From an uncultured delta proteobacterium (GTDB lineage Bacteria > Desulfobacterota > Binatia > DP-6), in assembly GCA_963815115.1 (NCBI GenBank), contig CAWFFN010000007.1, positions 32,001-96,000 on the forward strand: 64,000 nt of DNA, read 5' to 3'. The translations under genes and the position numbers were made by a program. Below are positions 1-64,000 of the stretch, piece after piece (the stretch's first letter is position 1; each line of letters begins with the position of its first letter). The notes below the pieces were generated by a model. The model made no database searches. It saw nothing but the letters and a program-made list of their open reading frames with translations, and was not told the origin of the DNA.

Positions 1-295
1 CCGCCACGTCGCCGTCCGCCAGCGGGTGCGCGAGCGGGAACGGCGGCTGTATCCACTCGACGCCGTGCTGCTCGAGCGCGAGGGATCGGAAGAATGGAGA
101 TGCGACGCCGAGCGGATGGATGGCCGAGCACACGTCGTGACGGAATCCGGGACGCGTCAGCTCCTCGGTCCGGGTGCCGCCGCCGATCCGGTCCGCCGCC
201 TCGACGACGAGCACCGATCGCCCCGCCCGGGCGAGCACGATGGCTGCCGAGAGGCCGTTCGGTCCCGCACCGACGACGATGGCGTCCAGCGGCAT
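1..295 (-). CDS. NAD(P)/FAD-dependent oxidoreductase, phytoene dehydrogenase-like (runs off window start)
   Basis: Manual translation from ATG at 295: [63 protein letters not shown]. Has the GxGxxG Rossmann motif and HDVCSAIHP typical of this family. Confidence 0.85.
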
Positions 296-401
296 CCCCC
301 TGGTACCCCTGGTCGTCCGCCGCGCCCGCGTCAACGGTCTCGGGCGGAAGCGGGATTGGCCTCGTGGCGCTCGTCTGCCCGCGTCGCCGTAGCCACCGGC
401 G

Positions 402-1073
402 CTACGGGGAGCCCCCCGGCGCCTCCGTCGCGGTTTCGCCGAGGGCCTCCGCGGCGACACGCAGGTCGGCGACGAACTGCCCGAATGCCGCCTGGCGGCT
501 GTCCTCGTCCGTCGCGCGCAGGATCGACGACGGATGGACCGTCGCCAGGACGCGCGAAGCGAACGCCGAGGCGACGAATCGGCCACGATCGCGGCTGACG
601 CGAAATTGCGCCCCGAGCAGGGCCTGGGCGGCGGTGGCACCGAGGCACACGACGATCCGCGGCCTCACCAAGGCGATCTCGCGCTCCAGCCAGGGCCGGC
701 ACGCCGCGATCTGGCGCGCGTTCGGCTTCTTGTGGATACGCCACTTCCCGCGCGGCTCCCAGCTGAAGTGCTTCACCACGTTGGTCACGTAGGCGCGCGC
801 GCGCTCGATCCCGGCCTCGGCGAGCGCCCGTTCCAGCAGCTTTCCGGCAGGCCCGACGAACGGCCGGCCGGAGAGGTCCTCCTCGTTTCCCGGCTGCTCG
901 CCGACGAGCATCACGGGCGCGTGCGCGCGCCCTTCCCCGAAGACGGTCTGGGTCGCGCGCTCCCACAGGTCACACGCCTGGCACTTCGCGGCTTCGCGAC
1001 GCAGCTCGGGCAGGGAAGCACCCGGCAGAGCCGGCGGTGAGGGCCGTTCTGGCGTGCGCGGTCTCCGTCGCAC
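402..1073 (-). CDS. udgX: UdgX-family uracil-DNA glycosylase/binding protein (family 4 UDG)
   Basis: CxxC Fe-S ligands, GEQPG motif A, HPSS motif B, R-loop-like [17 protein letters not shown] before the GTG. Confidence 0.85.
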
Positions 1074-1130
1074 GAGTGGCCTCCAGCGGCGGGCTCGCCC
1101 GTGCTGCCGGCCGAGCCCGGCCGCCGTCGA

Positions 1131-1424
1131 TCACGCGTGGTGCCGGGGCTCGGCCTCGACGGAATTCGTCGGGGTGATCTGGTCCTTGAGCCGCTGGGTT
1201 GCGCCGTCCAGCCGCTCGCCGAGATCGTGGCGGAGCTCGTGCCCGGGCTTGGGTGCGAACAGCAGCGCCAGGGCGCCACCGACCACCGTGCCGAGGGCGA
1301 AGGCCCCGATCATGGTGAACGCGGTGTCGTTGGCGCTGCGCTGCTGCAGGCCGACCCAGTTGAGGAGGTCGTCACGTTCCGGGAGGCGGGTTCCCAGCTG
1401 CTGGGAGAGATCCTTGAGTGTCAT
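1131..1424 (-). CDS. YtxH-domain general stress protein
   Basis: GAFALGTVVGGALALLFAPKPGHELR is the YtxH signature. Confidence 0.8.
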   Translation of the reverse strand: MTLKDLSQQLGTRLPERDDLLNWVGLQQRSANDTAFTMIGAFALGTVVGGALALLFAPKPGHELRHDLGERLDGATQRLKDQITPTNSVEAEPRHHA

Positions 1425-1660
1425 TGATAGCTCCTCTGTTGGTCGAATGCGCCGCGGACCGCCGCGGCGAGGACGTTGCCGGCCATCGCGCGGCCGCCGG
1501 TCATGATGAGCAGCCGCACGAGGCCGGGCGTGAGGCCACCGCCGAGCACGTACCCGGCGGCGAGCGCGAGGCCGAGCGTACGGTACGGGGCCGCCTGCAC
1601 CTCCTGGCGCAGGAAATTCGCGACCTCGTCCGAGCGTCGTTCCACCTCCGAGAACTCCAT
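1421..1660 (-). CDS. Small membrane protein, DUF883/ElaB-like
   Basis: MEFSEVERRSDEVANFLRQEVQAAPYRTLGLALAAGYVLGGG. GGAGG RBS; ATGA overlap with the downstream gene. Confidence 0.65.
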   Translation of the reverse strand: MEFSEVERRSDEVANFLRQEVQAAPYRTLGLALAAGYVLGGGLTPGLVRLLIMTGGRAMAGNVLAAAVRGAFDQQRSYQ

Positions 1661-1664
1661 GTTT

Positions 1665-1859
1665 CTACCTCCCTCTGCCGAGCCACAGGCCGACGACGAA
1701 TGCGCCCGCGAGCCACGCACCCGGGCGCAGCCGAATGGACTCCGAGGGATCGCTCCACGAGCGCGCGGCGACCGAGAGGTCCTGCACCGCGAGCCGCAGC
1801 TCGTGCTTGTGCTGCTCGAGGCTCTGGCGCAGCGCTTCCCGGTTCTCCGGCCTAGCCAT
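1665..1859 (-). CDS. Small hypothetical membrane-anchored protein (coiled coil + C-terminal TM)
   Basis: 64 aa, coupled to its neighbours; ends PGAWLAGAFVVGLWLGRGR. Confidence 0.6.
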   Translation of the reverse strand: MARPENREALRQSLEQHKHELRLAVQDLSVAARSWSDPSESIRLRPGAWLAGAFVVGLWLGRGR

Positions 1860-2202
1860 CCCCGATGTCCTTCAGCCGGTGGCGTGCGCCGACGATGAGA
1901 ACGCCCCCTCCGAGCAGGTTCAGGGCGGCGAGGGCCCCCAGGGTCTGCAGCGCGCCGAACCGCGGCGCCAGGATCTCGAAGGCAGCCATCAGCGCGATCA
2001 CCCATCCGATCGCCAGCAGCACCGTTGCGAGCAACATCAGCGCGCTGTTCCGCAGGGCTCCCGAAAGGGCGGAGGACAGCTCGACGCCGAGCAGGCTCAC
2101 CTCGTCGCCGACCACCTTCTGCGCGGCGTCGACCATCCGGTCGAGGGAATCGGTCAGCGAGGGAGCAGGCCGCTGATCAGAGCCGTTCGCTTGCAGGTGC
2201 AT
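1852..2202 (-). CDS. Holin-X / phage holin superfamily membrane protein (stress-island type)
   Basis: SLTDSLDRMVDAAQKVVGDEVSLLGVEL followed by two TM helices; a usual neighbour of DUF883/YtxH genes. Confidence 0.7.
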   Translation of the reverse strand: MHLQANGSDQRPAPSLTDSLDRMVDAAQKVVGDEVSLLGVELSSALSGALRNSALMLLATVLLAIGWVIALMAAFEILAPRFGALQTLGALAALNLLGGGVLIVGARHRLKDIGDG

Positions 2203-2217
2203 CGTCGTGACGCGATC

Positions 2218-2233
2218 TGCACCTCGCGTGCCA
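2218..2233 (-). promoter_or_regulatory. sigma54 -24/-12 promoter
   Basis: Minus strand TGGCACGCGAGGTGCA (GG-N10-GC), 15 nt upstream of the ATG at 2202. Confidence 0.7.
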
Positions 2234-2343
2234 GGAAGCGGTGGGCCTCAAACGCCTGCCGGCGGCTCGCGAGAGCGACGGGGCCCGCGTGCGCTTTGTA
2301 CGTTCTACTCCGCAGCCATCCGCGATCTGCCGAGAGTCCGTCG

Positions 2344-2475
2344 TCAGCCGGCGATCAGCGCCCAGGTCAGGACGACCAGGCCGGGAACGCCCAGGAGCCA
2401 CGCGAGCAAGAACCGGACGTCGTATTCGCTGCTCAGCGTGGCGTGCGGTCCCGCCGACACTATCTCGGACTTCAT
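2344..2475 (-). CDS. 43-aa single-TM small protein (absent from ORF track)
   Basis: MKSEIVSAGPHATLSSEYDVRFLLAWLLGVPGLVVLTWALIAG. Strong GAGGAGGAG RBS and its own sigma54 site. Confidence 0.7.
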   Translation of the reverse strand: MKSEIVSAGPHATLSSEYDVRFLLAWLLGVPGLVVLTWALIAG

Positions 2476-2520
2476 TTGGCTCCTCCTCGCATCCCCGCTT
2501 GCGACGCTTCGGTTGGCAGG

Positions 2521-2536
2521 AGCGAAGAGCGTGCCA
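2521..2536 (-). promoter_or_regulatory. sigma54 -24/-12 promoter
   Basis: Minus strand TGGCACGCTCTTCGCT (GG-N10-GC), upstream of the 43-aa ORF. Confidence 0.65.
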
Positions 2537-2597
2537 GCGGCGTGACCGGCCGATTTTCAACGGGCGTCGCTCACCCGGCGACCCGCGCGCTGGCGGA

Positions 2598-2609
2598 TTG
2601 TTTCTACAA
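2598..2609. promoter_or_regulatory. Candidate enhancer (UAS), TTGT-N4-ACAA / TTGTAGAAA
   Basis: TTGTTTCTACAA, ~65 bp upstream of the sigma54 site at 2536. The same 9-mer occurs at 7395 and 10533. Confidence 0.55.
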
Positions 2610-2773
2610 ATCACCAGCTTGGCCGGGGGCGGGGATGCCAGGCTCGCGTGCGGGCCTGGCCTCACCTCTGCCGGTGGGGCCATCGTGTGTCATCTCGCGC
2701 TGGCTGCAGATCACGACGGGGCCGCTCGCTCGCGGCGGACACGCTTCCGGCACCGGACACCGAGCGCGAGGGG

Positions 2774-3589
2774 TCACTCGAGACGGATCTCCTGCCCGGC
2801 GTAGTTTCTCGGCCCCACGAAACGCACCATGGCCGGCGGGGAGTCCTTGGTCTGGAAGAAGCTGGTGTCCGGCGCGATCATGTGCACGATGGGGTTGAGC
2901 AGCGGGTTGACGGTCACCCGCATGATGTACTGGACGACGGGGACCGGGTGCCCCGGCCGCTGGACGGTCGACGGATCGCCACGCGACACTTCCATGTCCA
3001 TCTTGCGCGGGCTGGGCGTCGGCACGACGGTATGGAACACGAGCTTGCCGCCTTCCGCGTTGGCGTCGAAGTTCTTCAGCACCAGGTTGATCAGCGGTCC
3101 GAAATAGGTTCCCGGCGGAAGTTCCCCACGCTCGTCGAAGTCCGTCTTGTCCTTGCCCTGACCGTAGAATCCCCAGACGCGACCCGCGCCGACATCGACA
3201 TGCATGTCGACGATCGTCTCTCCCGCGCTGTTCCGGATGATGGACTCGCCGCGCACGGTGCGAAGTGTCTTGCCGATCTTCGCGACCGCAGAATCCTCGT
3301 CGCTGGAGCCGTCGTTGAAGTAGGCGACGCGCTTTGCCTCGAGCGTGTCGCCCCTGCGGCGCTGATTGTAGTGGACGACCCCGATGGGGTCGGTTCCCTC
3401 CTTGCCGAAGATGTTGACGAAGCCGGTCAGCTCGCCCTCGTCGTACGCCATCTTGATCGGGTCGCCCGCGTCCCGGGCACCGGCTCGTGGCGCGAGCGCC
3501 AGAACGAGGAAGAAGATGGACCACCTGACATGTCTGATCGGCATCGTGGACTGCGAGGTCTGGAAGACGCTCGTTCGCCGCGGCGTCAC
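2774..3589 (-). CDS. Secreted hypothetical protein
   Basis: Signal-peptide-like RHVRWSIFFLVLALAPRAGA; protein-like composition; GTGA overlap with the upstream gene. Start is uncertain. Confidence 0.7.
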   Translation of the reverse strand: MTPRRTSVFQTSQSTMPIRHVRWSIFFLVLALAPRAGARDAGDPIKMAYDEGELTGFVNIFGKEGTDPIGVVHYNQRRRGDTLEAKRVAYFNDGSSDEDSAVAKIGKTLRTVRGESIIRNSAGETIVDMHVDVGAGRVWGFYGQGKDKTDFDERGELPPGTYFGPLINLVLKNFDANAEGGKLVFHTVVPTPSPRKMDMEVSRGDPSTVQRPGHPVPVVQYIMRVTVNPLLNPIVHMIAPDTSFFQTKDSPPAMVRFVGPRNYAGQEIRLE

Positions 3590-4110
3590 TCGCCGGCCGT
3601 GTCGTGCAACCCGACGGCCCAGTCCTGGCGGGCTACGTCGACGCTCTGGGCGCCTGCGGCGGCCAGGGCCTCGCGGGCTGCATCGGCCTCGTCCGAGGTC
3701 TCGATCGCGGCAACGAGAAGCGCCCGGCCGTGCCGCAGCGCTTCCTCGTAGACGACCAGCTCGTCGTGCGGAATGCCGAACGACAGCTTGTCCTCCACGA
3801 CGTCACCCGCCACGGCTCCGCCGCCGGCGCCGAGGAGGGCAGCACCGGCGATCCCCGCGATCGCGGCAGCGCCGATGGGCGGAGCCAGCAGGCTCGCGAG
3901 CGCCGCACCGACCGCACCGCCAACCACCCCGCCGACCGCGGCGCCCATCCCGGGCTGCTCCGCGTCGTCCGTCGGCAGCGTGTCGATCTCTCCGCCGGAC
4001 GCGGTCGGTGACACGAGGCGAACGCGCGCACCGGGAACGACGCGAAACACGTCCCGGCCGGCTCGTCGCGCGTCCTCTATCGTTTGGAAGATACCGACGA
4101 CGGCTTGCAT
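3586..4110 (-). CDS. General stress protein, glycine-zipper membrane type (DUF1269/YflT-like)
   Basis: MQAVVGIFQTIEDARRA...GAAVGGVVGGAVGA...GIPHDELVVYEEALRHGRALL. Confidence 0.75.
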   Translation of the reverse strand: MQAVVGIFQTIEDARRAGRDVFRVVPGARVRLVSPTASGGEIDTLPTDDAEQPGMGAAVGGVVGGAVGAALASLLAPPIGAAAIAGIAGAALLGAGGGAVAGDVVEDKLSFGIPHDELVVYEEALRHGRALLVAAIETSDEADAAREALAAAGAQSVDVARQDWAVGLHDTAGE

Positions 4111-4123
4111 GAACCGTTGGTGG

Positions 4124-4139
4124 AGCGAGAACCGTGCCG
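4124..4139 (-). promoter_or_regulatory. sigma54 -24/-12 promoter
   Basis: Minus strand CGGCACGGTTCTCGCT (GG-N10-GC), 13 nt before the ATG at 4110. Confidence 0.6.
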
Positions 4140-4258
4140 CTCGCAAGGGCTGTGCGCGCCCGTGAATCCCGCGTGCATGCCGCCGATCTCTACAACTTAC
4201 AACGCCTTGCCCCGCTGACGGCGTCACGAACGCCGCACCGACTTTGCTCCGCGAGGAC

Positions 4259-4274
4259 CGGCACCGGTCCTGCA
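4259..4274 (+). promoter_or_regulatory. sigma54 -24/-12 promoter of csbD
   Basis: CGGCACCGGTCCTGCA (GG-N10-GC). Confidence 0.65.
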
Positions 4275-4313
4275 TGATCGCTCGTCGGTCCGCCTGGACC
4301 GAAGGAGGAAACG

Positions 4314-4526
4314 ATGAACAAGGACACCCTCAAGGGGCAGTGGAAGCAGTTGAAGGGACAGGTCCGCAAGCAGTGGGGCAAGCTCACTGATGACGACCTG
4401 GATCAGATTCACGGTGACGCAGAGATCCTCGCCGGCAAGATTCAGGAGCGCTACGGCCGGGCGAAGGACGACGCGCAGCGTGAGGTCGACAAGTTCTTCG
4501 AGGATCAGGACCAGCCCCGGGCGTAG
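4314..4526 (+). CDS. csbD: CsbD-family stress protein
   Basis: MNKDTLKGQWKQLKGQVRKQWGKLTDDDL...LAGKIQERYG; AGGAGG RBS. Confidence 0.95.
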   Translation: MNKDTLKGQWKQLKGQVRKQWGKLTDDDLDQIHGDAEILAGKIQERYGRAKDDAQREVDKFFEDQDQPRA

Positions 4527-4732
4527 ACGCCCGGGCGAGCCGGAATCGAATGACCACCTTCCCCACCATCGGCGCCACGCAACGCGGGGGTGGGTTAGGA
4601 GGCGGGGGCCGGGAGTGCTAGCCTCGGGGCGCCCTTCGAACGAGGCGCATGCTCTACAACTCCCGCCGGGAAGGTTCTCCAATCGACACCCGGGTGCAGC
4701 AGAAAATCCGTAGACACACCACGAGGTTGCGC

Positions 4733-4748
4733 TGGCATGACGGTTGCT
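4733..4748 (+). promoter_or_regulatory. sigma54 -24/-12 promoter of the DUF1328 gene
   Basis: TGGCATGACGGTTGCT, near-perfect consensus. Confidence 0.8.
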
Positions 4749-4774
4749 CACCGAGTCCACAGGAGGATTGAACG

Positions 4775-4954
4775 ATGCTGAACTGGGCCGTGACGTTCTT
4801 CGTGATCGCCCTCATCGCGGCGCTGCTGGGTTTCGGTGGAGTGGCGGGGATGTCGGCCAACATCGGTTGGCTACTGGCCGTTCTCGGGGTCGTCGTCCTC
4901 GCGATCGGCTTGCTGAGCCGGGCGCTCGGCGGCGGCCGGAGCGCGCTGCCATAG
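4775..4954 (+). CDS. DUF1328 (UPF0391/YtjA) small membrane protein (absent from ORF track)
   Basis: MLNWAVTFFVIALIAALLGFGGVAGMSANIGWLLAVLGVVVLAIGLLSRALGGGRSALP; AGGAGG RBS. Confidence 0.9.
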   Translation: MLNWAVTFFVIALIAALLGFGGVAGMSANIGWLLAVLGVVVLAIGLLSRALGGGRSALP

Positions 4955-4963
4955 CCGAGCCAA

Positions 4964-5005
4964 GCGAGCCCAGGCACCGGGCGCCGCGCCCGGTGCCTGG
5001 GCTCG
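4964..5005. terminator. Long GC-rich hairpin after the DUF1328 gene
   Basis: CGAGCCCAGGCACCGGGCG-CCG-CGCCCGGTGCCTGGGCTCG inverted repeat; no U-tract. Confidence 0.55.
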
Positions 5006-5143
5006 GCGACGTCTGCAGAGGTCCGGCGATCCGATGCCGCGTGCGCAGGGCCGGGCGGTCCTGCTCGGGGCGAGCATCATGAGGAGAGCGCCTCGCGACG
5101 GCGCTCTGGGGTTGGAGGAGATTCGGATGAAGAGGATGCCATC

Positions 5144-5374
5144 ATGAGACTCGCCACCAGTCGCCGAAATGCGTGGCTGTGCCGCGGGCTCACCGGGGTC
5201 GCCCTGGCGGCGCCGCTCGCCCTCGCTCCGGCACTGCCCGTCACGGTGTATCCGGACGGCGACCGTGCGAAGTCCGCTCGCACGGTCAGGCCCTCGCGCG
5301 ATGTTCCGATCGCCAGCGCGACCCTGAAACCGATGCCGGCACAGCCGGCCGTTCCGCCCGCGCTACCGGAATAG
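5144..5374 (+). CDS. Small exported hypothetical protein
   Basis: 76 aa with a signal-like N-terminus (SRRNAWL...VALAAPLALAPA). Confidence 0.45.
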   Translation: MRLATSRRNAWLCRGLTGVALAAPLALAPALPVTVYPDGDRAKSARTVRPSRDVPIASATLKPMPAQPAVPPALPE

Positions 5375-5385
5375 CACTGGCGTCG

Positions 5386-6744
5386 CTACTCCCGCTTGTA
5401 CACGTTCAAGCGGTTGTAGAGCGTCTTCAAGCTGATCCCGAGCACCTCGGCGGTCTTTTTCTTGTCGCCATCGTAGTGGTCGAGCGTCGCCAGGATGAGG
5501 TGACGCTCCGCTTCGCTGAGCGACGTACCGACCTTGAGCGCCGGCTCGCCGCCACCCGGCCCCGCCCCGCTGCTGACGGTTGGCGCGCCGAGATCGGCGG
5601 GCAGGCTGGTAGCCTCGATCTCCCCCTCGGCCATGATGTAGGCGCGCTGCACGGCGTTCTTCAGCTCGCGCACGTTGCCCGGCCAGTCGTGGCGCTCGAG
5701 TCGTTCGAGTGCGGACGGCGAGAGGCGCTTCTGGGTCGAATCCGCGGCGTTGAGCGCTTCGAGGAAGTGATGGGCCAGCAAGGTGATGTCGCCCTTCCGC
5801 TCGCGCAGAGGCGGAAGGCTGATCGGAAACACGTTCAGCCGGTAGTAGAGGTCCTCGCGGAGCTGGCCCTCACTGACGGATTGCGCCGGCGAGCGATTGG
5901 TCGCGGCGACCACCCGGACGTCGGTGGGAACTGGCTGGTCGCCGCCGATGCGCAGGACCTGACCGGTCTCGAGCACGCGCAGCAACTTCACCTGGAGCTC
6001 GATTGGCATCTCGGTGATCTCGTCCAGGAACAGCGTTCCGCCGGAGGCGCGCTCGAAGTGGCCGCGATGGCGCTGCGCCGCGCCGGTGAAGCTTCCACGC
6101 TCGTGCCCGAACAGCTCGCTCTCGATGAGGTTCGGTGACACGGCCCCGCAGTTGATGGCGAGGAACGGCCCCCGGCGGCGCCGGCTGAGCCCCTGGATCG
6201 TCTCCGCCACGAGCTCCTTGCCGGTTCCACTCTCGCCCGTGACCAGCACCGTCGCCTCGGTCGGCGAGACCTTCGCAACGAGGTCGTACACTTCCTGCAT
6301 GGGCTGTGACGCGCCGATCATCGGGCCGAATCGGCCGAGCTTTCTGAGCTCGTGGCGCAACGAGCCGATCTCGTGGGTGTAGTCGAGCAATCGCGCCACG
6401 TTGGCGAGGACGGTCTTCAGGCGTGGCAGGTCGATGGGTTTGGTCAGGTAGTCGGTCACCCCACGCCGGAGCGCCTCCACGGCCGACTCCACGGTGGCAT
6501 TGCCCGTGATGAGCACCATCTGGGTCTTTCCGGGGTCCTCCTCGAGCACGCTCAGCAGGTCGAGCCCGCTGCCGTCGGGGAGCATGAGATCGCTGAGCAC
6601 CACGTCGGGCATCCGCTCGGCCAGCGCCGCCCGCGCGGTGGCAACGTCGCCCGCCGTCCTGGTGGTGAAGCCCTCGCGCTCCACCAGCCTGGCCAGGGCG
6701 CGCAGCTGGTCGGGGTCGTCGTCGATGAGGAGCGCTTCAGGCAT
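5386..6744 (-). CDS. sigma54-dependent response regulator (NtrC/AtoC family, REC-AAA+-Fis HTH)
   Basis: REC domain (LLIDDD, VLSDLMLP), GESGTGKE, GSFTGA, LFLDEI, WPGNVREL, HTH AEVLGISLKTLYNRL. Confidence 0.95.
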   Translation of the reverse strand: MPEALLIDDDPDQLRALARLVEREGFTTRTAGDVATARAALAERMPDVVLSDLMLPDGSGLDLLSVLEEDPGKTQMVLITGNATVESAVEALRRGVTDYLTKPIDLPRLKTVLANVARLLDYTHEIGSLRHELRKLGRFGPMIGASQPMQEVYDLVAKVSPTEATVLVTGESGTGKELVAETIQGLSRRRRGPFLAINCGAVSPNLIESELFGHERGSFTGAAQRHRGHFERASGGTLFLDEITEMPIELQVKLLRVLETGQVLRIGGDQPVPTDVRVVAATNRSPAQSVSEGQLREDLYYRLNVFPISLPPLRERKGDITLLAHHFLEALNAADSTQKRLSPSALERLERHDWPGNVRELKNAVQRAYIMAEGEIEATSLPADLGAPTVSSGAGPGGGEPALKVGTSLSEAERHLILATLDHYDGDKKKTAEVLGISLKTLYNRLNVYKRE

Positions 6745-7294
6745 CGGGCCCGTGTTCCCCGGGGGGCATCGAGACGTCGGCGCAGCTGCCGTCGGCCCTT
6801 CGCACCCGGACACCCCCGCTGCCGGGCGCCGGCTCGACCTGCACCGAGGAGCCGGAGTCGGCGACCGCGATCGCCTCCAGCAGAGCATCGAGGAGCTCCT
6901 GTCGCCAGCCCTCGAGCGCCGCACCCGCGCACCGCTTCGACGGGACCGGAGTTGCCTCGAGATTGACCTGTCGCGTGGCGGCCAGAGGCCGAACCGCGTC
7001 GACGGTCCTCGCCACGACGCTGGCAGTGTCGGTGTCGTCGGGCGCGTCCGGAAGCGCAGCGAGCGTCAGGAAGGCATCGGTGAGGCGCTGGAGGCGTGCG
7101 CACTGCTCCTTCACCACGGCGACATGCCGTCTCTGGGGCTCGCGAACGGACTCACCGGTGTCGAGGGAAACCGCGAGGAGCTCGAGATGGAGGGTGAGCG
7201 CGTTCAGCACTCCACGCACCTCGTGCGCCGTCGGGCGGGCGAGCCGGGAGAGGCTGGCCATGCGTGCGGAGAAGACGGCGTCGTCGCGTGACAT
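6737..7294 (-). CDS. Sensorless HisKA protein with degenerate ATP-binding domain
   Basis: H-box AHEVRGVLNAL is present. No recognisable N, G1 or G2 boxes. 185 aa; overlaps the regulator start. Confidence 0.65.
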   Translation of the reverse strand: MSRDDAVFSARMASLSRLARPTAHEVRGVLNALTLHLELLAVSLDTGESVREPQRRHVAVVKEQCARLQRLTDAFLTLAALPDAPDDTDTASVVARTVDAVRPLAATRQVNLEATPVPSKRCAGAALEGWRQELLDALLEAIAVADSGSSVQVEPAPGSGGVRVRRADGSCADVSMPPGEHGPDA

Positions 7295-7332
7295 GTTATG
7301 GTCGATGAGGGCGCTCAGCTGCTCACCCCCGG

Positions 7333-7348
7333 CGGCAAAGGTTTTGCA
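7333..7348 (+). promoter_or_regulatory. Possible additional sigma54 site
   Basis: CGGCAAAGGTTTTGCA (GG-N10-GC) in the divergent spacer, ~170 nt before the next start. Confidence 0.4.
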
Positions 7349-7394
7349 TTGCGCTCCGCGTCGCGTCAATCGACGGCCTGCTCGCGGCTCCCGG

Positions 7395-7403
7395 TTGTAG
7401 AAA
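7395..7403 (+). promoter_or_regulatory. Candidate enhancer TTGTAGAAA
   Basis: ~72 bp upstream of the sigma54 site at 7475. Confidence 0.55.
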
Positions 7404-7474
7404 CGACCCCCGGCGTTCCGGCCGAGTCAGCGCAAATCTCCCCGCGAATCCGTCGATGTTTCGGCCGTCGCTCG

Positions 7475-7490
7475 TGGCACGCGGGCTGCA
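7475..7490 (+). promoter_or_regulatory. sigma54 -24/-12 promoter
   Basis: TGGCACGCGGGCTGCA (GG-N10-GC). Confidence 0.75.
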
Positions 7491-7519
7491 TTGAAGTTCC
7501 CCCCGAGGGAGGTTGCCGC

Positions 7520-7954
7520 ATGAAGCGATTCACGTCGGAGGAGACGGAAGACAGGCTTCCGGGGCTGTTCGAGCCCCACACCATCCTGCCGGTACAGTAC
7601 TTCACCCGGTTGCAGCGGACCTCGATCTGGACCGGTGAGCAGCGACTGATGGCGGCCATCCTGGAGGATGCGGTCGCGGTGTGCGGCAAGCGCAGCGCCC
7701 CGAAGACCTCCAAGGCCCGGCAGATCCTGCGCGAGACGCTCCGGTGGCTGCGCAGCAACGACCGGACGTGGACGTTCTCGTTCCTGCGCATCTGCGAGCA
7801 TCTCGATCTGAACCCGAGCGCGATCCGGCGCGGTATCCGCATCCTGCGTGGCGAGGAGATGCCCGAGCCTGCTGGTGCTACCCACATCGGTCACGTTCCC
7901 CAGCCGGACGAAGCAGTGGAGGCCTATCCGGTCAAGCGCGCCGCCGTCGGATGA
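7520..7954 (+). CDS. Conserved-looking hypothetical protein (GEQRLMAAILEDAV...FSFLRICEHLDL)
   Basis: GGGAGG RBS, sigma54 promoter, 144 aa protein-like sequence. Confidence 0.8.
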   Translation: MKRFTSEETEDRLPGLFEPHTILPVQYFTRLQRTSIWTGEQRLMAAILEDAVAVCGKRSAPKTSKARQILRETLRWLRSNDRTWTFSFLRICEHLDLNPSAIRRGIRILRGEEMPEPAGATHIGHVPQPDEAVEAYPVKRAAVG

Positions 7955-8003
7955 CGGGGGACGCCATCGGAGCCCTCCCACGGAGACCTCGAAGGAGCCG
8001 TTG

Positions 8004-8207
8004 ATGACCGAGACGATGAGGCAGCCCCTCCATGCCGCAACCGCCGCAGCGGTCGGTGACGCGGAGTCGCAGGTCGAGCGCCTGCGCGATGGCGTCACGG
8101 ACGCCGACAAGCGCCTCCGGCAGTTCGTGCAGGAGCGGCCACTCACGGCTCTCCTCGCGGCCGCCGTTGCGGGATACATTGCGGCGCGCGTGTTGCGGCG
8201 GCTGTAG
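8004..8207 (+). CDS. DUF883/ElaB-like tail-anchored protein
   Basis: LRQFVQERPLTALLAAAVAGYIAARVL; AAGGAG RBS. Confidence 0.75.
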   Translation: MTETMRQPLHAATAAAVGDAESQVERLRDGVTDADKRLRQFVQERPLTALLAAAVAGYIAARVLRRL

Positions 8208-8261
8208 GCCGACGCGAATCTCAGCGCGGTCGGTGGGCCTCGCGCGGCCTGAGCCGCCGCC

Positions 8262-10379
8262 TCACGCGCGCCGCTCGAGGACGAGAAGGTTGCGTCCGTC
8301 GGCGCGTACGGCGGCTCCGGCGGCATACTCCGGAGCGGGACCCGGCACGAGCTGGGCCGTGTCCACCACCACCTGCCACCTGGTGCCGAGAGACTCGTCG
8401 GGCAGCCTGAAATCCAGTGGCTCCCAGTGAGCGTTCGCGATCAGAAAGAAGCTCTGATCCTGGATGCGCTCGCCTCGCCGCCCCGGGCTCTGGATCGTGT
8501 CACCGTTCAGGAGGACGGCGAGTGACTTGGCGAATCCGGTCGTCCAGTCGTCCTCCGACATCTCGCCGCCGTCCGGCTTGAACCAGACCAGGTCGCGGCC
8601 GCTCGTGCCCCGGATCGCGCGGCCCTGGAACCAGCGCCGCTGCCGGAACACGGGATGCTCCCGGCGGAGCTGGATCAGCCGCCGGGTGAAGGCGTACAGG
8701 CCGAGATCGCCTGCTTCCCAGTCGAACCACGAGAGTTCGTTGTCCTGGCAATAGGCGTTGTTGTTGCCCTGCTGCGTGCGCCCGAGCTCGTCGCCGCCGA
8801 GCAGCATGGGCACGCCCTGCGACAGGAGCAGCGTGGCGAGCAGGTTGCGTACCTGGCGCGCGCGCAGGCCGCTGATCTTGGGGTCGTCCGTGGGTCCTTC
8901 GACACCGCAGTTCCACGAGCGGTTGTGGCTCTCGCCGTCCCGGTTCTCCTCGCCGTTCGCCTCGTTGTGCTTCTCGTCGTAGGAGACCAGGTCGCGCAGC
9001 GTGAAGCCGTCGTGCGCGGTGACGAAGTTCACGCTGGCCGAGGGCGAGCGGCCCTCCGAGGCGTAGAGGTCCGAGCTGCCGGTGAGACGGGACCCGAACT
9101 CCGCCAGCGTGGCGTCGGCGCCCCGCCAGTAATCACGTACGCAGTCGCGATACTTGCCGTTCCACTCCGACCACAGGGGCGGAAAGTTGCCCACCTGGTA
9201 GCCGCCCTCGCCGAGATCCCAGGGCTCCGCGATCAGCTTGACCTGCGAGAGCACGGGGTCCTGGTTGATGATGTCGAAGAAGGCGCCGAGCCGGTCGACG
9301 TCGTGAAGCTCGCGCGCGAGCGTGGACGCCAGGTCGAAGCGAAACCCGTCCACGTGCAGCTCGAGCACCCAGGAGCGCAGGCTGTCCATGATGAGCTGCA
9401 GCGTGCGCGGATGCGTCATGTCGAGCGTGTTCCCGGTCCCGGTGTAGTCCTGGTAGTACCGGCCATCGACGAGCCGGTAGTAGGCGGCGTTGTCGATCCC
9501 GCGGAAGCACAGCGTCGGCCCGAGCTGGTTGCCCTCGGCGGTGTGGTTGTAGACGACGTCCAGGATCACCTCGATGCCGGCGTCGTGCAGGGTACGGACC
9601 ATGGTCTTGAACTCGGTCACCTGCTGTCCCAGGCCGCCCGTCGCGGCATAGCGCACGTCGGGGGCGAAGAAGCCGATCGAGTTGTATCCCCAGTAGTTGG
9701 TGAGTCCGCGATCGACGAGGTGACGATCGGCGACGAAGTGATGGCAGGGCAGGAGCTCGATCGCGGTGACGCCCAGCATGCGCAGGTACTCGATGATCGG
9801 CGGTGAGGCGAGTCCGGCGTAGGTGCCGCGGAGCGCCTCGGGCACCTGGGGGTGACGCATGGTGAACCCCTTCACGTGCACCTCGTAGATCACGGTCTCG
9901 TCGATCGGCCGCCGCAGCGGGCGATCGCTGCCCCACGAGAAGGCCGGGTCGATCACCACCGACTTGGCGACGAAGGGCGCGCTGTCACGGTCGTCGGGGG
10001 CCAGGTCCTCCTCGTCGCCGCCGACGCGGTATCCGAAGACCGCATCGTGCCAGGACACCATGCGGTCGATCGCCCGGGCGTAGGGATCGAGGAGCAGCTT
10101 GGCGGCATTGAAGCGATGGCCAGCAGCGGGCTCGTAGGGCCCCTCCACGCGGTATCCGTAGCGCAAGCCGGGCCGCGCCTCGGGGAGGTAGCAGTGCCAG
10201 ACCTGGTCGTCACGCTCCTCCAGTCGGACGCGTGCCACCTCGCGATTGCCCTCCGCATCGTCGAACAGACACAGCTCGACGCTCGTCGCGTGCTCCGAGA
10301 ACAGGGCGAAATTGACGCCCGCCCCGTCCCAGGTCGCACCCAGCGGATAGGCCGCTCCCGGCCAGACCTTGACGCTCAA
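8262..10379 (-). CDS. glgX: Glycogen debranching enzyme GlgX/TreX
   Basis: [62 protein letters not shown] start. Confidence 0.95.
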
Positions 10380-10450
10380 CCATCGCAGATTGCCGCAACG
10401 CGTAGCGCCAGGCTAGCCCGAACCTGCATCTGCCGCCGGTTTGAATCTCA

Positions 10451-10466
10451 CGGCACGTCGGTTGCT
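10451..10466 (+). promoter_or_regulatory. sigma54 -24/-12 promoter of kinase-treZ-treY
   Basis: CGGCACGTCGGTTGCT. Confidence 0.7.
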
Positions 10467-10532
10467 TCTGGCAAGACCAGCCACTCCCGACGTCGGGGGC
10501 GCTCGTCGCCGAGGCGCGCACCCTGTGACAGA

Positions 10533-10541
10533 TTGTAGAAA
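10533..10541 (+). promoter_or_regulatory. Candidate enhancer TTGTAGAAA
   Basis: Third exact copy of the 9-mer, in the glgX/kinase spacer. Confidence 0.5.
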
Positions 10542-10585
10542 GCCCCTTTCTCGCCTTCCGGACCGGGTACGCTCGGGAGCTCGGA

Positions 10586-12859
10586 TGCATCTCCCAGGGG
10601 TCGGCGCCGTGGCCCTGGTATCGGCGATCGCGACGATCGCGGCGGGTGCGATGCCGAGCAGCGTGGCCGTCGTGCTCCTGATTGCCGCGGTGGGAGCCGG
10701 CGCCCTCTCGGGGGGCGTCGGGCCGGCCGTCAGTGCGGGGGGCGTTGCGCTGCCCGCCTGGTGGTACATCGGCCTGCGGTTCGACCTCTTCCTGTTCGGC
10801 GCGTTCCTGCTCGGCGGCGTGCTCCTCGCCATGGCGGGCGAGAGTCTGCTTCGCAGCCGGCGGCGCGCGGCCGACCTCGCCGAGGAGCTGGCGCTGACGC
10901 AGCGCAGGCTGGTTCACGAGGCGGAGAGCCATCGCCGCGCCGACCATGCCGAGGCAGCGCTGCGTCACGCACAGGAGCGATTCGACCGGCTCGTCCGCTC
11001 CAACGTCGTGCCCGTGGTGGTCACCGATCATGACGGACGATGCCTGGACGCGAACCCCGCATTCCTGGAGCTCGTCGGGTGCGAAGCGGAGGATCTCGCG
11101 GGCGACGCCGTCCGCTGGCAGGCGCTCTCGTTGCCGGCGGAACGCCTGCTCGACGAGCGCGCCGCCGCCGAGGCAAGGACCCATGGTGCCGCGTCGCCCT
11201 ACGAGCGCACCCTGGTCCGCACGGACGGCCGTCGTGTCCCGGTGCTCGTGGGCGCGCTCGCCATCGCACCCGGCGAGCCAGCGCTGCTCTGGTTCGTGAT
11301 CGACCTCGGTGCCCGCCAAAAGCTGGCGGAGGAGCAGGCGGCCCGCGCCCTGCTCGACGTCATCTTCGAGACGGCGCCCGTCGGTCTCGGGCTCTACGAT
11401 CACGAGCTGCGATTTCTCCGGGTCAATCGCCGGCTCGCCGAGATCAACGGGTTGCCGCCGGAGGCGCAGCTGGGACGGCGCCTCCCGGAGGTGCTGCCGG
11501 AACTCGGCCCCGAGGTGCTCGAGCAGTTCGCGCGCGTCATCGAGACCGGTGAGTCGCTCGAGCACGCGGAAGCGCACGGCCGCACGCCGGCTTCACCCGA
11601 CGAGCGTCATTTCGAGGTGAGCTACTATCCCGTGCGGGCGCCCGGCGCGCCGTTCTTCAGCGTCGCCGCGATCGTCTACGAGGTGACCGATCGCCGGCGG
11701 GCGGAGGAGGAGCGCGAGGCGCTGCTCCGCGAGGCCGAGCGCGCGCGAAGCGAGGCGGAGCTGGCCAGCCGGGCGAAGGACGAGTTCCTCGCGGTCCTCT
11801 CGCACGAGCTGCGGGCCCCTCTGCAAGGCGTGCTGGGGTGGGTGACCCTGCTGCGCGAAGAGCGCCTCGAGGCCAGCCAGCAGGCGCGGGCCCTGCAGGC
11901 GATCGAGCGCAGCACGCGGCTGCAGACCCAGGTCATCAACGACCTGCTGGACGTGTCCCGCATCATCAGCGGCAAGCTGACCGTGGAGGCGCGTCCGCTG
12001 GACGTCACGGCGGCCGTACGCGAGGCGGTCGCCCGCGTCCGGCCGGCCGCGGCCGCGCGCGGGATCACGCTGGACGCCAGCATCGTCGACCGTGGGGTCT
12101 CCCTGGGCGACGCCCAACGCTGGCAGCAGGTGCTGGACAACCTGCTGTCGAATGCGATCAAGTTCACGCCCGCCGGGGGGTCGGATCGCGGTGCGCTGCG
12201 AGCATGCGGGCGAAGAGATCACGATCGTCGTGGAGGACAGCGGCGAGGGGATCGCGCCCGAGTTCCTGCCGCACGTGTTCGAGCGGTTTCGCCAGGCCGA
12301 CGCGAGCAGCTCGCGGCCGCACGGCGGACTCGGTCTCGGCCTGGCGATCGCGCGGCGGCTGGTCGAGCTCCAGGGAGGGCGGATCACCGCGGACAGCGAG
12401 GGCGTGGGACGCGGCGCGAGGTTCACGATCCACCTGCCGATGCACGATCCCGACGCCATCTGTCCCGCGGTCGCGCCGGAGTCGCCGCGCGGCGAGATGA
12501 GGGGACGGCACCTCCTGGTCGTCGAGGACGATCCGGACTCGCGCGAAGCCATCGCGCTGGCCCTCGAGCTGCACGGCGGACACGTGCGAGCCGCCGGATC
12601 CGTCGACGAGGCCCTCGCCCTGCTCGACGACCCGCTCGACGCCGTCCTGAGCGATCTCTCGATGCCGGGGAAGGACGGCTATGCGCTGCTCGAGCGGCTC
12701 CGGGCTCGCGGCGTCGATGCGCCCGTCGTGGCCGTCAGCGGCTTCGCGACGCCGGAGGATCGGGAGCGCGCGCTCGCGGCCGGCTTCAGCGCCCACCTGG
12801 CGAAGCCGGTCGACGTCGACGTGCTGCTCAACACCGTCGCCAGGCTGCTCGGGCGCTGA
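10586..12859 (+). CDS. Membrane hybrid sensor kinase (TM-PAS-PAS-HisKA-HATPase-REC), one apparent frameshift near 12175-12181
   Basis: KDEFLAVLSHELRAPL and NLLSNAIKFTP in one frame; EDSGEGI, GGLGLGLAI and the REC domain in the 12092..12859 frame. The break lies in a G run. Confidence 0.85.
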
Positions 12860-12866
12860 ACGACCG

Positions 12867-14711
12867 ATGAGGCGTGCGCACGACATGCCATTCGGCGCCG
12901 CGCTCTGCGCGGATGGCGGCGTGGCGTTTCGCTTGTGGGCTCCGGGAGCCCGGCGGGTCGACGTGCGACTCGCCGGGAGCGCCGGCCGGCCGATCCCGAT
13001 GACCGGCCCGGACGCGGGCTGGTACGTCGCGCGCAGCGACACCGCCGGTGCCGGCACGCTCTACCAGTTCGTCATCGACGGCGAGCTCGCGGTGCCCGAC
13101 CCTGCGTCCCGCTTCCAGCCGCGTGACGTGCACGGCCCGAGCGAGGTCGTCGATCCCACCGCCTTCGACTGGCACGACACGGCGTGGCATGGACGCCCGT
13201 GGCACGAGAGCGTGCTCTACGAGCTCCACCTGGGCACGTTCACGCCCGCCGGAACGTATGGGGGGGCGGCCGCGCGCCTCGACTACCTGGCCGACCTCGG
13301 CATCACCGCGGTGGAGGTGATGCCGCTCGCCGAGTGCCCCGGGGCGCGCAACTGGGGCTACGACGGCGTGCTCCCGTTCGCGCCCGAGCACACCTACGGG
13401 CGACCCGAGGAGCTGAAGGCCTTCGTCCAGGCGGCGCACGATCGCGGCCTCATGGTCTTCGTCGACGTCGTCTACAATCACTTCGGTCCGGAGGGGAATC
13501 ATCTCCACCGCTATGCGCCGCAGTTCTTCACCGAGCGCCACGCCACCCCGTGGGGGGCGGCCATCGACTTCGACGGCCCGCACAGCCGCACGGTGCGCGA
13601 CTACTTCATCCACAATGCGCTCTACTGGATCGAGGAGTTTCACGTCGACGGGCTGCGCCTCGACGCCGTGCATGCGATCCACGACGACAGCAGGCCCGAC
13701 ATCCTCGCCGAGCTGGCGGCGGCCGTGCACGGCGCAGCGCCGGACCGCCGCGTGCATCTCGTGCTCGAGAACGACGACAACACGGCGCGATATCTCGAGC
13801 GCGACGCCGCCGGCAGGGCGCGGGCGTACGCGGCCCAGTGGAGCGACGACGTCCACCACGTCCTGCACGTGCTGACGACCGGAGAGACGGGCGGCTACTA
13901 CGCCGACCATGCCGCCGCGGCGCGTGCCCGGCTCGGCCGCACGCTCGCCGAGGGCTTCGACTACCAGGGCGAGCACTCGCCACACCGCGGCCGGCGCCGC
14001 GGGCAGCCGAGCGCCCACCTGCCGCCCACCGCCTTCGTCTCGTTCCTTCAGAACCACGATCAGATCGGCAATCGCGCCATGGGCGAGCGCATCGGTTCGC
14101 TGGCGCCGGCGGCGGCCCTTCGTGCCGCCGTCGCGATCGTGCTCCTGTCGCCCTCGATCCCGCTGCTCTTCATGGGGGAGGAGTGGAACGCGCCCGAGCC
14201 GTTCGTCTTCTTCTGCGACGTCGGACCGGAGCTGGCCGATGCGGTGCGAGAAGGCCGCCGGCGAGAGTTCGCGCACTTCCCGGAGTTCGCCGACGAGGCC
14301 GCACGAGCCCGGATTCCGGATCCGCTCGCGCTCGCGACGTACGAGAGCGCCAAGCTCGACTGGTCGCTGCTCTCCGAGCCCGCGCACGGCGCGTGGCTCG
14401 ATCACCATCGTGCGCTGCTGGCCATTCGCCGGCGCGAGATCGTGCCTCGCCTCGCGGGATTGGCGAGGGGCAACGCGGAGCACGCGGTGCACGGCGGCAA
14501 GGTCGTCGAGGTGCGCTGGCGGCTCCGGGAGGGCGCGGTGCTGCAGCTCCTCGCATGGCTCGGGGCGGAGCCCATCGACGGTCTGGCGCTGCGGCTCGCC
14601 GGACGCGCGCTCCACTCGACCGCGCCCGGCGTCGTCGCGGCCGGAGAGATTCACGCGCTGCCGCCGTGGTTCGTGAGCTTCTCGCTGGCGGCGCCCGCGG
14701 GGGCGGGGTGA
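12867..14711 (+). CDS. treZ: Malto-oligosyltrehalose trehalohydrolase
   Basis: FRLWAP, PDPASRFQPRDVHGPS, NWGYDGV, DVVYNHFGPEGN, DGLRLDAVHAI, LQNHDQIGNRA. Confidence 0.95.
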   Translation: MRRAHDMPFGAALCADGGVAFRLWAPGARRVDVRLAGSAGRPIPMTGPDAGWYVARSDTAGAGTLYQFVIDGELAVPDPASRFQPRDVHGPSEVVDPTAFDWHDTAWHGRPWHESVLYELHLGTFTPAGTYGGAAARLDYLADLGITAVEVMPLAECPGARNWGYDGVLPFAPEHTYGRPEELKAFVQAAHDRGLMVFVDVVYNHFGPEGNHLHRYAPQFFTERHATPWGAAIDFDGPHSRTVRDYFIHNALYWIEEFHVDGLRLDAVHAIHDDSRPDILAELAAAVHGAAPDRRVHLVLENDDNTARYLERDAAGRARAYAAQWSDDVHHVLHVLTTGETGGYYADHAAAARARLGRTLAEGFDYQGEHSPHRGRRRGQPSAHLPPTAFVSFLQNHDQIGNRAMGERIGSLAPAAALRAAVAIVLLSPSIPLLFMGEEWNAPEPFVFFCDVGPELADAVREGRRREFAHFPEFADEAARARIPDPLALATYESAKLDWSLLSEPAHGAWLDHHRALLAIRRREIVPRLAGLARGNAEHAVHGGKVVEVRWRLREGAVLQLLAWLGAEPIDGLALRLAGRALHSTAPGVVAAGEIHALPPWFVSFSLAAPAGAG

Positions 14712-17654
14712 CGGCGGATCTCGACGAGGCCGCGGCCTCCTCGTCGTCGAGCAGCCCGCGCTCCCGTTCCGAAGGAGCGGCGGGGGCAGCGAGCGGGCTG
14801 GCGCTCCCGCGCTCGACCTATCGCCTCCAGTTGAGTCCCCACTTCACGCTCCGGAACGCCCTCGACGCCGTTCCCTATCTCGACGCGCTCGGCATCAGCC
14901 ACGTCTATGCCTCGCCCTTCCTGAAGGCGCGCCCCGGCAGCGAGCACGGCTACGACATCACCGATCACAACGCTCTCAACCCGGAGATCGGCGACTGGGA
15001 CGACTTCGTACGCTTCAGCGATGCCCTGGGCGCCCGCGCGATGGGGCTGATTCTCGATTTCGTTCCCAACCACATGGGGATCGGCAAGGCGGACAACGCC
15101 TGGTGGCTGGACGTCCTCGAGTGGGGCAGGGCGTCGCCCTACAGCGACTACTTCGACATCGACTGGATGCCCGCGCAGCCGTGGCTGAGGGGCAGGGTGC
15201 TGCTTCCCATCCTCGGGGACCACTACGGCGTCGTCCTGACGCGCGGCGAGCTGACCCTCCGGTTCGCTGCCGAGGAGGGCACGCTCAGCGTCTGGTATCA
15301 CGACCACCGGCTGCCGCTGCGCCCCGGCTCGTACGCCGCCGTGATCCGGCGCGGCCTCGGAGCCGGGCGGGCCGGTGCCGACGGGGCCGAGTCCACCTTC
15401 GAGCGGATCGCACGTGATCTTGGTCGCGCCGACCGGCCGACCCGGCGGCGCGAGGAAGCGCACCGCCAGGTGGCGGCGCTCCAGGCCGATCTCGGCGCGC
15501 TCTGTGCCGGCCATGCCGAGGCGGCCCGGTTCATGGCCGACGCGACCGCTGCATTCAACGGCACCGCCGGCGATGCGGAGAGCTTCCGGGCGCTGCACGC
15601 GTTGCTCGAGCGCCAGCACTACCGGCTGGCCTTCTGGCGGGTCGGCGCCGACGAGATCAACTACCGGCGCTTCTTCAACATCAACGAGCTCGCCGGCATT
15701 CGCATGGAGAACCGCACGCTCTTCGACGCCGCACACCGCCTGCTCGGTCGCATGATCCGGGAAGGCCGCGTGCAGGGCATCCGACTCGACCACATCGACG
15801 GCTTGTTCGATCCCCGGGGCTACTGCCGCAAGCTGCAGGCGTTCGCACGGGCGAACGCCTCGCATGGCGATCCGGACGGACGGCGGCGATTCTACGTCGT
15901 GGTCGAGAAGATTCTCGCGCATCACGAGACGCTGCGATCGGACTGGGAGATTGCCGGCACGACGGGGTACGATTTCACGAGCCTGGTCAACGGTCTCTTC
16001 GTCGATCCCGCCAGCGAGAGCACCTGGGACCTGCTCTATCGCGACTTCGTCGGCGATCGGGGGCCGTTCCGGGACATGGTGCTGGCGGCCAAGGACACGG
16101 TGATCGAGACGCTGCTGTCGGGTGAGCTGAACGTCCTCGCCAACGCGCTCGAGCGCATCGCCGAACGGGACTGGGGCACGCGCGACTACACGATGAAGCG
16201 CCTGCGCGATGCGCTGAAGGCCGTCGTGTCGTACTTCCCCGTCTATCGCACGTACGTCAGCGAGCGCGAGACCTCGGCGGAGGATCGGCGCGACATCGAC
16301 TGGGCGGTCGAGCAGGCCCGGCGGAGCTGGCGCGGAGCCGACCGCGAGGTCCTGGACTTCGTGCACGACGCGCTCACCGGCGATCTCGCCGGGCGCGGGA
16401 AGTCGTTCCGGCGCAGCGAGGTGCTGCGCTTCGCCATGCGCTTCCAGCAGTACACCGGTCCGATCATGGCCAAATCGATGGAGGACACTGCCTTCTATCG
16501 CTATCCCCGTCTGCTCTCTCTCAACGAGGTGGGCAGCGATCCGCGGCAATTCGGGGTGTCGGTGGCGGCGTTCCACCATGCCAACCAGCAACGCGCGCGG
16601 GACTGGCCGCATTCGATGCTCACGACCGCCACCCACGACACCAAGCGGGGGGAGGATGCGCGGCTCCGCATCGATGCCCTGTCGGAGATGCCGGCGCAAT
16701 GGCGGCCGCGGCGTGCGGCGCTGGTCCGAGCTCGCCCGTTCCGTGCGGCGCGAGATCGAGGGCTCGCCCGCGCCGTCGCCGGTCGACGAGTTCATGATCT
16801 ACCAGACGTTGCTCGGCGCATGGCCCGTGGAGCTCCTCGGTGGATCGCCGGATCGTGCGGCGCTCGCCGGCTTTCTCGCCCGGATCGAGCGCTACGTGAT
16901 CAAGGCGGTGCGCGAGGCCAAGGTCGTGAGCAGCTGGGAGAATCCCGCGGAGGCGTACGAGGCGGCCTGCATCGGGTTCGTGCGCGGTATCTTGAACCCG
17001 GCCCATCCCGTCCTGGCCGATCTCTCCGGGTTTGCCGAGCGGGTCGCGTTCGTCGGCATGCTGAGCGGACTCGCGCAGCTCGTGCTGCGGCTGACCGCCC
17101 CCGGGGTTGCCGACACGTATCAGGGCACCGAGCTGTGGGACCTGAGCCTCGTCGACCCCGACAACCGCGCGCCGGTCGACTTCGCCGCACGAAGCCGGCT
17201 GCTGGAGGAGCAGCAGCCGGCCGCGAGCGTGGAGGAGGTGAGCGCTGCGCTCGCGACCTGGTCGGACGGCCGGATCAAGATGCTGGTCCTGCATCGGCTG
17301 CTTCGGCTGCGCCGTCGCCTGGCCGAGGTCTGGCTGGAGGGGAGCTACGACTCGCTCGCCACCTCCGGCGCGCACGCGGACCGCCTCGTGGCCTTCGCCC
17401 GACGGCATGGCGCCGAGCGCATCGTCGTCGTCGCGGGGCGGCTGTTCGGCACGCTCCTGGCGACCGATGCGCGTCGCTATGACGGGAGCGTGTGGGAGGA
17501 CAGTGCGGTCGTGCGGGAGCCGGATCTCGTCGGCACCTGGCAGGACACCCTCACCGGCGCGCCGGTCGAGTTCGCGGAGGGCGGCTCCGGCCTGCCCGCG
17601 GCCGGGGTCCTGTCCGTGCTGCCGGTCGCGGTGCTGGTGCGCGGGCTGGAGTGA
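14708..17654 (+). CDS. treY: Malto-oligosyltrehalose synthase, one apparent frameshift near 16700-16715
   Basis: PRSTYRLQL, GSEHGYDITDH, DFVPNHMG, INYRRFFNINELAG, GIRLDHIDGL, TATHDTKRGED. C-terminus PGVADTYQGTELWDLSLVDPDNR is in a second frame. Confidence 0.9.
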
Positions 17655-17659
17655 GCCCG

Positions 17660-18901
17660 TCAGGCGGCGGCCGCGGTCTCGCCTGCGGCCAGCGTCACGA
17701 CGGTGATCTCCCGCGGTACGGCGATGCGCACCCGCTGGCCGCTCGTGCCGAGCCCGCTGTTCACGTGCAGCACGGAGGAACCGCTGGTGAAGGTCCCGGC
17801 ATCGAGGTGGGTCATGAGCAGGCGGGCCGGGTTCACGGCGGGCAGCCCCGGTATGGCCACCTGGCCGCCGTGGGTATGGCCCGCGAGGGTCAGCGGGACG
17901 CCGAGGCCGGCGGCGGTCGCGAATGCCGCGGGCTGGTGCACCAGCACGACGCAGGGCTCGCCATCCGGAACCTGGGCGTGGAGGCGCGGCAGCATGTCCG
18001 CGCTCTGCGGGCCGGGCCGATCCTCGAGGCCGATCAGGTGGAAGGTCGCGCCGCGCACGTTCACCCGCACGGCCTCGTCGCGCAGCAGCCGCCAGTCGGT
18101 GTGGGTGCGCAGCGCACCCGCGACCCGATCGGAGCCGGCGTAGCGATCGTGGTTGCCGAGCACGGCGTACACGCCATGACGGGCGCGGAGGCGCGCCAGC
18201 TCTGGCGTCCAGTGCGCCAGATCGGTGGTCGGCGAATCGATCAGGTCGCCGGACACGCAGACGACGTCCGGGTCGAGCGCGTTCACCCGATCGATCGCCT
18301 CGCGCAACGTCTGGCGATGCGCGGTCGGCCCGAGATGCAGGTCGCTGATGTGCACGATGCGCACGCCGTCGACCGTCGATGCCAAGCCCGGCATGGGCAC
18401 GTCGAGGCGGGTGGTGCGCAGCCTCCGGTGACCCCGGGTGTAGCCCCAGGCGGCGATCGCCATTCCCACGGTGACGGCCGCAACCGCCAGCGGTGCGAAG
18501 AGCGGCCCGAAGTAGGTCCCGGCCTGGGCGTCCAGCGCGCCGGCCTGCGCCGGCAGCGCGCCGACGGCCGCCCCGGCGATGAGCCAGGCCCCGGCGACGA
18601 GGCCGAGTGCACCCGCGCCCGCCGCGGCCACCACGCCACCCGCCAGGACGACGCCGCCGGCGACGTGGAGCGCGGGCGCCGAGTGCCGCTCGCGGTCGAA
18701 GGCCTCTGCCGCGAGGCGGTTGAACAGAGTGAGCCCGGCGAGAGCGGCCAGGTGCACGAGCCAGGAGCCGGGCGCGCCGCCGAGCCAGCAGGCGAGGGTC
18801 CACTCCCCGAGCGCGCCCGCGAGCGCCACGGTCGTCCAGAAGTTGCCGAAGATGAGCTGCGCGAACCAGGTCACGTGTTGTCGAGCCAGCGCGGCGTGCA
18901 A
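17660..18901 (-). CDS. Membrane-bound metallophosphoesterase (YkuE/YaeI-like)
   Basis: N-terminal TMs; SDLHLG, GDLID, LGNHD, LAGHTHGGQ. Start is uncertain. Confidence 0.9.
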   Translation of the reverse strand: MHAALARQHVTWFAQLIFGNFWTTVALAGALGEWTLACWLGGAPGSWLVHLAALAGLTLFNRLAAEAFDRERHSAPALHVAGGVVLAGGVVAAAGAGALGLVAGAWLIAGAAVGALPAQAGALDAQAGTYFGPLFAPLAVAAVTVGMAIAAWGYTRGHRRLRTTRLDVPMPGLASTVDGVRIVHISDLHLGPTAHRQTLREAIDRVNALDPDVVCVSGDLIDSPTTDLAHWTPELARLRARHGVYAVLGNHDRYAGSDRVAGALRTHTDWRLLRDEAVRVNVRGATFHLIGLEDRPGPQSADMLPRLHAQVPDGEPCVVLVHQPAAFATAAGLGVPLTLAGHTHGGQVAIPGLPAVNPARLLMTHLDAGTFTSGSSVLHVNSGLGTSGQRVRIAVPREITVVTLAAGETAAAA

Positions 18902-19089
18902 GTTCGCATCGTGGAGTTCATAGCCGAGCGGCCGGACCGGGGCGAGGGCAGGCTGGCATCATCTAAGGCTGGTCCGGTGCCGCCGGACGCACGACGTGCC
19001 GCGGGCATATAGACCTGACGGCCGATCGCTCGGTCCTGTGTCGGTACGCCGTGCCGATTCGTCATCGAGATCTCTGCTACTCTTCCCGG

Positions 19090-19458
19090 ATGGAGCGGAT
19101 GTTCGCCGTCCTGGGCGCCCTCTCGGCTGGTCTGGCGGTCGTGGCGGGCGCCTTCGCCGCGCACGGGCTGCGGGCCCGCATCACGCCCGAGCTGCTGGCG
19201 GTGTTCGAGACCGGCGCGCGATATCAGATGTATCACGCGCTCGGGCTGCTGGCCGTGGCGTGGGCGCTCGGTCGCTGGCCGGCGAGCCCCGCCGGAGCGG
19301 CGGGGTGGCTCTTCGTCGCCGGCACGGTGCTCTTCTCGGGGAGTCTCTATCTGCTCGCGCTCGGCAGCCCGAGCTGGCTCGGCGCGGTGACGCCGTTCGG
19401 CGGCCTGTGCTTCATCGCGGGCTGGGCGGTGCTGGCGTGGGCCGCGGGCCGGAGCTAG
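19090..19458 (+). CDS. DUF423 (YgdD/TMEM256) membrane protein
   Basis: AGAFAAHGL, FETGARYQMYHALGL, GTVLFSGSLYLL, LGAVTPFGG. Confidence 0.95.
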   Translation: MERMFAVLGALSAGLAVVAGAFAAHGLRARITPELLAVFETGARYQMYHALGLLAVAWALGRWPASPAGAAGWLFVAGTVLFSGSLYLLALGSPSWLGAVTPFGGLCFIAGWAVLAWAAGRS

Positions 19459-19614
19459 CGCTCGACGCGACGTCTCGATGGCGGTCGTTACCGTCACGCG
19501 CAGCCCGTGCCGGACGGCCGCTTCCGCGGTCGCCCGCCGCGGACAGGCCGCCGACCTGTACCAGCTTCGCGACCACCGCGTCGACGACGCCCGCGAGTTG
19601 CGGGACGACGCGGC

Positions 19615-21023
19615 TCAGTCGACGATGGGCGGAGCCGTCGGCGCCATGGTCGCGAGCGGCAGGGAGAAGCGGAAGGTGGCGCCGGCGCCGGGACGCGAGC
19701 TCGCCCACAGGCGGCCGCCGTGCGACTCGACGATCGAACGGCTGATGGCCAGCCCGAGCCCGAGCCCGTGGGCCTTGGTGGTGAAGAAGGGCGTGAAGAG
19801 GCGGCGCTCGACCGCGGGCGCGAGGCCGCTGCCGGTGTCGCTCACCGCGACCTCGATCGCGCCCTGCTGCGCTGCCGTGGCGACCATCACCTCGCGCCGG
19901 CTGCCGTCGCGCCACCGCGGCGGCCTCGACGCCGTTCAGCATCAGGTTGAGCATCACCTGCTCGATCTGCGTGCCGTCGGCCTGCACCGGGGCAGGTCGG
20001 TCGCGCCCTCGAGCCGGACCGTGACGCCGTGCAGGCGCGCCTGCGGCTCGAGCAGGCGCACCGCCTCGGCGGCGAGCGCGTTCACGTCGACGCCGTCGCT
20101 CGCGGCGTCTCGCGCTGCACCAGGTCGCGGATGCCGCGCAGGATCTCGCCCGCGCGCAGGCCCTCGTGCGCGATCTCCTCGAAGGCCTGCCGGAGCGCGT
20201 CGGGATCGACGGCGCCGGCGCGCAGCCGCTGCACGCCGCCCTGGGCATAGTTGGTGATCGCGCAGAGCGGCTGGTTGATCTCGTGCGCCAGCGCCGCCGC
20301 CATCTCGCCCATGGTGTGCAGGCGCAGCACGTGCGCCAGCTCCGCCTGGTGCTGGCGCAGCGCCTCGTGCGCGCGCTTGAGCGCCACGGTTCGCTCGCGA
20401 CCCGCTGCTCGAGCCGCTGCGCGAGGCGGCGCACGGCGGGTTCCGCCCTGCGCCGCTCGAGCAGCTCGGGGCGCAGCCCCAGCCGGTACTGGTTCACCTC
20501 GCTGGACGCCAGCAGCGAGAGCAGGAAGGCGATCACGACGGCGGCAGCGGGATCGCGCGCCACGGCGCCGAGGCTGCCGTCATGCAGGATCACGGCGACG
20601 ACCAGCGCGACGGCGCCGACGGCGACGGTCGCCAGCTGGGCCATCACCCCCCACGGCACGATGGCGGCGGTGGTGAGCGCGGCGCCGACGAACAGCACCG
20701 TGGTGGTCTCGATACTCGCCGCCGTGACTGATGATGCGGTCCGTGGCGGTGAGCACGTAGCAGGTGGAGACGACCAGGATCGCCATGGAGCGGGCGCGCC
20801 GCACCGCCCAGGGCTGGCCGACCAGGACCATCGCGCCGAGGCCGAGCGAGACGCCGAACGCCTTGAACAGGAGCGAGCGCAGCATCTCCGGGCGCCACGC
20901 CGCCAGGTCGAGGAGCGCGTAGGTCGTCGCCCCGATCAGGCACATGGCCAGGATGAAGCGAACGCGCCGGACGAGGAGGCGCCGGGTCGGGAGGTTCGCA
21001 CGCCGCAGCCGAACGCGGGTCAT
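19615..21023 (-). CDS. Membrane sensor histidine kinase (FixL/NtrB-like), multiply frameshifted as sequenced
   Basis: Pieces lie in different frames: TM region, LHTMGEMAAALAHEINQPL, QIEQVMLNLMLNG, VSDTGSG...FFTTKAHGLGLGLAISRSIVESHGG. Confidence 0.75.
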
Positions 21024-21172
21024 CAGGATGCGCCCACCGATGGGGCGTACCATGTGGGCGCGGCCGATTTGAAGGGAAGGTGAGGCCCCCCGGGCGTTTG
21101 GCCGGATCCACGTGAGGCCACGGCCTTTCGATGCTTTTCCCGCCGCCGGGGCCTCTGCTATCCAGGCCCTCC

Positions 21173-23806
21173 ATGGCGCGCGTGCGCACGATCGATCCCG
21201 GGCGTCTCCCCAGGCATTTCGAGGCGCCGGCCGCCGAGGCACGCTGGCACGCCGAGTGGGAGCGGCTCGGGGTCCCCACCTACGACCCGAATCGCGGCCG
21301 GGACCAGACGTTCGTGATCGACACGCCGCCGCCCACCGTGTCGGGCTCCCTGCACGTCGGACACGTGTTCAGCTACACCCAGACGGACGTCATCGCGCGC
21401 TACCAGCGCATGCGGGGCCGCAGCGTCTTCTATCCCATGGGGTGGGACGACAACGGCCTGCCGACCGAGCGGCGGGTGCAGAACGCGCGCCACGTGCGCT
21501 GCGACCCGACCGTCACGACCAGCCTCGGGCCCGTGCCGGCGCCCACGGCCCGAGGAGTTCAAGCAGCCGCCCCGCCTGGTCTCGCGCCCGGACTTCATCG
21601 CCACCTGCCTCGAGGTGACGCGCGAGGACGAGGAGGCGTTCAAGGCGCTCTGGCGGCGCCTCGGGTCTCTCGGTGGACTGGCGCGAGGAGTACTCGACCA
21701 TCGACGACCGCTGCCGCCGGCTGGCGCAGCTGTCGTTCCGCGACCTCTGGGAGAAGGGGCATCTCTACAACGTCGACGCGCCCACGATGTGGGACGTCGA
21801 TTTCCAGACCGCGGTGGCCCAGGCGGAGGTCGAGGACCGGCCGACGCGCGGCGCCTTTCACCACATCGCGTTCGCCGTCGAGGGGCAGGGCGACGGCTTC
21901 GTCGTCGCCACCACGCGTCCCGAGCTGCTCGCCGCCTGCGTGGGCGTGACCGCGCATCCGGACGACGCGCGCTACCGGCGCGCTCTTCGGCAAGCGGGCC
22001 GTGACGCCCATCTTCCGCGCGCCGGTGCCGGTCTTCCCGAGCGCGCTCGCCGATCCCGAGAAGGGGACCGGCATCCTCATGGTGTGCACCTTCGGCGACG
22101 CCACCGACGTCGGCTGGTGGCGCGAGCAGGGGCTCGCGCTGCGGCAGATCGTGGGAAGAAACGGTCGCCTCGCTGCCGTCGAGTTCGGCGCCCCGGGATG
22201 GGAGAGCCAGGATGCCGCGCGCGCGAACCGCGCGTACGCCGACCTGGTCGGCAAGACCGTGCACTCGGCGCGTCAGATCGTCGTCGAGCAGCTACGCGAT
22301 CCGGCGAACGCCGCCGCCGGCAGCGACGCTCCGCTGCGCGCCGAGCCGCAGCCGATCGAGCACTCCGTCAAGTACTACGAGAAGGGCGAGCGGCCGCTGG
22401 AGTTCGTCACCAGCCGGCAGTGGTTCGTGCGCCTGCTCGACAAGAAGGATGCGCTGCTCTTGAAGGGCGACGAGGTCCGCTGGCACCCCGACTTCATGCG
22501 CCTGCGCTATCGCAACTGGACCGAGAACCTGAACACGGACTGGTGCATCAGTCGCCAGCGCTTCTTCGGGGTGCCCATCCCGCTGTGGTATCCGCTCGAC
22601 GCCGCGGGATCGCCGGACTTCGCGCACCCGATCGTCGCGCCCGCGGAGATGCTGCCGGTGGATCCGACCACCGACGTGCCTCCCGGCCGGCGCGCCGCGG
22701 AACGCGGCGTGGCCAGCGGGTTCGTCGGCGAGACCGACATCTTCGACACCTGGTTCACCAGCTCCCTCACGCCGCAGATCAGCTCGCGGTGGCTCCTCGA
22801 CCCCGCGCGCCACGCCCGGCTCTTCCCCGCCGACCTGCGGCCGCAGGCCCACGAGATCATCCGGACCTGGGCGTTCTACACCATCGCCAAGGCGCTGCTG
22901 CACGAGAACGCCGTCCCGTGGCGGCACGTCGCCGTGTCGGGATGGATCCTCGATCCCGACCGCAAGAAGATGTCGAAGAGCCGCGGCAACGTGGTGACGC
23001 CGATGCACCTGCTCGACGAGTACGGCGCCGACGGCGTGCGCTACTGGGCGGCGTCGGCGCGGCTGGGCACCGACACGGCGTTCGACGACAAGGTGCTGAA
23101 GGTCGGCAAGCGGCTCGTCACCAAGCTCTTCAACGCCGGCAAGTTCGTCCTGTCGCAGGACGGCGAGGAGGCGCCCATCGTCGCCGAGCTGGACCGCGCC
23201 TTCGTGCACCGGCTGCGCGGGCTGGTCGAGCGCGTGACGGCGTCGCTGGACGAGTTCGAGTACGCCCAGGCGCTGCAGGAGACGGAATCCTTCTTCTGGC
23301 ACGACTTCACCGACACCTACCTCGAGCTGGTCAAGGCGCGCGCGCGCGGCGAGGGCGGCGGGTCGGCGATCGCCGCCCTCCGACTCGGGCTCTCGGTGCT
23401 GCTGCGGCTCTTCGCGCCCGCGCTGCCCTACATCACCGAGGAGGTGTGGTCGTGGGCCTTCGCCGCGGAGGCGGGGCACCCGAGCATCCACCGCGCTCCC
23501 TGGCCCGGGACGGCCGACCTCGGCGCCGTGCCGCCGCCGCGCGAGCCGGCCTGCTTCGACGCCGCGGTCACGTGTCTCGCCGCGATCAACAAGGCGAAGT
23601 CCGAGGGTGGCGTGTCGGTCGGGCGGGGCGTCGCCGCCGTCACCCTGGCGGCGAGCCCGACGACGCTCGCGCGCCTGGAGCCCGCGCTCGCCGACGTGCT
23701 GGCGTCGGCGCGGGTGACCGGGCACTCCGTGGCGCCGCGCCCGGCGCTCGCCGACGGCATCTTCGAGGTGGCGGACGTGACGTTCGCGCCGGTCGAGGAG
23801 CGCTGA
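21173..23806 (+). CDS. valS: Valine--tRNA ligase (type 2, archaeal/actinobacterial-like), three apparent frameshifts (~21550, ~21665, ~21980)
   Basis: [54 protein letters not shown]. Confidence 0.92.
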
Positions 23807-24657
23807 CCACGGACGCTCCGTTCGATCATCCGCACGTGGCGGCGCTCATCGCGCTGGCGCTGGCGGAGGACCTGGGTCGTGGCGATCGGACGTCGCAGGC
23901 GACGGTGCCCGATGGGGTGCGGGCACGCGGCCGGCTGCTGGCGAAGGAGAAGCTGGTCGTCTGCGGGCTCCCGCTGGTGCCGCAGGTCTTTTCCCGCCTG
24001 GGCCCCGTCGGCTGCGAGCTGCTCGCCGCGGAGGGGCAGGTCGTGCCGGCAGGCGACGTGGTGGCGACGGTCGAGGGCAGCGCGCGCGCCCTGCTCGCCG
24101 GCGAGCGTCTCGTGCTCAATCTCGTCCAGCACCTGTGCGGCATCGCGACGCTCACCCGGCGCTACGTGGAGCGCGTCGCCGGCACGGCGCTCGTCGTGCG
24201 CGACACGCGCAAGACCGTCCCCGGGATGCGGGTGCTGGCCAAGTATGCCGTTCGCACCGGCGGTGCCCGCAACCATCGCATGGCACTCGACGATGCCATC
24301 CTGGTGAAGGACAACCACCTGACGCTCGGCGGAGGCGACTTCGATGCCGCCGTGCGGGCGGCACGCCAGCGCTTTCCCGATCTCCCACTCGAGGTCGAGT
24401 GCCGCACGCTGGCGGAGGTCGAGCGCGCGCTGGCGGCGGCGCCGGATCTCATCCTGCTCGACAACATGTCGCTCGACGACATGGCCGCCGCCGTGCGCCT
24501 CGCCGCCGATCGCGTGCCGCTCGAGGCCTCCGGCGGGATCACGCTGGAGCAGCTCACGGCGGTGGCGGCGACGGGGGTGCGCTACGTCGCCATCGGGACG
24601 CTCACCCACTCCGCGCCGGCGGCGGATCTGAGCCTGAAGCTCGAGCGGGTCGAGTAG
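23803..24657 (+). CDS. nadC: Nicotinate-nucleotide diphosphorylase (carboxylating)
   Basis: ALAEDLGRGDRTS, DTRKTVPG, NHRMALDDAILVKDNH, EVEC, ILLDNM, EASGGI. Start is either CTG overlapping the valS stop or GTG at 23836. Confidence 0.95.
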   Translation: MTTDAPFDHPHVAALIALALAEDLGRGDRTSQATVPDGVRARGRLLAKEKLVVCGLPLVPQVFSRLGPVGCELLAAEGQVVPAGDVVATVEGSARALLAGERLVLNLVQHLCGIATLTRRYVERVAGTALVVRDTRKTVPGMRVLAKYAVRTGGARNHRMALDDAILVKDNHLTLGGGDFDAAVRAARQRFPDLPLEVECRTLAEVERALAAAPDLILLDNMSLDDMAAAVRLAADRVPLEASGGITLEQLTAVAATGVRYVAIGTLTHSAPAADLSLKLERVE

Positions 24658-24717
24658 TGGCCACGTCGTCGGGTCCGTAGGGCAGCCCTTCGCCGCCTCC
24701 AGGAAGATGTTTGTCGA

Positions 24718-25152
24718 CTACGCCGTGAGACGGAAGCGTTCGGCGGCGGCAGCTGCCCGGAGTGATCGGTCGGCGCAGGCGAAGCCATCACACGACTCGT
24801 CGACCGCACGTGCCGCACGGGCGCTCGCCAGCTGCACCGCATCGTAGGCCCGCAGTCCGTGTAGGGCGGAGAGCCGGGCGGCATCCTCGAGCAGCTCAGG
24901 AACGATACCCACTACCACGAATCGCGGTGGCGCATCGTCGTGCCCCAGGTAGTCGACCTCGAAGGCAGACGTCAGGACATCGGCCTGCTCGGTCGTCAGC
25001 TCGCCCCGACGGTGCTTTCGCCAGATCGCTGCCGGTACCTCGAGGCGGGCGAGACATGACACGACCAGAACGTCCAGCTTGCGGATCATGGTATGCCCCG
25101 GCTCGTCGGCATAGATCTTCACCACCGCCGAGGAGTCGGCGAAGACGCTCAC
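24718..25152 (-). CDS. vapC: VapC-family PIN toxin
   Basis: FADSSAVVKIY, LARLEV, LRAYDAVQLASA, FACADRSL. Confidence 0.9.
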   Translation of the reverse strand: MSVFADSSAVVKIYADEPGHTMIRKLDVLVVSCLARLEVPAAIWRKHRRGELTTEQADVLTSAFEVDYLGHDDAPPRFVVVGIVPELLEDAARLSALHGLRAYDAVQLASARAARAVDESCDGFACADRSLRAAAAAERFRLTA

Positions 25153-25448
25153 CGGCGACCTTCGGAAACGAGCCGGCTGAGCGGCCGACCGCGCCCCGCC
25201 GCCGCGCGCGCCTTGGCAAGCGCCCGGGCGGGCGGCCGAGGGCGGCGCCCCGGCGGCGCGGCCATCAGCAAGTCGGCTCGTGCCAGGCGCTCCCGCAGCG
25301 ACTGCGCCTCGTCGCCCGCGTACTCGGGATCGACGGCAGCACCGAGCACCGCCGCCGCGAGCCCGTTCACGCTCTGACGGCGCGCGCGTGCCGCGGCCCG
25401 GAGCCGGTCGAGGAGCTCGTCGGAGAGGCGAAGGGTCAGCTGTGACAT
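25149..25448 (-). CDS. Antitoxin with N-terminal ribbon-helix-helix domain
   Basis: MSQLTLRLSDELLDRLRAAARARRQSVNGL; GTGA overlap with vapC. Confidence 0.85.
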   Translation of the reverse strand: MSQLTLRLSDELLDRLRAAARARRQSVNGLAAAVLGAAVDPEYAGDEAQSLRERLARADLLMAAPPGRRPRPPARALAKARAAAGRGRPLSRLVSEGRR

Positions 25449-25455
25449 GCGTCCG

Positions 25456-25482
25456 TGATTGCTATCATGACATCAGATGTCA
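25456..25482. promoter_or_regulatory. Tandem palindromic operator of the TA operon
   Basis: TGATTGCTATCA followed by the perfect palindrome TGACATC-A-GATGTCA, which overlaps a minus-strand TTGACA. Confidence 0.65.
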
Positions 25483-25618
25483 AGGGGCAGCTCGCGAGGG
25501 GAATACCAGGCGGGCGAGCCGCGTGTAGGCCGTCCGTGTGCTGATCCCGCTCCGGCCGCCTCGGCCGCGCGTGGAGCGGTTTGCCCGATCGGGTTCATGC
25601 CGGTATCGTTCCCGCTCG

Positions 25619-27484
25619 ATGCGGCGGGTCACGCTCCTGGTGGTGGTCGGTCTTCTCGCCGCCTGCGGCCGCGATGCGCTGCCGCCCAAGCTGACGATCG
25701 AGCACGTCGTCTCGGACCTGGCGCCGCCGCTCGCGCCGGGGGCCAGCGTCGAAGGACCATCGGCGAGCGGCGTGCGGCGTGCGGTGCTCCAGCCCGGGTA
25801 CCACGCCGGCTGCGGCGCGCCGCAGGACGCACTCGTGACACCGCCCGGCGCCGCGGTGCGCTTTCACCTCGACGTGCCGCCGGACGGCATGCTCCGGTTC
25901 AGCACGGGTGTGGAAGGCGACAAGCAACGTCATCCCGAGCTGAGCGGCGCGGACTTCCGGGTGACGGTCGACGGGGAGAGCGCCTTCACCCGCGTCGTCA
26001 ATCCGGCGAGCAGGCGCAAGGATCGCTGCTGGATCGATGGCGTGGTCGACCTGCGCCCGTGGGTGGGCCGGAGCGTGGACGTGGTCTTCGAGACGCGCAT
26101 GGAACGGCCCGACCATGCGCTCGCCGGGACGGCCGGGTGGAGCCGCATGCGCCTGGTCCGCCAGGAGCAGCGCGAACGTCAGGCCGCAGGCAGCGGGCCG
26201 AACGTGCTCGTCCTCCTGGTCGACACCCTGCGGGCGGATCGGCTCGGTATCTATGGTGCGAACCCGAGCCCGAGTCCGGCGCTCGATCGCTTCGCCGCCC
26301 GCGGACTCGTCTTCGACGTGGCCGTCGGGCAGGCATCGTGGACCATGCCCGCCGTGGCGTCGATCTTCAGCGGGCTGCATCCGCGCAGCCATGGTGCGGT
26401 AGGAAGTGACGCCGACGACGGGCACGGTCACTCCGGAAGCGGCACGCTGCTGCCCGACAGCGTCGTCACGATGGCCGAGACCGCGCAGGGAGCCGGTGTG
26501 ACCACCTTCGGCCTCTCGACGAATCTGATCGTGAGCCGCGCCAGCAACCTCGCGCAGGGCTTCGAGACCTTCTTCGAGCTGCCCTTCGACCACAAGACCC
26601 GGGACTTCGTCCGCGCCGCCGTGGTGAACCGGCGGTTCCTCGACTGGGTGCGCCGGGAACGCCGCCTGCGCTTCTTCGCCTATCTGCACTACATGGAGCC
26701 GCACGGCCCGTACGCGCCGCCACAGGATCTGCGCCCGAAGCCGCCGCCCGGCATCCGGGACGATCTGGCGGCGGGCTGGGTGCAGGAGTTCGCCCTGGCG
26801 GTGAACGAGCATCGGCTCCCGCCACCGAGCCCCGCCGTGCTGGCCCACCTCCGGGCGCTCTACGAAGGCGACATCCGCAGCTGGGACGACGCGTTCGGCG
26901 AGCTGGTGAAGCAGCTCGAGGCGGACGGCATCCTCGACCGCACGATCGTCGTGGTCACGGCCGACCACGGCGAGGAGTTCCTCGAGCACGGCAACCTCAC
27001 CCACGGCGGGCACCTCTACGAGGAGACCGTCCACATCCCGCTGGTGGTCGTCGGGCCCGGCATTCCGGCCGGTCGCCGCACCGACATGGCGCAGGGGATC
27101 GACCTCTTGCCGACCATCGCCTCGATCCTCGGCGCGCCGGCCCCTGCCGGCCTGCCAGGCCGGGACCTCCTCGCCACGCAGACGGCGGGGGACGTGGTGT
27201 CGGAGATCGTCGGGGGCTTCGGCGACGACGCCAAGGGAAGCACGGTCGCGCTGCGCACCGCGCGCTGGAAGCTCATCCGCCTGCCCGATGGGAGCGGCAC
27301 CGAGCTGTACGACCTCGCGAACGACCCCGGGGAGCGCACCAACCTGGCGGCGACCTCGGAGGAGACCGCGGCGCTCGGCGCGCGCCTCGATCGCTGGGCG
27401 GCGAGCGCGCCGCCGCCGCCGCGCTCGACGGGGACCGATCCCACGCTGCGCGCCAAGCTGCGCCAGCTCGGCTACGTCGAGTAG
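25619..27484 (+). CDS. Exported/lipoprotein sulfatase-like hydrolase/transferase with N-terminal beta-sandwich domain
   Basis: Lipobox-like LLAACG; PNVLVLLVDTLRADRLG, QASWTMP, LHYMEPHGPY, TADHGEEF, LYDLANDPGE, LRQLGYV. Confidence 0.9.
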   Translation: MRRVTLLVVVGLLAACGRDALPPKLTIEHVVSDLAPPLAPGASVEGPSASGVRRAVLQPGYHAGCGAPQDALVTPPGAAVRFHLDVPPDGMLRFSTGVEGDKQRHPELSGADFRVTVDGESAFTRVVNPASRRKDRCWIDGVVDLRPWVGRSVDVVFETRMERPDHALAGTAGWSRMRLVRQEQRERQAAGSGPNVLVLLVDTLRADRLGIYGANPSPSPALDRFAARGLVFDVAVGQASWTMPAVASIFSGLHPRSHGAVGSDADDGHGHSGSGTLLPDSVVTMAETAQGAGVTTFGLSTNLIVSRASNLAQGFETFFELPFDHKTRDFVRAAVVNRRFLDWVRRERRLRFFAYLHYMEPHGPYAPPQDLRPKPPPGIRDDLAAGWVQEFALAVNEHRLPPPSPAVLAHLRALYEGDIRSWDDAFGELVKQLEADGILDRTIVVVTADHGEEFLEHGNLTHGGHLYEETVHIPLVVVGPGIPAGRRTDMAQGIDLLPTIASILGAPAPAGLPGRDLLATQTAGDVVSEIVGGFGDDAKGSTVALRTARWKLIRLPDGSGTELYDLANDPGERTNLAATSEETAALGARLDRWAASAPPPPRSTGTDPTLRAKLRQLGYVE

Positions 27485-27601
27485 CGCAGGCAGAGTACCG
27501 GAAGCGATCAACTTCCCGGCGCGATCAGCGGGATCGCCTGCCGACCATGCTTGCGGTACACGGAGAAGTCCCCGTCGATCGTGAGCACCGCGGCGCCGCC
27601 T

Positions 27602-28555
27602 TCAGTGGCGCACATCCCGACGCAGGGTGCCCCGCCGCGGAAAATTCCGCGCCAGGGTCGCCAGGTAGGCGCGCGCCTCCCGCCGCTGGCACTCGGCGAG
27701 CAGGCGCTTCGGGTCGATGGGCTCCACCGGACGATACGGCATCGCGGCCAGGTAGCGGGCGTACCAGCGCAGACCCCAGGCGATGCGCGGCAGGCTGCGA
27801 TTGCGGAGCGCGTACACCGCGGCGCCCTCTCCGAAGCAGGTGTGGTGGTCGAGGAAGTACTGCGGGGTCAGCTTCCCGGGCACGATCCAGTGGTCGACGA
27901 CGGCGTCGGGCGCGTAGTGGATCTCGCCCGCGCGCCGGTCGAGACGCGCACACAGGTCGGCGTCCTCGTGCACGAAGTGGCGCGTACCGTGCGGGCCGAG
28001 GACGTCGCAGAACCCGCCCTCGCGGATCACGTCCGCCGTGCGCAGGCACAGGTTGGCGCTGGGGGGATACCATTCGCCGCCGCGATGATGGACGCGACGG
28101 CGCACGCCGCCGAGGTCGTAGGAGCCGGCGGCCTCGTGGAAGTCGGGAGTGAACCAGCGCGGGGGCGGGACGCTGAGCTGCAGGATGAGCGGGCCGCCGA
28201 CGCCGGCGATCGCCCGATCCGTCAGCGGGGCGACGAGCGCGGCGAGCCACCCGGGACGGGGGACCGCATCGTCGTCGAGGAACGCGATCAGCTCGCCGCG
28301 TGCCGCCGCGAGACCCGCGTTGCGCCCGTGCGACGCGCCGAGCCGCGGCTCGGCGAGCACGCGCAGCGGCGGTCCCTCGACGCGCAGGAGCTCGGCGAGC
28401 ACGGCCGGCGTGTGGTCGGCGGAGGCGTTGTCCACCACCAGCACCTCGGCGCCCGGGTGCCGGCGCGCCTCGGCCAGGGTGGCGCGCACGCACCGGGTGA
28501 GGATGTCGGCGCGATTGTGGGTGGTGATCACCACGCTGACCGGGCACGACTTCAT
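27602..28555 (-). CDS. Glycosyltransferase family 2
   Basis: VSVVITTHNR, VVDNASAD, GASHGRNAG, IAFLDDD, HEDADL. Confidence 0.92.
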   Translation of the reverse strand: MKSCPVSVVITTHNRADILTRCVRATLAEARRHPGAEVLVVDNASADHTPAVLAELLRVEGPPLRVLAEPRLGASHGRNAGLAAARGELIAFLDDDAVPRPGWLAALVAPLTDRAIAGVGGPLILQLSVPPPRWFTPDFHEAAGSYDLGGVRRRVHHRGGEWYPPSANLCLRTADVIREGGFCDVLGPHGTRHFVHEDADLCARLDRRAGEIHYAPDAVVDHWIVPGKLTPQYFLDHHTCFGEGAAVYALRNRSLPRIAWGLRWYARYLAAMPYRPVEPIDPKRLLAECQRREARAYLATLARNFPRRGTLRRDVRH

Positions 28556-28627
28556 GCGCGGGGCGCTTGCTGCACGCGACTCGCAGACCGGGGCCAGCAG
28601 TGGGGTAGGTGCCGTGTCGCGCGCCCG

Positions 28628-30076
28628 CTACGCGTGGCCGGTCCCCGAGAGAGCCGCGCCGGCCGGGAACGGACGCCCGGCTTCCTCCGGCTCGTAGATC
28701 TTCATCTGATCCTTGATGAAGTGGAGCGGATCGGCGACCTTGCCTCCGAGGTGAATCGGGCGCGCCTCGTCGCTGCCGAAGAGCGACACGTAGTCGCCGT
28801 GGAACCCGTCGCAGATCGCTTTCACGTCGCACTCGTCGCAGCGCGGCGAGTACTGGTAGTGGCAGTGATCCTGCGCCCGGGCGACGCCGTTGTCGACGTA
28901 GACCTGCGGATCGCGGCCGAGCTCGTCCGCGACCAGGTAGCCGGCGTCGCCGGTCGAGCGCCTGCGGCGGCGGCCCTGGAGGAGGTTGCGGGCGGAGCCG
29001 GACGCATACGCGACCAGCCGGTACGCCTTCTGCAGCCGCTCGCGCGCGGCAGGATAGGGCCGCAGCTTCTCGCTGAGCGTCGCCCGCACGTTCTGCCTGA
29101 GGCTGCCGGGCGTGCCGACCACCCGGTTTGCGAACACCCAGGAATCGTAGGTGATCGCCGCCAGGCTCGCGTGATGGGCCGAGGGCGGTCCCCACTTCAT
29201 GCGCTGCGCCTGCACTGCGGTCCAGCTCCACGAGTCGTAGTCCCACTCGTGCGGATCGTAGGGCAGCTGGCAGAAATCGTAGATGCTCTTGCGATGGCGC
29301 TCCTCCACCATGCAGATGGGGAAGTAGCGCACGTTCGCCTCGACGCCGGCCGCGGCCAGCACGTCGAGCGCCTTGTTGAGCTCGACCGCGACGTCGCCGT
29401 AGCGCGGCACGTTGAAGGTCGAGCGATGACCGGTCGCCTGGTCCTCGAACGGGTTGAAGGCGAGGAAGTTCACTGCCAGCGCGCCGGTCGACACGGCGAG
29501 CCGGGCGATGTCGACGTACTGCGGGATCGCCTTCAGGCTGAGCACGCTGTTGAAGCGGAACGGGATGCCGACCTCGATGCAGTTGCGCAGCGCCTGGGCT
29601 TGCTTCGCCGACCCGCCCGGGACGCCGACGATCTCGTCGTAGACGGACCCGAGGCCCTGGACGCTGATCAGCAGGTCGCGGATGCCGGCCTGCTTCAGCT
29701 GGACGCACTTCTCGCGCTTGGCGAGCGCGATCGCATTGGTGATGAGCGTGGGAAAGAGGCCGATCTCGTGGCAGTACGCGACCAGCTCCTCGATGTGCCG
29801 CCAGATCGTCGGCTCTCCGCCCTGGATGTCGATCGACGTGTTGCCGTACTTGTGGCGCAGGCTGTGGCAGATCGCCTTCGCCTTCTCGAGATCCATGAAG
29901 GGATGCTCGGGATGGTCCTTCTGCTCGATCCGGTCGAGGAAGTAGCAGAAATGGCACCGGATGTTGCACGTCTGGCCGAGCCACAGCACCCCGCGTCTGG
30001 TGATCAGCTTCTCGCGAGTGCGGAAGTAACCGGCCGGCGGACGCGAGCCGCTCACGTGCGGCCACGCCGTATCCAT
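28628..30076 (-). CDS. Radical SAM protein with C-terminal Cys cluster
   Basis: CNIRCHFC (CX3CX2C), QGGEPT, YFPICM, CDECDVKAICDG. Start may be 30154. Confidence 0.9.
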   Translation of the reverse strand: MDTAWPHVSGSRPPAGYFRTREKLITRRGVLWLGQTCNIRCHFCYFLDRIEQKDHPEHPFMDLEKAKAICHSLRHKYGNTSIDIQGGEPTIWRHIEELVAYCHEIGLFPTLITNAIALAKREKCVQLKQAGIRDLLISVQGLGSVYDEIVGVPGGSAKQAQALRNCIEVGIPFRFNSVLSLKAIPQYVDIARLAVSTGALAVNFLAFNPFEDQATGHRSTFNVPRYGDVAVELNKALDVLAAAGVEANVRYFPICMVEERHRKSIYDFCQLPYDPHEWDYDSWSWTAVQAQRMKWGPPSAHHASLAAITYDSWVFANRVVGTPGSLRQNVRATLSEKLRPYPAARERLQKAYRLVAYASGSARNLLQGRRRRRSTGDAGYLVADELGRDPQVYVDNGVARAQDHCHYQYSPRCDECDVKAICDGFHGDYVSLFGSDEARPIHLGGKVADPLHFIKDQMKIYEPEEAGRPFPAGAALSGTGHA

Positions 30077-30185
30077 GCCCTCGCCGGTGGCCGGCGGCGA
30101 GACCTCGGCGCGCACCGCCTCCCCTCCACCGTGGCTCGGCTGCCCACCCATCAAGCTCGGCGCCTACAGGATGGTCGCGCGACGG

Positions 30186-32078
30186 TCAATTGGCGTATCC
30201 CAGGGCCCGAAGCTTCTCGAGCAGCGCGGGGTCGCGTCCGGTGCGCGCCGGCGCCGGCGGCGCCGTGCGCACGAAGTCGTCCAGCGTGCGTTGCAGCGCC
30301 GGTCCCTCGCCCGACTCGACGGGAAGCGGCGCGTGCTCGCCCGGGTCGGTGCCGAGATCGTAGAGCTCCGCCCTCTGGCGCGCCGGGGCGTAGATGAGCT
30401 TCCAGGGGGGGCGACGCACGGCCACGAGATCGACACGCGTGCCGTTGTTGGCGAGGCCGTCGGTCTCGCAGACGGCGGGCCGCTCCGGACCCTCCGCGAG
30501 CACGCTGCGCCCCGGCCGGTCAGACGGGAGGGCGAATCCCAGGAGCTCGGCGAGAGTCGGGAAGAGGTCGATGCCCTGGACCTGATCGGTGCGCCGCCCG
30601 GGGCGGATTCCCGGCCCGGCGATCACGAGCGGCACGTGCAGCAGCTCGTCGTAGAGGTGCGCCCGGTGCAGCAGCAGGCCGTGCTCCTGGAACTCCTCGC
30701 CGTGGTCGGCGATGACGACGATCACGGTCGAGTCGCGCAGCCCGAGGCGCGCGAGCCCGCCGAGGAGCGCGGGGAGCTCCGCGTCCCAGCTGCGGATCTC
30801 GCCGTCGTAGAGGGCGCGCAGGTAGGCGATCTGGTCGGGCGGCAAGGGCGGGCCGGTGCGGGAGTCGAGCTTGCGTGACACGTCGAGCACCCAGCCCGCG
30901 GCGAGGTCGGCTCGCATGCCGGGGGGCGGCGGCGGCCGCATCGCGGGCGGCGGCGTGTAGGGATCGTGCGGCTCCATGTACTGGAGCCAGGCGACGAAGC
31001 GGTGGTCGCGGTTCGGCGCCAGCCAGGCGAGGAAGCGACGGTTCACGTCGGCGGCCGAGCTCCAGCGTCGCGTCTTCGCATCCCAGGGCAGCTCGGCGAA
31101 GGTCTCGAAGCCCTGGGCGAGGTTGGTGCCGCGCGAGACCAGCGGATTGGCGGACACGCCGACGGTCGTGATGCCGGCGCGGCTCGCCAGCTCGGCCCAC
31201 GTGACCACGTCGCCGGCGAGGTATCCCCAGGCGGCCTGGTCGTCGCCGTCACCGTCGTCGCCGATCGCCCCGTGGCTCCGGGGGTACAGACCGGTGAAGA
31301 GCGTGGAGACGGACGGGAGGGTCCACGACGACTGGGCGATGGCCTGGGCGAAGAGCAGTCCCCCGGCGGCGAGCGCGTCGAGGTTGGGGCTCGGGCTCGG
31401 GCTGGCGCCGTAGCACCCGAGGCGGTCGGCACGGAGGGTGTCGACGAGCAGCACGATCACGTTCGGCTTCTCCGCGCTCGATGCCTGGCGCGGCTGCTGC
31501 GTTTCCCGCACGAGCCGCACGTCGCCCCAGGCCGGTATCCCGGCGAGCGGCCGGCCGGGACGCTCCGCATCGGTCGCCAGCACGATCTCGGCACTTCGAC
31601 CGGCCGCGGCGCCGAGGTCGATGCGCTCGTCGAACCAGCGCCGATCCTGGCGCGTGAGGGCGGGATTCACGGTGCGGGACCAGACCTCGCGGCCGTCGAG
31701 CGTCACCCGGAAGCGCACCCCGCTGCGCTGTCGGTCGTGCCGTCCGTCGCCCTGGACGCCGACGCCGAAGCGCAGCACGCCGTCCGGCGGAACGTCGAGC
31801 GTGAAGCGTACGCGCGCCGGTGGCGGGGCGATCAGGCTGGGGCGTTCCCCCTCGCCGGCGAGCCGGTTGCCCGGCCGGATCTCGCCGTTGCGCACCGGAT
31901 CCCCGTCCGCGCTGGCCACGACGGTGGCGCCGTCGAGGCTCCGGGAGAGATCCGCGATCGGGTCGTCGATGGCGATGGTCGGCGGCAACGCGTCGGCGCG
32001 TGTGCGCGTCATCACCCAGGTGCCGGCGCCGGCGATTGCGAGGACGGCCGCCACCGCGACGAGTCGGCGCGCCGTCAG
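30186..32078 (-). CDS. Second sulfatase-like hydrolase/transferase (paralog of 25619..27484)
   Basis: N-terminal TM; PNVIVLLVDTLRADRLG, QSSWTLPS, YMEPHDPY, ADHGEEF, LRALGY. Start placed at a CTG after GGAGG (uncertain). Confidence 0.88.
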   Translation of the reverse strand: MTARRLVAVAAVLAIAGAGTWVMTRTRADALPPTIAIDDPIADLSRSLDGATVVASADGDPVRNGEIRPGNRLAGEGERPSLIAPPPARVRFTLDVPPDGVLRFGVGVQGDGRHDRQRSGVRFRVTLDGREVWSRTVNPALTRQDRRWFDERIDLGAAAGRSAEIVLATDAERPGRPLAGIPAWGDVRLVRETQQPRQASSAEKPNVIVLLVDTLRADRLGCYGASPSPSPNLDALAAGGLLFAQAIAQSSWTLPSVSTLFTGLYPRSHGAIGDDGDGDDQAAWGYLAGDVVTWAELASRAGITTVGVSANPLVSRGTNLAQGFETFAELPWDAKTRRWSSAADVNRRFLAWLAPNRDHRFVAWLQYMEPHDPYTPPPAMRPPPPPGMRADLAAGWVLDVSRKLDSRTGPPLPPDQIAYLRALYDGEIRSWDAELPALLGGLARLGLRDSTVIVVIADHGEEFQEHGLLLHRAHLYDELLHVPLVIAGPGIRPGRRTDQVQGIDLFPTLAELLGFALPSDRPGRSVLAEGPERPAVCETDGLANNGTRVDLVAVRRPPWKLIYAPARQRAELYDLGTDPGEHAPLPVESGEGPALQRTLDDFVRTAPPAPARTGRDPALLEKLRALGYAN

Positions 32079-32195
32079 ATCGGTAGCCTCCGGCGGCGGC
32101 GCCGTCGCATGCGACGCGCATGATATCGTGCGCTCGCCGGCACGGGCAACGTCGCACGTGCGCGCCCACGTGCCACATGGTAAGCGAGGAGCTGC

Positions 32196-33663
32196 ATGGG
32201 GCAGCAACGGATCCATCCGGTGGTGCTCTGCGGCGGGTCGGGAACGCGCCTCTGGCCGCTGTCGCGCGCGCTGTATCCGAAGCAGCTCCTCGCCCTGGCC
32301 TCCGAGCGAACGCTCCTCCAGGACACCCTTCTCCGCACCGCGGACGCCGGAGCGCTTCGCCGCTCCGATCGTGGTGGGGAACGAGGAGCATCGCTTCATC
32401 CTGGCCGAGCAGCTGCGCGAGCTGGCCGTCGAGCCGGCGGTGCTCATCGTCGAGCCGGTGGGGCGGAACACCGCGCCCGCGGCGGCGGTGGCCGCGCTGC
32501 TGCTCTCCCGCGAGCACCCCGACGCGCACATGCTGGTGATGCCGGCCGACCACGTGATCGGTGACCTGCACGCCTTTCACGACGCGCTCGACGCCGCGCT
32601 CCGGGCCAGCGAGGCGGGACACCTCGTCACCTTCGGCATCACGCCCACTCGACCGCACGCCGGCTATGGCTACATCCAGCGCGGCGCGGCGCTCCCGACG
32701 CTGCCTCGTTGCCACGCGGTGGCGCGATTCGTCGAGAAGCCGGACGCGGCGACGGCCGCGGCGTGGGTCGCCAGCGGAGCCTATCTGTGGAACAGCGGCA
32801 TCTTCCTGTTCCCGGCCGCCCGCTATCTCGCCGAGCTCGAGCGGCACGAGCCCGCCATCGTCGCGGCTGCGCGCCAGGCGCTCGCCGGCGCCGAGCACGA
32901 CCTCTCGTTTCTCCGGCTCGATGCCGGGGCCTTCGCCGCGTCGCCGGCGAACTCGATCGACTACGCGGTCATGGAGCGCGCCGGCGACGCGGTGGTGGTG
33001 CCCGTCGACATGGGCTGGAGCGACGTGGGCTCGTGGGCGGCGCTGTGGGCGGTGAGCAGCAAGGACGCGGCCGGCAACGCCACCCACGGCGACGTCATCG
33101 CGGTCGACGTCGCGGATTCGTTCCTGCGCAGCGACGGGCCGGCGATCGCGGCGGTCGGGCTGCGTGACGTCGTCCTGGTCGCGACCAAGGACGCCGTGCT
33201 CGCCGTCCATCGTGACCGGACCGAGGACGTGCGCGAGGTCGTCGAGCGGCTGCGGAGCGAAGGCCGTGTCGAGCACGTCTCGCACCGCGTGGTCTACCGT
33301 CCCTGGGGCTCGTACGAGACGACCGATCAGGGCCCCGGCTTCCGCGTGAAGCGCCTGGTCGTGAGCCCCGGGCAGAAGCTGTCGCTCCAGATGCATCATC
33401 ATCGCGCCGAGCACTGGGTGGTCGTGCAGGGTACGGCGCTGGTGGAGCGCGACGGTCAGACCATCGTTCTCGGCGAGAACGAGTCGACCTACATCTCGAG
33501 CGGCACGCCGCACCGGCTGGAGAACCCGGGACTGATCCCGCTCCACCTGGTCGAGGTGCAGACCGGGACGTATCTCGAGGAGGACGACATCGTGCGCCTC
33601 GACGACGACTATGGGCGGCCGACCCGAGACTCCGTCTCGGGTCGGGGCGGAGAGCGGGAATGA
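32196..33663 (+). CDS. manC: Mannose-1-phosphate guanylyltransferase/mannose-6-phosphate isomerase, apparent frameshift near 32340
   Basis: PVVLCGGSGTRLWPLSRALYPKQ, then EPVGRNTAPA, WNSGIF, SIDYAVME, WSDVGSW, RPWG, LSLQMHHHRAEHW. Confidence 0.93.
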
Positions 33664-33913
33664 AGCTCGATGAACAGTGCAGGCGTCGTGCCGCCGGCGG
33701 CGGAGCCGCCGCGGCAGACGTGTCGGGGCACGATCCCGGCGCCGAAACGGCGTGCGTGCGGGTGGCGCAGGACGGCTTGGGCCGGAGCCTCGGGGGCGCG
33801 ACGTCTTGCCGCGCCGGCTTCGCCGGCCGCGGCACGGCGTTCACAAGCGCCACCGGACGCCACACACTCGCCTCCGCTTTCGACCCGAGACGGAGTCTCG
33901 GGTCGCGCTCCTA
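33619..33913. mobile_element. REPIN/MITE-like element, copy 1
   Basis: Hairpins CCGACCCGAGAC-TCC-GTCTCGGGTCGG (33619-33645) and CGACCCGAGAC-GGA-GTCTCGGGTCG (33881-33905) in inverted orientation. Interior is homologous to copies 2 and 3. Confidence 0.8.
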
Positions 33914-34912
33914 GTGGGGCCCGCCGAGCAGATCGTCGACTGGCTCCGGGAGACGCCGGAGCCCCTATCGGGCCAGGAGCTGGCGCGGCGGCTCGGCTGC
34001 TCCCGCGCGGCGGTCTGGAAGCACATCGCGGCCCTGCGCCAGGCGGGCTACGACATCCGCGGCCGGCGCTCGTCCGGCTACCTCCTCGCCGCGGTGCCGG
34101 ATCGGCTCGGATCGGCCGAGCTGGCGCCGCACCTGCGCGGCTCGTGGCGGCGGGTCGAGTGGCGCGCGGTGCTCGACTCGACGCAGAACCTGGCGCGCGA
34201 TCTCGCGCGGCGCGGGGCGCCCGAGGGAACGGTCGTCATCGCGGAGAGCCAGACGGCCGGTCGCGGGCGGCTGGGTCGCCAGTGGCACTCGCCCCCGGGG
34301 TGCAACCTCTACTGCTCGATCGTGCTCCGGCCGCCGCTCGCGCCCGCGGCCGTGCCCGCGCTCGCGCTGGTGGTGGGTCTCGCGGTGGCGGACGCGGTCC
34401 GGGCGGTAGCGGGGACCGGTGCCACCCTCAAGTGGCCCAACGACGTCCTGCTCGCGGGACGCAAGGTCGCCGGCATTCTCACCGAGCTCGACGCCGAGGT
34501 GGAGCGCGTGCACCACGTGATCCTGGGTATCGGGGTGAACGTGAACACCGACGACTTCCCGGCGGAGCTGGCCGCGAAGGCCACCTCGCTTCGCCTCGCC
34601 GCCGGCCGCCCGGTGGATCGTGCCCTCTTCACCGCCGGGTTGCTCGCCGCGCTCGAGGCACGTTATAGGCGCTTTCTCGCGGACGGGTTCGCTGCGATGC
34701 GGTCGGAGTGGGAGGCCTGTGCTGCTCTGACCGGGAAGGAGGTGCGGGTGACCGCACCCGAGGGCGAGGTGGCCGGTCGGGTTCTCGGCGTCGACGACGA
34801 TGGCGCGCTGCGGCTTGCCGGTCCGCGCGGCGAGTTGCGAGTCATCGCCGGAGAAATTCGGCCCGAGACTGCGTCTCGGGTCGAGACGGACGGCGAGAAT
34901 GAGGCTCGGTGA
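33914..34912 (+). CDS. birA: Bifunctional biotin ligase/repressor BirA
   Basis: HTH LSGQELARRLGCSRAAVWKHI, DSTQ, AESQTAGRGRLGRQW, LKWPND, KVAGIL. GTG start immediately after repeat copy 1. Confidence 0.93.
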   Translation: MGPAEQIVDWLRETPEPLSGQELARRLGCSRAAVWKHIAALRQAGYDIRGRRSSGYLLAAVPDRLGSAELAPHLRGSWRRVEWRAVLDSTQNLARDLARRGAPEGTVVIAESQTAGRGRLGRQWHSPPGCNLYCSIVLRPPLAPAAVPALALVVGLAVADAVRAVAGTGATLKWPNDVLLAGRKVAGILTELDAEVERVHHVILGIGVNVNTDDFPAELAAKATSLRLAAGRPVDRALFTAGLLAALEARYRRFLADGFAAMRSEWEACAALTGKEVRVTAPEGEVAGRVLGVDDDGALRLAGPRGELRVIAGEIRPETASRVETDGENEAR

Positions 34913-35115
34913 TCAGTGCGAACGTCGTGCCGCGGCCGGCAGAGCCGGCGCGGCAAACGTTCCGGAGCACGGGCCCGTCGCTCGGACGCCATCCTTCCAA
35001 CCGCTACAGGTCGCCGGCCGCGGCCAGCGCCGCGGCCGCGGCACGGCCTCCGCAGGACCCACCGAACGTCACACCCTCGCGTCTCGTCCCGACCCGAGAC
35101 GCAGTCTCGGGTCGG
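34859..35115. mobile_element. REPIN/MITE-like element, copy 2
   Basis: Hairpins at 34859-34883 (loop TGC) and 35089-35115 (loop GCA). Confidence 0.8.
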
Positions 35116-35123
35116 ATTGATCG

Positions 35124-35892
<769 letters not shown>

Positions 35893-35903
<11 letters not shown>

Positions 35904-37986
35904 GGAGGTCGCGAGACTACGAAACGTCGCCATCGTCGGGCAGGGCGGCACCGGCAAGACGAGCGTCGCCGACGCGCTGCTGTTCGCGGCCGGCGCAGTC
36001 ACCCGCATGGGTCGCGTCGACGACGGCTCGTCGGCCTTCGACGCCGAGGCCGAGGAGCAGCGCCGCAAGAGCACCATCGCGGCCGCGCTCCATCACGTCG
36101 CCTGGCGGAAGCACGAGGTGAACCTGATCGACACGCCGGGCTACTCCGCCTTCCTCCACGACACGCGCAACTGCCTCGTTGCGGCCACGGGTGCGGTACT
36201 GGTCCTCGGCCCGACCGGCGGCGAGGTGAAGGTGGAGACCGAGAAGGTGTGGGGCTGGTGCCGGGAGCTCGGCATCCCGGTGATCGGCTTCGTCAGCCGG
36301 CTCGACCGCGAGCGTGCCAGCGTCGCGAACGCGCTCGACGACCTGAAGCTGCTCGGCGTCACGCCCGCGGTCCTCCAGATCCCGATCGGAACGGAGGCCG
36401 AGTTCCGCGGTGTGGTCGACGTGCTGCGGCAGCGGGCGTTCCTCTACCAGGGCGACTCGGGCACGATGAAGGAGGAAGCCGTGCCCGCCGCGCTCGCCGA
36501 CGAGGTGGCCGCGGCGCGCGAGCGGCTCGTCGAGGTCATCGCCGAGGCGAACGACGAGCTCCTCGAGCGCTACCTCGACGGCACGGAGCTGTCGGCGGAC
36601 GAGCTGGCGGCGGGGCTGCGCGAGGGCACGCGGGCGGGCAAGTTCCTGCCGGTGCTGTGCGGCGCCGGGGCCAAGGGCATCGGCCTCCATCCGCTGCTCG
36701 ACGCCATCGTCGAGCTGCTGCCGTCGCCCGCGGACCTGCCACCGTGGGAAGGAGACGATCCGCGCACCGGCGAGCGCGTGCAGCGTGCGGCCGACTCGTC
36801 GGCGCCGTTCTCGGCCTTCGTGTTCAAGACCATCGTCGATCCGTTCGCCGGCAAGCTGACGGTGCTGCGCATCGTCTCGGGGCACGCGCGCGGGGACCTG
36901 AACGTGATCAACTCGTACCGCGACGGAAAGGAGCGCCTGGGGCACCTCCTGCGGCTGGAGGGCAAGAAGCAGGTGCAGATCCCGCAGGCCGTGGCCGGCG
37001 ACGTCATCGCGCTCGCGAAGCTGAAGGACACCCACTCGGGTGACACGCTGAGCGACGAACGCCAGGCGGTGGTCTATCCGCCGCTCCCGGACACGCCCGC
37101 GGTCATCTCCTTCGCGCTCCAGCCGAAGAGCAAGGCGGACGACGACAAGGTGATGCAGGCCCTCCATCGCCTGATGGAGGAGGACACCGCCCTGCGCGTC
37201 CACCGCGACGAGCAGACGAAGGAGTTCGTCATCTCGGGCGCCGGCCAGCTGCACGTCGAGGTGGCGGTGGAGCGCCTGCGGCGCAAGTTCGGCGTCGAGG
37301 TCGAGTTGAAGGCGCCCAAGGTGCCCTACAAGGAGACCATCAAGGGCAGCGCGGAGGCGCAGGGCAAGCACAAGCGCCAGACGGGCGGCCACGGACAGTA
37401 CGGCGACTGCTGGATCGAGCTGTCGCCGCTGCCGCGCGGCCAGGGCTTCGAGTTCGAGGACGACATCGTGGGCGGTGCCATCCCGCGCCAGTTCATCCCC
37501 GCGGTCGAGAAGGGCGTGCGCGAGCTCCTGCCCCAGGGAATCCTCGCCGGGTATCCCATCGTGGACGTCAAGGTCCGGCTCTACGACGGCTCCGCCCACG
37601 ACGTCGACTCCTCGGAGATGGCGTTCAAGATCGCCGCCTCGCTCGGCTTCAAGAAGGCGTTCGAGGAGTGCAAGCCGGTGCTGCTCGAGCCCGTCGTGAC
37701 GCTCACCGTGACGGTGCCGGACGAGTTCATGGGCGACATCATCGGGGACCTCAACAGCCGCCGCGGCAAGGTGCTCGGCGCCGAGCCCAAGGGCAGCGGC
37801 CAGCAGGTCATCCGCGCCCACGTGCCGATGGCCGAGGTGCTGCGCTACGCGCCCGACCTGCGCTCGATGACGCAGGGGCGCGGCGACTTCGAGATGGAGC
37901 TGGCGCGCTACGAGGAGGTCCCGGGCCACATCGCGGAGCGCATCATCAAGGAAGCGCAGGCGGCGCGGGCCGAGAAGCACGCCTGA
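35893..37986 (+). CDS. fusA: Elongation factor G-like protein (EF-G2)
   Basis: Full EF-G architecture (NLIDTPG, GKHKRQTGGHGQYG, HDVDSSEMAFK, GDLNSRRG). Divergent G1 (GQGGTGKTS) and G4 (SRLD) mark the secondary paralog. Confidence 0.9.
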
Positions 37987-38034
37987 GCGGCGGCGGCGTT
38001 GCCTGCCGCCGCGATGCGAGATAACAGCGGGCGA

Positions 38035-39000
38035 GTGGCGCTGCCGTACGGCTTGCTCAGCCGGCTGCATCAGGTCCGGTCGCGCGTCGCACCCGCGCTC
38101 CGGCACGCGGTGTACGGCGGCCGTCCGAGCTGGACGCGCGAGCCGAACACGCTCCCCTGGTTCGACCAGCCGGATGCTCTCGAGCGCATCCACGGTGACG
38201 ATGCGGACCTGCTGCGCGCCTGGGTGCGCGACGGCTACGTCGTCGTCGACGATCTCGTCGACCCGGCCGACATCGACGCCATGGTGGCGACGCTCGACGG
38301 CCTGTGGGACGGCGCGGCGCCCGTGCCCCACCTGGTGCTGCTCGACCTGCGCGACGACGCCGACGCGCCCGCGCGCAACGTCGCGCACGCCGAGCTCGTG
38401 CGGTGGGACCGCGAGCGGCGCGCCCGGGCGCGGGCGGCGTCCGACTGGCGCATCCACGGCTTCCACTACGTGAATCCTCCCGCCCGCCGCATCTTCCACA
38501 ATGGTCGCCTCGGCGCGCTCGCGAGCAGGCTCTTCGGCCGCCGGGCCCGGCCCTTCGCCGCCATCAACTTCATGAAAGGCAGCCGCCAGCACCTCCATCA
38601 GGACATGGGGGTGTTCCACATCTACCCGCACAATTACCTGATCGGTGCCTGGATCGCGTGCGAGGACGTGGCGCCCGACAGCGGTCCGCTCGTCATCCAT
38701 CCCGGCTCGCACCGGGCGCCGTTCTTCCCCGGCTTCGCCGACTATCCCCAGACCAACCTGCGCACGGCCGACGATGCGCTCGCGCAGGCCTACGAGGCCT
38801 ACGTCGGCGAGGTCGCGTCGCGCTACCCGCGCGAGGAGTTCCGCGCGCGCAAGGGCCAGGTGCTGTTCTGGCACGGCATGCTCGTGCACGGGGGCGCGCC
38901 GGTCCTCCGGCCGGGATCGACGCGCAAGTCGATGGTGTTGCACTACACCGTCCGCGGCGCCGATCGGGCGAAGGAGATCCGGGGGCCGGTGCGCTGGTAG
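38035..39000 (+). CDS. Phytanoyl-CoA dioxygenase (PhyH) family Fe(II)/2OG oxygenase
   Basis: GSRQHLHQD (HxD), WIACED, SGPLVIHPGSH, VLFWHGMLVHGG. Start may be 38014. Confidence 0.88.
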   Translation: MALPYGLLSRLHQVRSRVAPALRHAVYGGRPSWTREPNTLPWFDQPDALERIHGDDADLLRAWVRDGYVVVDDLVDPADIDAMVATLDGLWDGAAPVPHLVLLDLRDDADAPARNVAHAELVRWDRERRARARAASDWRIHGFHYVNPPARRIFHNGRLGALASRLFGRRARPFAAINFMKGSRQHLHQDMGVFHIYPHNYLIGAWIACEDVAPDSGPLVIHPGSHRAPFFPGFADYPQTNLRTADDALAQAYEAYVGEVASRYPREEFRARKGQVLFWHGMLVHGGAPVLRPGSTRKSMVLHYTVRGADRAKEIRGPVRW

Positions 39001-39020
39001 CGGCCGTGACGCCGCGCGAC

Positions 39021-40019
39021 TCAGATCGGCAGCCGGCGCAGGACGCGTTCCGCGACGCGCGGCAGGAGGAGCGCGGCGAGGGCGCCGAGAGCCGGTCGGG
39101 CGAGCGCCGTCGCAGGCGAGTCGCGCAGGGCGCCGAGGACGAGCGGTACCGCCGCGCCGCGATCGGCGCTGGCGACCGCGCCGGCGAGATACCAGCGCAG
39201 GCGGGCCCGGGCGGCAGCGGGCGCCAGGCGCGCGGCCGCTTCCGTGCCGGGCTCGGCGTAGCGCCGCTCGATCACGGCGAGGCCGCTGCGCAGGAGAGCG
39301 TCGGCGCCGGTGTTGCCCTCGTGGCGGCGGTAGAGCGTCAGCTCCTCGTCCACGACGGTCACCCGATGGCGTCGTGCGATGCGCAGCCAGAGGTCCCAGT
39401 CCTCGCAGCCGTAGACGGGCAGGGTGTCGTCGAAGCCGCCGACCTCGACGAGGGAGCGGCGCCGTACCACGACGGATGCGAGGATCATGAAGTTGCCACG
39501 CATGAGCGCGGGGAAGACGTCGCCGGCGATCGGGTGCGGCGGCTTGCGGACGGGCAGGGGCGTGTCGGCGGCGTCGACGAAGCGGGCGATGGTGTAGCAC
39601 AGGGCGGCGTCGGGCTCGGCGGCCAGCGCCGCCAGCTGGCGCTCGAGCTTCTCGGGCAGCCAGCGGTCGTCGGCGTCGAGGAAGGCGATCAGCCGGCCGC
39701 GCGCTGCCGCGAGGCCGCGGTTCCGGGCCGCGGAGCGCTCGAGGCGGCGGCCAGGGAGGTAGCGGATGCGCTCGTCGTCGGCGTGGCGCTGGACCACGGC
39801 GCGGGTGTCGTCGGTCGAGCCGTCGTCGACCACGAGGAGCTCCCATTCGGAGACCGTCTGCTGGCGAACGCTCGCAATCGCCCCGTCGAGCCAGCACGCG
39901 TGGTCGTGGGTGGCGAGCACGATGCTGACGGCGGGCACGGCGTCTCCGACGCGTGGGGCGGCGCCCGTGGCGGACCTGGAACCATGCGGAGTGGAGGCGG
40001 CAGACACGGGGCGCTCCAT
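39021..40019 (-). CDS. Glycosyltransferase family 2
   Basis: [43 protein letters not shown]. Confidence 0.92.
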   Translation of the reverse strand: MERPVSAASTPHGSRSATGAAPRVGDAVPAVSIVLATHDHACWLDGAIASVRQQTVSEWELLVVDDGSTDDTRAVVQRHADDERIRYLPGRRLERSAARNRGLAAARGRLIAFLDADDRWLPEKLERQLAALAAEPDAALCYTIARFVDAADTPLPVRKPPHPIAGDVFPALMRGNFMILASVVVRRRSLVEVGGFDDTLPVYGCEDWDLWLRIARRHRVTVVDEELTLYRRHEGNTGADALLRSGLAVIERRYAEPGTEAAARLAPAAARARLRWYLAGAVASADRGAAVPLVLGALRDSPATALARPALGALAALLLPRVAERVLRRLPI

Positions 40020-40188
40020 CGTCCGCGAGCAGCGTTAGCCGATGGGTTCCGGGAGGGCAAACCACACGGTCGTGGCATGACATCCCGCCGGGTGGCGTGC
40101 CCTTGACGACCCACGGGCCGGCAGCGTACCTGACCAGGAGAGGAACGGAGCGGTTGGCCGTGCGCGCGGGCCTCGCCCGTGCCCGGCG

Positions 40189-41868
40189 ATGCCCAGAGCA
40201 TTGAAGGCGAGCGAGACTCGAGGCGCCGCGGCCGCCGCGCGCGGCATCATCCTGACCGTCCTGATCGCGGGGCTCGGCCGCCAGGCGTTTGCCGAGCCCG
40301 TCGTGGTCGTCGACTCGGCGCGCTTCGGCAACGTGTTCGAGGCGAGCGACGTTCCGGAGCTCTTCGTTCGCACCACGGCGGATGCCGAGCGTGGCCTGCG
40401 CGGCCGGGTTCGCATCGTCGCCCACGACGCCTACGGGACCTCCGCGGGTCGCCTCACCTTCCCGGTCGACCTGGGACCGGGGGAGACCGACGTCCATTCC
40501 CTGGTCCTGCAGGTGCGCCACCTGGGACTGGTCACCGTCGCGGGCAGGATCGACGGAGCCGGCAGGCGCCGCTTGGCGAAGATCCACGCGACGGCGGCGG
40601 TCGTGCCGGACGTCGACGAGACCATTCCGGCCGAGCAGTCGGGCGCGGGCTACTTCGTCCTGCCGTTCGATTCCGAGCTTCCGATGGCGGACGACATCGC
40701 GGCCGAGATGCGGCGCCTGGGAATCCGCTGGGTCCGGCTCCTCTACGGCTGGTGGATGGACGACCGGCCGACGCGTCCCGACACCAGCGATCCGGGGTGG
40801 CTGGACTCCACCAGCTTCGAGCGCTGGGTCGACGCCTACCGGTCGCACGGCATCGAGGTCCTCGGTGTGCTCTTCGGCACCGCGCGCTGGGCCTCGTCGG
40901 CGATCGACGACGTGACGCCGCTGGTCGGCATCCCGCGCTGGGGACTCGTGGTGCCGCGGGACATGGCCGACTGGGAGCTGTTCGTGCGCACGCTCGCCGG
41001 ACGGGTCCAGGGACGGGTCACGAGCTGGGAGATCTGGAACGAGCCCGACATCCCGGTCTTCTGGACGTCGTCACCGCAGGACTTCGTGCACCTCGTGCGC
41101 TCGTCCGCGACGGTCCTCCGCGAGGTCGATCCGCAGGCGCGGATCGTGCTCAACCTGGTCGACCGGGAGACGCCGTACGGCCTCGGCTTCCGGGACGTCG
41201 TCCTCGGGGGCACCAGCGATCTCCTGGACGTCTTCGGGTACCACTACGGGGGGGCCGAGTTCGTCGCCGCCGCGCGCGCAATCCAGCCGCTGCTGCGTCC
41301 AAACGGCACGCTCTGGAATACGGAGGCCTACGGCGCGCCGCGCCGGCACGTCACGCGCTGGCTCGAGCAGCGCGCCCTGGGGATGGAGCGGTTGTTCCCG
41401 TACATCTACCACACGATCTTCGACGACGCCGACCTGCCGTCAGCCCAGCGCTTCGGGATCTACCCCGTGAACCTCGACTACACCCCACGTGCGGATGGGA
41501 TCGCGTTCCGCACGCTGAGCGATCTCGTGGGTTCCGCCGCGCCGCTGGGTGGCGGGCCCGCCGGCTTCGGCTACTCGGCCTTCACCTTCGACACCCCGGG
41601 CGGCCCGACGGTCGCGCTCGCCGACTTGAACGAGCTCGGTCCGACGTGGAATGGGCGGCCCGGGATCGCGCTCCGGCTGCGCGTGCCGCCCGCGGTCGAG
41701 CGCGTCGAGCTGATCGACCTGATGGGGAACCGGCGCTCGCAGCGCGTGCATCGCGGGCGGCTCGACATCCGGGTGCTCGGGATCGCCACGTTCCTGCGCT
41801 CCGAGCCGCCGGATGCGCTCACCGAGGTCCGCGTCGTGCACGCCCACCGCCTGCACCGGCGGCGGTGA
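40189..41868 (+). CDS. Secreted clan GH-A glycoside hydrolase (GH39/GH5-like)
   Basis: Signal peptide; LGIRWVR, WEIWNEP (acid/base Glu), LWNTEAY (nucleophile Glu). Confidence 0.75.
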   Translation: MPRALKASETRGAAAAARGIILTVLIAGLGRQAFAEPVVVVDSARFGNVFEASDVPELFVRTTADAERGLRGRVRIVAHDAYGTSAGRLTFPVDLGPGETDVHSLVLQVRHLGLVTVAGRIDGAGRRRLAKIHATAAVVPDVDETIPAEQSGAGYFVLPFDSELPMADDIAAEMRRLGIRWVRLLYGWWMDDRPTRPDTSDPGWLDSTSFERWVDAYRSHGIEVLGVLFGTARWASSAIDDVTPLVGIPRWGLVVPRDMADWELFVRTLAGRVQGRVTSWEIWNEPDIPVFWTSSPQDFVHLVRSSATVLREVDPQARIVLNLVDRETPYGLGFRDVVLGGTSDLLDVFGYHYGGAEFVAAARAIQPLLRPNGTLWNTEAYGAPRRHVTRWLEQRALGMERLFPYIYHTIFDDADLPSAQRFGIYPVNLDYTPRADGIAFRTLSDLVGSAAPLGGGPAGFGYSAFTFDTPGGPTVALADLNELGPTWNGRPGIALRLRVPPAVERVELIDLMGNRRSQRVHRGRLDIRVLGIATFLRSEPPDALTEVRVVHAHRLHRRR

Positions 41869-41881
41869 TTCCCGACGTCCA

Positions 41882-42924
<1,043 letters not shown>

Positions 42925-42928
<4 letters not shown>

Positions 42929-44082
42929 GCCGGCGACTCCCCGCCCGCGGGCGGATCGAGCCGCCGGCTCAGCAGCCCGCGGCTCTCGAGCTCGTGCTGC
43001 GCCTGCGCGAAGTGATCCGCGGAGGCGGCGTCGCGGCACCACGCGAGCAGCTCGCGCAGCCCGTCCTCCCAGGCGACGCGGGGCACGAAGCCGAGGCGGC
43101 GGCGGGCGCGCGACACGTCCGCGGTGCAGTGGCGGATGTCGCCGCGGCGGAACTGCCCGGTCACGCGCGGCGTGAGGTCCTCGCGACCCGTCAGGGTCGC
43201 GAGGGTCCGTCCGATGTCCGCGATGCGCCGGGGCTCGCCGCTGCCCAGGTTGATCACCTGGCCGTCGGCGTCACCGGTCGCGAGCACGCGGAGCGCCGTG
43301 TCGGCGACGTCGTGGACCGAGATGAAGTCGCGGCTCTGGCCGCCGTCCTCGTACACCACCGGGTGCTCGCCCGCGATCAGGCGGGCGAGGAAGATGGCGA
43401 GGACGCCGGTGTACGGATTGCTGAGCGACTGCCGCGGTCCGTACACGTTGAACAGGCGCAGGCAGACGACCGGGAAGCCGTAGACGCCGGCGAGGCTCAG
43501 GGCGAGCTCCTCCTGCCAGCGCTTGGTCAGCGCATAGACGTTGCGCGCGAGCAGCGCGGAGTCCTCGGGCGTGGGAGCCGGCTCGAGCGCCTCGCCGGTG
43601 TCGGGGCAGACCGGCTCCCAGCCGTGGCGGGCGATGTCGTCCTCGGTCCGGGCGTCGACGCGGAGGAGGCAGCCATCGGACGGACGGCGGTACACCCCTT
43701 CGCCGTACCCGGTCATCGAGGTGAAGACCAGGAGCTTTCTCAGGCGGGACGCATGAGACTGCAGGGAGTCGAGGAGGGTGGCGGTGCCGCGGACGTTCAC
43801 GTCCACGTAGTGCTCGACGCGGTAGAGCGACTGGCCGACGCCGACCGCCGCGGCCGCGTGGACGACCGCATCGACGTCCGCGACGATGCGGTCGAGCAGC
43901 GCACGATCGCGCACGTCGCCCCGGATCAGCTCGGCCTGGGGCGCCAGATACGCCGGAGGTCCGGCGGGGTGCACCTGGGGGTCGAGGTTGTCCAGCACGC
44001 GCACCGCGTGCCCGGCTGCCACCAGCCGGTCGACGACGAAGGAGCCGATGAAACCGGCCCCGCCGGTGACCAGGACGCGCAT
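42925..44082 (-). CDS. NAD-dependent epimerase/dehydratase
   Basis: [46 protein letters not shown]. Confidence 0.92.
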
Positions 44083-44187
44083 GTCGGCGGCGGATCTACC
44101 GCAGTCCGGCGCGCCGGAGCAACGACGGCGCAGGTGCGACGCGCGTTCGCCTTGCAATCCCGCCGGGGGTCGTCTAGCCGGACCACA

Positions 44188-44988
44188 GTGAGGCTCTCGG
44201 TCGTCATCCCGGCGCGCAACGAGGCCGCCAACATCGGGTCCACGCTGGACGCCCTGCGCGCGCGGCTGGGCAGGGAGGCGATCCCGTACGAGCTGGTCGT
44301 GGTCGATGACGGCAGCACCGATGCGACGCCGCTCGAGGTCGAGACCCGGGCCGCGGGCGATCCGGGCATCCGTCTGGTGCGGAATGCCGGGGTCCACGGC
44401 TTCGGGCACGCGGTCCGCTGCGGGCTCGACGCGTTCAGCGGCGATGCCGTGGCGATCGTGATGGCCGACGGCTCCGACAGCCCGGACGACCTGGTGCGCT
44501 ACTACTACGTGCTGCGGGACCGCGCCGAGTGCGCCTTCGGGTCGCGCTTCGTCCCGGGAAGCGAGGTGGTGGACTATCCCCGCTTCAAGCTCCTCGTGAA
44601 CCGAATCGCGAACTGGTTCATCCGCATGCTCTTCGGGCTGCGCTACAACGACGTGACGAACGCCTTCAAGGCCTACCGCGCCAACGTCATCGAGGGCTGC
44701 CGCCCGTTCCTGTCGCCGCACTTCAACCTCACCGTCGAGATTCCGCTCAAGGCGATCGTCCGCGGCTACAGCTACGAGATCTTGCCGATCGGCTGGCGCC
44801 AGCGCCATCACGGCGTCTCGAGCTTGAAGCTCCAGGAGATGGGCAGCCGCTATCTCTTCATCGTCCTGCACGTCTGGCTGGAGAAGATGCTCACCCGCGG
44901 CGACTACCGGCGGAGCGACGCCGGCGAGCCGTTCCGTCCCTTCGCCGGCGAGCGGAGCGAGACACCCCCGGCCGCCGCGAGGCGCTGA
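44188..44988 (+). CDS. GT2 glycosyltransferase, dolichol-phosphate mannosyltransferase-like
   Basis: [42 protein letters not shown]. Confidence 0.9.
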
Positions 44989-45077
44989 GGGCGACGTTCC
45001 CGCGCCGCTGCGGAGGACTCCGCGCGCGCCGGACGCGCGCGCTTGAACCACCCAGGGCTTTCCGGTTTGACCGTCCC

Positions 45078-46472
45078 ATGCCCGCGTTCTCCGTCGTCAC
45101 CGTCCCCGCAGGCGACCCGATCCGCAGCGCGGACGGGACGCTCCAGGTTCCCGATCGGCCGATCATCCCGTTCATCGAGGGCGACGGCACCGGACCCGAC
45201 ATCTGGCGTGCGAGCCAGGCGGTGTTCGACGCCGCGGTCGAGAAGGCTTACGGCGGCCGCAAGCGGATCGCCTGGATGGAGGTCTTCGCCGGCGAGAAGG
45301 CCTTCAACCGCTTCAAGGACTGGCTCCCGGAAGACACGGTGACGGCCTTCAGGGAGTTCGTCGTCGGCATCAAGGGACCGCTCACGACGCCCGTCGGCGG
45401 CGGCATCCGGTCGCTCAACGTGACCCTGCGCCAGATGCTCGATCTCTACGTCTGCCTGCGACCGGTACGCTACTTCGCGGGCGTGCCGAGCCCGGTGAAG
45501 CGTCCGGAGCAGGTCGACATGGTGATCTTCCGCGAGAACACGGAGGACATCTACGCGGGCGTGGAATGGGCGGCGGAGTCGCCCGAGGCGCGCAAGGTGA
45601 TCGCGTTCCTCCGGCAGGAGATGGGCGTCACGAAGATCCGCTTTCCCGAGACCAGCGGCATCGGGATCAAGCCGGTCTCTCGCGAGGGCACCGAGCGTCT
45701 GGTCCGCGCGGCCATCGAATACGCCCTGCGCCACCGGCGCCGCAGCGTCACCTTCGTGCACAAGGGCAACATCATGAAGTTCACCGAGGGTGCCTTCCGC
45801 GACTGGGGCTACGGGCTCGCCACCCGCGAGTTCCGCGAGCGCGTGGTGACCGAGCGCGAGAGCTGGATCCTCGGGAACCGCGAGGAGACGCCGGGCCTCG
45901 GCGTCGAGGACAACGCGCGCGCGATCGATCCCGGCTACGACATGATGACGCCGGATCAGCAGGGGAAGGTGCGACGCGACGTCGAGGCGGCGCTGGCGCT
46001 CTGGCCGACGCACGGGGACGGAAAGTGGAAGCAGAAGCTCCTGGTGCGCGACGCCATCGCGGACATCACGCTGCAGCAGGTGCTGACGCGGCCGCGGGAG
46101 TTCGACGTCGTCGCCACGCCGAATCTCAACGGCGACTATCTGTCCGACGCGCTCGCGGCGCAGGTGGGCGGCATCGGCATCGCGCCCGGCGGCAACATCA
46201 ACTACGTCAGCGGCCACGCCATCTTCGAGGCCACGCACGGCACCGCGCCCAAGTACGCCAACCTCGACAAGGTGAACCCGGGCTCCGTCATCCTGTCGGG
46301 CGAGATGATGCTCCGCCATCTCGGCTGGGACGAGGCAGCCGACCTCGTGATGAAGGGCATGGAAGGCGCGATCGCCGCCAGGACGGTGACGTACGATTTC
46401 CATCGCCTGATGGAGGGCGCCACCCTGACGTCGTGCTCGGGATTCGGCCAGGCGATCGTCGCCCACATGTGA
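45078..46472 (+). CDS. icd: NADP-dependent isocitrate dehydrogenase
   Basis: [65 protein letters not shown]. Confidence 0.97.
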
Positions 46473-47576
<1,104 letters not shown>

Positions 47577-47583
47577 GCCCGGC

Positions 47584-48750
47584 ATGAACATTCACGAGCA
47601 CCAGGGCAAGGAGGTCCTGCGGCGCTACGGCGTCGCGGTGCCGAAGGGCAAGGCCTGCTTCACGGTCGACGAGGCCGTCGCGGCCGCCCGCGAGCTCGGC
47701 TTCCCGTGCGTGGTGAAGGCGCAGATCCACGCCGGCGGACGTGGCAAGGCGGGGGGCGTCAAGCTGGTCAAGGACGAGGCGGGCGCGCGCGCGGCCGCCG
47801 GGGAGCTCCTCGGCAAGATGCTGGTCACGCACCAGACCGGGCCGCAGGGCCGGGTGGTGCGCCGGCTGCTCGTCGAGCAGGGATGCCAGATCGCGCGCGA
47901 GCTGTACCTGGGCCTCGTGGTGGATCGTGCGGCGGAGCGCGTGACGGTGATGGCCTCCACCGAGGGCGGCGTGGAGATCGAGGAGGTGGCCGCTCGCACG
48001 CCGGAGAAGATCCTGCGCGAGACGCTCGATCCGGTGGTCGGCCTGGCCGGCTACCAGGCGCGGCGCATCGCGTTCGGTCTCGGGCTCGCCAAGGAGCAGG
48101 TGGGGAAGGCGGTCGGCTTCCTGCAGGCGCTGGCGCGCTGCTTCGTCGAGAACGACTGCTCGATGGCGGAGATCAATCCCCTCGTGGTGACGACCTCGGG
48201 TGATCTGGTCGCCCTCGACGCCAAGATCGGCTTCGATGACAACGCGCTCTTCCGCCACGCCGATCTCCGGGAGCTGCGCGATCCCAACGAGCAGGATCCG
48301 CGCGAGATGGAGGCGGCGAAGCACGACCTGAGCTACATCGCCCTCGAGGGCAACATCGGCTGCATGGTGAACGGTGCCGGCCTCGCCATGGCGACGATGG
48401 ACTCCGTCAAGGCCGCCGGCGGCCAGCCCGCCAACTTCCTCGACGTCGGCGGCGGCGCCGACACCGAGAAGGTGAAGGCCGCCTTCAAGATCATCCTCTC
48501 CGATCCCGCGGTGCAGGCGATCTTCATCAACATCTTTGGCGGCATCCTGCGCTGCGACGTGCTGGCCGAGGGCGTCGTGCAGGCGGCGAAGGAGGTCGGG
48601 CTCGGGGTGCCGCTGGTGGTGCGCATGGAAGGCACCAACGTGGAGAAGGGAAAGCAGATCCTCGCCGGGTCCGGGCTCGACATCATCGCCGCTGCGGACA
48701 TGCTCGACGGCGCGCAGAAGGCCGTGGCCGCCGCCGGGAGAGGCCGATGA
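47584..48750 (+). CDS. sucC: Succinyl-CoA synthetase beta subunit
   Basis: [46 protein letters not shown]. Confidence 0.97.
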
Positions 48751-49634
48751 GCGTCCTCGTCTCGAAGGACACGCGCGTCCTCACCCAGGGCATCACCGGC
48801 GCCACCGGGCAGCTCCACACCCGGCTGTGCCGCGAGTACGGCTCCGAGATGGTGGCGGGCGTCACCCCCGGGCGCGGTGGCACCGCCTTCGAGGGCATTC
48901 CCATCTTCGACACCGTGACGCAGGCGGTGCAGGCGACGGGCGCCAACGCGTCGGTGATCTACGTGCCTCCGGCGGGCGCGGCGGACGCGATCCTCGAGGC
49001 GGCGGACGCCGGCATCCCGCTCGTCGTCTGCATCACCGAGGGCGTGCCGGTGCTCGACATGGTCCGCGTCACCCGCTGGCTCGAGGGCAAGCCGACGCGC
49101 CTCATCGGTCCGAACTGTCCGGGCGTCATCACGCCCGGCGCGTGCAAGATCGGCATCATGCCGGGCTACATCCACACGCCCGGCCGCGTCGGCGTGGTGT
49201 CACGCAGCGGGACGCTCACCTACGAGGCCGTCTACCAGCTCACCCAGCTCGGGATCGGGCAGTCGACGTGCATCGGCATCGGTGGCGACCCGATCATCGG
49301 AACCGGCTTCATCGACGCCCTCCGCCTCTTCCAGGACGACGCGGGAACCGACGCCGTCATCATGATCGGCGAGATCGGCGGGACGGCCGAAGAGGAGGCT
49401 GCCGCGTTCATCAAGGCGCACGTGACGAAGCCGGTCGTCAGCTTCATCGCCGGTCAGACAGCGCCCAAGGGCAAGCGCATGGGCCATGCCGGCGCCATCA
49501 TCGCCGGCGGCAAGGGAACCGCGGCCGAGAAGATGGCCGCGCTCGAGGCGGCGGGCGTGACCCTGTCACCCAGCCCGGCGCGCCTCGGGGTCACCATGCG
49601 CGACGTTCTGCGAAAGGCAGGGAAGCTCCAGTGA
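48747..49634 (+). CDS. sucD: Succinyl-CoA synthetase alpha subunit
   Basis: [28 protein letters not shown]. Confidence 0.97.
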
Positions 49635-50065
49635 CGGAACGCACCTTCTTCATGGTCAAGCCCGACGCCCTGCGCGCCCTGGTGCTCGGGAAGATCCTCT
49701 CCATGATCGAGGCCAGCGGCCTCACCCTCGTCGCCGGCCGCATCCGCCAGCTCGAGGTCGGCGAGGCGCAGCGCTTCTATGCGGTCCACAAGGAGCGCCC
49801 CTTCTTCGGCGACCTGGTGAAGTTCATGACCTCCGGGCCGGTGTTCACCGGCGTGCTCGAGGGCGAGGACGCCATCAAGCGCTGGCGCGACCTGATGGGG
49901 CCGACCGACTCGAAGAAGGCGCCGAAGGGCACGGTGCGGGGGGAGTTCGGCACCGACGTCGAGCAGAACGCCTCGCACGGCTCCGACGCGCCGGAGACCG
50001 CGCGCGCCGAGATCGCCTTCTTCTTTCCCGGCGTCGAGCTGCCCGGAGCGACCGCCGCTCCGTGA
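49631..50065 (+). CDS. ndk: Nucleoside diphosphate kinase
   Basis: [24 protein letters not shown]. Confidence 0.97.
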
Positions 50066-50940
50066 GGAAGGCGGGGCTCGGGCCGCTCCTGCTGGCCTCG
50101 GTCCTCTTCGGCGCGATGGCGGTGTGCGTGCAGCTCGCCGCCCGGCACATGGGTGCCGTGCAGGTGGCGTGCGTGCGCTTCGCCGGCTCCTTTGTCGTCC
50201 TGCTCGTCGCCACCAGGGCGCGGGATCTATGGCCCCGATCGGCGAGCCTCGGACGGCTCATGCTGCGCGGGCTGCTCGGCGCCATGTCCATCTCCTGCTA
50301 CTACGCCGGGATCAGCCGCGCCGGCGCCGGGCTGGGGACGCTGCTCCATGGCACCCATCCGGTCTGGACGGCGGTGTGGGTGGCCGTGCTGCATGGCGAT
50401 CGGCTGACGGGGCGCGTCGTCGGCGCGCTCGCGCTCAACCTGCTCGGCGCGGTCCTGGTGCTCGGAGGCAGCGTGCGGCTCGGCGCCGGCGTCGGAGCGG
50501 GCGCGGCGTGGGCGCTCCTCGGGGGCATCCTGGCCGGAGGGGCGGTGGCGACGGCGTCCGACCTGCGGCGCACCGAGAGCGCGTCGCTGGTGACGATCCA
50601 CTTCATGGCGGTCGGGGCGCTGCTGACGGCTCCCTCGCTGCTCGCAAGCCTGCCGCCGCTCTCGGCGCCGCTCGCGCTGGCGCTCCTGGGGGTGGTGCTC
50701 ACCTCGGTGGGGGGACAGTGGCTGCTCCACCACGGCCTCGGCTACGTGTCCGCGACCACGGCGAGCCTCGCGGCCGCCACCAGCGTGGTGACGGCCGCGA
50801 GTTTGCAGGCGCTGGTGGTGGGCGAGCGACTCGATGCGCAGGTCGGTGTCGCGGCCGCGTGCATGCTGGGGGCGATCGCGCTGGCGGCCGGGGGACGGCC
50901 GGCGACGGTGGCCGTCAGCCTGGCCGGACCGGCGGACTGA
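50062..50940 (+). CDS. DMT/EamA-family transporter
   Basis: ~10 TM helices in two EamA repeats. Confidence 0.85.
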
Positions 50941-51268
50941 TCTCGAGCGCCGGCGGCTGTCCTTGCAGGCGTGGGACAGACGGTCGTGGTGGCATCACGA
51001 CCCAGAGCGCCAGGTAAACGATGAAGCCGATGCCACCCCCGAGCAACGTCGCGAGCAGGAAGGCGAGCCGGATGAGGGAAACGGACACGCCGAACTCCTC
51101 CGCCAGGCCGCCGCACACCCCGGCGATGCGGCGATGCTGGCGAGAGCGGTACCAGGTGCGGCTGAGCGCGTTGCTGCGCAGCGCGCTGCCGCAGTGCCGG
51201 CACTTGATCGCTTCGGCGCGGATCTCCTCCGCACAGTACGGGCAGGCCCTGGTGGTCAGATCAGGCAT
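50915..51268 (-). CDS. Zinc-ribbon + PspC domain protein
   Basis: CPYCAEEIRAEAIKCRHC, then YRSRQHRRIAGVCGGLAE...YLALWVVMP. Confidence 0.88.
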   Translation of the reverse strand: MPDLTTRACPYCAEEIRAEAIKCRHCGSALRSNALSRTWYRSRQHRRIAGVCGGLAEEFGVSVSLIRLAFLLATLLGGGIGFIVYLALWVVMPPRPSVPRLQGQPPALEISPPVRPG

Positions 51269-51731
51269 GATGTTCCTCGGGCGACGGTCGCAGTTGCCGC
51301 GCCGCGAGAAGCGGCACCGCCGCATAGGTGAGGCCGAGCAACGTCGCGAGCAGGACGGCGTAGCTCCCGGCGAGATAGAGGCTCAGCGCGTCCGGCAGGA
51401 TCCCCGCGAGCAGCGCGTGCGCGCCGCGGACCAGGAACCAGTCGGCGACGAGGACGAGCGGGAGCGGCAGGAGCGTCACCGCGAGCGCCCGCCAGGCCGG
51501 TCGTGGCACCGGCCCGGCCCGCGCGGCGAGGAGCGGCGCGGCGGCCCGGAGCACGGCGCGCGCGAGCGCGGGCGGCGGCTCCGGTGCGGCGTACGTCCGC
51601 AGCGCCGGGACGAGCGTCCGGAGGGCCGCCGCATCGGCCTGGCAGGAAGCGCAGCTCGCCAGGTGCTCGGCGCCGCCGGGCGGCAGGTCGCCGGCCAGGA
51701 GCCACGCGTCGAGGAGCTCGTCGCACTCCAT
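51261..51731 (-). CDS. Zinc-binding (ZAS) anti-sigma factor with TM helices
   Basis: HLASCASC (HxxxCxxC) and two TMs; coupled to the sigma gene. Confidence 0.8.
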   Translation of the reverse strand: MECDELLDAWLLAGDLPPGGAEHLASCASCQADAAALRTLVPALRTYAAPEPPPALARAVLRAAAPLLAARAGPVPRPAWRALAVTLLPLPLVLVADWFLVRGAHALLAGILPDALSLYLAGSYAVLLATLLGLTYAAVPLLAARQLRPSPEEHHA

Positions 51732-52264
51732 CAGCGACCTCGCGGCTCGCGCGCCAGCGCCGCCAGGCGCCGTACCGCCGTGTGCAGCCGGCTCTTCACC
51801 GTGCCGCGGGGCACGTCGAGGATCACGGCCACCTCGTCCTCCGGCAGGTCGTGGTAGTAGCGCAGCACGATTGCGGCGCGCTGCTCGTCGGGAAGCGCCA
51901 GAAGGAGGCGCCTGACGTCGAGTACCGCGTCCTGGTCGGGACGCTCGGCGGCCTCCGCGGGGAGGGCCGCTGGATCGATCGGCTCGGGTGGAGGCCGCCG
52001 CAGCCAGTCCCGGCACAGGTTGAGGGCGATCTGGAAGAGCCAGGTGGAGAAGCGCCGTGCCGGGTCGAAGCGCGCCGAGGCGCGCACGATCCGCAGCCAG
52101 GTCTCCTGGTGCAGGTCATCCACGTCCCGCCCGCCCGTGTGCCGGGCGAGGAACTGGAAGAGCGGCCGTTCCCAGCGACGGTAGAGCGTCTCCAGCGCGA
52201 CCGCGTCGCCCCGTGCCACCAGTGCCATGAGCTCCTCGTCCGGCCGCGCGTCGTGCATCCCCAC
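51731..52264 (-). CDS. ECF RNA polymerase sigma factor
   Basis: DDLHQETWLR, FSTWLFQIALNLCRD, GTVKSRLH. Confidence 0.93.
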   Translation of the reverse strand: MGMHDARPDEELMALVARGDAVALETLYRRWERPLFQFLARHTGGRDVDDLHQETWLRIVRASARFDPARRFSTWLFQIALNLCRDWLRRPPPEPIDPAALPAEAAERPDQDAVLDVRRLLLALPDEQRAAIVLRYYHDLPEDEVAVILDVPRGTVKSRLHTAVRRLAALAREPRGR

Positions 52265-52285
52265 GCGCGGCGAGGTCTAGCACGA

Positions 52286-52681
52286 TCACGCCTGCGGTCC
52301 CTCGGCGCGGGGCCCCGGTACCCGGGGCTCGGTGGCCACGCCGCGCAGCCGGCGCAGCGCACTCTGGGCGGTCGCCAGCCAGGCTTCGAGGATGGACTCG
52401 TCACCGGGTGCGTAGGGAAGGAGCAGCCAGAGGACGCCGTAGAGCGCGGCACCGGCGAGGTGAAAGAACGAGAGCACCACGAAGCCGGCGCGCACCACCG
52501 CGACCGGCACCGCCAGCGCCTGGGCCACGGCCGCCGCCACGCCGGCGAGCTTGCGCTCGGGATGGTCGCGATGGAGCGCCGTGGCGTCGAAGGTGACCAG
52601 ACGACTCCGGCAGTGCGGGCACCGCACCGCCTGAACGGCGATTTCCTCGGCGCAGTAGGGGCAAGCGCGTCGATCGGTCAT
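52286..52681 (-). CDS. Second zinc-ribbon + PspC domain protein
   Basis: CPYCAEEIAVQAVRCPHC, RKLAGVAAAVA, LYGVLWLLLP; GAGGAG RBS. Confidence 0.85.
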   Translation of the reverse strand: MTDRRACPYCAEEIAVQAVRCPHCRSRLVTFDATALHRDHPERKLAGVAAAVAQALAVPVAVVRAGFVVLSFFHLAGAALYGVLWLLLPYAPGDESILEAWLATAQSALRRLRGVATEPRVPGPRAEGPQA

Positions 52682-52703
52682 GTATTCTCCTCTCATGCCG
52701 TAG

Positions 52704-52729
52704 TACGGACCTCCGGCACGTGAGGTTCA
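52704..52729 (-). promoter_or_regulatory. ECF (SigW-like) promoter
   Basis: Minus strand TGAACC-N16-CGTA, versus the Bacillus SigW consensus TGAAAC-N16-CGTA. Confidence 0.7.
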
Positions 52730-52778
52730 TTCCGCTCCCGACGTGCACTTCCCCCGTCGCGGCGCTAACATCCGCCCC

Positions 52779-53849
52779 GTGCCGACGCGCGACATCCAGG
52801 ACCTGACCGCGGCGGAGCTCGAGGCCTGGTGCGTCGAGGCGGGCGAGGCGCCGTACCGGGCGCGCCAGATACTCGCCTGGGTCCATCGCCAGGGGGCGGG
52901 CCGATTCGACGACATGGAGAATCTGCCGAAGGTGCTGCGGGCGCGGCTGGCAGCGGCCTTCACGATCGAACGTCTCGAGCCCGCGGCCGTGTCCGAGGCC
53001 GCGGACGGCACCCGGAAGCTCCTCTTCCACCTCCCTGCGGATGCCCCCGGCGGCCGGGCAGCGGCGATCGAGAGCGTGCTCATCCCGCAGACCGAGCGCG
53101 CCGGAGGGGCGCGCGACCGGCTCACGCTGTGCATCTCGAGCCAGGCCGGCTGCGGGATGGGCTGCACCTTCTGCGCCACCGCCCGGATGGGCCTGGTGCG
53201 CAACCTCCGGCCCGCCGAGGTCGTCGGTCAGGTGCGCGCCGGACAGGCCCTCGCGGTGCCCGACCGGCTCACCAACGTCGTGCTCATGGGGATGGGGGAG
53301 CCGCTCGCGAACTACGACGCGGTGGTTGCGGCGGTCGAGATCCTCACCGCCGAGTGGGGCTATGCCATATCGCCGCGCCGGATCACGGTGTCGACGGTCG
53401 GGCTGGCGCCGGCGATCCCGCGGTTCATCGCCGAGACCCGCGTGCACCTCGCCGTCTCGCTGCACGCGCCCACCGATCGCCAGCGCGACCGGCTCGTCCC
53501 GATCAATCGACGCTATCCGCTGGCGGCGCTGCTCGCGGCCTGCCGGGAGGTGCCGCTCGCCCGCCGCCGGCGCATCACGTTCGAGTACGTGCTGCTCGAC
53601 GGCGAGAACGACACCGACGGCGACGCGCGTGCGCTCGTCCGCCTGCTCCACGGGCTGCGTGCCAAGGTGAACCTCATCCCCTTCAATCCCTTTCCCGGCT
53701 CCGGCTTCGAGCCGAGCCCGCGCGGCCGCGTCCTGCGCTTCCAGGCGATCCTCCGCGAGCACGGCATCGCGGCCACCATTCGCGAGAGCCGGGGCCAGGA
53801 CATCCAGGCCGCGTGCGGACAGCTCGCCGCGGCGCGCCCCGCGGCCTGA
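52779..53849 (+). CDS. rlmN: 23S rRNA m2A2503 / tRNA methyltransferase RlmN
   Basis: TLCISSQAGCGMGCTFCAT, MGMGEP, RITFEYVLL, VNLIPFN, IQAACGQL. Confidence 0.96.
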   Translation: MPTRDIQDLTAAELEAWCVEAGEAPYRARQILAWVHRQGAGRFDDMENLPKVLRARLAAAFTIERLEPAAVSEAADGTRKLLFHLPADAPGGRAAAIESVLIPQTERAGGARDRLTLCISSQAGCGMGCTFCATARMGLVRNLRPAEVVGQVRAGQALAVPDRLTNVVLMGMGEPLANYDAVVAAVEILTAEWGYAISPRRITVSTVGLAPAIPRFIAETRVHLAVSLHAPTDRQRDRLVPINRRYPLAALLAACREVPLARRRRITFEYVLLDGENDTDGDARALVRLLHGLRAKVNLIPFNPFPGSGFEPSPRGRVLRFQAILREHGIAATIRESRGQDIQAACGQLAAARPAA

Positions 53850-53862
53850 CCTCCGAAGGCGC

Positions 53863-54801
53863 ATGTCCGGCATCGGTGTCGTCATCAATCCGCACGCCAG
53901 GGCCAACCGCAAGGCTGTCGGCGCGCGCGAGGAACGCATGCGGGACATCGTCGGCGCCTTCGGGTGGGTGCGTGTGACCCCGACCCTGGACGACGTCGAC
54001 GAGGTGGCGCGCGAGTTCCACGAGCGGCACGTCGACGTGCTCGCCATCTGTGGCGGCGACGGCAGCGACCACTGCACGCTGACGGCGCTCTACCGCCACT
54101 ACGGCGAGGACGCGCTGCCGCTCCTGCTGCCGTTGCGGGCGGGGACCATCAACTACGTGGCGGACGCCACCGGCGGCCGCCGCGGTACACCGGAGCAGGT
54201 GCTGTCGCGCGTGGTGCGCGACTATCGCCGCGGCCACACCCACGTCACGACGGAGCGCGACCTGCTGCGCGTCAACGGCAGCGAGATCGGCTTCCTCCTG
54301 AGCTTCGGCACGGCCGTCAACTACCTGCGCGCCTACTACGCGCTGGACAACCAGGGGCCGTGGCCCGCGGCGAAGCTGCTCGGCCGCCTGATCGCCTCGG
54401 CGCTCGCCGGCACCCACATCTCACGTGCGGTCTTCCAGGCCGTCGAGGCCGACATCGACTGCGACGGCGAGCCGCTGCCGTTCCGCCTGTTCACCTTCTT
54501 CTTCGCCGGGACCATCGAGCAGATCGCGCTCGGCTTCCGGCCGACCTACCTGGCCACCCGGAAGCGCGGCTACTTCCACGTGCTCGGCGGACCCATCCCG
54601 GCGCGCCGCCTGATTCGCCGCGCGCTGCGGGTCTATCGTGGCTTTCCCACCGGCGAGCCGCTGCTCTACGACAGCATCGGACGCCAGCTCTGCATTCGCT
54701 TCGCGCGTCCGACCCATCTGATGCTCGACGGCGACATCCTCGAGCCGATGGAGCGTCTCGAGCTGGACGTGCCGCGGCGGGTGGCGCTGATTCGCGGCTA
54801 G
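53863..54801 (+). CDS. Diacylglycerol kinase-family lipid kinase
   Basis: VVINPHA, ICGGDGS, LRAGTIN, LMLDGD. Confidence 0.8.
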   Translation: MSGIGVVINPHARANRKAVGAREERMRDIVGAFGWVRVTPTLDDVDEVAREFHERHVDVLAICGGDGSDHCTLTALYRHYGEDALPLLLPLRAGTINYVADATGGRRGTPEQVLSRVVRDYRRGHTHVTTERDLLRVNGSEIGFLLSFGTAVNYLRAYYALDNQGPWPAAKLLGRLIASALAGTHISRAVFQAVEADIDCDGEPLPFRLFTFFFAGTIEQIALGFRPTYLATRKRGYFHVLGGPIPARRLIRRALRVYRGFPTGEPLLYDSIGRQLCIRFARPTHLMLDGDILEPMERLELDVPRRVALIRG

Positions 54802-55035
54802 GGGAGCGCCCCGAGACTGCGTCTCGGGTCGAGAGCGGAGGCGAGCGTGTGACGTTCGGTGGATCGGGCGGATGCCGTGACCGGAGCCGGCAAAGCCGGC
54901 CCGGCAAAACGTGGCACGCCCGAGGCTCGGGGCCAACCCCGTCCGCACGCCGCCGCGGCACGGCAGCCGCACTGTCCAGCAAGCCTCAATCTCGCCCTCC
55001 GTGCCGACCCGAGACGCAGTCTCGGGTCGCTCTCT
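54801..55035. mobile_element. REPIN/MITE-like element, copy 3 (inverted relative to copies 1 and 2)
   Basis: Hairpins at 54807-54831 and 55005-55029. TA dinucleotides at 54799-54800 and 55036-55037 are part of the two flanking stop codons. Confidence 0.82.
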
Positions 55036-56000
55036 TAGCCTGCGGCGGCGCGCGCCGGCTCGGGCGCGTCCTCTTCCAGCGGCGGCGGGGGAAGGTGGGA
55101 GCCGGCGATGAGCGCCACCGCGCTCACGATGATCGCCCCCGCGAATGCCATGCGCGGGGTCACCGGCTCCTCCAGCAGGGCTCGGCCGAGCAGGACCGCC
55201 ACCACGGGATTCACGTAGGCGTACGTCGCCACGAGCGACGTGGGGGCGTGGCGCAGCAGCCACACGTAGGCGGAGAACGCGATCAGGGAGCCGAAGACGA
55301 TCAGGTAGCCCAGCGCGACCAGCGAGGCGGTGGAGAAGCTGGCCTGATGCGCGGTGCGGAGCTCGCCCGCGGCGAGGCCCACGATCGCCAGCAGCGCTCC
55401 GCCGGCGAGCATCTGCATGGACGTCGCTACCAGCGGCCGATGGGGGACGGGCGCGGTGCGGGCGTAGAGCGAGCCGGCGGCCCAGGAGAGCGACGCCAGC
55501 GCGCACACCGCCGCGCCCAGCGGGTCGACGCCGCCCTGATCGATCCGTCCGACGAGGAGCGCGAGGCCGCCGAGCCCGAGCCCGAGGCCCACGACGGCAC
55601 GGCGGGGGATTCTCCGTCCGAAGACGAGCCGATCGAGCAGCGTCATCCACAGCGCCAGCGTGGCGACGAGCAAGGCCGCCACGCCCGACGGGATGCGCTG
55701 CTCCGCCCACACCACGCCGCCGTTCCCCCCGAGCAGGAGCGCGGCGCCGATGATCGCCGTCGCGCGCCACTGCGCCGGCCCGAGACGGTCGCCGGCGCGG
55801 TCGCCGCGCGGCGCCGCCAGGGCGAAGAGGACGGCGCCGGCGACGAGGAACCGCGTCGCCGCCATCAGGAAGGGCGGCAGGGTCTGGATGGCGACGCGGA
55901 TGGCGAGGTAGGTCGATCCCCACACCAGATAGACGATGCCCAGAGCCGCCCAGATCAGGGCGCGTCGCGGCGTGGCGAACGTCGCGGGGGCGAAGGGCAT
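55035..56000 (-). CDS. EamA/DMT transporter (YedA-like)
   Basis: VYLVWGSTYLAIR, PPFLMAATRF, YLIVFGS, TYAYVNPVVAV. Confidence 0.92.
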   Translation of the reverse strand: MPFAPATFATPRRALIWAALGIVYLVWGSTYLAIRVAIQTLPPFLMAATRFLVAGAVLFALAAPRGDRAGDRLGPAQWRATAIIGAALLLGGNGGVVWAEQRIPSGVAALLVATLALWMTLLDRLVFGRRIPRRAVVGLGLGLGGLALLVGRIDQGGVDPLGAAVCALASLSWAAGSLYARTAPVPHRPLVATSMQMLAGGALLAIVGLAAGELRTAHQASFSTASLVALGYLIVFGSLIAFSAYVWLLRHAPTSLVATYAYVNPVVAVLLGRALLEEPVTPRMAFAGAIIVSAVALIAGSHLPPPPLEEDAPEPARAAAG

Positions 56001-56102
56001 TCCCGCAACTTCAGCGGGAGCCGCCGTGCCGACGCAAGCGCACCTTGCACTCGAGTCGATTTCCCCTACCATACGCCGGCCGCGCGGGAGGCGGCGTGGA
56101 CG

Positions 56103-56969
56103 ATGGCAGAACGCACACTCGGTGTGATCGGCGGGAGCGGGCTCTACGAGCTGCCCGGGCTCGAGGCGATGGACCGGACGCGGGTGCAGACACCTTTCGG
56201 CGATCCGTCCGACGAGGTGGTCGTGGGTCGTCTCGGCGCCACGCGCCTCCTGTTCCTCCCTCGTCACGGCCGCGGCCACCGCTTGCTGCCGTCCGAGCTG
56301 CCGTTCCGCGCCAACGTCTGGGCGATGAAGGCGCTCGGAGCGGAGTGCCTGCTGGCGGTGAGCGCCGTCGGCAGCCTGCGGGAGGAGATCGCCCCCGGGC
56401 ACGTGGTCGTTCCCGACCAGTTCATCGATCGGACCCGCGCCCGTCAGGCGGAGAGCACCTTCTTCGGGCGCGGCGTCGTGGCCCACGTGCAGTTCGCCGA
56501 TCCGTTCTGCGCTCCGCTCTCACGCGCCCTGGTGGACGCGGCGCGGGCGTCCGGGGCGCTGGTCCACGCGGGCGGCACGTACGTGTGCATGGAAGGACCG
56601 GCCTTCTCCACCCGCGCGGAGTCGAACCTCTACCGGAGCTGGGGTGCGCACGTCATCGGGATGACGAACCTTCAGGAGGCGAAGCTCGCGCGCGAGGCGG
56701 AGCTGTGCTTCGCCACGCTGGCGCTCGCCACCGACTACGACTGCTGGCATGCGGGCCACGACGACGTGCAGATCGACGCCATCCTCGCGGTGCTGGCCGC
56801 CAACGTCGAGCTCGCGCAGCGCACGGTGGCGGCGCTGGCGGCGCGCCTGCCCGCAAGTACCGGCTGCGCATGCTCGCGCGCCCTGGAGAACGCCATCATC
56901 ACCGACCGGACGCTCATCCCGCCCCAGGTGAAGCGCGACCTGGGCCCGATCGCGGGGAGGTACCTGTGA
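56103..56969 (+). CDS. mtnP: S-methyl-5'-thioadenosine phosphorylase
   Basis: GVIGGSGLY, LPRHGRGH, EGPAFSTRAES, IGMTNLQEAKLAREAE, TDYDCW. Confidence 0.95.
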   Translation: MAERTLGVIGGSGLYELPGLEAMDRTRVQTPFGDPSDEVVVGRLGATRLLFLPRHGRGHRLLPSELPFRANVWAMKALGAECLLAVSAVGSLREEIAPGHVVVPDQFIDRTRARQAESTFFGRGVVAHVQFADPFCAPLSRALVDAARASGALVHAGGTYVCMEGPAFSTRAESNLYRSWGAHVIGMTNLQEAKLAREAELCFATLALATDYDCWHAGHDDVQIDAILAVLAANVELAQRTVAALAARLPASTGCACSRALENAIITDRTLIPPQVKRDLGPIAGRYL

Positions 56970-57970
56970 GCGCGCCCGGCAACGGCTCGGTCGTGGTCAC
57001 CGGCTCGGTGGCCTTCGACTACCTGATGACGTTCCCCGAGCGGTTCCTCGACGTCCTGGTGCCCGATCGCATGCACCGTCTCTCGGTGTCGTTCCGCGTC
57101 GACGACATGCGCCGCGTCCGCGGGGGCTGTGCGCCGAACATCGCCTACAGCCTCGCCCGGCTCGGCGCGCGGCCGGTGATCATGGCGGCGGCCGGGAGCG
57201 ACGCCCGCGACTACCGCGACTGGCTGGCGGACGCGGGCGTGGACGTGTCGCTGCTGCGGCTGCACGACGACGTCTTCACCGCGTCCTTCTTCTGCACCAC
57301 CGACGTCGACCAGAACCAGGTCGGCACCTTCTACTCCGGCGCGATGGACCGCGCCCGCGACCTGAGCTTCCACGACGTCGATCGCGACGGCGTCGCGATG
57401 GCCGTCATCGCGCCGAACGACCCGCAGGCGATGACCCGCTATACCGCGGAGTGCCGCCAGCTCGGCATCCCGTTCATGTACGATCCCAGCCAGCAGGTCG
57501 CGCGCCTCGGCGGCGACGAGCTCCTCGCCGGACTCGAAGGGGCGGCGATCTTCATCGGCAACGAGTACGAGTTCGGCATCATCGAGAAGCGGACCGGCCT
57601 CGACCAGGCCGGCCTGCTGGCGCGGGTGCCCGTGCTCATCGTCACGCATGGCAGCGAGGGATCGACGATCGCGCTGCGCGACGCGACGGCGGGAAGCGCG
57701 CAGTCGATCCGCGTGCCGCCGGCCAGGGTCGAGGCCGGCGAGCTGGATCCGACCGGAGTCGGGGACGCGTATCGCGCCGGCCTGCTGGCCGCCCGCCTGG
57801 CCGGCCTGCCATGGGAGGTGGCCGGTCGCATCGGCAGCATCGCGGCGGTGTATGCGCTCGAGACCATCGGACCGCAGCCGCGGGCCTACTCGCTGGCCGA
57901 GTTCCGTGCTCGCTACGAGGCGAACTTCGGCAGCGCGGACGCGACCCAGCTCGCCCGTCTGGGAGCCTGA
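56966..57970 (+). CDS. PfkB carbohydrate kinase, adenosine kinase-like
   Basis: VTGSVAFDYLMTF, GGCAPNIAY, DPSQQ, NEYE, DPTGVGDAYRAG. Confidence 0.9.
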   Translation: MSAPGNGSVVVTGSVAFDYLMTFPERFLDVLVPDRMHRLSVSFRVDDMRRVRGGCAPNIAYSLARLGARPVIMAAAGSDARDYRDWLADAGVDVSLLRLHDDVFTASFFCTTDVDQNQVGTFYSGAMDRARDLSFHDVDRDGVAMAVIAPNDPQAMTRYTAECRQLGIPFMYDPSQQVARLGGDELLAGLEGAAIFIGNEYEFGIIEKRTGLDQAGLLARVPVLIVTHGSEGSTIALRDATAGSAQSIRVPPARVEAGELDPTGVGDAYRAGLLAARLAGLPWEVAGRIGSIAAVYALETIGPQPRAYSLAEFRARYEANFGSADATQLARLGA

Positions 57971-57991
57971 GCGGCGGCTGGCGAGCCCGCG

Positions 57992-58996
57992 GTGCAGACG
58001 TCGCCCGCGCTGTCGGTGGTCGTGCCGGTCTACGACGAGGTCGCGTGCCTCGACGCGCTCGTGACCGGCCTGCGCACGGTGCTCGACCAGCTCGGCCTGG
58101 CGGCGGAGATCATCGCCGTCGACGACGGCAGCAGCGACGGGAGCTTCGAGCGCCTGGTCGGTCTGCGTGCGACCGAGCCGCGCCTGCGCGTCGTGCGCTT
58201 GCAGCGCAACTACGGCCAGACCGCGGCGCTCGCGGCCGGCATCGGCCTCGCCCGGGCCGAGCGCATCGTGACCCTGGACGCCGATCTGCAGAACGATCCG
58301 CACGACATCCCGCGGCTCCTCGCCGCGCTCGACGACGACGTCGACCTCGTCAACGGCTGGCGGCGGGAGCGGCAGGATCCCTGGCTGAGTCGCCGGCTGC
58401 CGTCGCAGATCGCGAATCGCATCATCTCGTGGGTGACGGGCACCAGGCTGCACGACTACGGGTGCACGCTCCGCGTGATGCGTGCCGGATTCGCCAAGGA
58501 GCTCCAGCTCTACGGCGAGCTCCACCGGTTCATCCCCGCTCTCGCGGCGGACCTGGGCGCGCGCGTGACGGAGCTCCCGGTGGCGCACCGGCCGCGCACG
58601 CTGGGGCGCTCCAAGTACGGCCTCTCGCGCACGCTCCGCGTGATGCTCGACCTGCTGACGGTGAAGTTTCTCTCCGGGTTCGCCACCCGCCCGATCCAGC
58701 TCTTCGGGCTCATGGGGCTCGGTCTCGCGGTCCCCGGACTGCTGCTCGCCGGGTTCCTCGGGTTCGAGCGCATCGTGCTCGGCGTGCGCCTCGCCGGGCG
58801 TCCGATCGTGCTGCTCGCGATTCTGCTCGCCGTGCTCGGCGTGCAGCTGATCTCGATCGGTCTCCTCGGCGAGATGATGGTGCGCACGTATCACGAGTCG
58901 CAGGGCAAGCCGATCTTCCGCGTGCGCGAGATCGTCGAAGGAGGTGTGCCCGAATTGACTTCCACCAGACCCGCCGCTAATCCTGCCGGCCTATGA
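57992..58996 (+). CDS. GT2 polyprenyl-phosphate glycosyltransferase (ArnC-like)
   Basis: LSVVVPVYDE, RNYGQTAA, LDADLQNDP, LHDYGC, GELHRFIP, two C-terminal TMs. Confidence 0.92.
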   Translation: MQTSPALSVVVPVYDEVACLDALVTGLRTVLDQLGLAAEIIAVDDGSSDGSFERLVGLRATEPRLRVVRLQRNYGQTAALAAGIGLARAERIVTLDADLQNDPHDIPRLLAALDDDVDLVNGWRRERQDPWLSRRLPSQIANRIISWVTGTRLHDYGCTLRVMRAGFAKELQLYGELHRFIPALAADLGARVTELPVAHRPRTLGRSKYGLSRTLRVMLDLLTVKFLSGFATRPIQLFGLMGLGLAVPGLLLAGFLGFERIVLGVRLAGRPIVLLAILLAVLGVQLISIGLLGEMMVRTYHESQGKPIFRVREIVEGGVPELTSTRPAANPAGL

Positions 58997-60312
58997 AGAT
59001 CTGCGTGGTCGGGACCGGCTACGTCGGGCTGGTGGCCGGGACCTGCTTCGCAGAGAGCGGCAACGACGTGGTCTGCGTGGACAACGTCGCGACCAAGGTC
59101 GAGGCGCTGCGGCAGGGCAAGGTGCCGATCTACGAGCCCGGCCTCGAGGAGCTCATCCGGCGCAACGTGACCGAAGGCCGGCTGAGCTTCAGCACCGATC
59201 TCGCCGCGCCGGTGCGCAGCAGCGTCGCGTGCTTCATCGCCGTCGGCACCCCGGAGCTCCCCGACGGCTCGGCCGATCTGGGCGCCGTGCTCGCGGTCGC
59301 ACGCGGCATCGCGCAGTCGATGGACGGCTACCGCGTCGTGGTCACCAAGAGCACCGTGCCGGTCGGGACCCATCGCAGGATCCGCGAGCAGATGGAGCCC
59401 ATCGCGCGCCACGGCTTCGACGTCGTGTCGAATCCGGAGTTCATGAAGGAGGGCGCGGCGATCGAGGATTTCATGAAGCCCGACCGGGTGGTGATCGGTG
59501 CCGCTTCGCCCGAGGCGTTCAAGGTGATGCGCGAGGTCTACGAGCCGTTCGTCCGCACCGGCGCTCCCATCATCGAGATGGACAACGCGAGCGCGGAGAT
59601 GACGAAGTATGCCGCCAACGCGCTCCTCGCGACGCGCATCTCGTTCATGAACGAGATCGCCAACCTGTGCGAGCGCGTCGGCGCCGACGTCGATCAGGTG
59701 CGCCGCGGCGTCGGACACGACCGGCGCATCGGGCATCACTTCCTCTTCCCCGGCGTCGGCTACGGCGGGTCGTGCTTCCCGAAGGACGTGCAGGCGGTGA
59801 TCCACACCGCGATCGAGAACGGGATGCGGTTTCCGCTCCTCAACGCGGTGGAGGAGGTCAACGACGCGCAGAAGCGCAGGCTGGTCGAGAAGGTGGTCGC
59901 GGAGTTCGGCGAACGCCTCGCCGGCCGGCGCTTCGCCGTGTGGGGCCTGGCCTTCAAGCCGAGGACCGACGACATGCGCGAGGCGCCGTCGATCACCGTG
60001 ATCAACGGCCTGCTCGAGCGCGGTGCGACCGTCGCGGTGCACGATCCCGAAGCCCTCGCACAGGCGCGCCAGGTGTTCGGCGATCGGGTGAGCTACCACC
60101 GGGTGAACTACGAGGCGCTCGAGGGCGCGGACGCGCTGCTCATCATCACGGAGTGGAACGAGTTCCGCCGCCCCGACTTCCCGCGCATGAAGCAGCTGCT
60201 CAAGCGGCCGATCATCCTCGACGGGCGCAACCTGTACGATCCCGAGGTCATGCGGCAGCATGGCTTCACCTACCTGCCGATGGGCCGCACGCCGGTGCGG
60301 GTGGCGGGCTAG
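58993..60312 (+). CDS. ugd: UDP-glucose 6-dehydrogenase
   Basis: GTGYVGL, KSTVPVGT, SNPEF, GYGGSCFPKD, GLAFKP. Confidence 0.96.
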   Translation: MKICVVGTGYVGLVAGTCFAESGNDVVCVDNVATKVEALRQGKVPIYEPGLEELIRRNVTEGRLSFSTDLAAPVRSSVACFIAVGTPELPDGSADLGAVLAVARGIAQSMDGYRVVVTKSTVPVGTHRRIREQMEPIARHGFDVVSNPEFMKEGAAIEDFMKPDRVVIGAASPEAFKVMREVYEPFVRTGAPIIEMDNASAEMTKYAANALLATRISFMNEIANLCERVGADVDQVRRGVGHDRRIGHHFLFPGVGYGGSCFPKDVQAVIHTAIENGMRFPLLNAVEEVNDAQKRRLVEKVVAEFGERLAGRRFAVWGLAFKPRTDDMREAPSITVINGLLERGATVAVHDPEALAQARQVFGDRVSYHRVNYEALEGADALLIITEWNEFRRPDFPRMKQLLKRPIILDGRNLYDPEVMRQHGFTYLPMGRTPVRVAG

Positions 60313-60321
60313 GCGTCCGCC

Positions 60322-61257
60322 GTGCCGCGCGTACTCATCACCGGTGGGGCCGGATTCATCGGCTCGCACCTCTGCGAGCGCTTCCTGGCCGAGGGGGACG
60401 ACGTCATCTGCATCGACAACTTCCTCACCGGTACGCCCGACAACATCGCGCACCTGTTCTCGAACCGGCGCTTCACGTTCATCCAGCAGGACGTGACCAC
60501 CTACATCTACGTGAAGGGTCCGGTGGACGCGATCCTGCACTTCGCCTCGCCGGCGAGTCCCGTCGACTACCTGGAGCTGCCGATCCAGACGCTCAAGGTC
60601 GGATCGCTCGGTACCCACAAGGCGCTCGGGCTGGCGAAGGAGAAGAACGCACGCTTTCTCCTCGCGAGCACGTCGGAGTGCTATGGCGACCCGCTGGTCC
60701 ACCCGCAGAACGAGGACTACTGGGGCAACGTCAACCCGATCGGGCCGCGAGGCGTCTACGACGAGGCCAAGCGCTTCGCCGAGGCGATGACCATGGCCTA
60801 TCACCGCACCCACGGCATCCAGACCCGCATCGTCCGCATCTTCAACACGCACGGTCCGCGGATGCGCCTGAACGACGGCCGCGTGGTCCCGAACTTCATC
60901 GCCCAGGCCTTGCGCGGCGAGCCGATGACGGTGTACGGCGACGGCTCGCAGACCCGCAGCTTCTGCTACGTCTCCGATCTGGTGGACGGCATCGTGCGGC
61001 TCCTGCGCTCGGACTACGCCGACGGCCCGGTCAACTGCGGCAACCCCACCGAGGTCACGATCCTGCAGTTCGCCGAGCGCATCAAGGCGCTGACCGGGTC
61101 GAAGAGCGAGATCGTGCGCCGGCCGCTGCCGGTGGACGACCCCAAGCAGCGGCAGCCCGACATCACGCGCGCCCGGACCCTCCTCGGCTGGGAGCCGAAG
61201 GTCGGGCTCGAGGAGGGGCTGCGCCACACCATCGACTACTTCCGCGACAAGGTATGA
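60322..61257 (+). CDS. UDP-glucuronate decarboxylase (UDP-xylose synthase)
   Basis: [51 protein letters not shown]. Confidence 0.93.
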
Positions 61258-62180
61258 AGGTCCTGGTCACCGGTGGCGCGGGCTTCATCGCCTCGCACGT
61301 GGTCGACGCCTACCTGGCGGCGGGTCACGAGGTGGTGGTGGTCGACAACCTGTGCACCGGCAAGCGCGAGAACCTGAATCCCCGGGCGCGCTTCCACGAG
61401 CTCGACATTCTCGACCCGAGGACCGCCGACCTGATCCGTGCCGAGCGTCCGGACGTGCTGAACCACCACGCGGCGCAGATGGACGTGCGGCGCTCGGTGG
61501 CCGACCCGCTCTTCGACGCGCGCACGAACATCCTCGGCACCATCACGCTGCTCGAGGCGGCACGCCAGGCCGGGGTCCGCAAGGTGCTCTTCGTCTCGTC
61601 GGGTGGTGCCGCCTACGGCGAGCAGGAGACGTTCCCCGCGCCGGAGACGCATCCCACGTGGCCGGTCAGCCCGTACGGCGTGAGCAAGCGCTCCGGCGAG
61701 CTCTACTGTCACTTCTTCCAGGCCGAGTACGGCATGCCCTTCGTCGCCTTTCGCTACGCCAACGTCTACGGTCCGCGTCAGGACCCGCACGGCGAGGCGG
61801 GGGTGGTGGCGATCTTCAGCGGCCGGATGTTGCGGGGCGAGCCCGTGACGGTGAACGGCGACGGCACGCAGACGCGCGACTACGTGTTCGTCGGCGACGT
61901 GGCCCGCATGAGCCTGCTCGCGCTCGAGCGTGACGCCACCGGGCCCGTGAACATCGGCACCGGGCGGGAGACCGACGTGAACCAGCTGGCCGCGACCCTG
62001 CTCGAGGTCTCGGGCAGCCGGTCCGAGGTCCGCCACGGGCCGGCGAAGGGGGGCGAGCAGCGTCGCAGCGTGATCGACGTCCGGCGCGCCGCCGAGCTCT
62101 TCGGCTGGACGCCCGAGGTGTCGCTGCGCGACGGCCTCGCGCGCACGGTCGAGTTCTTCCGCGCGCGCGTCTCCGGGTAG
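61254..62180 (+). CDS. galE: UDP-glucose 4-epimerase-like SDR
   Basis: [44 protein letters not shown]. Confidence 0.88.
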
Positions 62181-62187
62181 CGCCCGG

Positions 62188-62757
62188 GTGCCCCGGACCG
62201 CGAGCCCGCGCAACCCGTTCGTCCGCTCGATCGCGCTGGTCCTCGGGGTCACGCGGCGGGTGCGCGCCCGCGCGGCACTGATCGGCGGCTTCGCGCTGCC
62301 CTTCCACGGCGTGCAGCGGGCGACGGGCGACGTGGACTTCCTCCTCGACCTCGAGGCGGCGGATGCCTTGCACGAGGCGCTGGTCGCGGCCGGAGCACGG
62401 TGCCTGCACCGGAGCGAGGACGCCGCGAACTACTCCGCGGGCAGGGGGCTGGCCGCGGTGGACTTCATCTACGCGCGTCGCGAACGTGCGCGAGAGATGC
62501 TCCGGCGGGCACGACCGATGCTGCTTCGAGGCGCACGCCTCCGCGTCCCGGTGGTCGATGCCGAAGCCCTGATCGGACTCAAACTCCAGGCACTGGTGAA
62601 CGCGCCGGAGCGGCGAGCCCAGGATCGAGCCGACATCGCCGCGCTCTTCGCGACCAAGCGAGATTCGCTGAACACCGATCTGCTGCGCGACTACTACCGC
62701 CTCTTCGGATTGGAGTCCGAGCTCGACCGGTTGCTCGCCGAGATGAAGAGCGGATAG
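62188..62757 (+). CDS. Nucleotidyltransferase (AbiEii/DUF6036-like Pol-beta fold)
   Basis: ALIGGFALPFHGVQRATGDVDFL, EALIGLKL, QDRADI. Confidence 0.8.
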   Translation: MPRTASPRNPFVRSIALVLGVTRRVRARAALIGGFALPFHGVQRATGDVDFLLDLEAADALHEALVAAGARCLHRSEDAANYSAGRGLAAVDFIYARRERAREMLRRARPMLLRGARLRVPVVDAEALIGLKLQALVNAPERRAQDRADIAALFATKRDSLNTDLLRDYYRLFGLESELDRLLAEMKSG

Positions 62758-62769
62758 GCTCGGACGTCG

Positions 62770-62946
62770 ATGGGTCCTCGAGAGCCGATCGCCGCCGGCG
62801 ACGTCCCCGATCAGGCTCGTCTGCGTCCCAGGGAAGCCGTACGCAACCTCGACGAGTTCCTCGAGTTCCTGGGCTGGATCGAGGGGGCATTCGGCCGGAC
62901 CAAGCCCTCCGAGCGCCTCGCCACCGGGGAGCACTTCCGGCTCTGA
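62770..62946 (+). CDS. 58-aa hypothetical partner of the nucleotidyltransferase (absent from ORF track)
   Basis: MGPREPIAAGDVPDQARLRPREAVRNLDEFLEFLGWIEGAFGRTKPSERLATGEHFRL; normal codon usage. Confidence 0.6.
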   Translation: MGPREPIAAGDVPDQARLRPREAVRNLDEFLEFLGWIEGAFGRTKPSERLATGEHFRL

Positions 62947-62970
62947 GATTCGGCTAGGCGGTGCGCTACA

Positions 62971-63007
62971 GGGCTCGCCCGCACCGTCGACTTCTTCCGG
63001 ACACGCG
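62971..63007 (+). repeat. Degenerate direct repeat of the galE 3' end (62133-62169)
   Basis: Encodes GLARTVDFFR versus [10 protein letters not shown]; 30/37 nt identical by eye. Confidence 0.7.
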
Positions 63008-63176
63008 GCCGGCCGAGCCGGCCGACGACGGCGACCAGGAGGTACTCCACGGATCCCGCTCTCCCGGCCGCCAAGCCTGGTCCCCTCGGCGGGCGGGTGC
63101 AAGGTGACGGGCATGTGCTTGCGGACATCCGGCGGCGCCCGTAAGGTCGGCCGACGCTGGCCCCGGGAGGCCACTT

Positions 63177-64000
63177 CTGGACACCGCGCGCATCCGCAAC
63201 TTCTCGATCATCGCCCACATCGATCACGGCAAGTCGACGCTCGCCGACCGCCTGCTCGAGCGGACCGGGACGGTGTCGAAGCGCGAGATGTCGTCGCAGT
63301 TCCTCGACGACATGGACCTCGAGCGCGAGCGCGGCATCACCATCAAGGCGCGCTCGGTGCGGCTCGCCTACCGTGCGCGCGACGGCCAGGACTACGTGCT
63401 GAACCTGATCGACACCCCCGGGCACGTGGACTTCACGTACGAGGTCTCGCGCAGCCTGGCGGCCTGCGAGGGCGCCATCCTGGTGGTCGACGCCTCGCAA
63501 GGGGTGCAGGCGCAGACCATGGCGAACGTCTACCTCGCGCTCGAGCACGACCACGCCATCATCCCGGTGCTGAACAAGATCGATCTGCCGAGCGCCGATC
63601 CCGAGCTCGCCCGGCGCGAGATCGAGGAGGCCATCGGTCTCGATGCTTCCGGCGCCATCCTCGCCAGCGCGAAGGAGGGCATCGGCACGGACGAGATCCT
63701 CGAGGCGATCGTGCACCAGATCCCGCCGCCCCAGGGCGATGCCGAGGCGCCGACGCGGGCGCTGATCTTCGACTCCTGGTTCGATCCCTACCACGGCGCC
63801 GTGGTGCTGATCCGCGTCATGGACGGCACGCTCCGCAAGGGCCAGCGCATCCGGCTCATGGCCGTGGGCAAGGAGTTCACGGTGACGCGCCTGTGCGTGC
63901 TGGCGCCGCGCGCCGTGGAGGTGGCGGAGCTGGGCCCGGGAGAGGTGGGCATCCTGTCGGCGGCCATCAAGGAGGTGGCCGACACGCGGATCGGCGATAC
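63177..64000 (+). CDS. lepA: Translation elongation factor 4 (LepA), 5' part
   Basis: [51 protein letters not shown] start after GGAGG. Confidence 0.96.

Follow-up and report, generated by a model that had tools for sequence, protein, structure and literature searches.

A putative sigma-54 regulon of stress-protection genes under phosphorelay control in an uncultured soil-type bacterium

Teaching assigns general stress responses to alternative factors of the sigma-70 family, namely SigB in Bacillus, RpoS in Proteobacteria and EcfG/PhyR in Alphaproteobacteria, whose regulons overlap in output with the genes described here (CsbD, YtxH, YflT, BON/OsmY, DUF1328, trehalose synthesis and Ku). Dedicated sigma-54 stress responses are likewise known from E. 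coli (PspF/phage-shock, RtcR, NorR, ZraR, GlrR), but these modules comprise one to few operons of unrelated gene content. In architecture the locus resembles NtrB/NtrC, ZraS/ZraR and AtoS/AtoC, which combine a REC, AAA+ and HTH_8 activator with a GG/GC promoter and an upstream activator site at about -70 to -130, whereas the targets in that family concern nitrogen, zinc or acetoacetate and here include Ku, SodC and small proteins of the general-stress type. The ShkA-ShpA-TacA phosphorelay of Caulobacter is built of a hybrid kinase, a small protein for histidine phosphotransfer and a receiver-bearing sigma-54 activator; here the phosphotransfer protein is a candidate, with Spo0B/ChpT as further likenesses. 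We found no paper in which RpoN or an enhancer-binding protein (EBP) is linked to CsbD, BON, DUF1328, Ku or trehalose in a stress regulon, although supplementary regulon tables could hide such genes; the csbD passages of PMC13101641 and PMC10782981 proved unrelated.

We analysed a stretch of 64,000 nt (the window) in which an earlier note had proposed that an island of stress genes is wired to sigma-54 and a local EBP. This wiring is supported by where the promoter sites lie, by their match to the extended consensus, by an upstream element that they share and by footprints in relatives. The claim that the island is self-contained had to be given up, and membership of GlgX and DUF883 found no support. 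The island (Table 1) is probably part of a phosphorelay-controlled sigma-54 regulon for stress or dormancy, made up of stress-protection, DNA-repair and trehalose genes and run by an activator, EBP1, together with its REC-less paralogue EBP2. The control layer would then be the sigma-54 holoenzyme with an ATP-dependent activator, in contrast to the sigma-70-family factor of the SigB, RpoS and EcfG regulons.

Table 1. Features of the island, with positions in the window; promoter scores are matches to 12 consensus bases, and L001 and G143 are two relatives.
Feature	Position	Strand	Remarks
YtxH-like protein, last of 5-gene operon	1131-1424	-	PF12732, 42.7 bits
79-aa protein, no known family	1421-1660	-	gene call; orthologue in L001 and G143
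64-aa protein, no known family	1665-1859	-	gene call; orthologues 59% and 47% identity
Holin-X family membrane protein, first operon gene	1852-2202	-	PF07332; ATG 16 nt past promoter 16-mer
Sigma-54 promoter TGGCACGCGAGGTGCA	2218-2233	-	11/12
Degenerate upstream element CTTTGTACGTTCTAC	2294-2308		read by eye; PWM only 3.9
43-aa membrane peptide, strong RBS	2344-2475	-	gene call
Sigma-54 promoter TGGCACGCTCTTCGCT	2521-2536	-	11/12
Upstream element TGATTTGTAGAAACAA	2598-2613		PWM 22.6; centre 69 nt before promoter 16-mer
256-aa protein, no Pfam family	2774-3544	-	conserved; identity 53% (L001), 51% (G143)
174-aa Gly/Ala-rich protein, no Pfam family	3586-4110	-	ATG 14 nt past promoter 16-mer
Sigma-54 promoter CGGCACGGTTCTCGCT	4124-4139	-	10/12
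Upstream element TAAGTTGTAGAGATCG (+ strand TCTACAACTTACAA)	4184-4199		common to two divergent promoters; in G143 upstream of csbD it is TCTACACTTTACAA
Sigma-54 promoter CGGCACCGGTCCTGCA	4259-4274	+	9/12; G143 orthologue CGGCACCGCTCGTGCA
CsbD	4314-4526	+	PF05532, 71.2 bits
Upstream element GGAGTTGTAGAGCATG	4648-4663		PWM 16.6
Sigma-54 promoter TGGCATGACGGTTGCT	4733-4748	+	11/12; kept in L001 and G143
DUF1328 (YtjA-like)	4775-4954	+	PF07043, 41.6 bits
EBP1: REC + sigma-54 AAA+ (GSFTGA) + HTH_8 activator	5386-6744	-	profile matches
186-aa HisKA-only protein, candidate phosphotransferase	6737-7297	-	overlaps EBP1 start; orthologue in L001
Upstream element CCGGTTGTAGAAACGA	7391-7406		PWM 20.8; within conserved block
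Sigma-54 promoter TGGCACGCGGGCTGCA	7475-7490	+	11/12
g144: 144-aa helical protein, unnamed class-restricted family	7520-7954	+	13 copies in genome
67-aa protein, C-terminal hydrophobic tail	8004-8207	+	not confirmed as DUF883
GlgX-type debranching enzyme, neighbour gene	8262-10379	-	no sigma-54 site
Sigma-54 promoter CGGCACGTCGGTTGCT	10451-10466	+	11/12
TTGTAGAAA element	10529-10544		downstream of kinase promoter, in kinase leader
Hybrid histidine kinase (TM, PAS, PAS, HisKA, HATPase, REC)	10585-12859	+	1-nt frame break in G6 run 12174-12179
TreZ-like enzyme	12885-14711	+	starts 26 nt after kinase gene
TreY-like enzyme	14666-17482	+	overlaps TreZ end

The seven GG-N10-GC sites reported in the earlier note are all present at their positions and on their strands, lie in spacers and are oriented to a start codon; scored against the extended sigma-54 consensus TGGCACG-N4-TTGCW, with its 12 specified positions, they match at 9-11 bases and keep GG and GC exactly 10 nt apart. 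The number of such sites is unremarkable, and the note's own caution that chance matches occur in GC-rich DNA and that the argument rests on placement was borne out. Bare GG-N10-GC is uninformative because the DNA is 70% GC, and TGGCAC-N5-TTGC with at most one mismatch is not over-represented in the window (5 matches vs 2.9 ± 1.5 in shuffled sequence, with 19 of 100 shuffles reaching 5), nor is there an excess when up to three mismatches are allowed (482 observed vs 502 shuffled). Such counts are what would be expected if the sites were chance matches in GC-rich DNA and the genes used ordinary sigma-70 promoters, a reading that is already disfavoured on other grounds and that we hold to be very improbable. 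All five near-consensus matches in the window fall within 2219-10465, in spacers and aimed at a start codon, and the sigma-54 signal is one of placement, not of count. In the genome-wide scan for RpoN sites that the note had suggested, 79 of the 91 sites scoring at least 11/12 were intergenic, against an intergenic fraction of 12.1%, and 64 of the 91 lay at most 200 nt upstream of a same-strand gene call, as defined by a purpose-made crude caller trained on ORFs with GC1>GC2. Besides this intergenic bias and the orientation of all seven reported sites, the retention of the boxes at orthologous promoters with diverging flanks and the co-occurrence of the sites with a specific upstream element speak against chance. 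The genome has some 38 EBP genes and an estimated 90-290 sigma-54-like promoters, so that sigma-54 use is pervasive and not special to the island; when the genome is divided into 30-kb bins, those holding the island on contig C7 are among nine with at least five sites, the densest single bin having 14.

A second cis element, an 8-9 bp pseudo-palindrome of the form TT[G/C]TA[G/C]AA(A), is found at no fewer than 14 promoters, its centre lying 43-105 nt ahead of the 16-mer TGGCACG-N4-TTGCW (at roughly -70 to -130 relative to the predicted start) and the start codon 9-58 nt past the 16-mer, and it is nearly absent from the other ~190 sigma-54-like sites of the genome. An unbiased k-mer test found TCTACAA/TTGTAGA upstream of 8 of 14 island sigma-54 sites but only 2 of 186 others (Fisher p=2e-9), with no other k-mer approaching this enrichment. 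Intergenic matches to a PWM of the element lie 25-125 nt upstream of a sigma-54-like site in 12 of 18 cases (null rate 2.8%), compared with none of 51 intragenic matches; since the PWM was trained on sites picked for their nearness to sigma-54 promoters, only the k-mer test and the matches outside the training set, of which 4 of 9 occupy this position (p=7e-5), are free of circularity. The promoters at 2218 and C7:25674 have a degenerate copy only, and the island promoters C7:17092 and C7:25860 have no copy. Read by eye, the element matched neither the NifA-type consensus TGT-N10-ACA nor the IHF consensus WATCAA-N4-TTR.

We take this TTGTAGAAA element as the predicted upstream activator site of EBP1/EBP2. 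It differs from the tandem dyads typical of NtrC-type activators in being a single short site, asymmetric in most copies, and its distance to the promoter (43 to 105 nt) shows no helical phasing. These traits would also suit a repressor, a bending protein of the IHF/HU type or one of the many other EBPs, in which case the sigma-54 promoters would be real and the island a group of neighbouring sigma-54 genes instead of a single regulon governed by the local activator. IHF sites are common between enhancer and sigma-54 promoter, most distant orthologous loci are without a clear copy of the element, and given the number of EBP genes another activator could serve some island promoters. We nevertheless judge this alternative unlikely: the distribution of the element between island and other sigma-54-like sites is not that of a general architectural feature, and the element precedes EBP2 itself and accompanies EBP1 orthologues in a Burkholderiales MAG and at the rpoN2 promoter of Ralstonia.

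Conservation, a further check raised in the earlier note, is seen in two relatives, where the -24/-12 boxes are kept at orthologous promoters and the flanks diverge. This applies to the DUF1328 promoter in both L001 and G143, and to the csbD promoter together with TCTACA-N-YTTACAA in G143. Among the g144 promoters (from this genome, the two relatives and one paralogue) conservation is limited to the element, the -24/-12 boxes and the RBS, and three of the four have an element-to-promoter spacing of 83-84 nt. The g144 family itself has no Pfam family and no PDB sequence match better than E=0.6, its structural model (mean pLDDT 75) has no Foldseek match at E<=0.001, and no relation to a 152-aa protein of Ralstonia was found.

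Orthologues of EBP1 with 52-59% identity occur in Acidobacteriota, Burkholderiales and Gammaproteobacteria, next to sigma-54 sites driving BON, DUF1328, OtsA (GT20), topoisomerase IB, YeaQ-type/Transgly_assoc and PRC genes. CsbD was detected by tblastn in 3 of 8 loci with at least 50% activator identity and in none of 72 others. One Burkholderiales locus (L013) has TTTGTAGAATTGCC between divergent sigma-54 sites; five loci (L002 to L006) have no clear intergenic copy of the element, though the recognition helix is invariant. The rpoN2 locus on the megaplasmid of Ralstonia solanacearum (Rsp1667, Rsp1668, Rsp1671) combines, like the present one, an EBP1 orthologue (57% identity), a REC-less second EBP and a hybrid kinase; it has a DUF1328-DUF883_C operon behind a sigma-54 site, the DUF883_C match (25.5 bits, cut-off 27) being seen in this locus only, and in its rpoN2 promoter ATGTAGAAACG stands ~55 nt upstream of TGGCACAGCCTTTGCA. 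Unlike the genome studied here, which has one rpoN, this locus carries a second rpoN of its own. In a published EBP table Rsp1667 and Rsp1668 are entered without name or function.

The NtrC-type activator in the middle of the island is real, as the earlier note had it. EBP1 matches PF00158 (229.9 bits), PF00072 (85.1 bits) and PF02954 (43.5 bits), has an intact receiver, Walker motifs and HTH_8, and its GSFTGA loop is invariant in 8 aligned sequences; its best NCBIfam matches, ntrC and AtoC, remain below the equivalog cut-offs (411.8 vs 558.6 and 408.7 vs 714 bits, respectively). The EBP1 operon has no sigma-54 site on its strand and is therefore probably sigma-70 driven. The gene for EBP2 lies 13 kb upstream of the window, behind a sigma-54 site and an element of PWM score 21.8. 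Its product shares with EBP1 the helix ISLKTLYNRLN and 61% identity across AAA+ and HTH; it resembles PspF in having no N-terminal regulatory domain, and scores 260.3 bits against the PspF profile, whose cut-off is 443.55. The 186-aa protein encoded next to EBP1 matches PF00512 (HisKA) with 26.7 bits, 0.2 under the Pfam cut-off of 26.9, and has no HATPase_c match; in our own reading it has a HisKA-like H-box and a truncated C-terminal part without an ATP lid. A second hybrid kinase, of the CHASE3-PAS type, lies on contig C12 beside a regulon member.

From these parts a relay can be proposed in which the PAS-PAS kinase of the island and the CHASE3-PAS kinase would pass phosphate to EBP1, probably via the HisKA-only protein in the manner of Spo0B or ChpT, its phosphotransfer role being putative in comparison with the Caulobacter relay. 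Phosphorylated EBP1 would then bind the element and open sigma-54 closed complexes, and EBP2 may act as an amplifier, as it has no regulatory domain. EBP2, the kinase gene and a REC-only gene have the element and a sigma-54 site in front of them, so that induction would reinforce itself, and control would be tight and switch-like because sigma-54 promoters are silent without an ATP-driven activator.

The regulon is not confined to the island, which runs on for ~15 kb upstream of the window, a region that also encodes EBP2 and the REC-only gene, and has at least four distal members on contigs C7 and C12. Within the window its output would comprise CsbD, the YtxH/Holin-X operon, DUF1328, small membrane peptides and also TreZ and TreY, for which read-through from the kinase promoter is the sole route. 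The region upstream of the window would add Ku (beside LigD), SodC, BON, YflT, DUF6496 and DUF748, and topoisomerase IB and hemerythrin would be among the distal members. Pfam matches are present for the general-stress output genes (CsbD, YtxH, YflT, BON, DUF1328, trehalose and DNA-repair), and of the names given in the earlier note CsbD, YtxH, DUF1328, GlgX, TreZ and the TreY-like alpha-amylase domains stood up to this comparison; DUF883/ElaB did not, with no Pfam match for 8004-8207 (E<=0.1) or 1421-1663 (E<=0.01). GlgX, for which the best sigma-54 score on its strand was 7/12, was dropped from the regulon.

The single rpoN of the genome lies on contig C9 (PF04552, 208 bits; TIGR02395, 449 bits vs a cut-off of 277). 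As to the competing sigma factors whose absence the note had wished to see checked, no rpoS or sigB equivalog exceeded its cut-off, and no fusion of a sigma-like domain with REC, as in PhyR/EcfG, was found among just nine sigma-70_r2 ORFs read by eye; two group-2-like sigma-70 factors and an RpoH-like sigma are present, so sigma-54 need not be the sole stress route.

The genes suggest desiccation, osmotic stress, stationary phase or dormancy as the occasion for their use. Ku next to LigD, enzymes that make trehalose from glycogen, SodC, BON and small hydrophilic proteins form a combination characteristic of desiccation or dormancy; this combination, and sensing by PAS and CHASE3 hybrid kinases without a partner-switching module, would also fit a response dedicated to a single condition (desiccation, osmotic stress or resting-stage entry) instead of general stress. 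The EBP-driven sporulation genes of myxobacteria offer a parallel, and a paper on M. xanthus spore formation carries the terms sigma 54, trehalose, desiccation and enhancer binding protein. We regard such a restricted role as possible but doubtful: the two or more different hybrid kinases beside regulon members fit several inputs, while sequence cannot tell one trigger from many.

More broadly, and returning to a regulon of general-stress type, we tentatively propose, as somewhat less probable than its opposite, that an uncharacterised NtrC-type orthologous group, whose range spans Binatia-like bacteria, Acidobacteriota, Burkholderiales and Gammaproteobacteria, governs a sigma-54 general-stress/desiccation regulon via a conserved TGTAGAA-type enhancer. 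With it, a response of general-stress type would for the first time rest on sigma-54 and not on the sigma-70 family; in Ralstonia the module would give the orphan RpoN2 its missing job, and about a fifth of the strong sigma-54 promoters here would give leaderless or near-leaderless mRNAs. The promoter grammar (element, -24/-12 boxes, RBS or leaderless start) is compact and can be tested directly in a heterologous host. If true, the proposal would add a third regulatory logic for stress protection, assign a function to a widespread, unnamed activator family, and offer a hypothesis why some bacteria, including Ralstonia, keep a second rpoN with no known phenotype.

All seven GG-N10-GC sites on which the earlier note had based a self-contained, sigma-54-driven general-stress regulon (1131-17654) were recovered at their positions. 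In this genome of 6.9 Mb, 12 contigs and 70% GC the bare GG-N10-GC motif is uninformative, and TGGCAC-N5-TTGC with one mismatch occurs five times in the window as compared to 2.9 ± 1.5 times in shuffled sequences, i.e. without excess by count. All five matches lie within 2219-10465, each in an intergenic spacer and pointing to a start codon, in line with the placement argument made for them. Using gene calls for the whole genome from a simple, self-written gene caller, we scored every GG-N10-GC against TGGCACG-N4-TTGCW (12 positions), which we take to be the sigma-54 consensus; 79 of the 91 sites scoring 11 or 12 were intergenic (intergenic DNA amounts to 12.1% of the genome), and 64 of the 91 were located at most 200 nt 5' of a gene on the same strand. 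That the matches are mere chance hits, as the plain count would allow, is hardly conceivable given this placement. Sigma-54 use is clearly widespread in this organism, which encodes one copy of rpoN and about 38 full-length enhancer-binding proteins (EBPs).

Several sigma-54 promoters lie so near to start codons (window 2202 and 4110; C7:22499, 22637 and 26719) that no leader, or one of at most 5 nt, is predicted for the mRNA. The ATG codons of Ku and DUF748 begin at the tenth base after the 16-mer (the -24/-12 site), and genome-wide 18 of 82 sites scoring at least 11 have a called start 8-17 nt after it; to our knowledge, leaderless sigma-54 transcripts have not been described. At C6:11970 and C7:12368 the same sigma-54-like site recurs with the same downstream gene score, which suggests that C6 and the start of C7 share a duplication or that small contigs are redundant; a like recurrence at C5:1216606, C8:779422 and C7:1232238 suggests a repeated element in three copies.

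Genes and sites in and around the putative regulon (unprefixed positions refer to the window, which spans C7:32001-96000; C7 and C12 are contigs of the source genome G000)
Feature	Position	Sigma-54 site	Remarks
Holin-X family protein, 64-aa and 79-aa unknowns, YtxH		2218	leftwards
43-aa membrane peptide		2521	
174-aa Gly-rich protein, 256-aa protein		4124	both without Pfam family
CsbD		4259	rightwards
DUF1328		4733	rightwards
EBP1 (REC, AAA+, HTH_8)	5386-6744 (-)		
HisKA-only protein	6737-7297 (-)		overlaps EBP1 start
g144 (144-aa protein), 67-aa protein	7520-7954 (+) (g144)	7475	
TM-PAS-PAS hybrid kinase	10585-12859	10451	
TreZ, TreY			TreZ 26 nt after hybrid kinase; TreY overlaps TreZ
GlgX			divergent; best score 7/12
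DUF6496		C7:17611	
EBP2 (AAA+, HTH; no receiver)		C7:18738	
BON-YflT pair		C7:20218	
DUF748 and Ku		C7:22509 and 22612	divergent sites
DUF6496, cytochrome c, CBS, Cu/Zn-SOD		C7:25674	operon
REC-only protein		C7:26734	
Topoisomerase IB	C7:683069		distal member via element
Hemerythrin	C7:743375		distal member via element
g144 paralogue	C12:527239		distal member via element; adjoins DUF1328 paralogue and CHASE3 hybrid kinase
GDSL hydrolase	C12:105985		distal member via element
Helix-codon element with sigma-54 site	G000:C7:17611-17740		source genome
Helix-codon element with sigma-54 site	G143:C8, about 300400-300530		relative
Helix-codon element with sigma-54 site	L009:11312-11447		other locus
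Helix-codon element with sigma-54 site	L135:10300-10414		Ralstonia solanacearum megaplasmid

The core of the earlier claim, stress genes wired to sigma-54 and a local activator, is supported by the sequence evidence, including the NtrC-type activator (EBP1) encoded within the island, whereas its scope had to be redrawn. GlgX lacks a sigma-54 site, DUF883 was not confirmed by Pfam profile search, and retrieval and annotation of the DNA upstream of the window revealed that sigma-54 sites carry on there, so that the island is not self-contained. This upstream part encodes EBP2, a paralogue sharing 61% identity and the helix ISLKTLYNRLN with EBP1; having no receiver, EBP2 would be expected to act constitutively. 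For LigD, encoded directly upstream of the window (C7:27524-30178) and 4 kb away from Ku, which is sigma-54-driven, there is no separate sigma-54-like site, and none was found on the strand of the genes for EBP1 and the HisKA-only protein. On C12 (526800-530000), a CHASE3-PAS hybrid kinase, a 12/12 sigma-54 site, a DUF1328 paralogue, an element-bearing sigma-54 site and a g144 paralogue follow each other in this order, forming a further small locus of this type. In the hybrid kinase gene of the window, the reading frame shifts within the HATPase_c domain at a six-G run (12174-12179); both halves align in register with a kinase paralogue on C12, and the shift reflects either an indel in the assembly or a genuine break that could be phase-variable.

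When the spacers were read by eye, an AT-rich word, TTGTAGAAA, appeared near most island promoters (13 copies genome-wide). An unbiased k-mer comparison, in which the 130-nt upstream regions of 14 island sigma-54 sites were set against those of 186 other sigma-54-like sites, singled out this word alone, as TCTACAA, present at 8/14 and 2/186 sites respectively (p=2e-9). A weight matrix built from nine copies of the element found 18 intergenic loci at a cut-off of at least 14, 12 of which precede a sigma-54-like site by 25-125 nt (null, 2.8%), and none of the 51 intragenic matches was so placed; as promoter-linked copies had served to train the matrix, these statistics are partly circular and the fair figure is that of the non-training loci (4/9, p=7e-5). 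The consensus is TT[G/C]TA[G/C]AA, two promoters showing the perfect palindrome TTTGTACAAA; the centre of the element is 43-105 nt away from the 16-mer, on its upstream side, and this spacing shows no helical phasing. Promoters 2218 and C7:25674 have degenerate copies only, C7:17092 and C7:25860 have none, and the copy at 10451 is found downstream of the promoter, within the leader of the kinase gene. The codons for the conserved T-L-Y-N-R-L in the recognition helix of the activators read GTTGTAGAG or GTTGTACAG, i.e. the element itself, and in four genomes a sigma-54 site follows 87-120 nt downstream, just beyond the activator gene; this arrangement is perhaps an enhancer located within coding sequence, or else coincidental.

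The closest titled relative of the activator gene is found in L001, a 'Candidatus Binatia' MAG (73% identity), and syntenic islands exist in L001 and G143 (same family as the source genome), although such kin genomes are not independent samples. When the g144 promoters from all three genomes were aligned together with that of the C12 paralogue, conservation was confined to three blocks, namely the element (which is inverted in L001), the -24/-12 boxes and the RBS; in G143, the window copy and the C12 paralogue, 83-84 nt separate the start of the element from the promoter. The boxes of the DUF1328 promoter are likewise conserved, and those of csbD, the weakest of the seven sites (9/12), are kept as CGGCACCGCTCGTGCA in G143, where TCTACACTTTACAA stands upstream vs TCTACAACTTACAA in the source genome. 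The g144 proteins form an unnamed helical family with 13 copies in this genome (e.g. also C12:526875-527204 and C9:1645244-1645582), with no Pfam family or fold match; it occurs in 9/9 other genomes searched of the same class and in 17 of a phylum-wide sample of 301. A sigma-54-like site precedes seven of the 13 copies at a distance of 22-73 nt, and only two carry the TTGTAGA element.

The promoter grammar, intact activators, single rpoN and gene content can be read directly from the DNA. We consider it probable that they constitute a sigma-54 regulon run by EBP1 and EBP2, which would bind the element, and fed by a phosphorelay. The main rival reading, in which the sigma-54 promoters are real and the element is bound by another protein, appears rather unlikely to us. 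Phosphate would pass from the hybrid kinases to EBP1, probably via the HisKA-only protein (HisKA score 26.7, cut-off 26.9; no ATPase domain) as a candidate transferase resembling Spo0B/ChpT. Since EBP2, the kinase and the REC-only gene have the same promoter type, the regulon would be self-reinforcing. A 'general' response is indistinguishable by sequence from a desiccation- or dormancy-specific one. No classical RpoS or SigB was detected in the genome, which does encode group-2-like, RpoH-like and ECF-type ORFs. Two ORFs exceed an RpoD cut-off, two more group-2-like ORFs remain below every cut-off (RpoS scores 250 and 262 vs 378.7), FliA is present, and no ORF of the genome reaches the SigB/F/G cut-off; there are one RpoH-like ORF and about 24 ECF-type matches, and no PhyR-type fusion (sigma-like and REC) was seen among nine sigma-70_r2 ORFs read. 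Other stress sigma factors may therefore exist.

EBP1 orthologues with 52-59% identity adjoin sigma-54-like sites in several other lineages, where these would drive a BON lipoprotein and topoisomerase IB (an Acidobacteriota MAG), OtsA (Paraburkholderia), a Transgly_assoc (YeaQ-type) protein (a beta-proteobacterial MAG), BON and PRC-barrel proteins with DUF1328 and CsbD nearby (a gamma-proteobacterial MAG), and DUF1328 with CsbD nearby (a Burkholderiales MAG, with TTTGTAGAATTGCC and CTTGTAAGAAAGG between two divergent sigma-54 sites). A tblastn search detected CsbD at 3/8 loci with at least 50% activator identity vs 0/72 others. Culturable bacteria that carry the orthologous module include Paraburkholderia sabiae LMG 24235 and Cupriavidus campinensis. 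The sequences point to a sigma-54/EBP regulon, which is a known kind, with gene content and an activator family that are new.

In a plasmid collection, 137 of 296 matching records are Ralstonia megaplasmids with an EBP1 orthologue (57%), encoded together with a REC-less second EBP, a hybrid kinase, rpoN2 and, behind a sigma-54 site, a DUF1328-DUF883_C-BrkB operon. The promoter of rpoN2 is itself of sigma-54 type and has ATGTAGAAACG ~55 nt upstream of it; on the Ralstonia solanacearum megaplasmid (L135) this sigma-54-type site reads TGGCACAGCCTTTGCA at 6329-6344 (-), and synthesis of RpoN2 would therefore need an already active sigma-54 holoenzyme and activator. In PMC4676750, RpoN2 is a predicted target of Rsp1667/Rsp1668, and a passage of the EBP table lists both without name or function and with Rsp1668 and RpoN2 as predicted targets; the word 'stress' is absent from the main text of PMC4371752. 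Its reach across phyla and the link to the unexplained rpoN2 of Ralstonia make this putative regulon worth a test at the bench.
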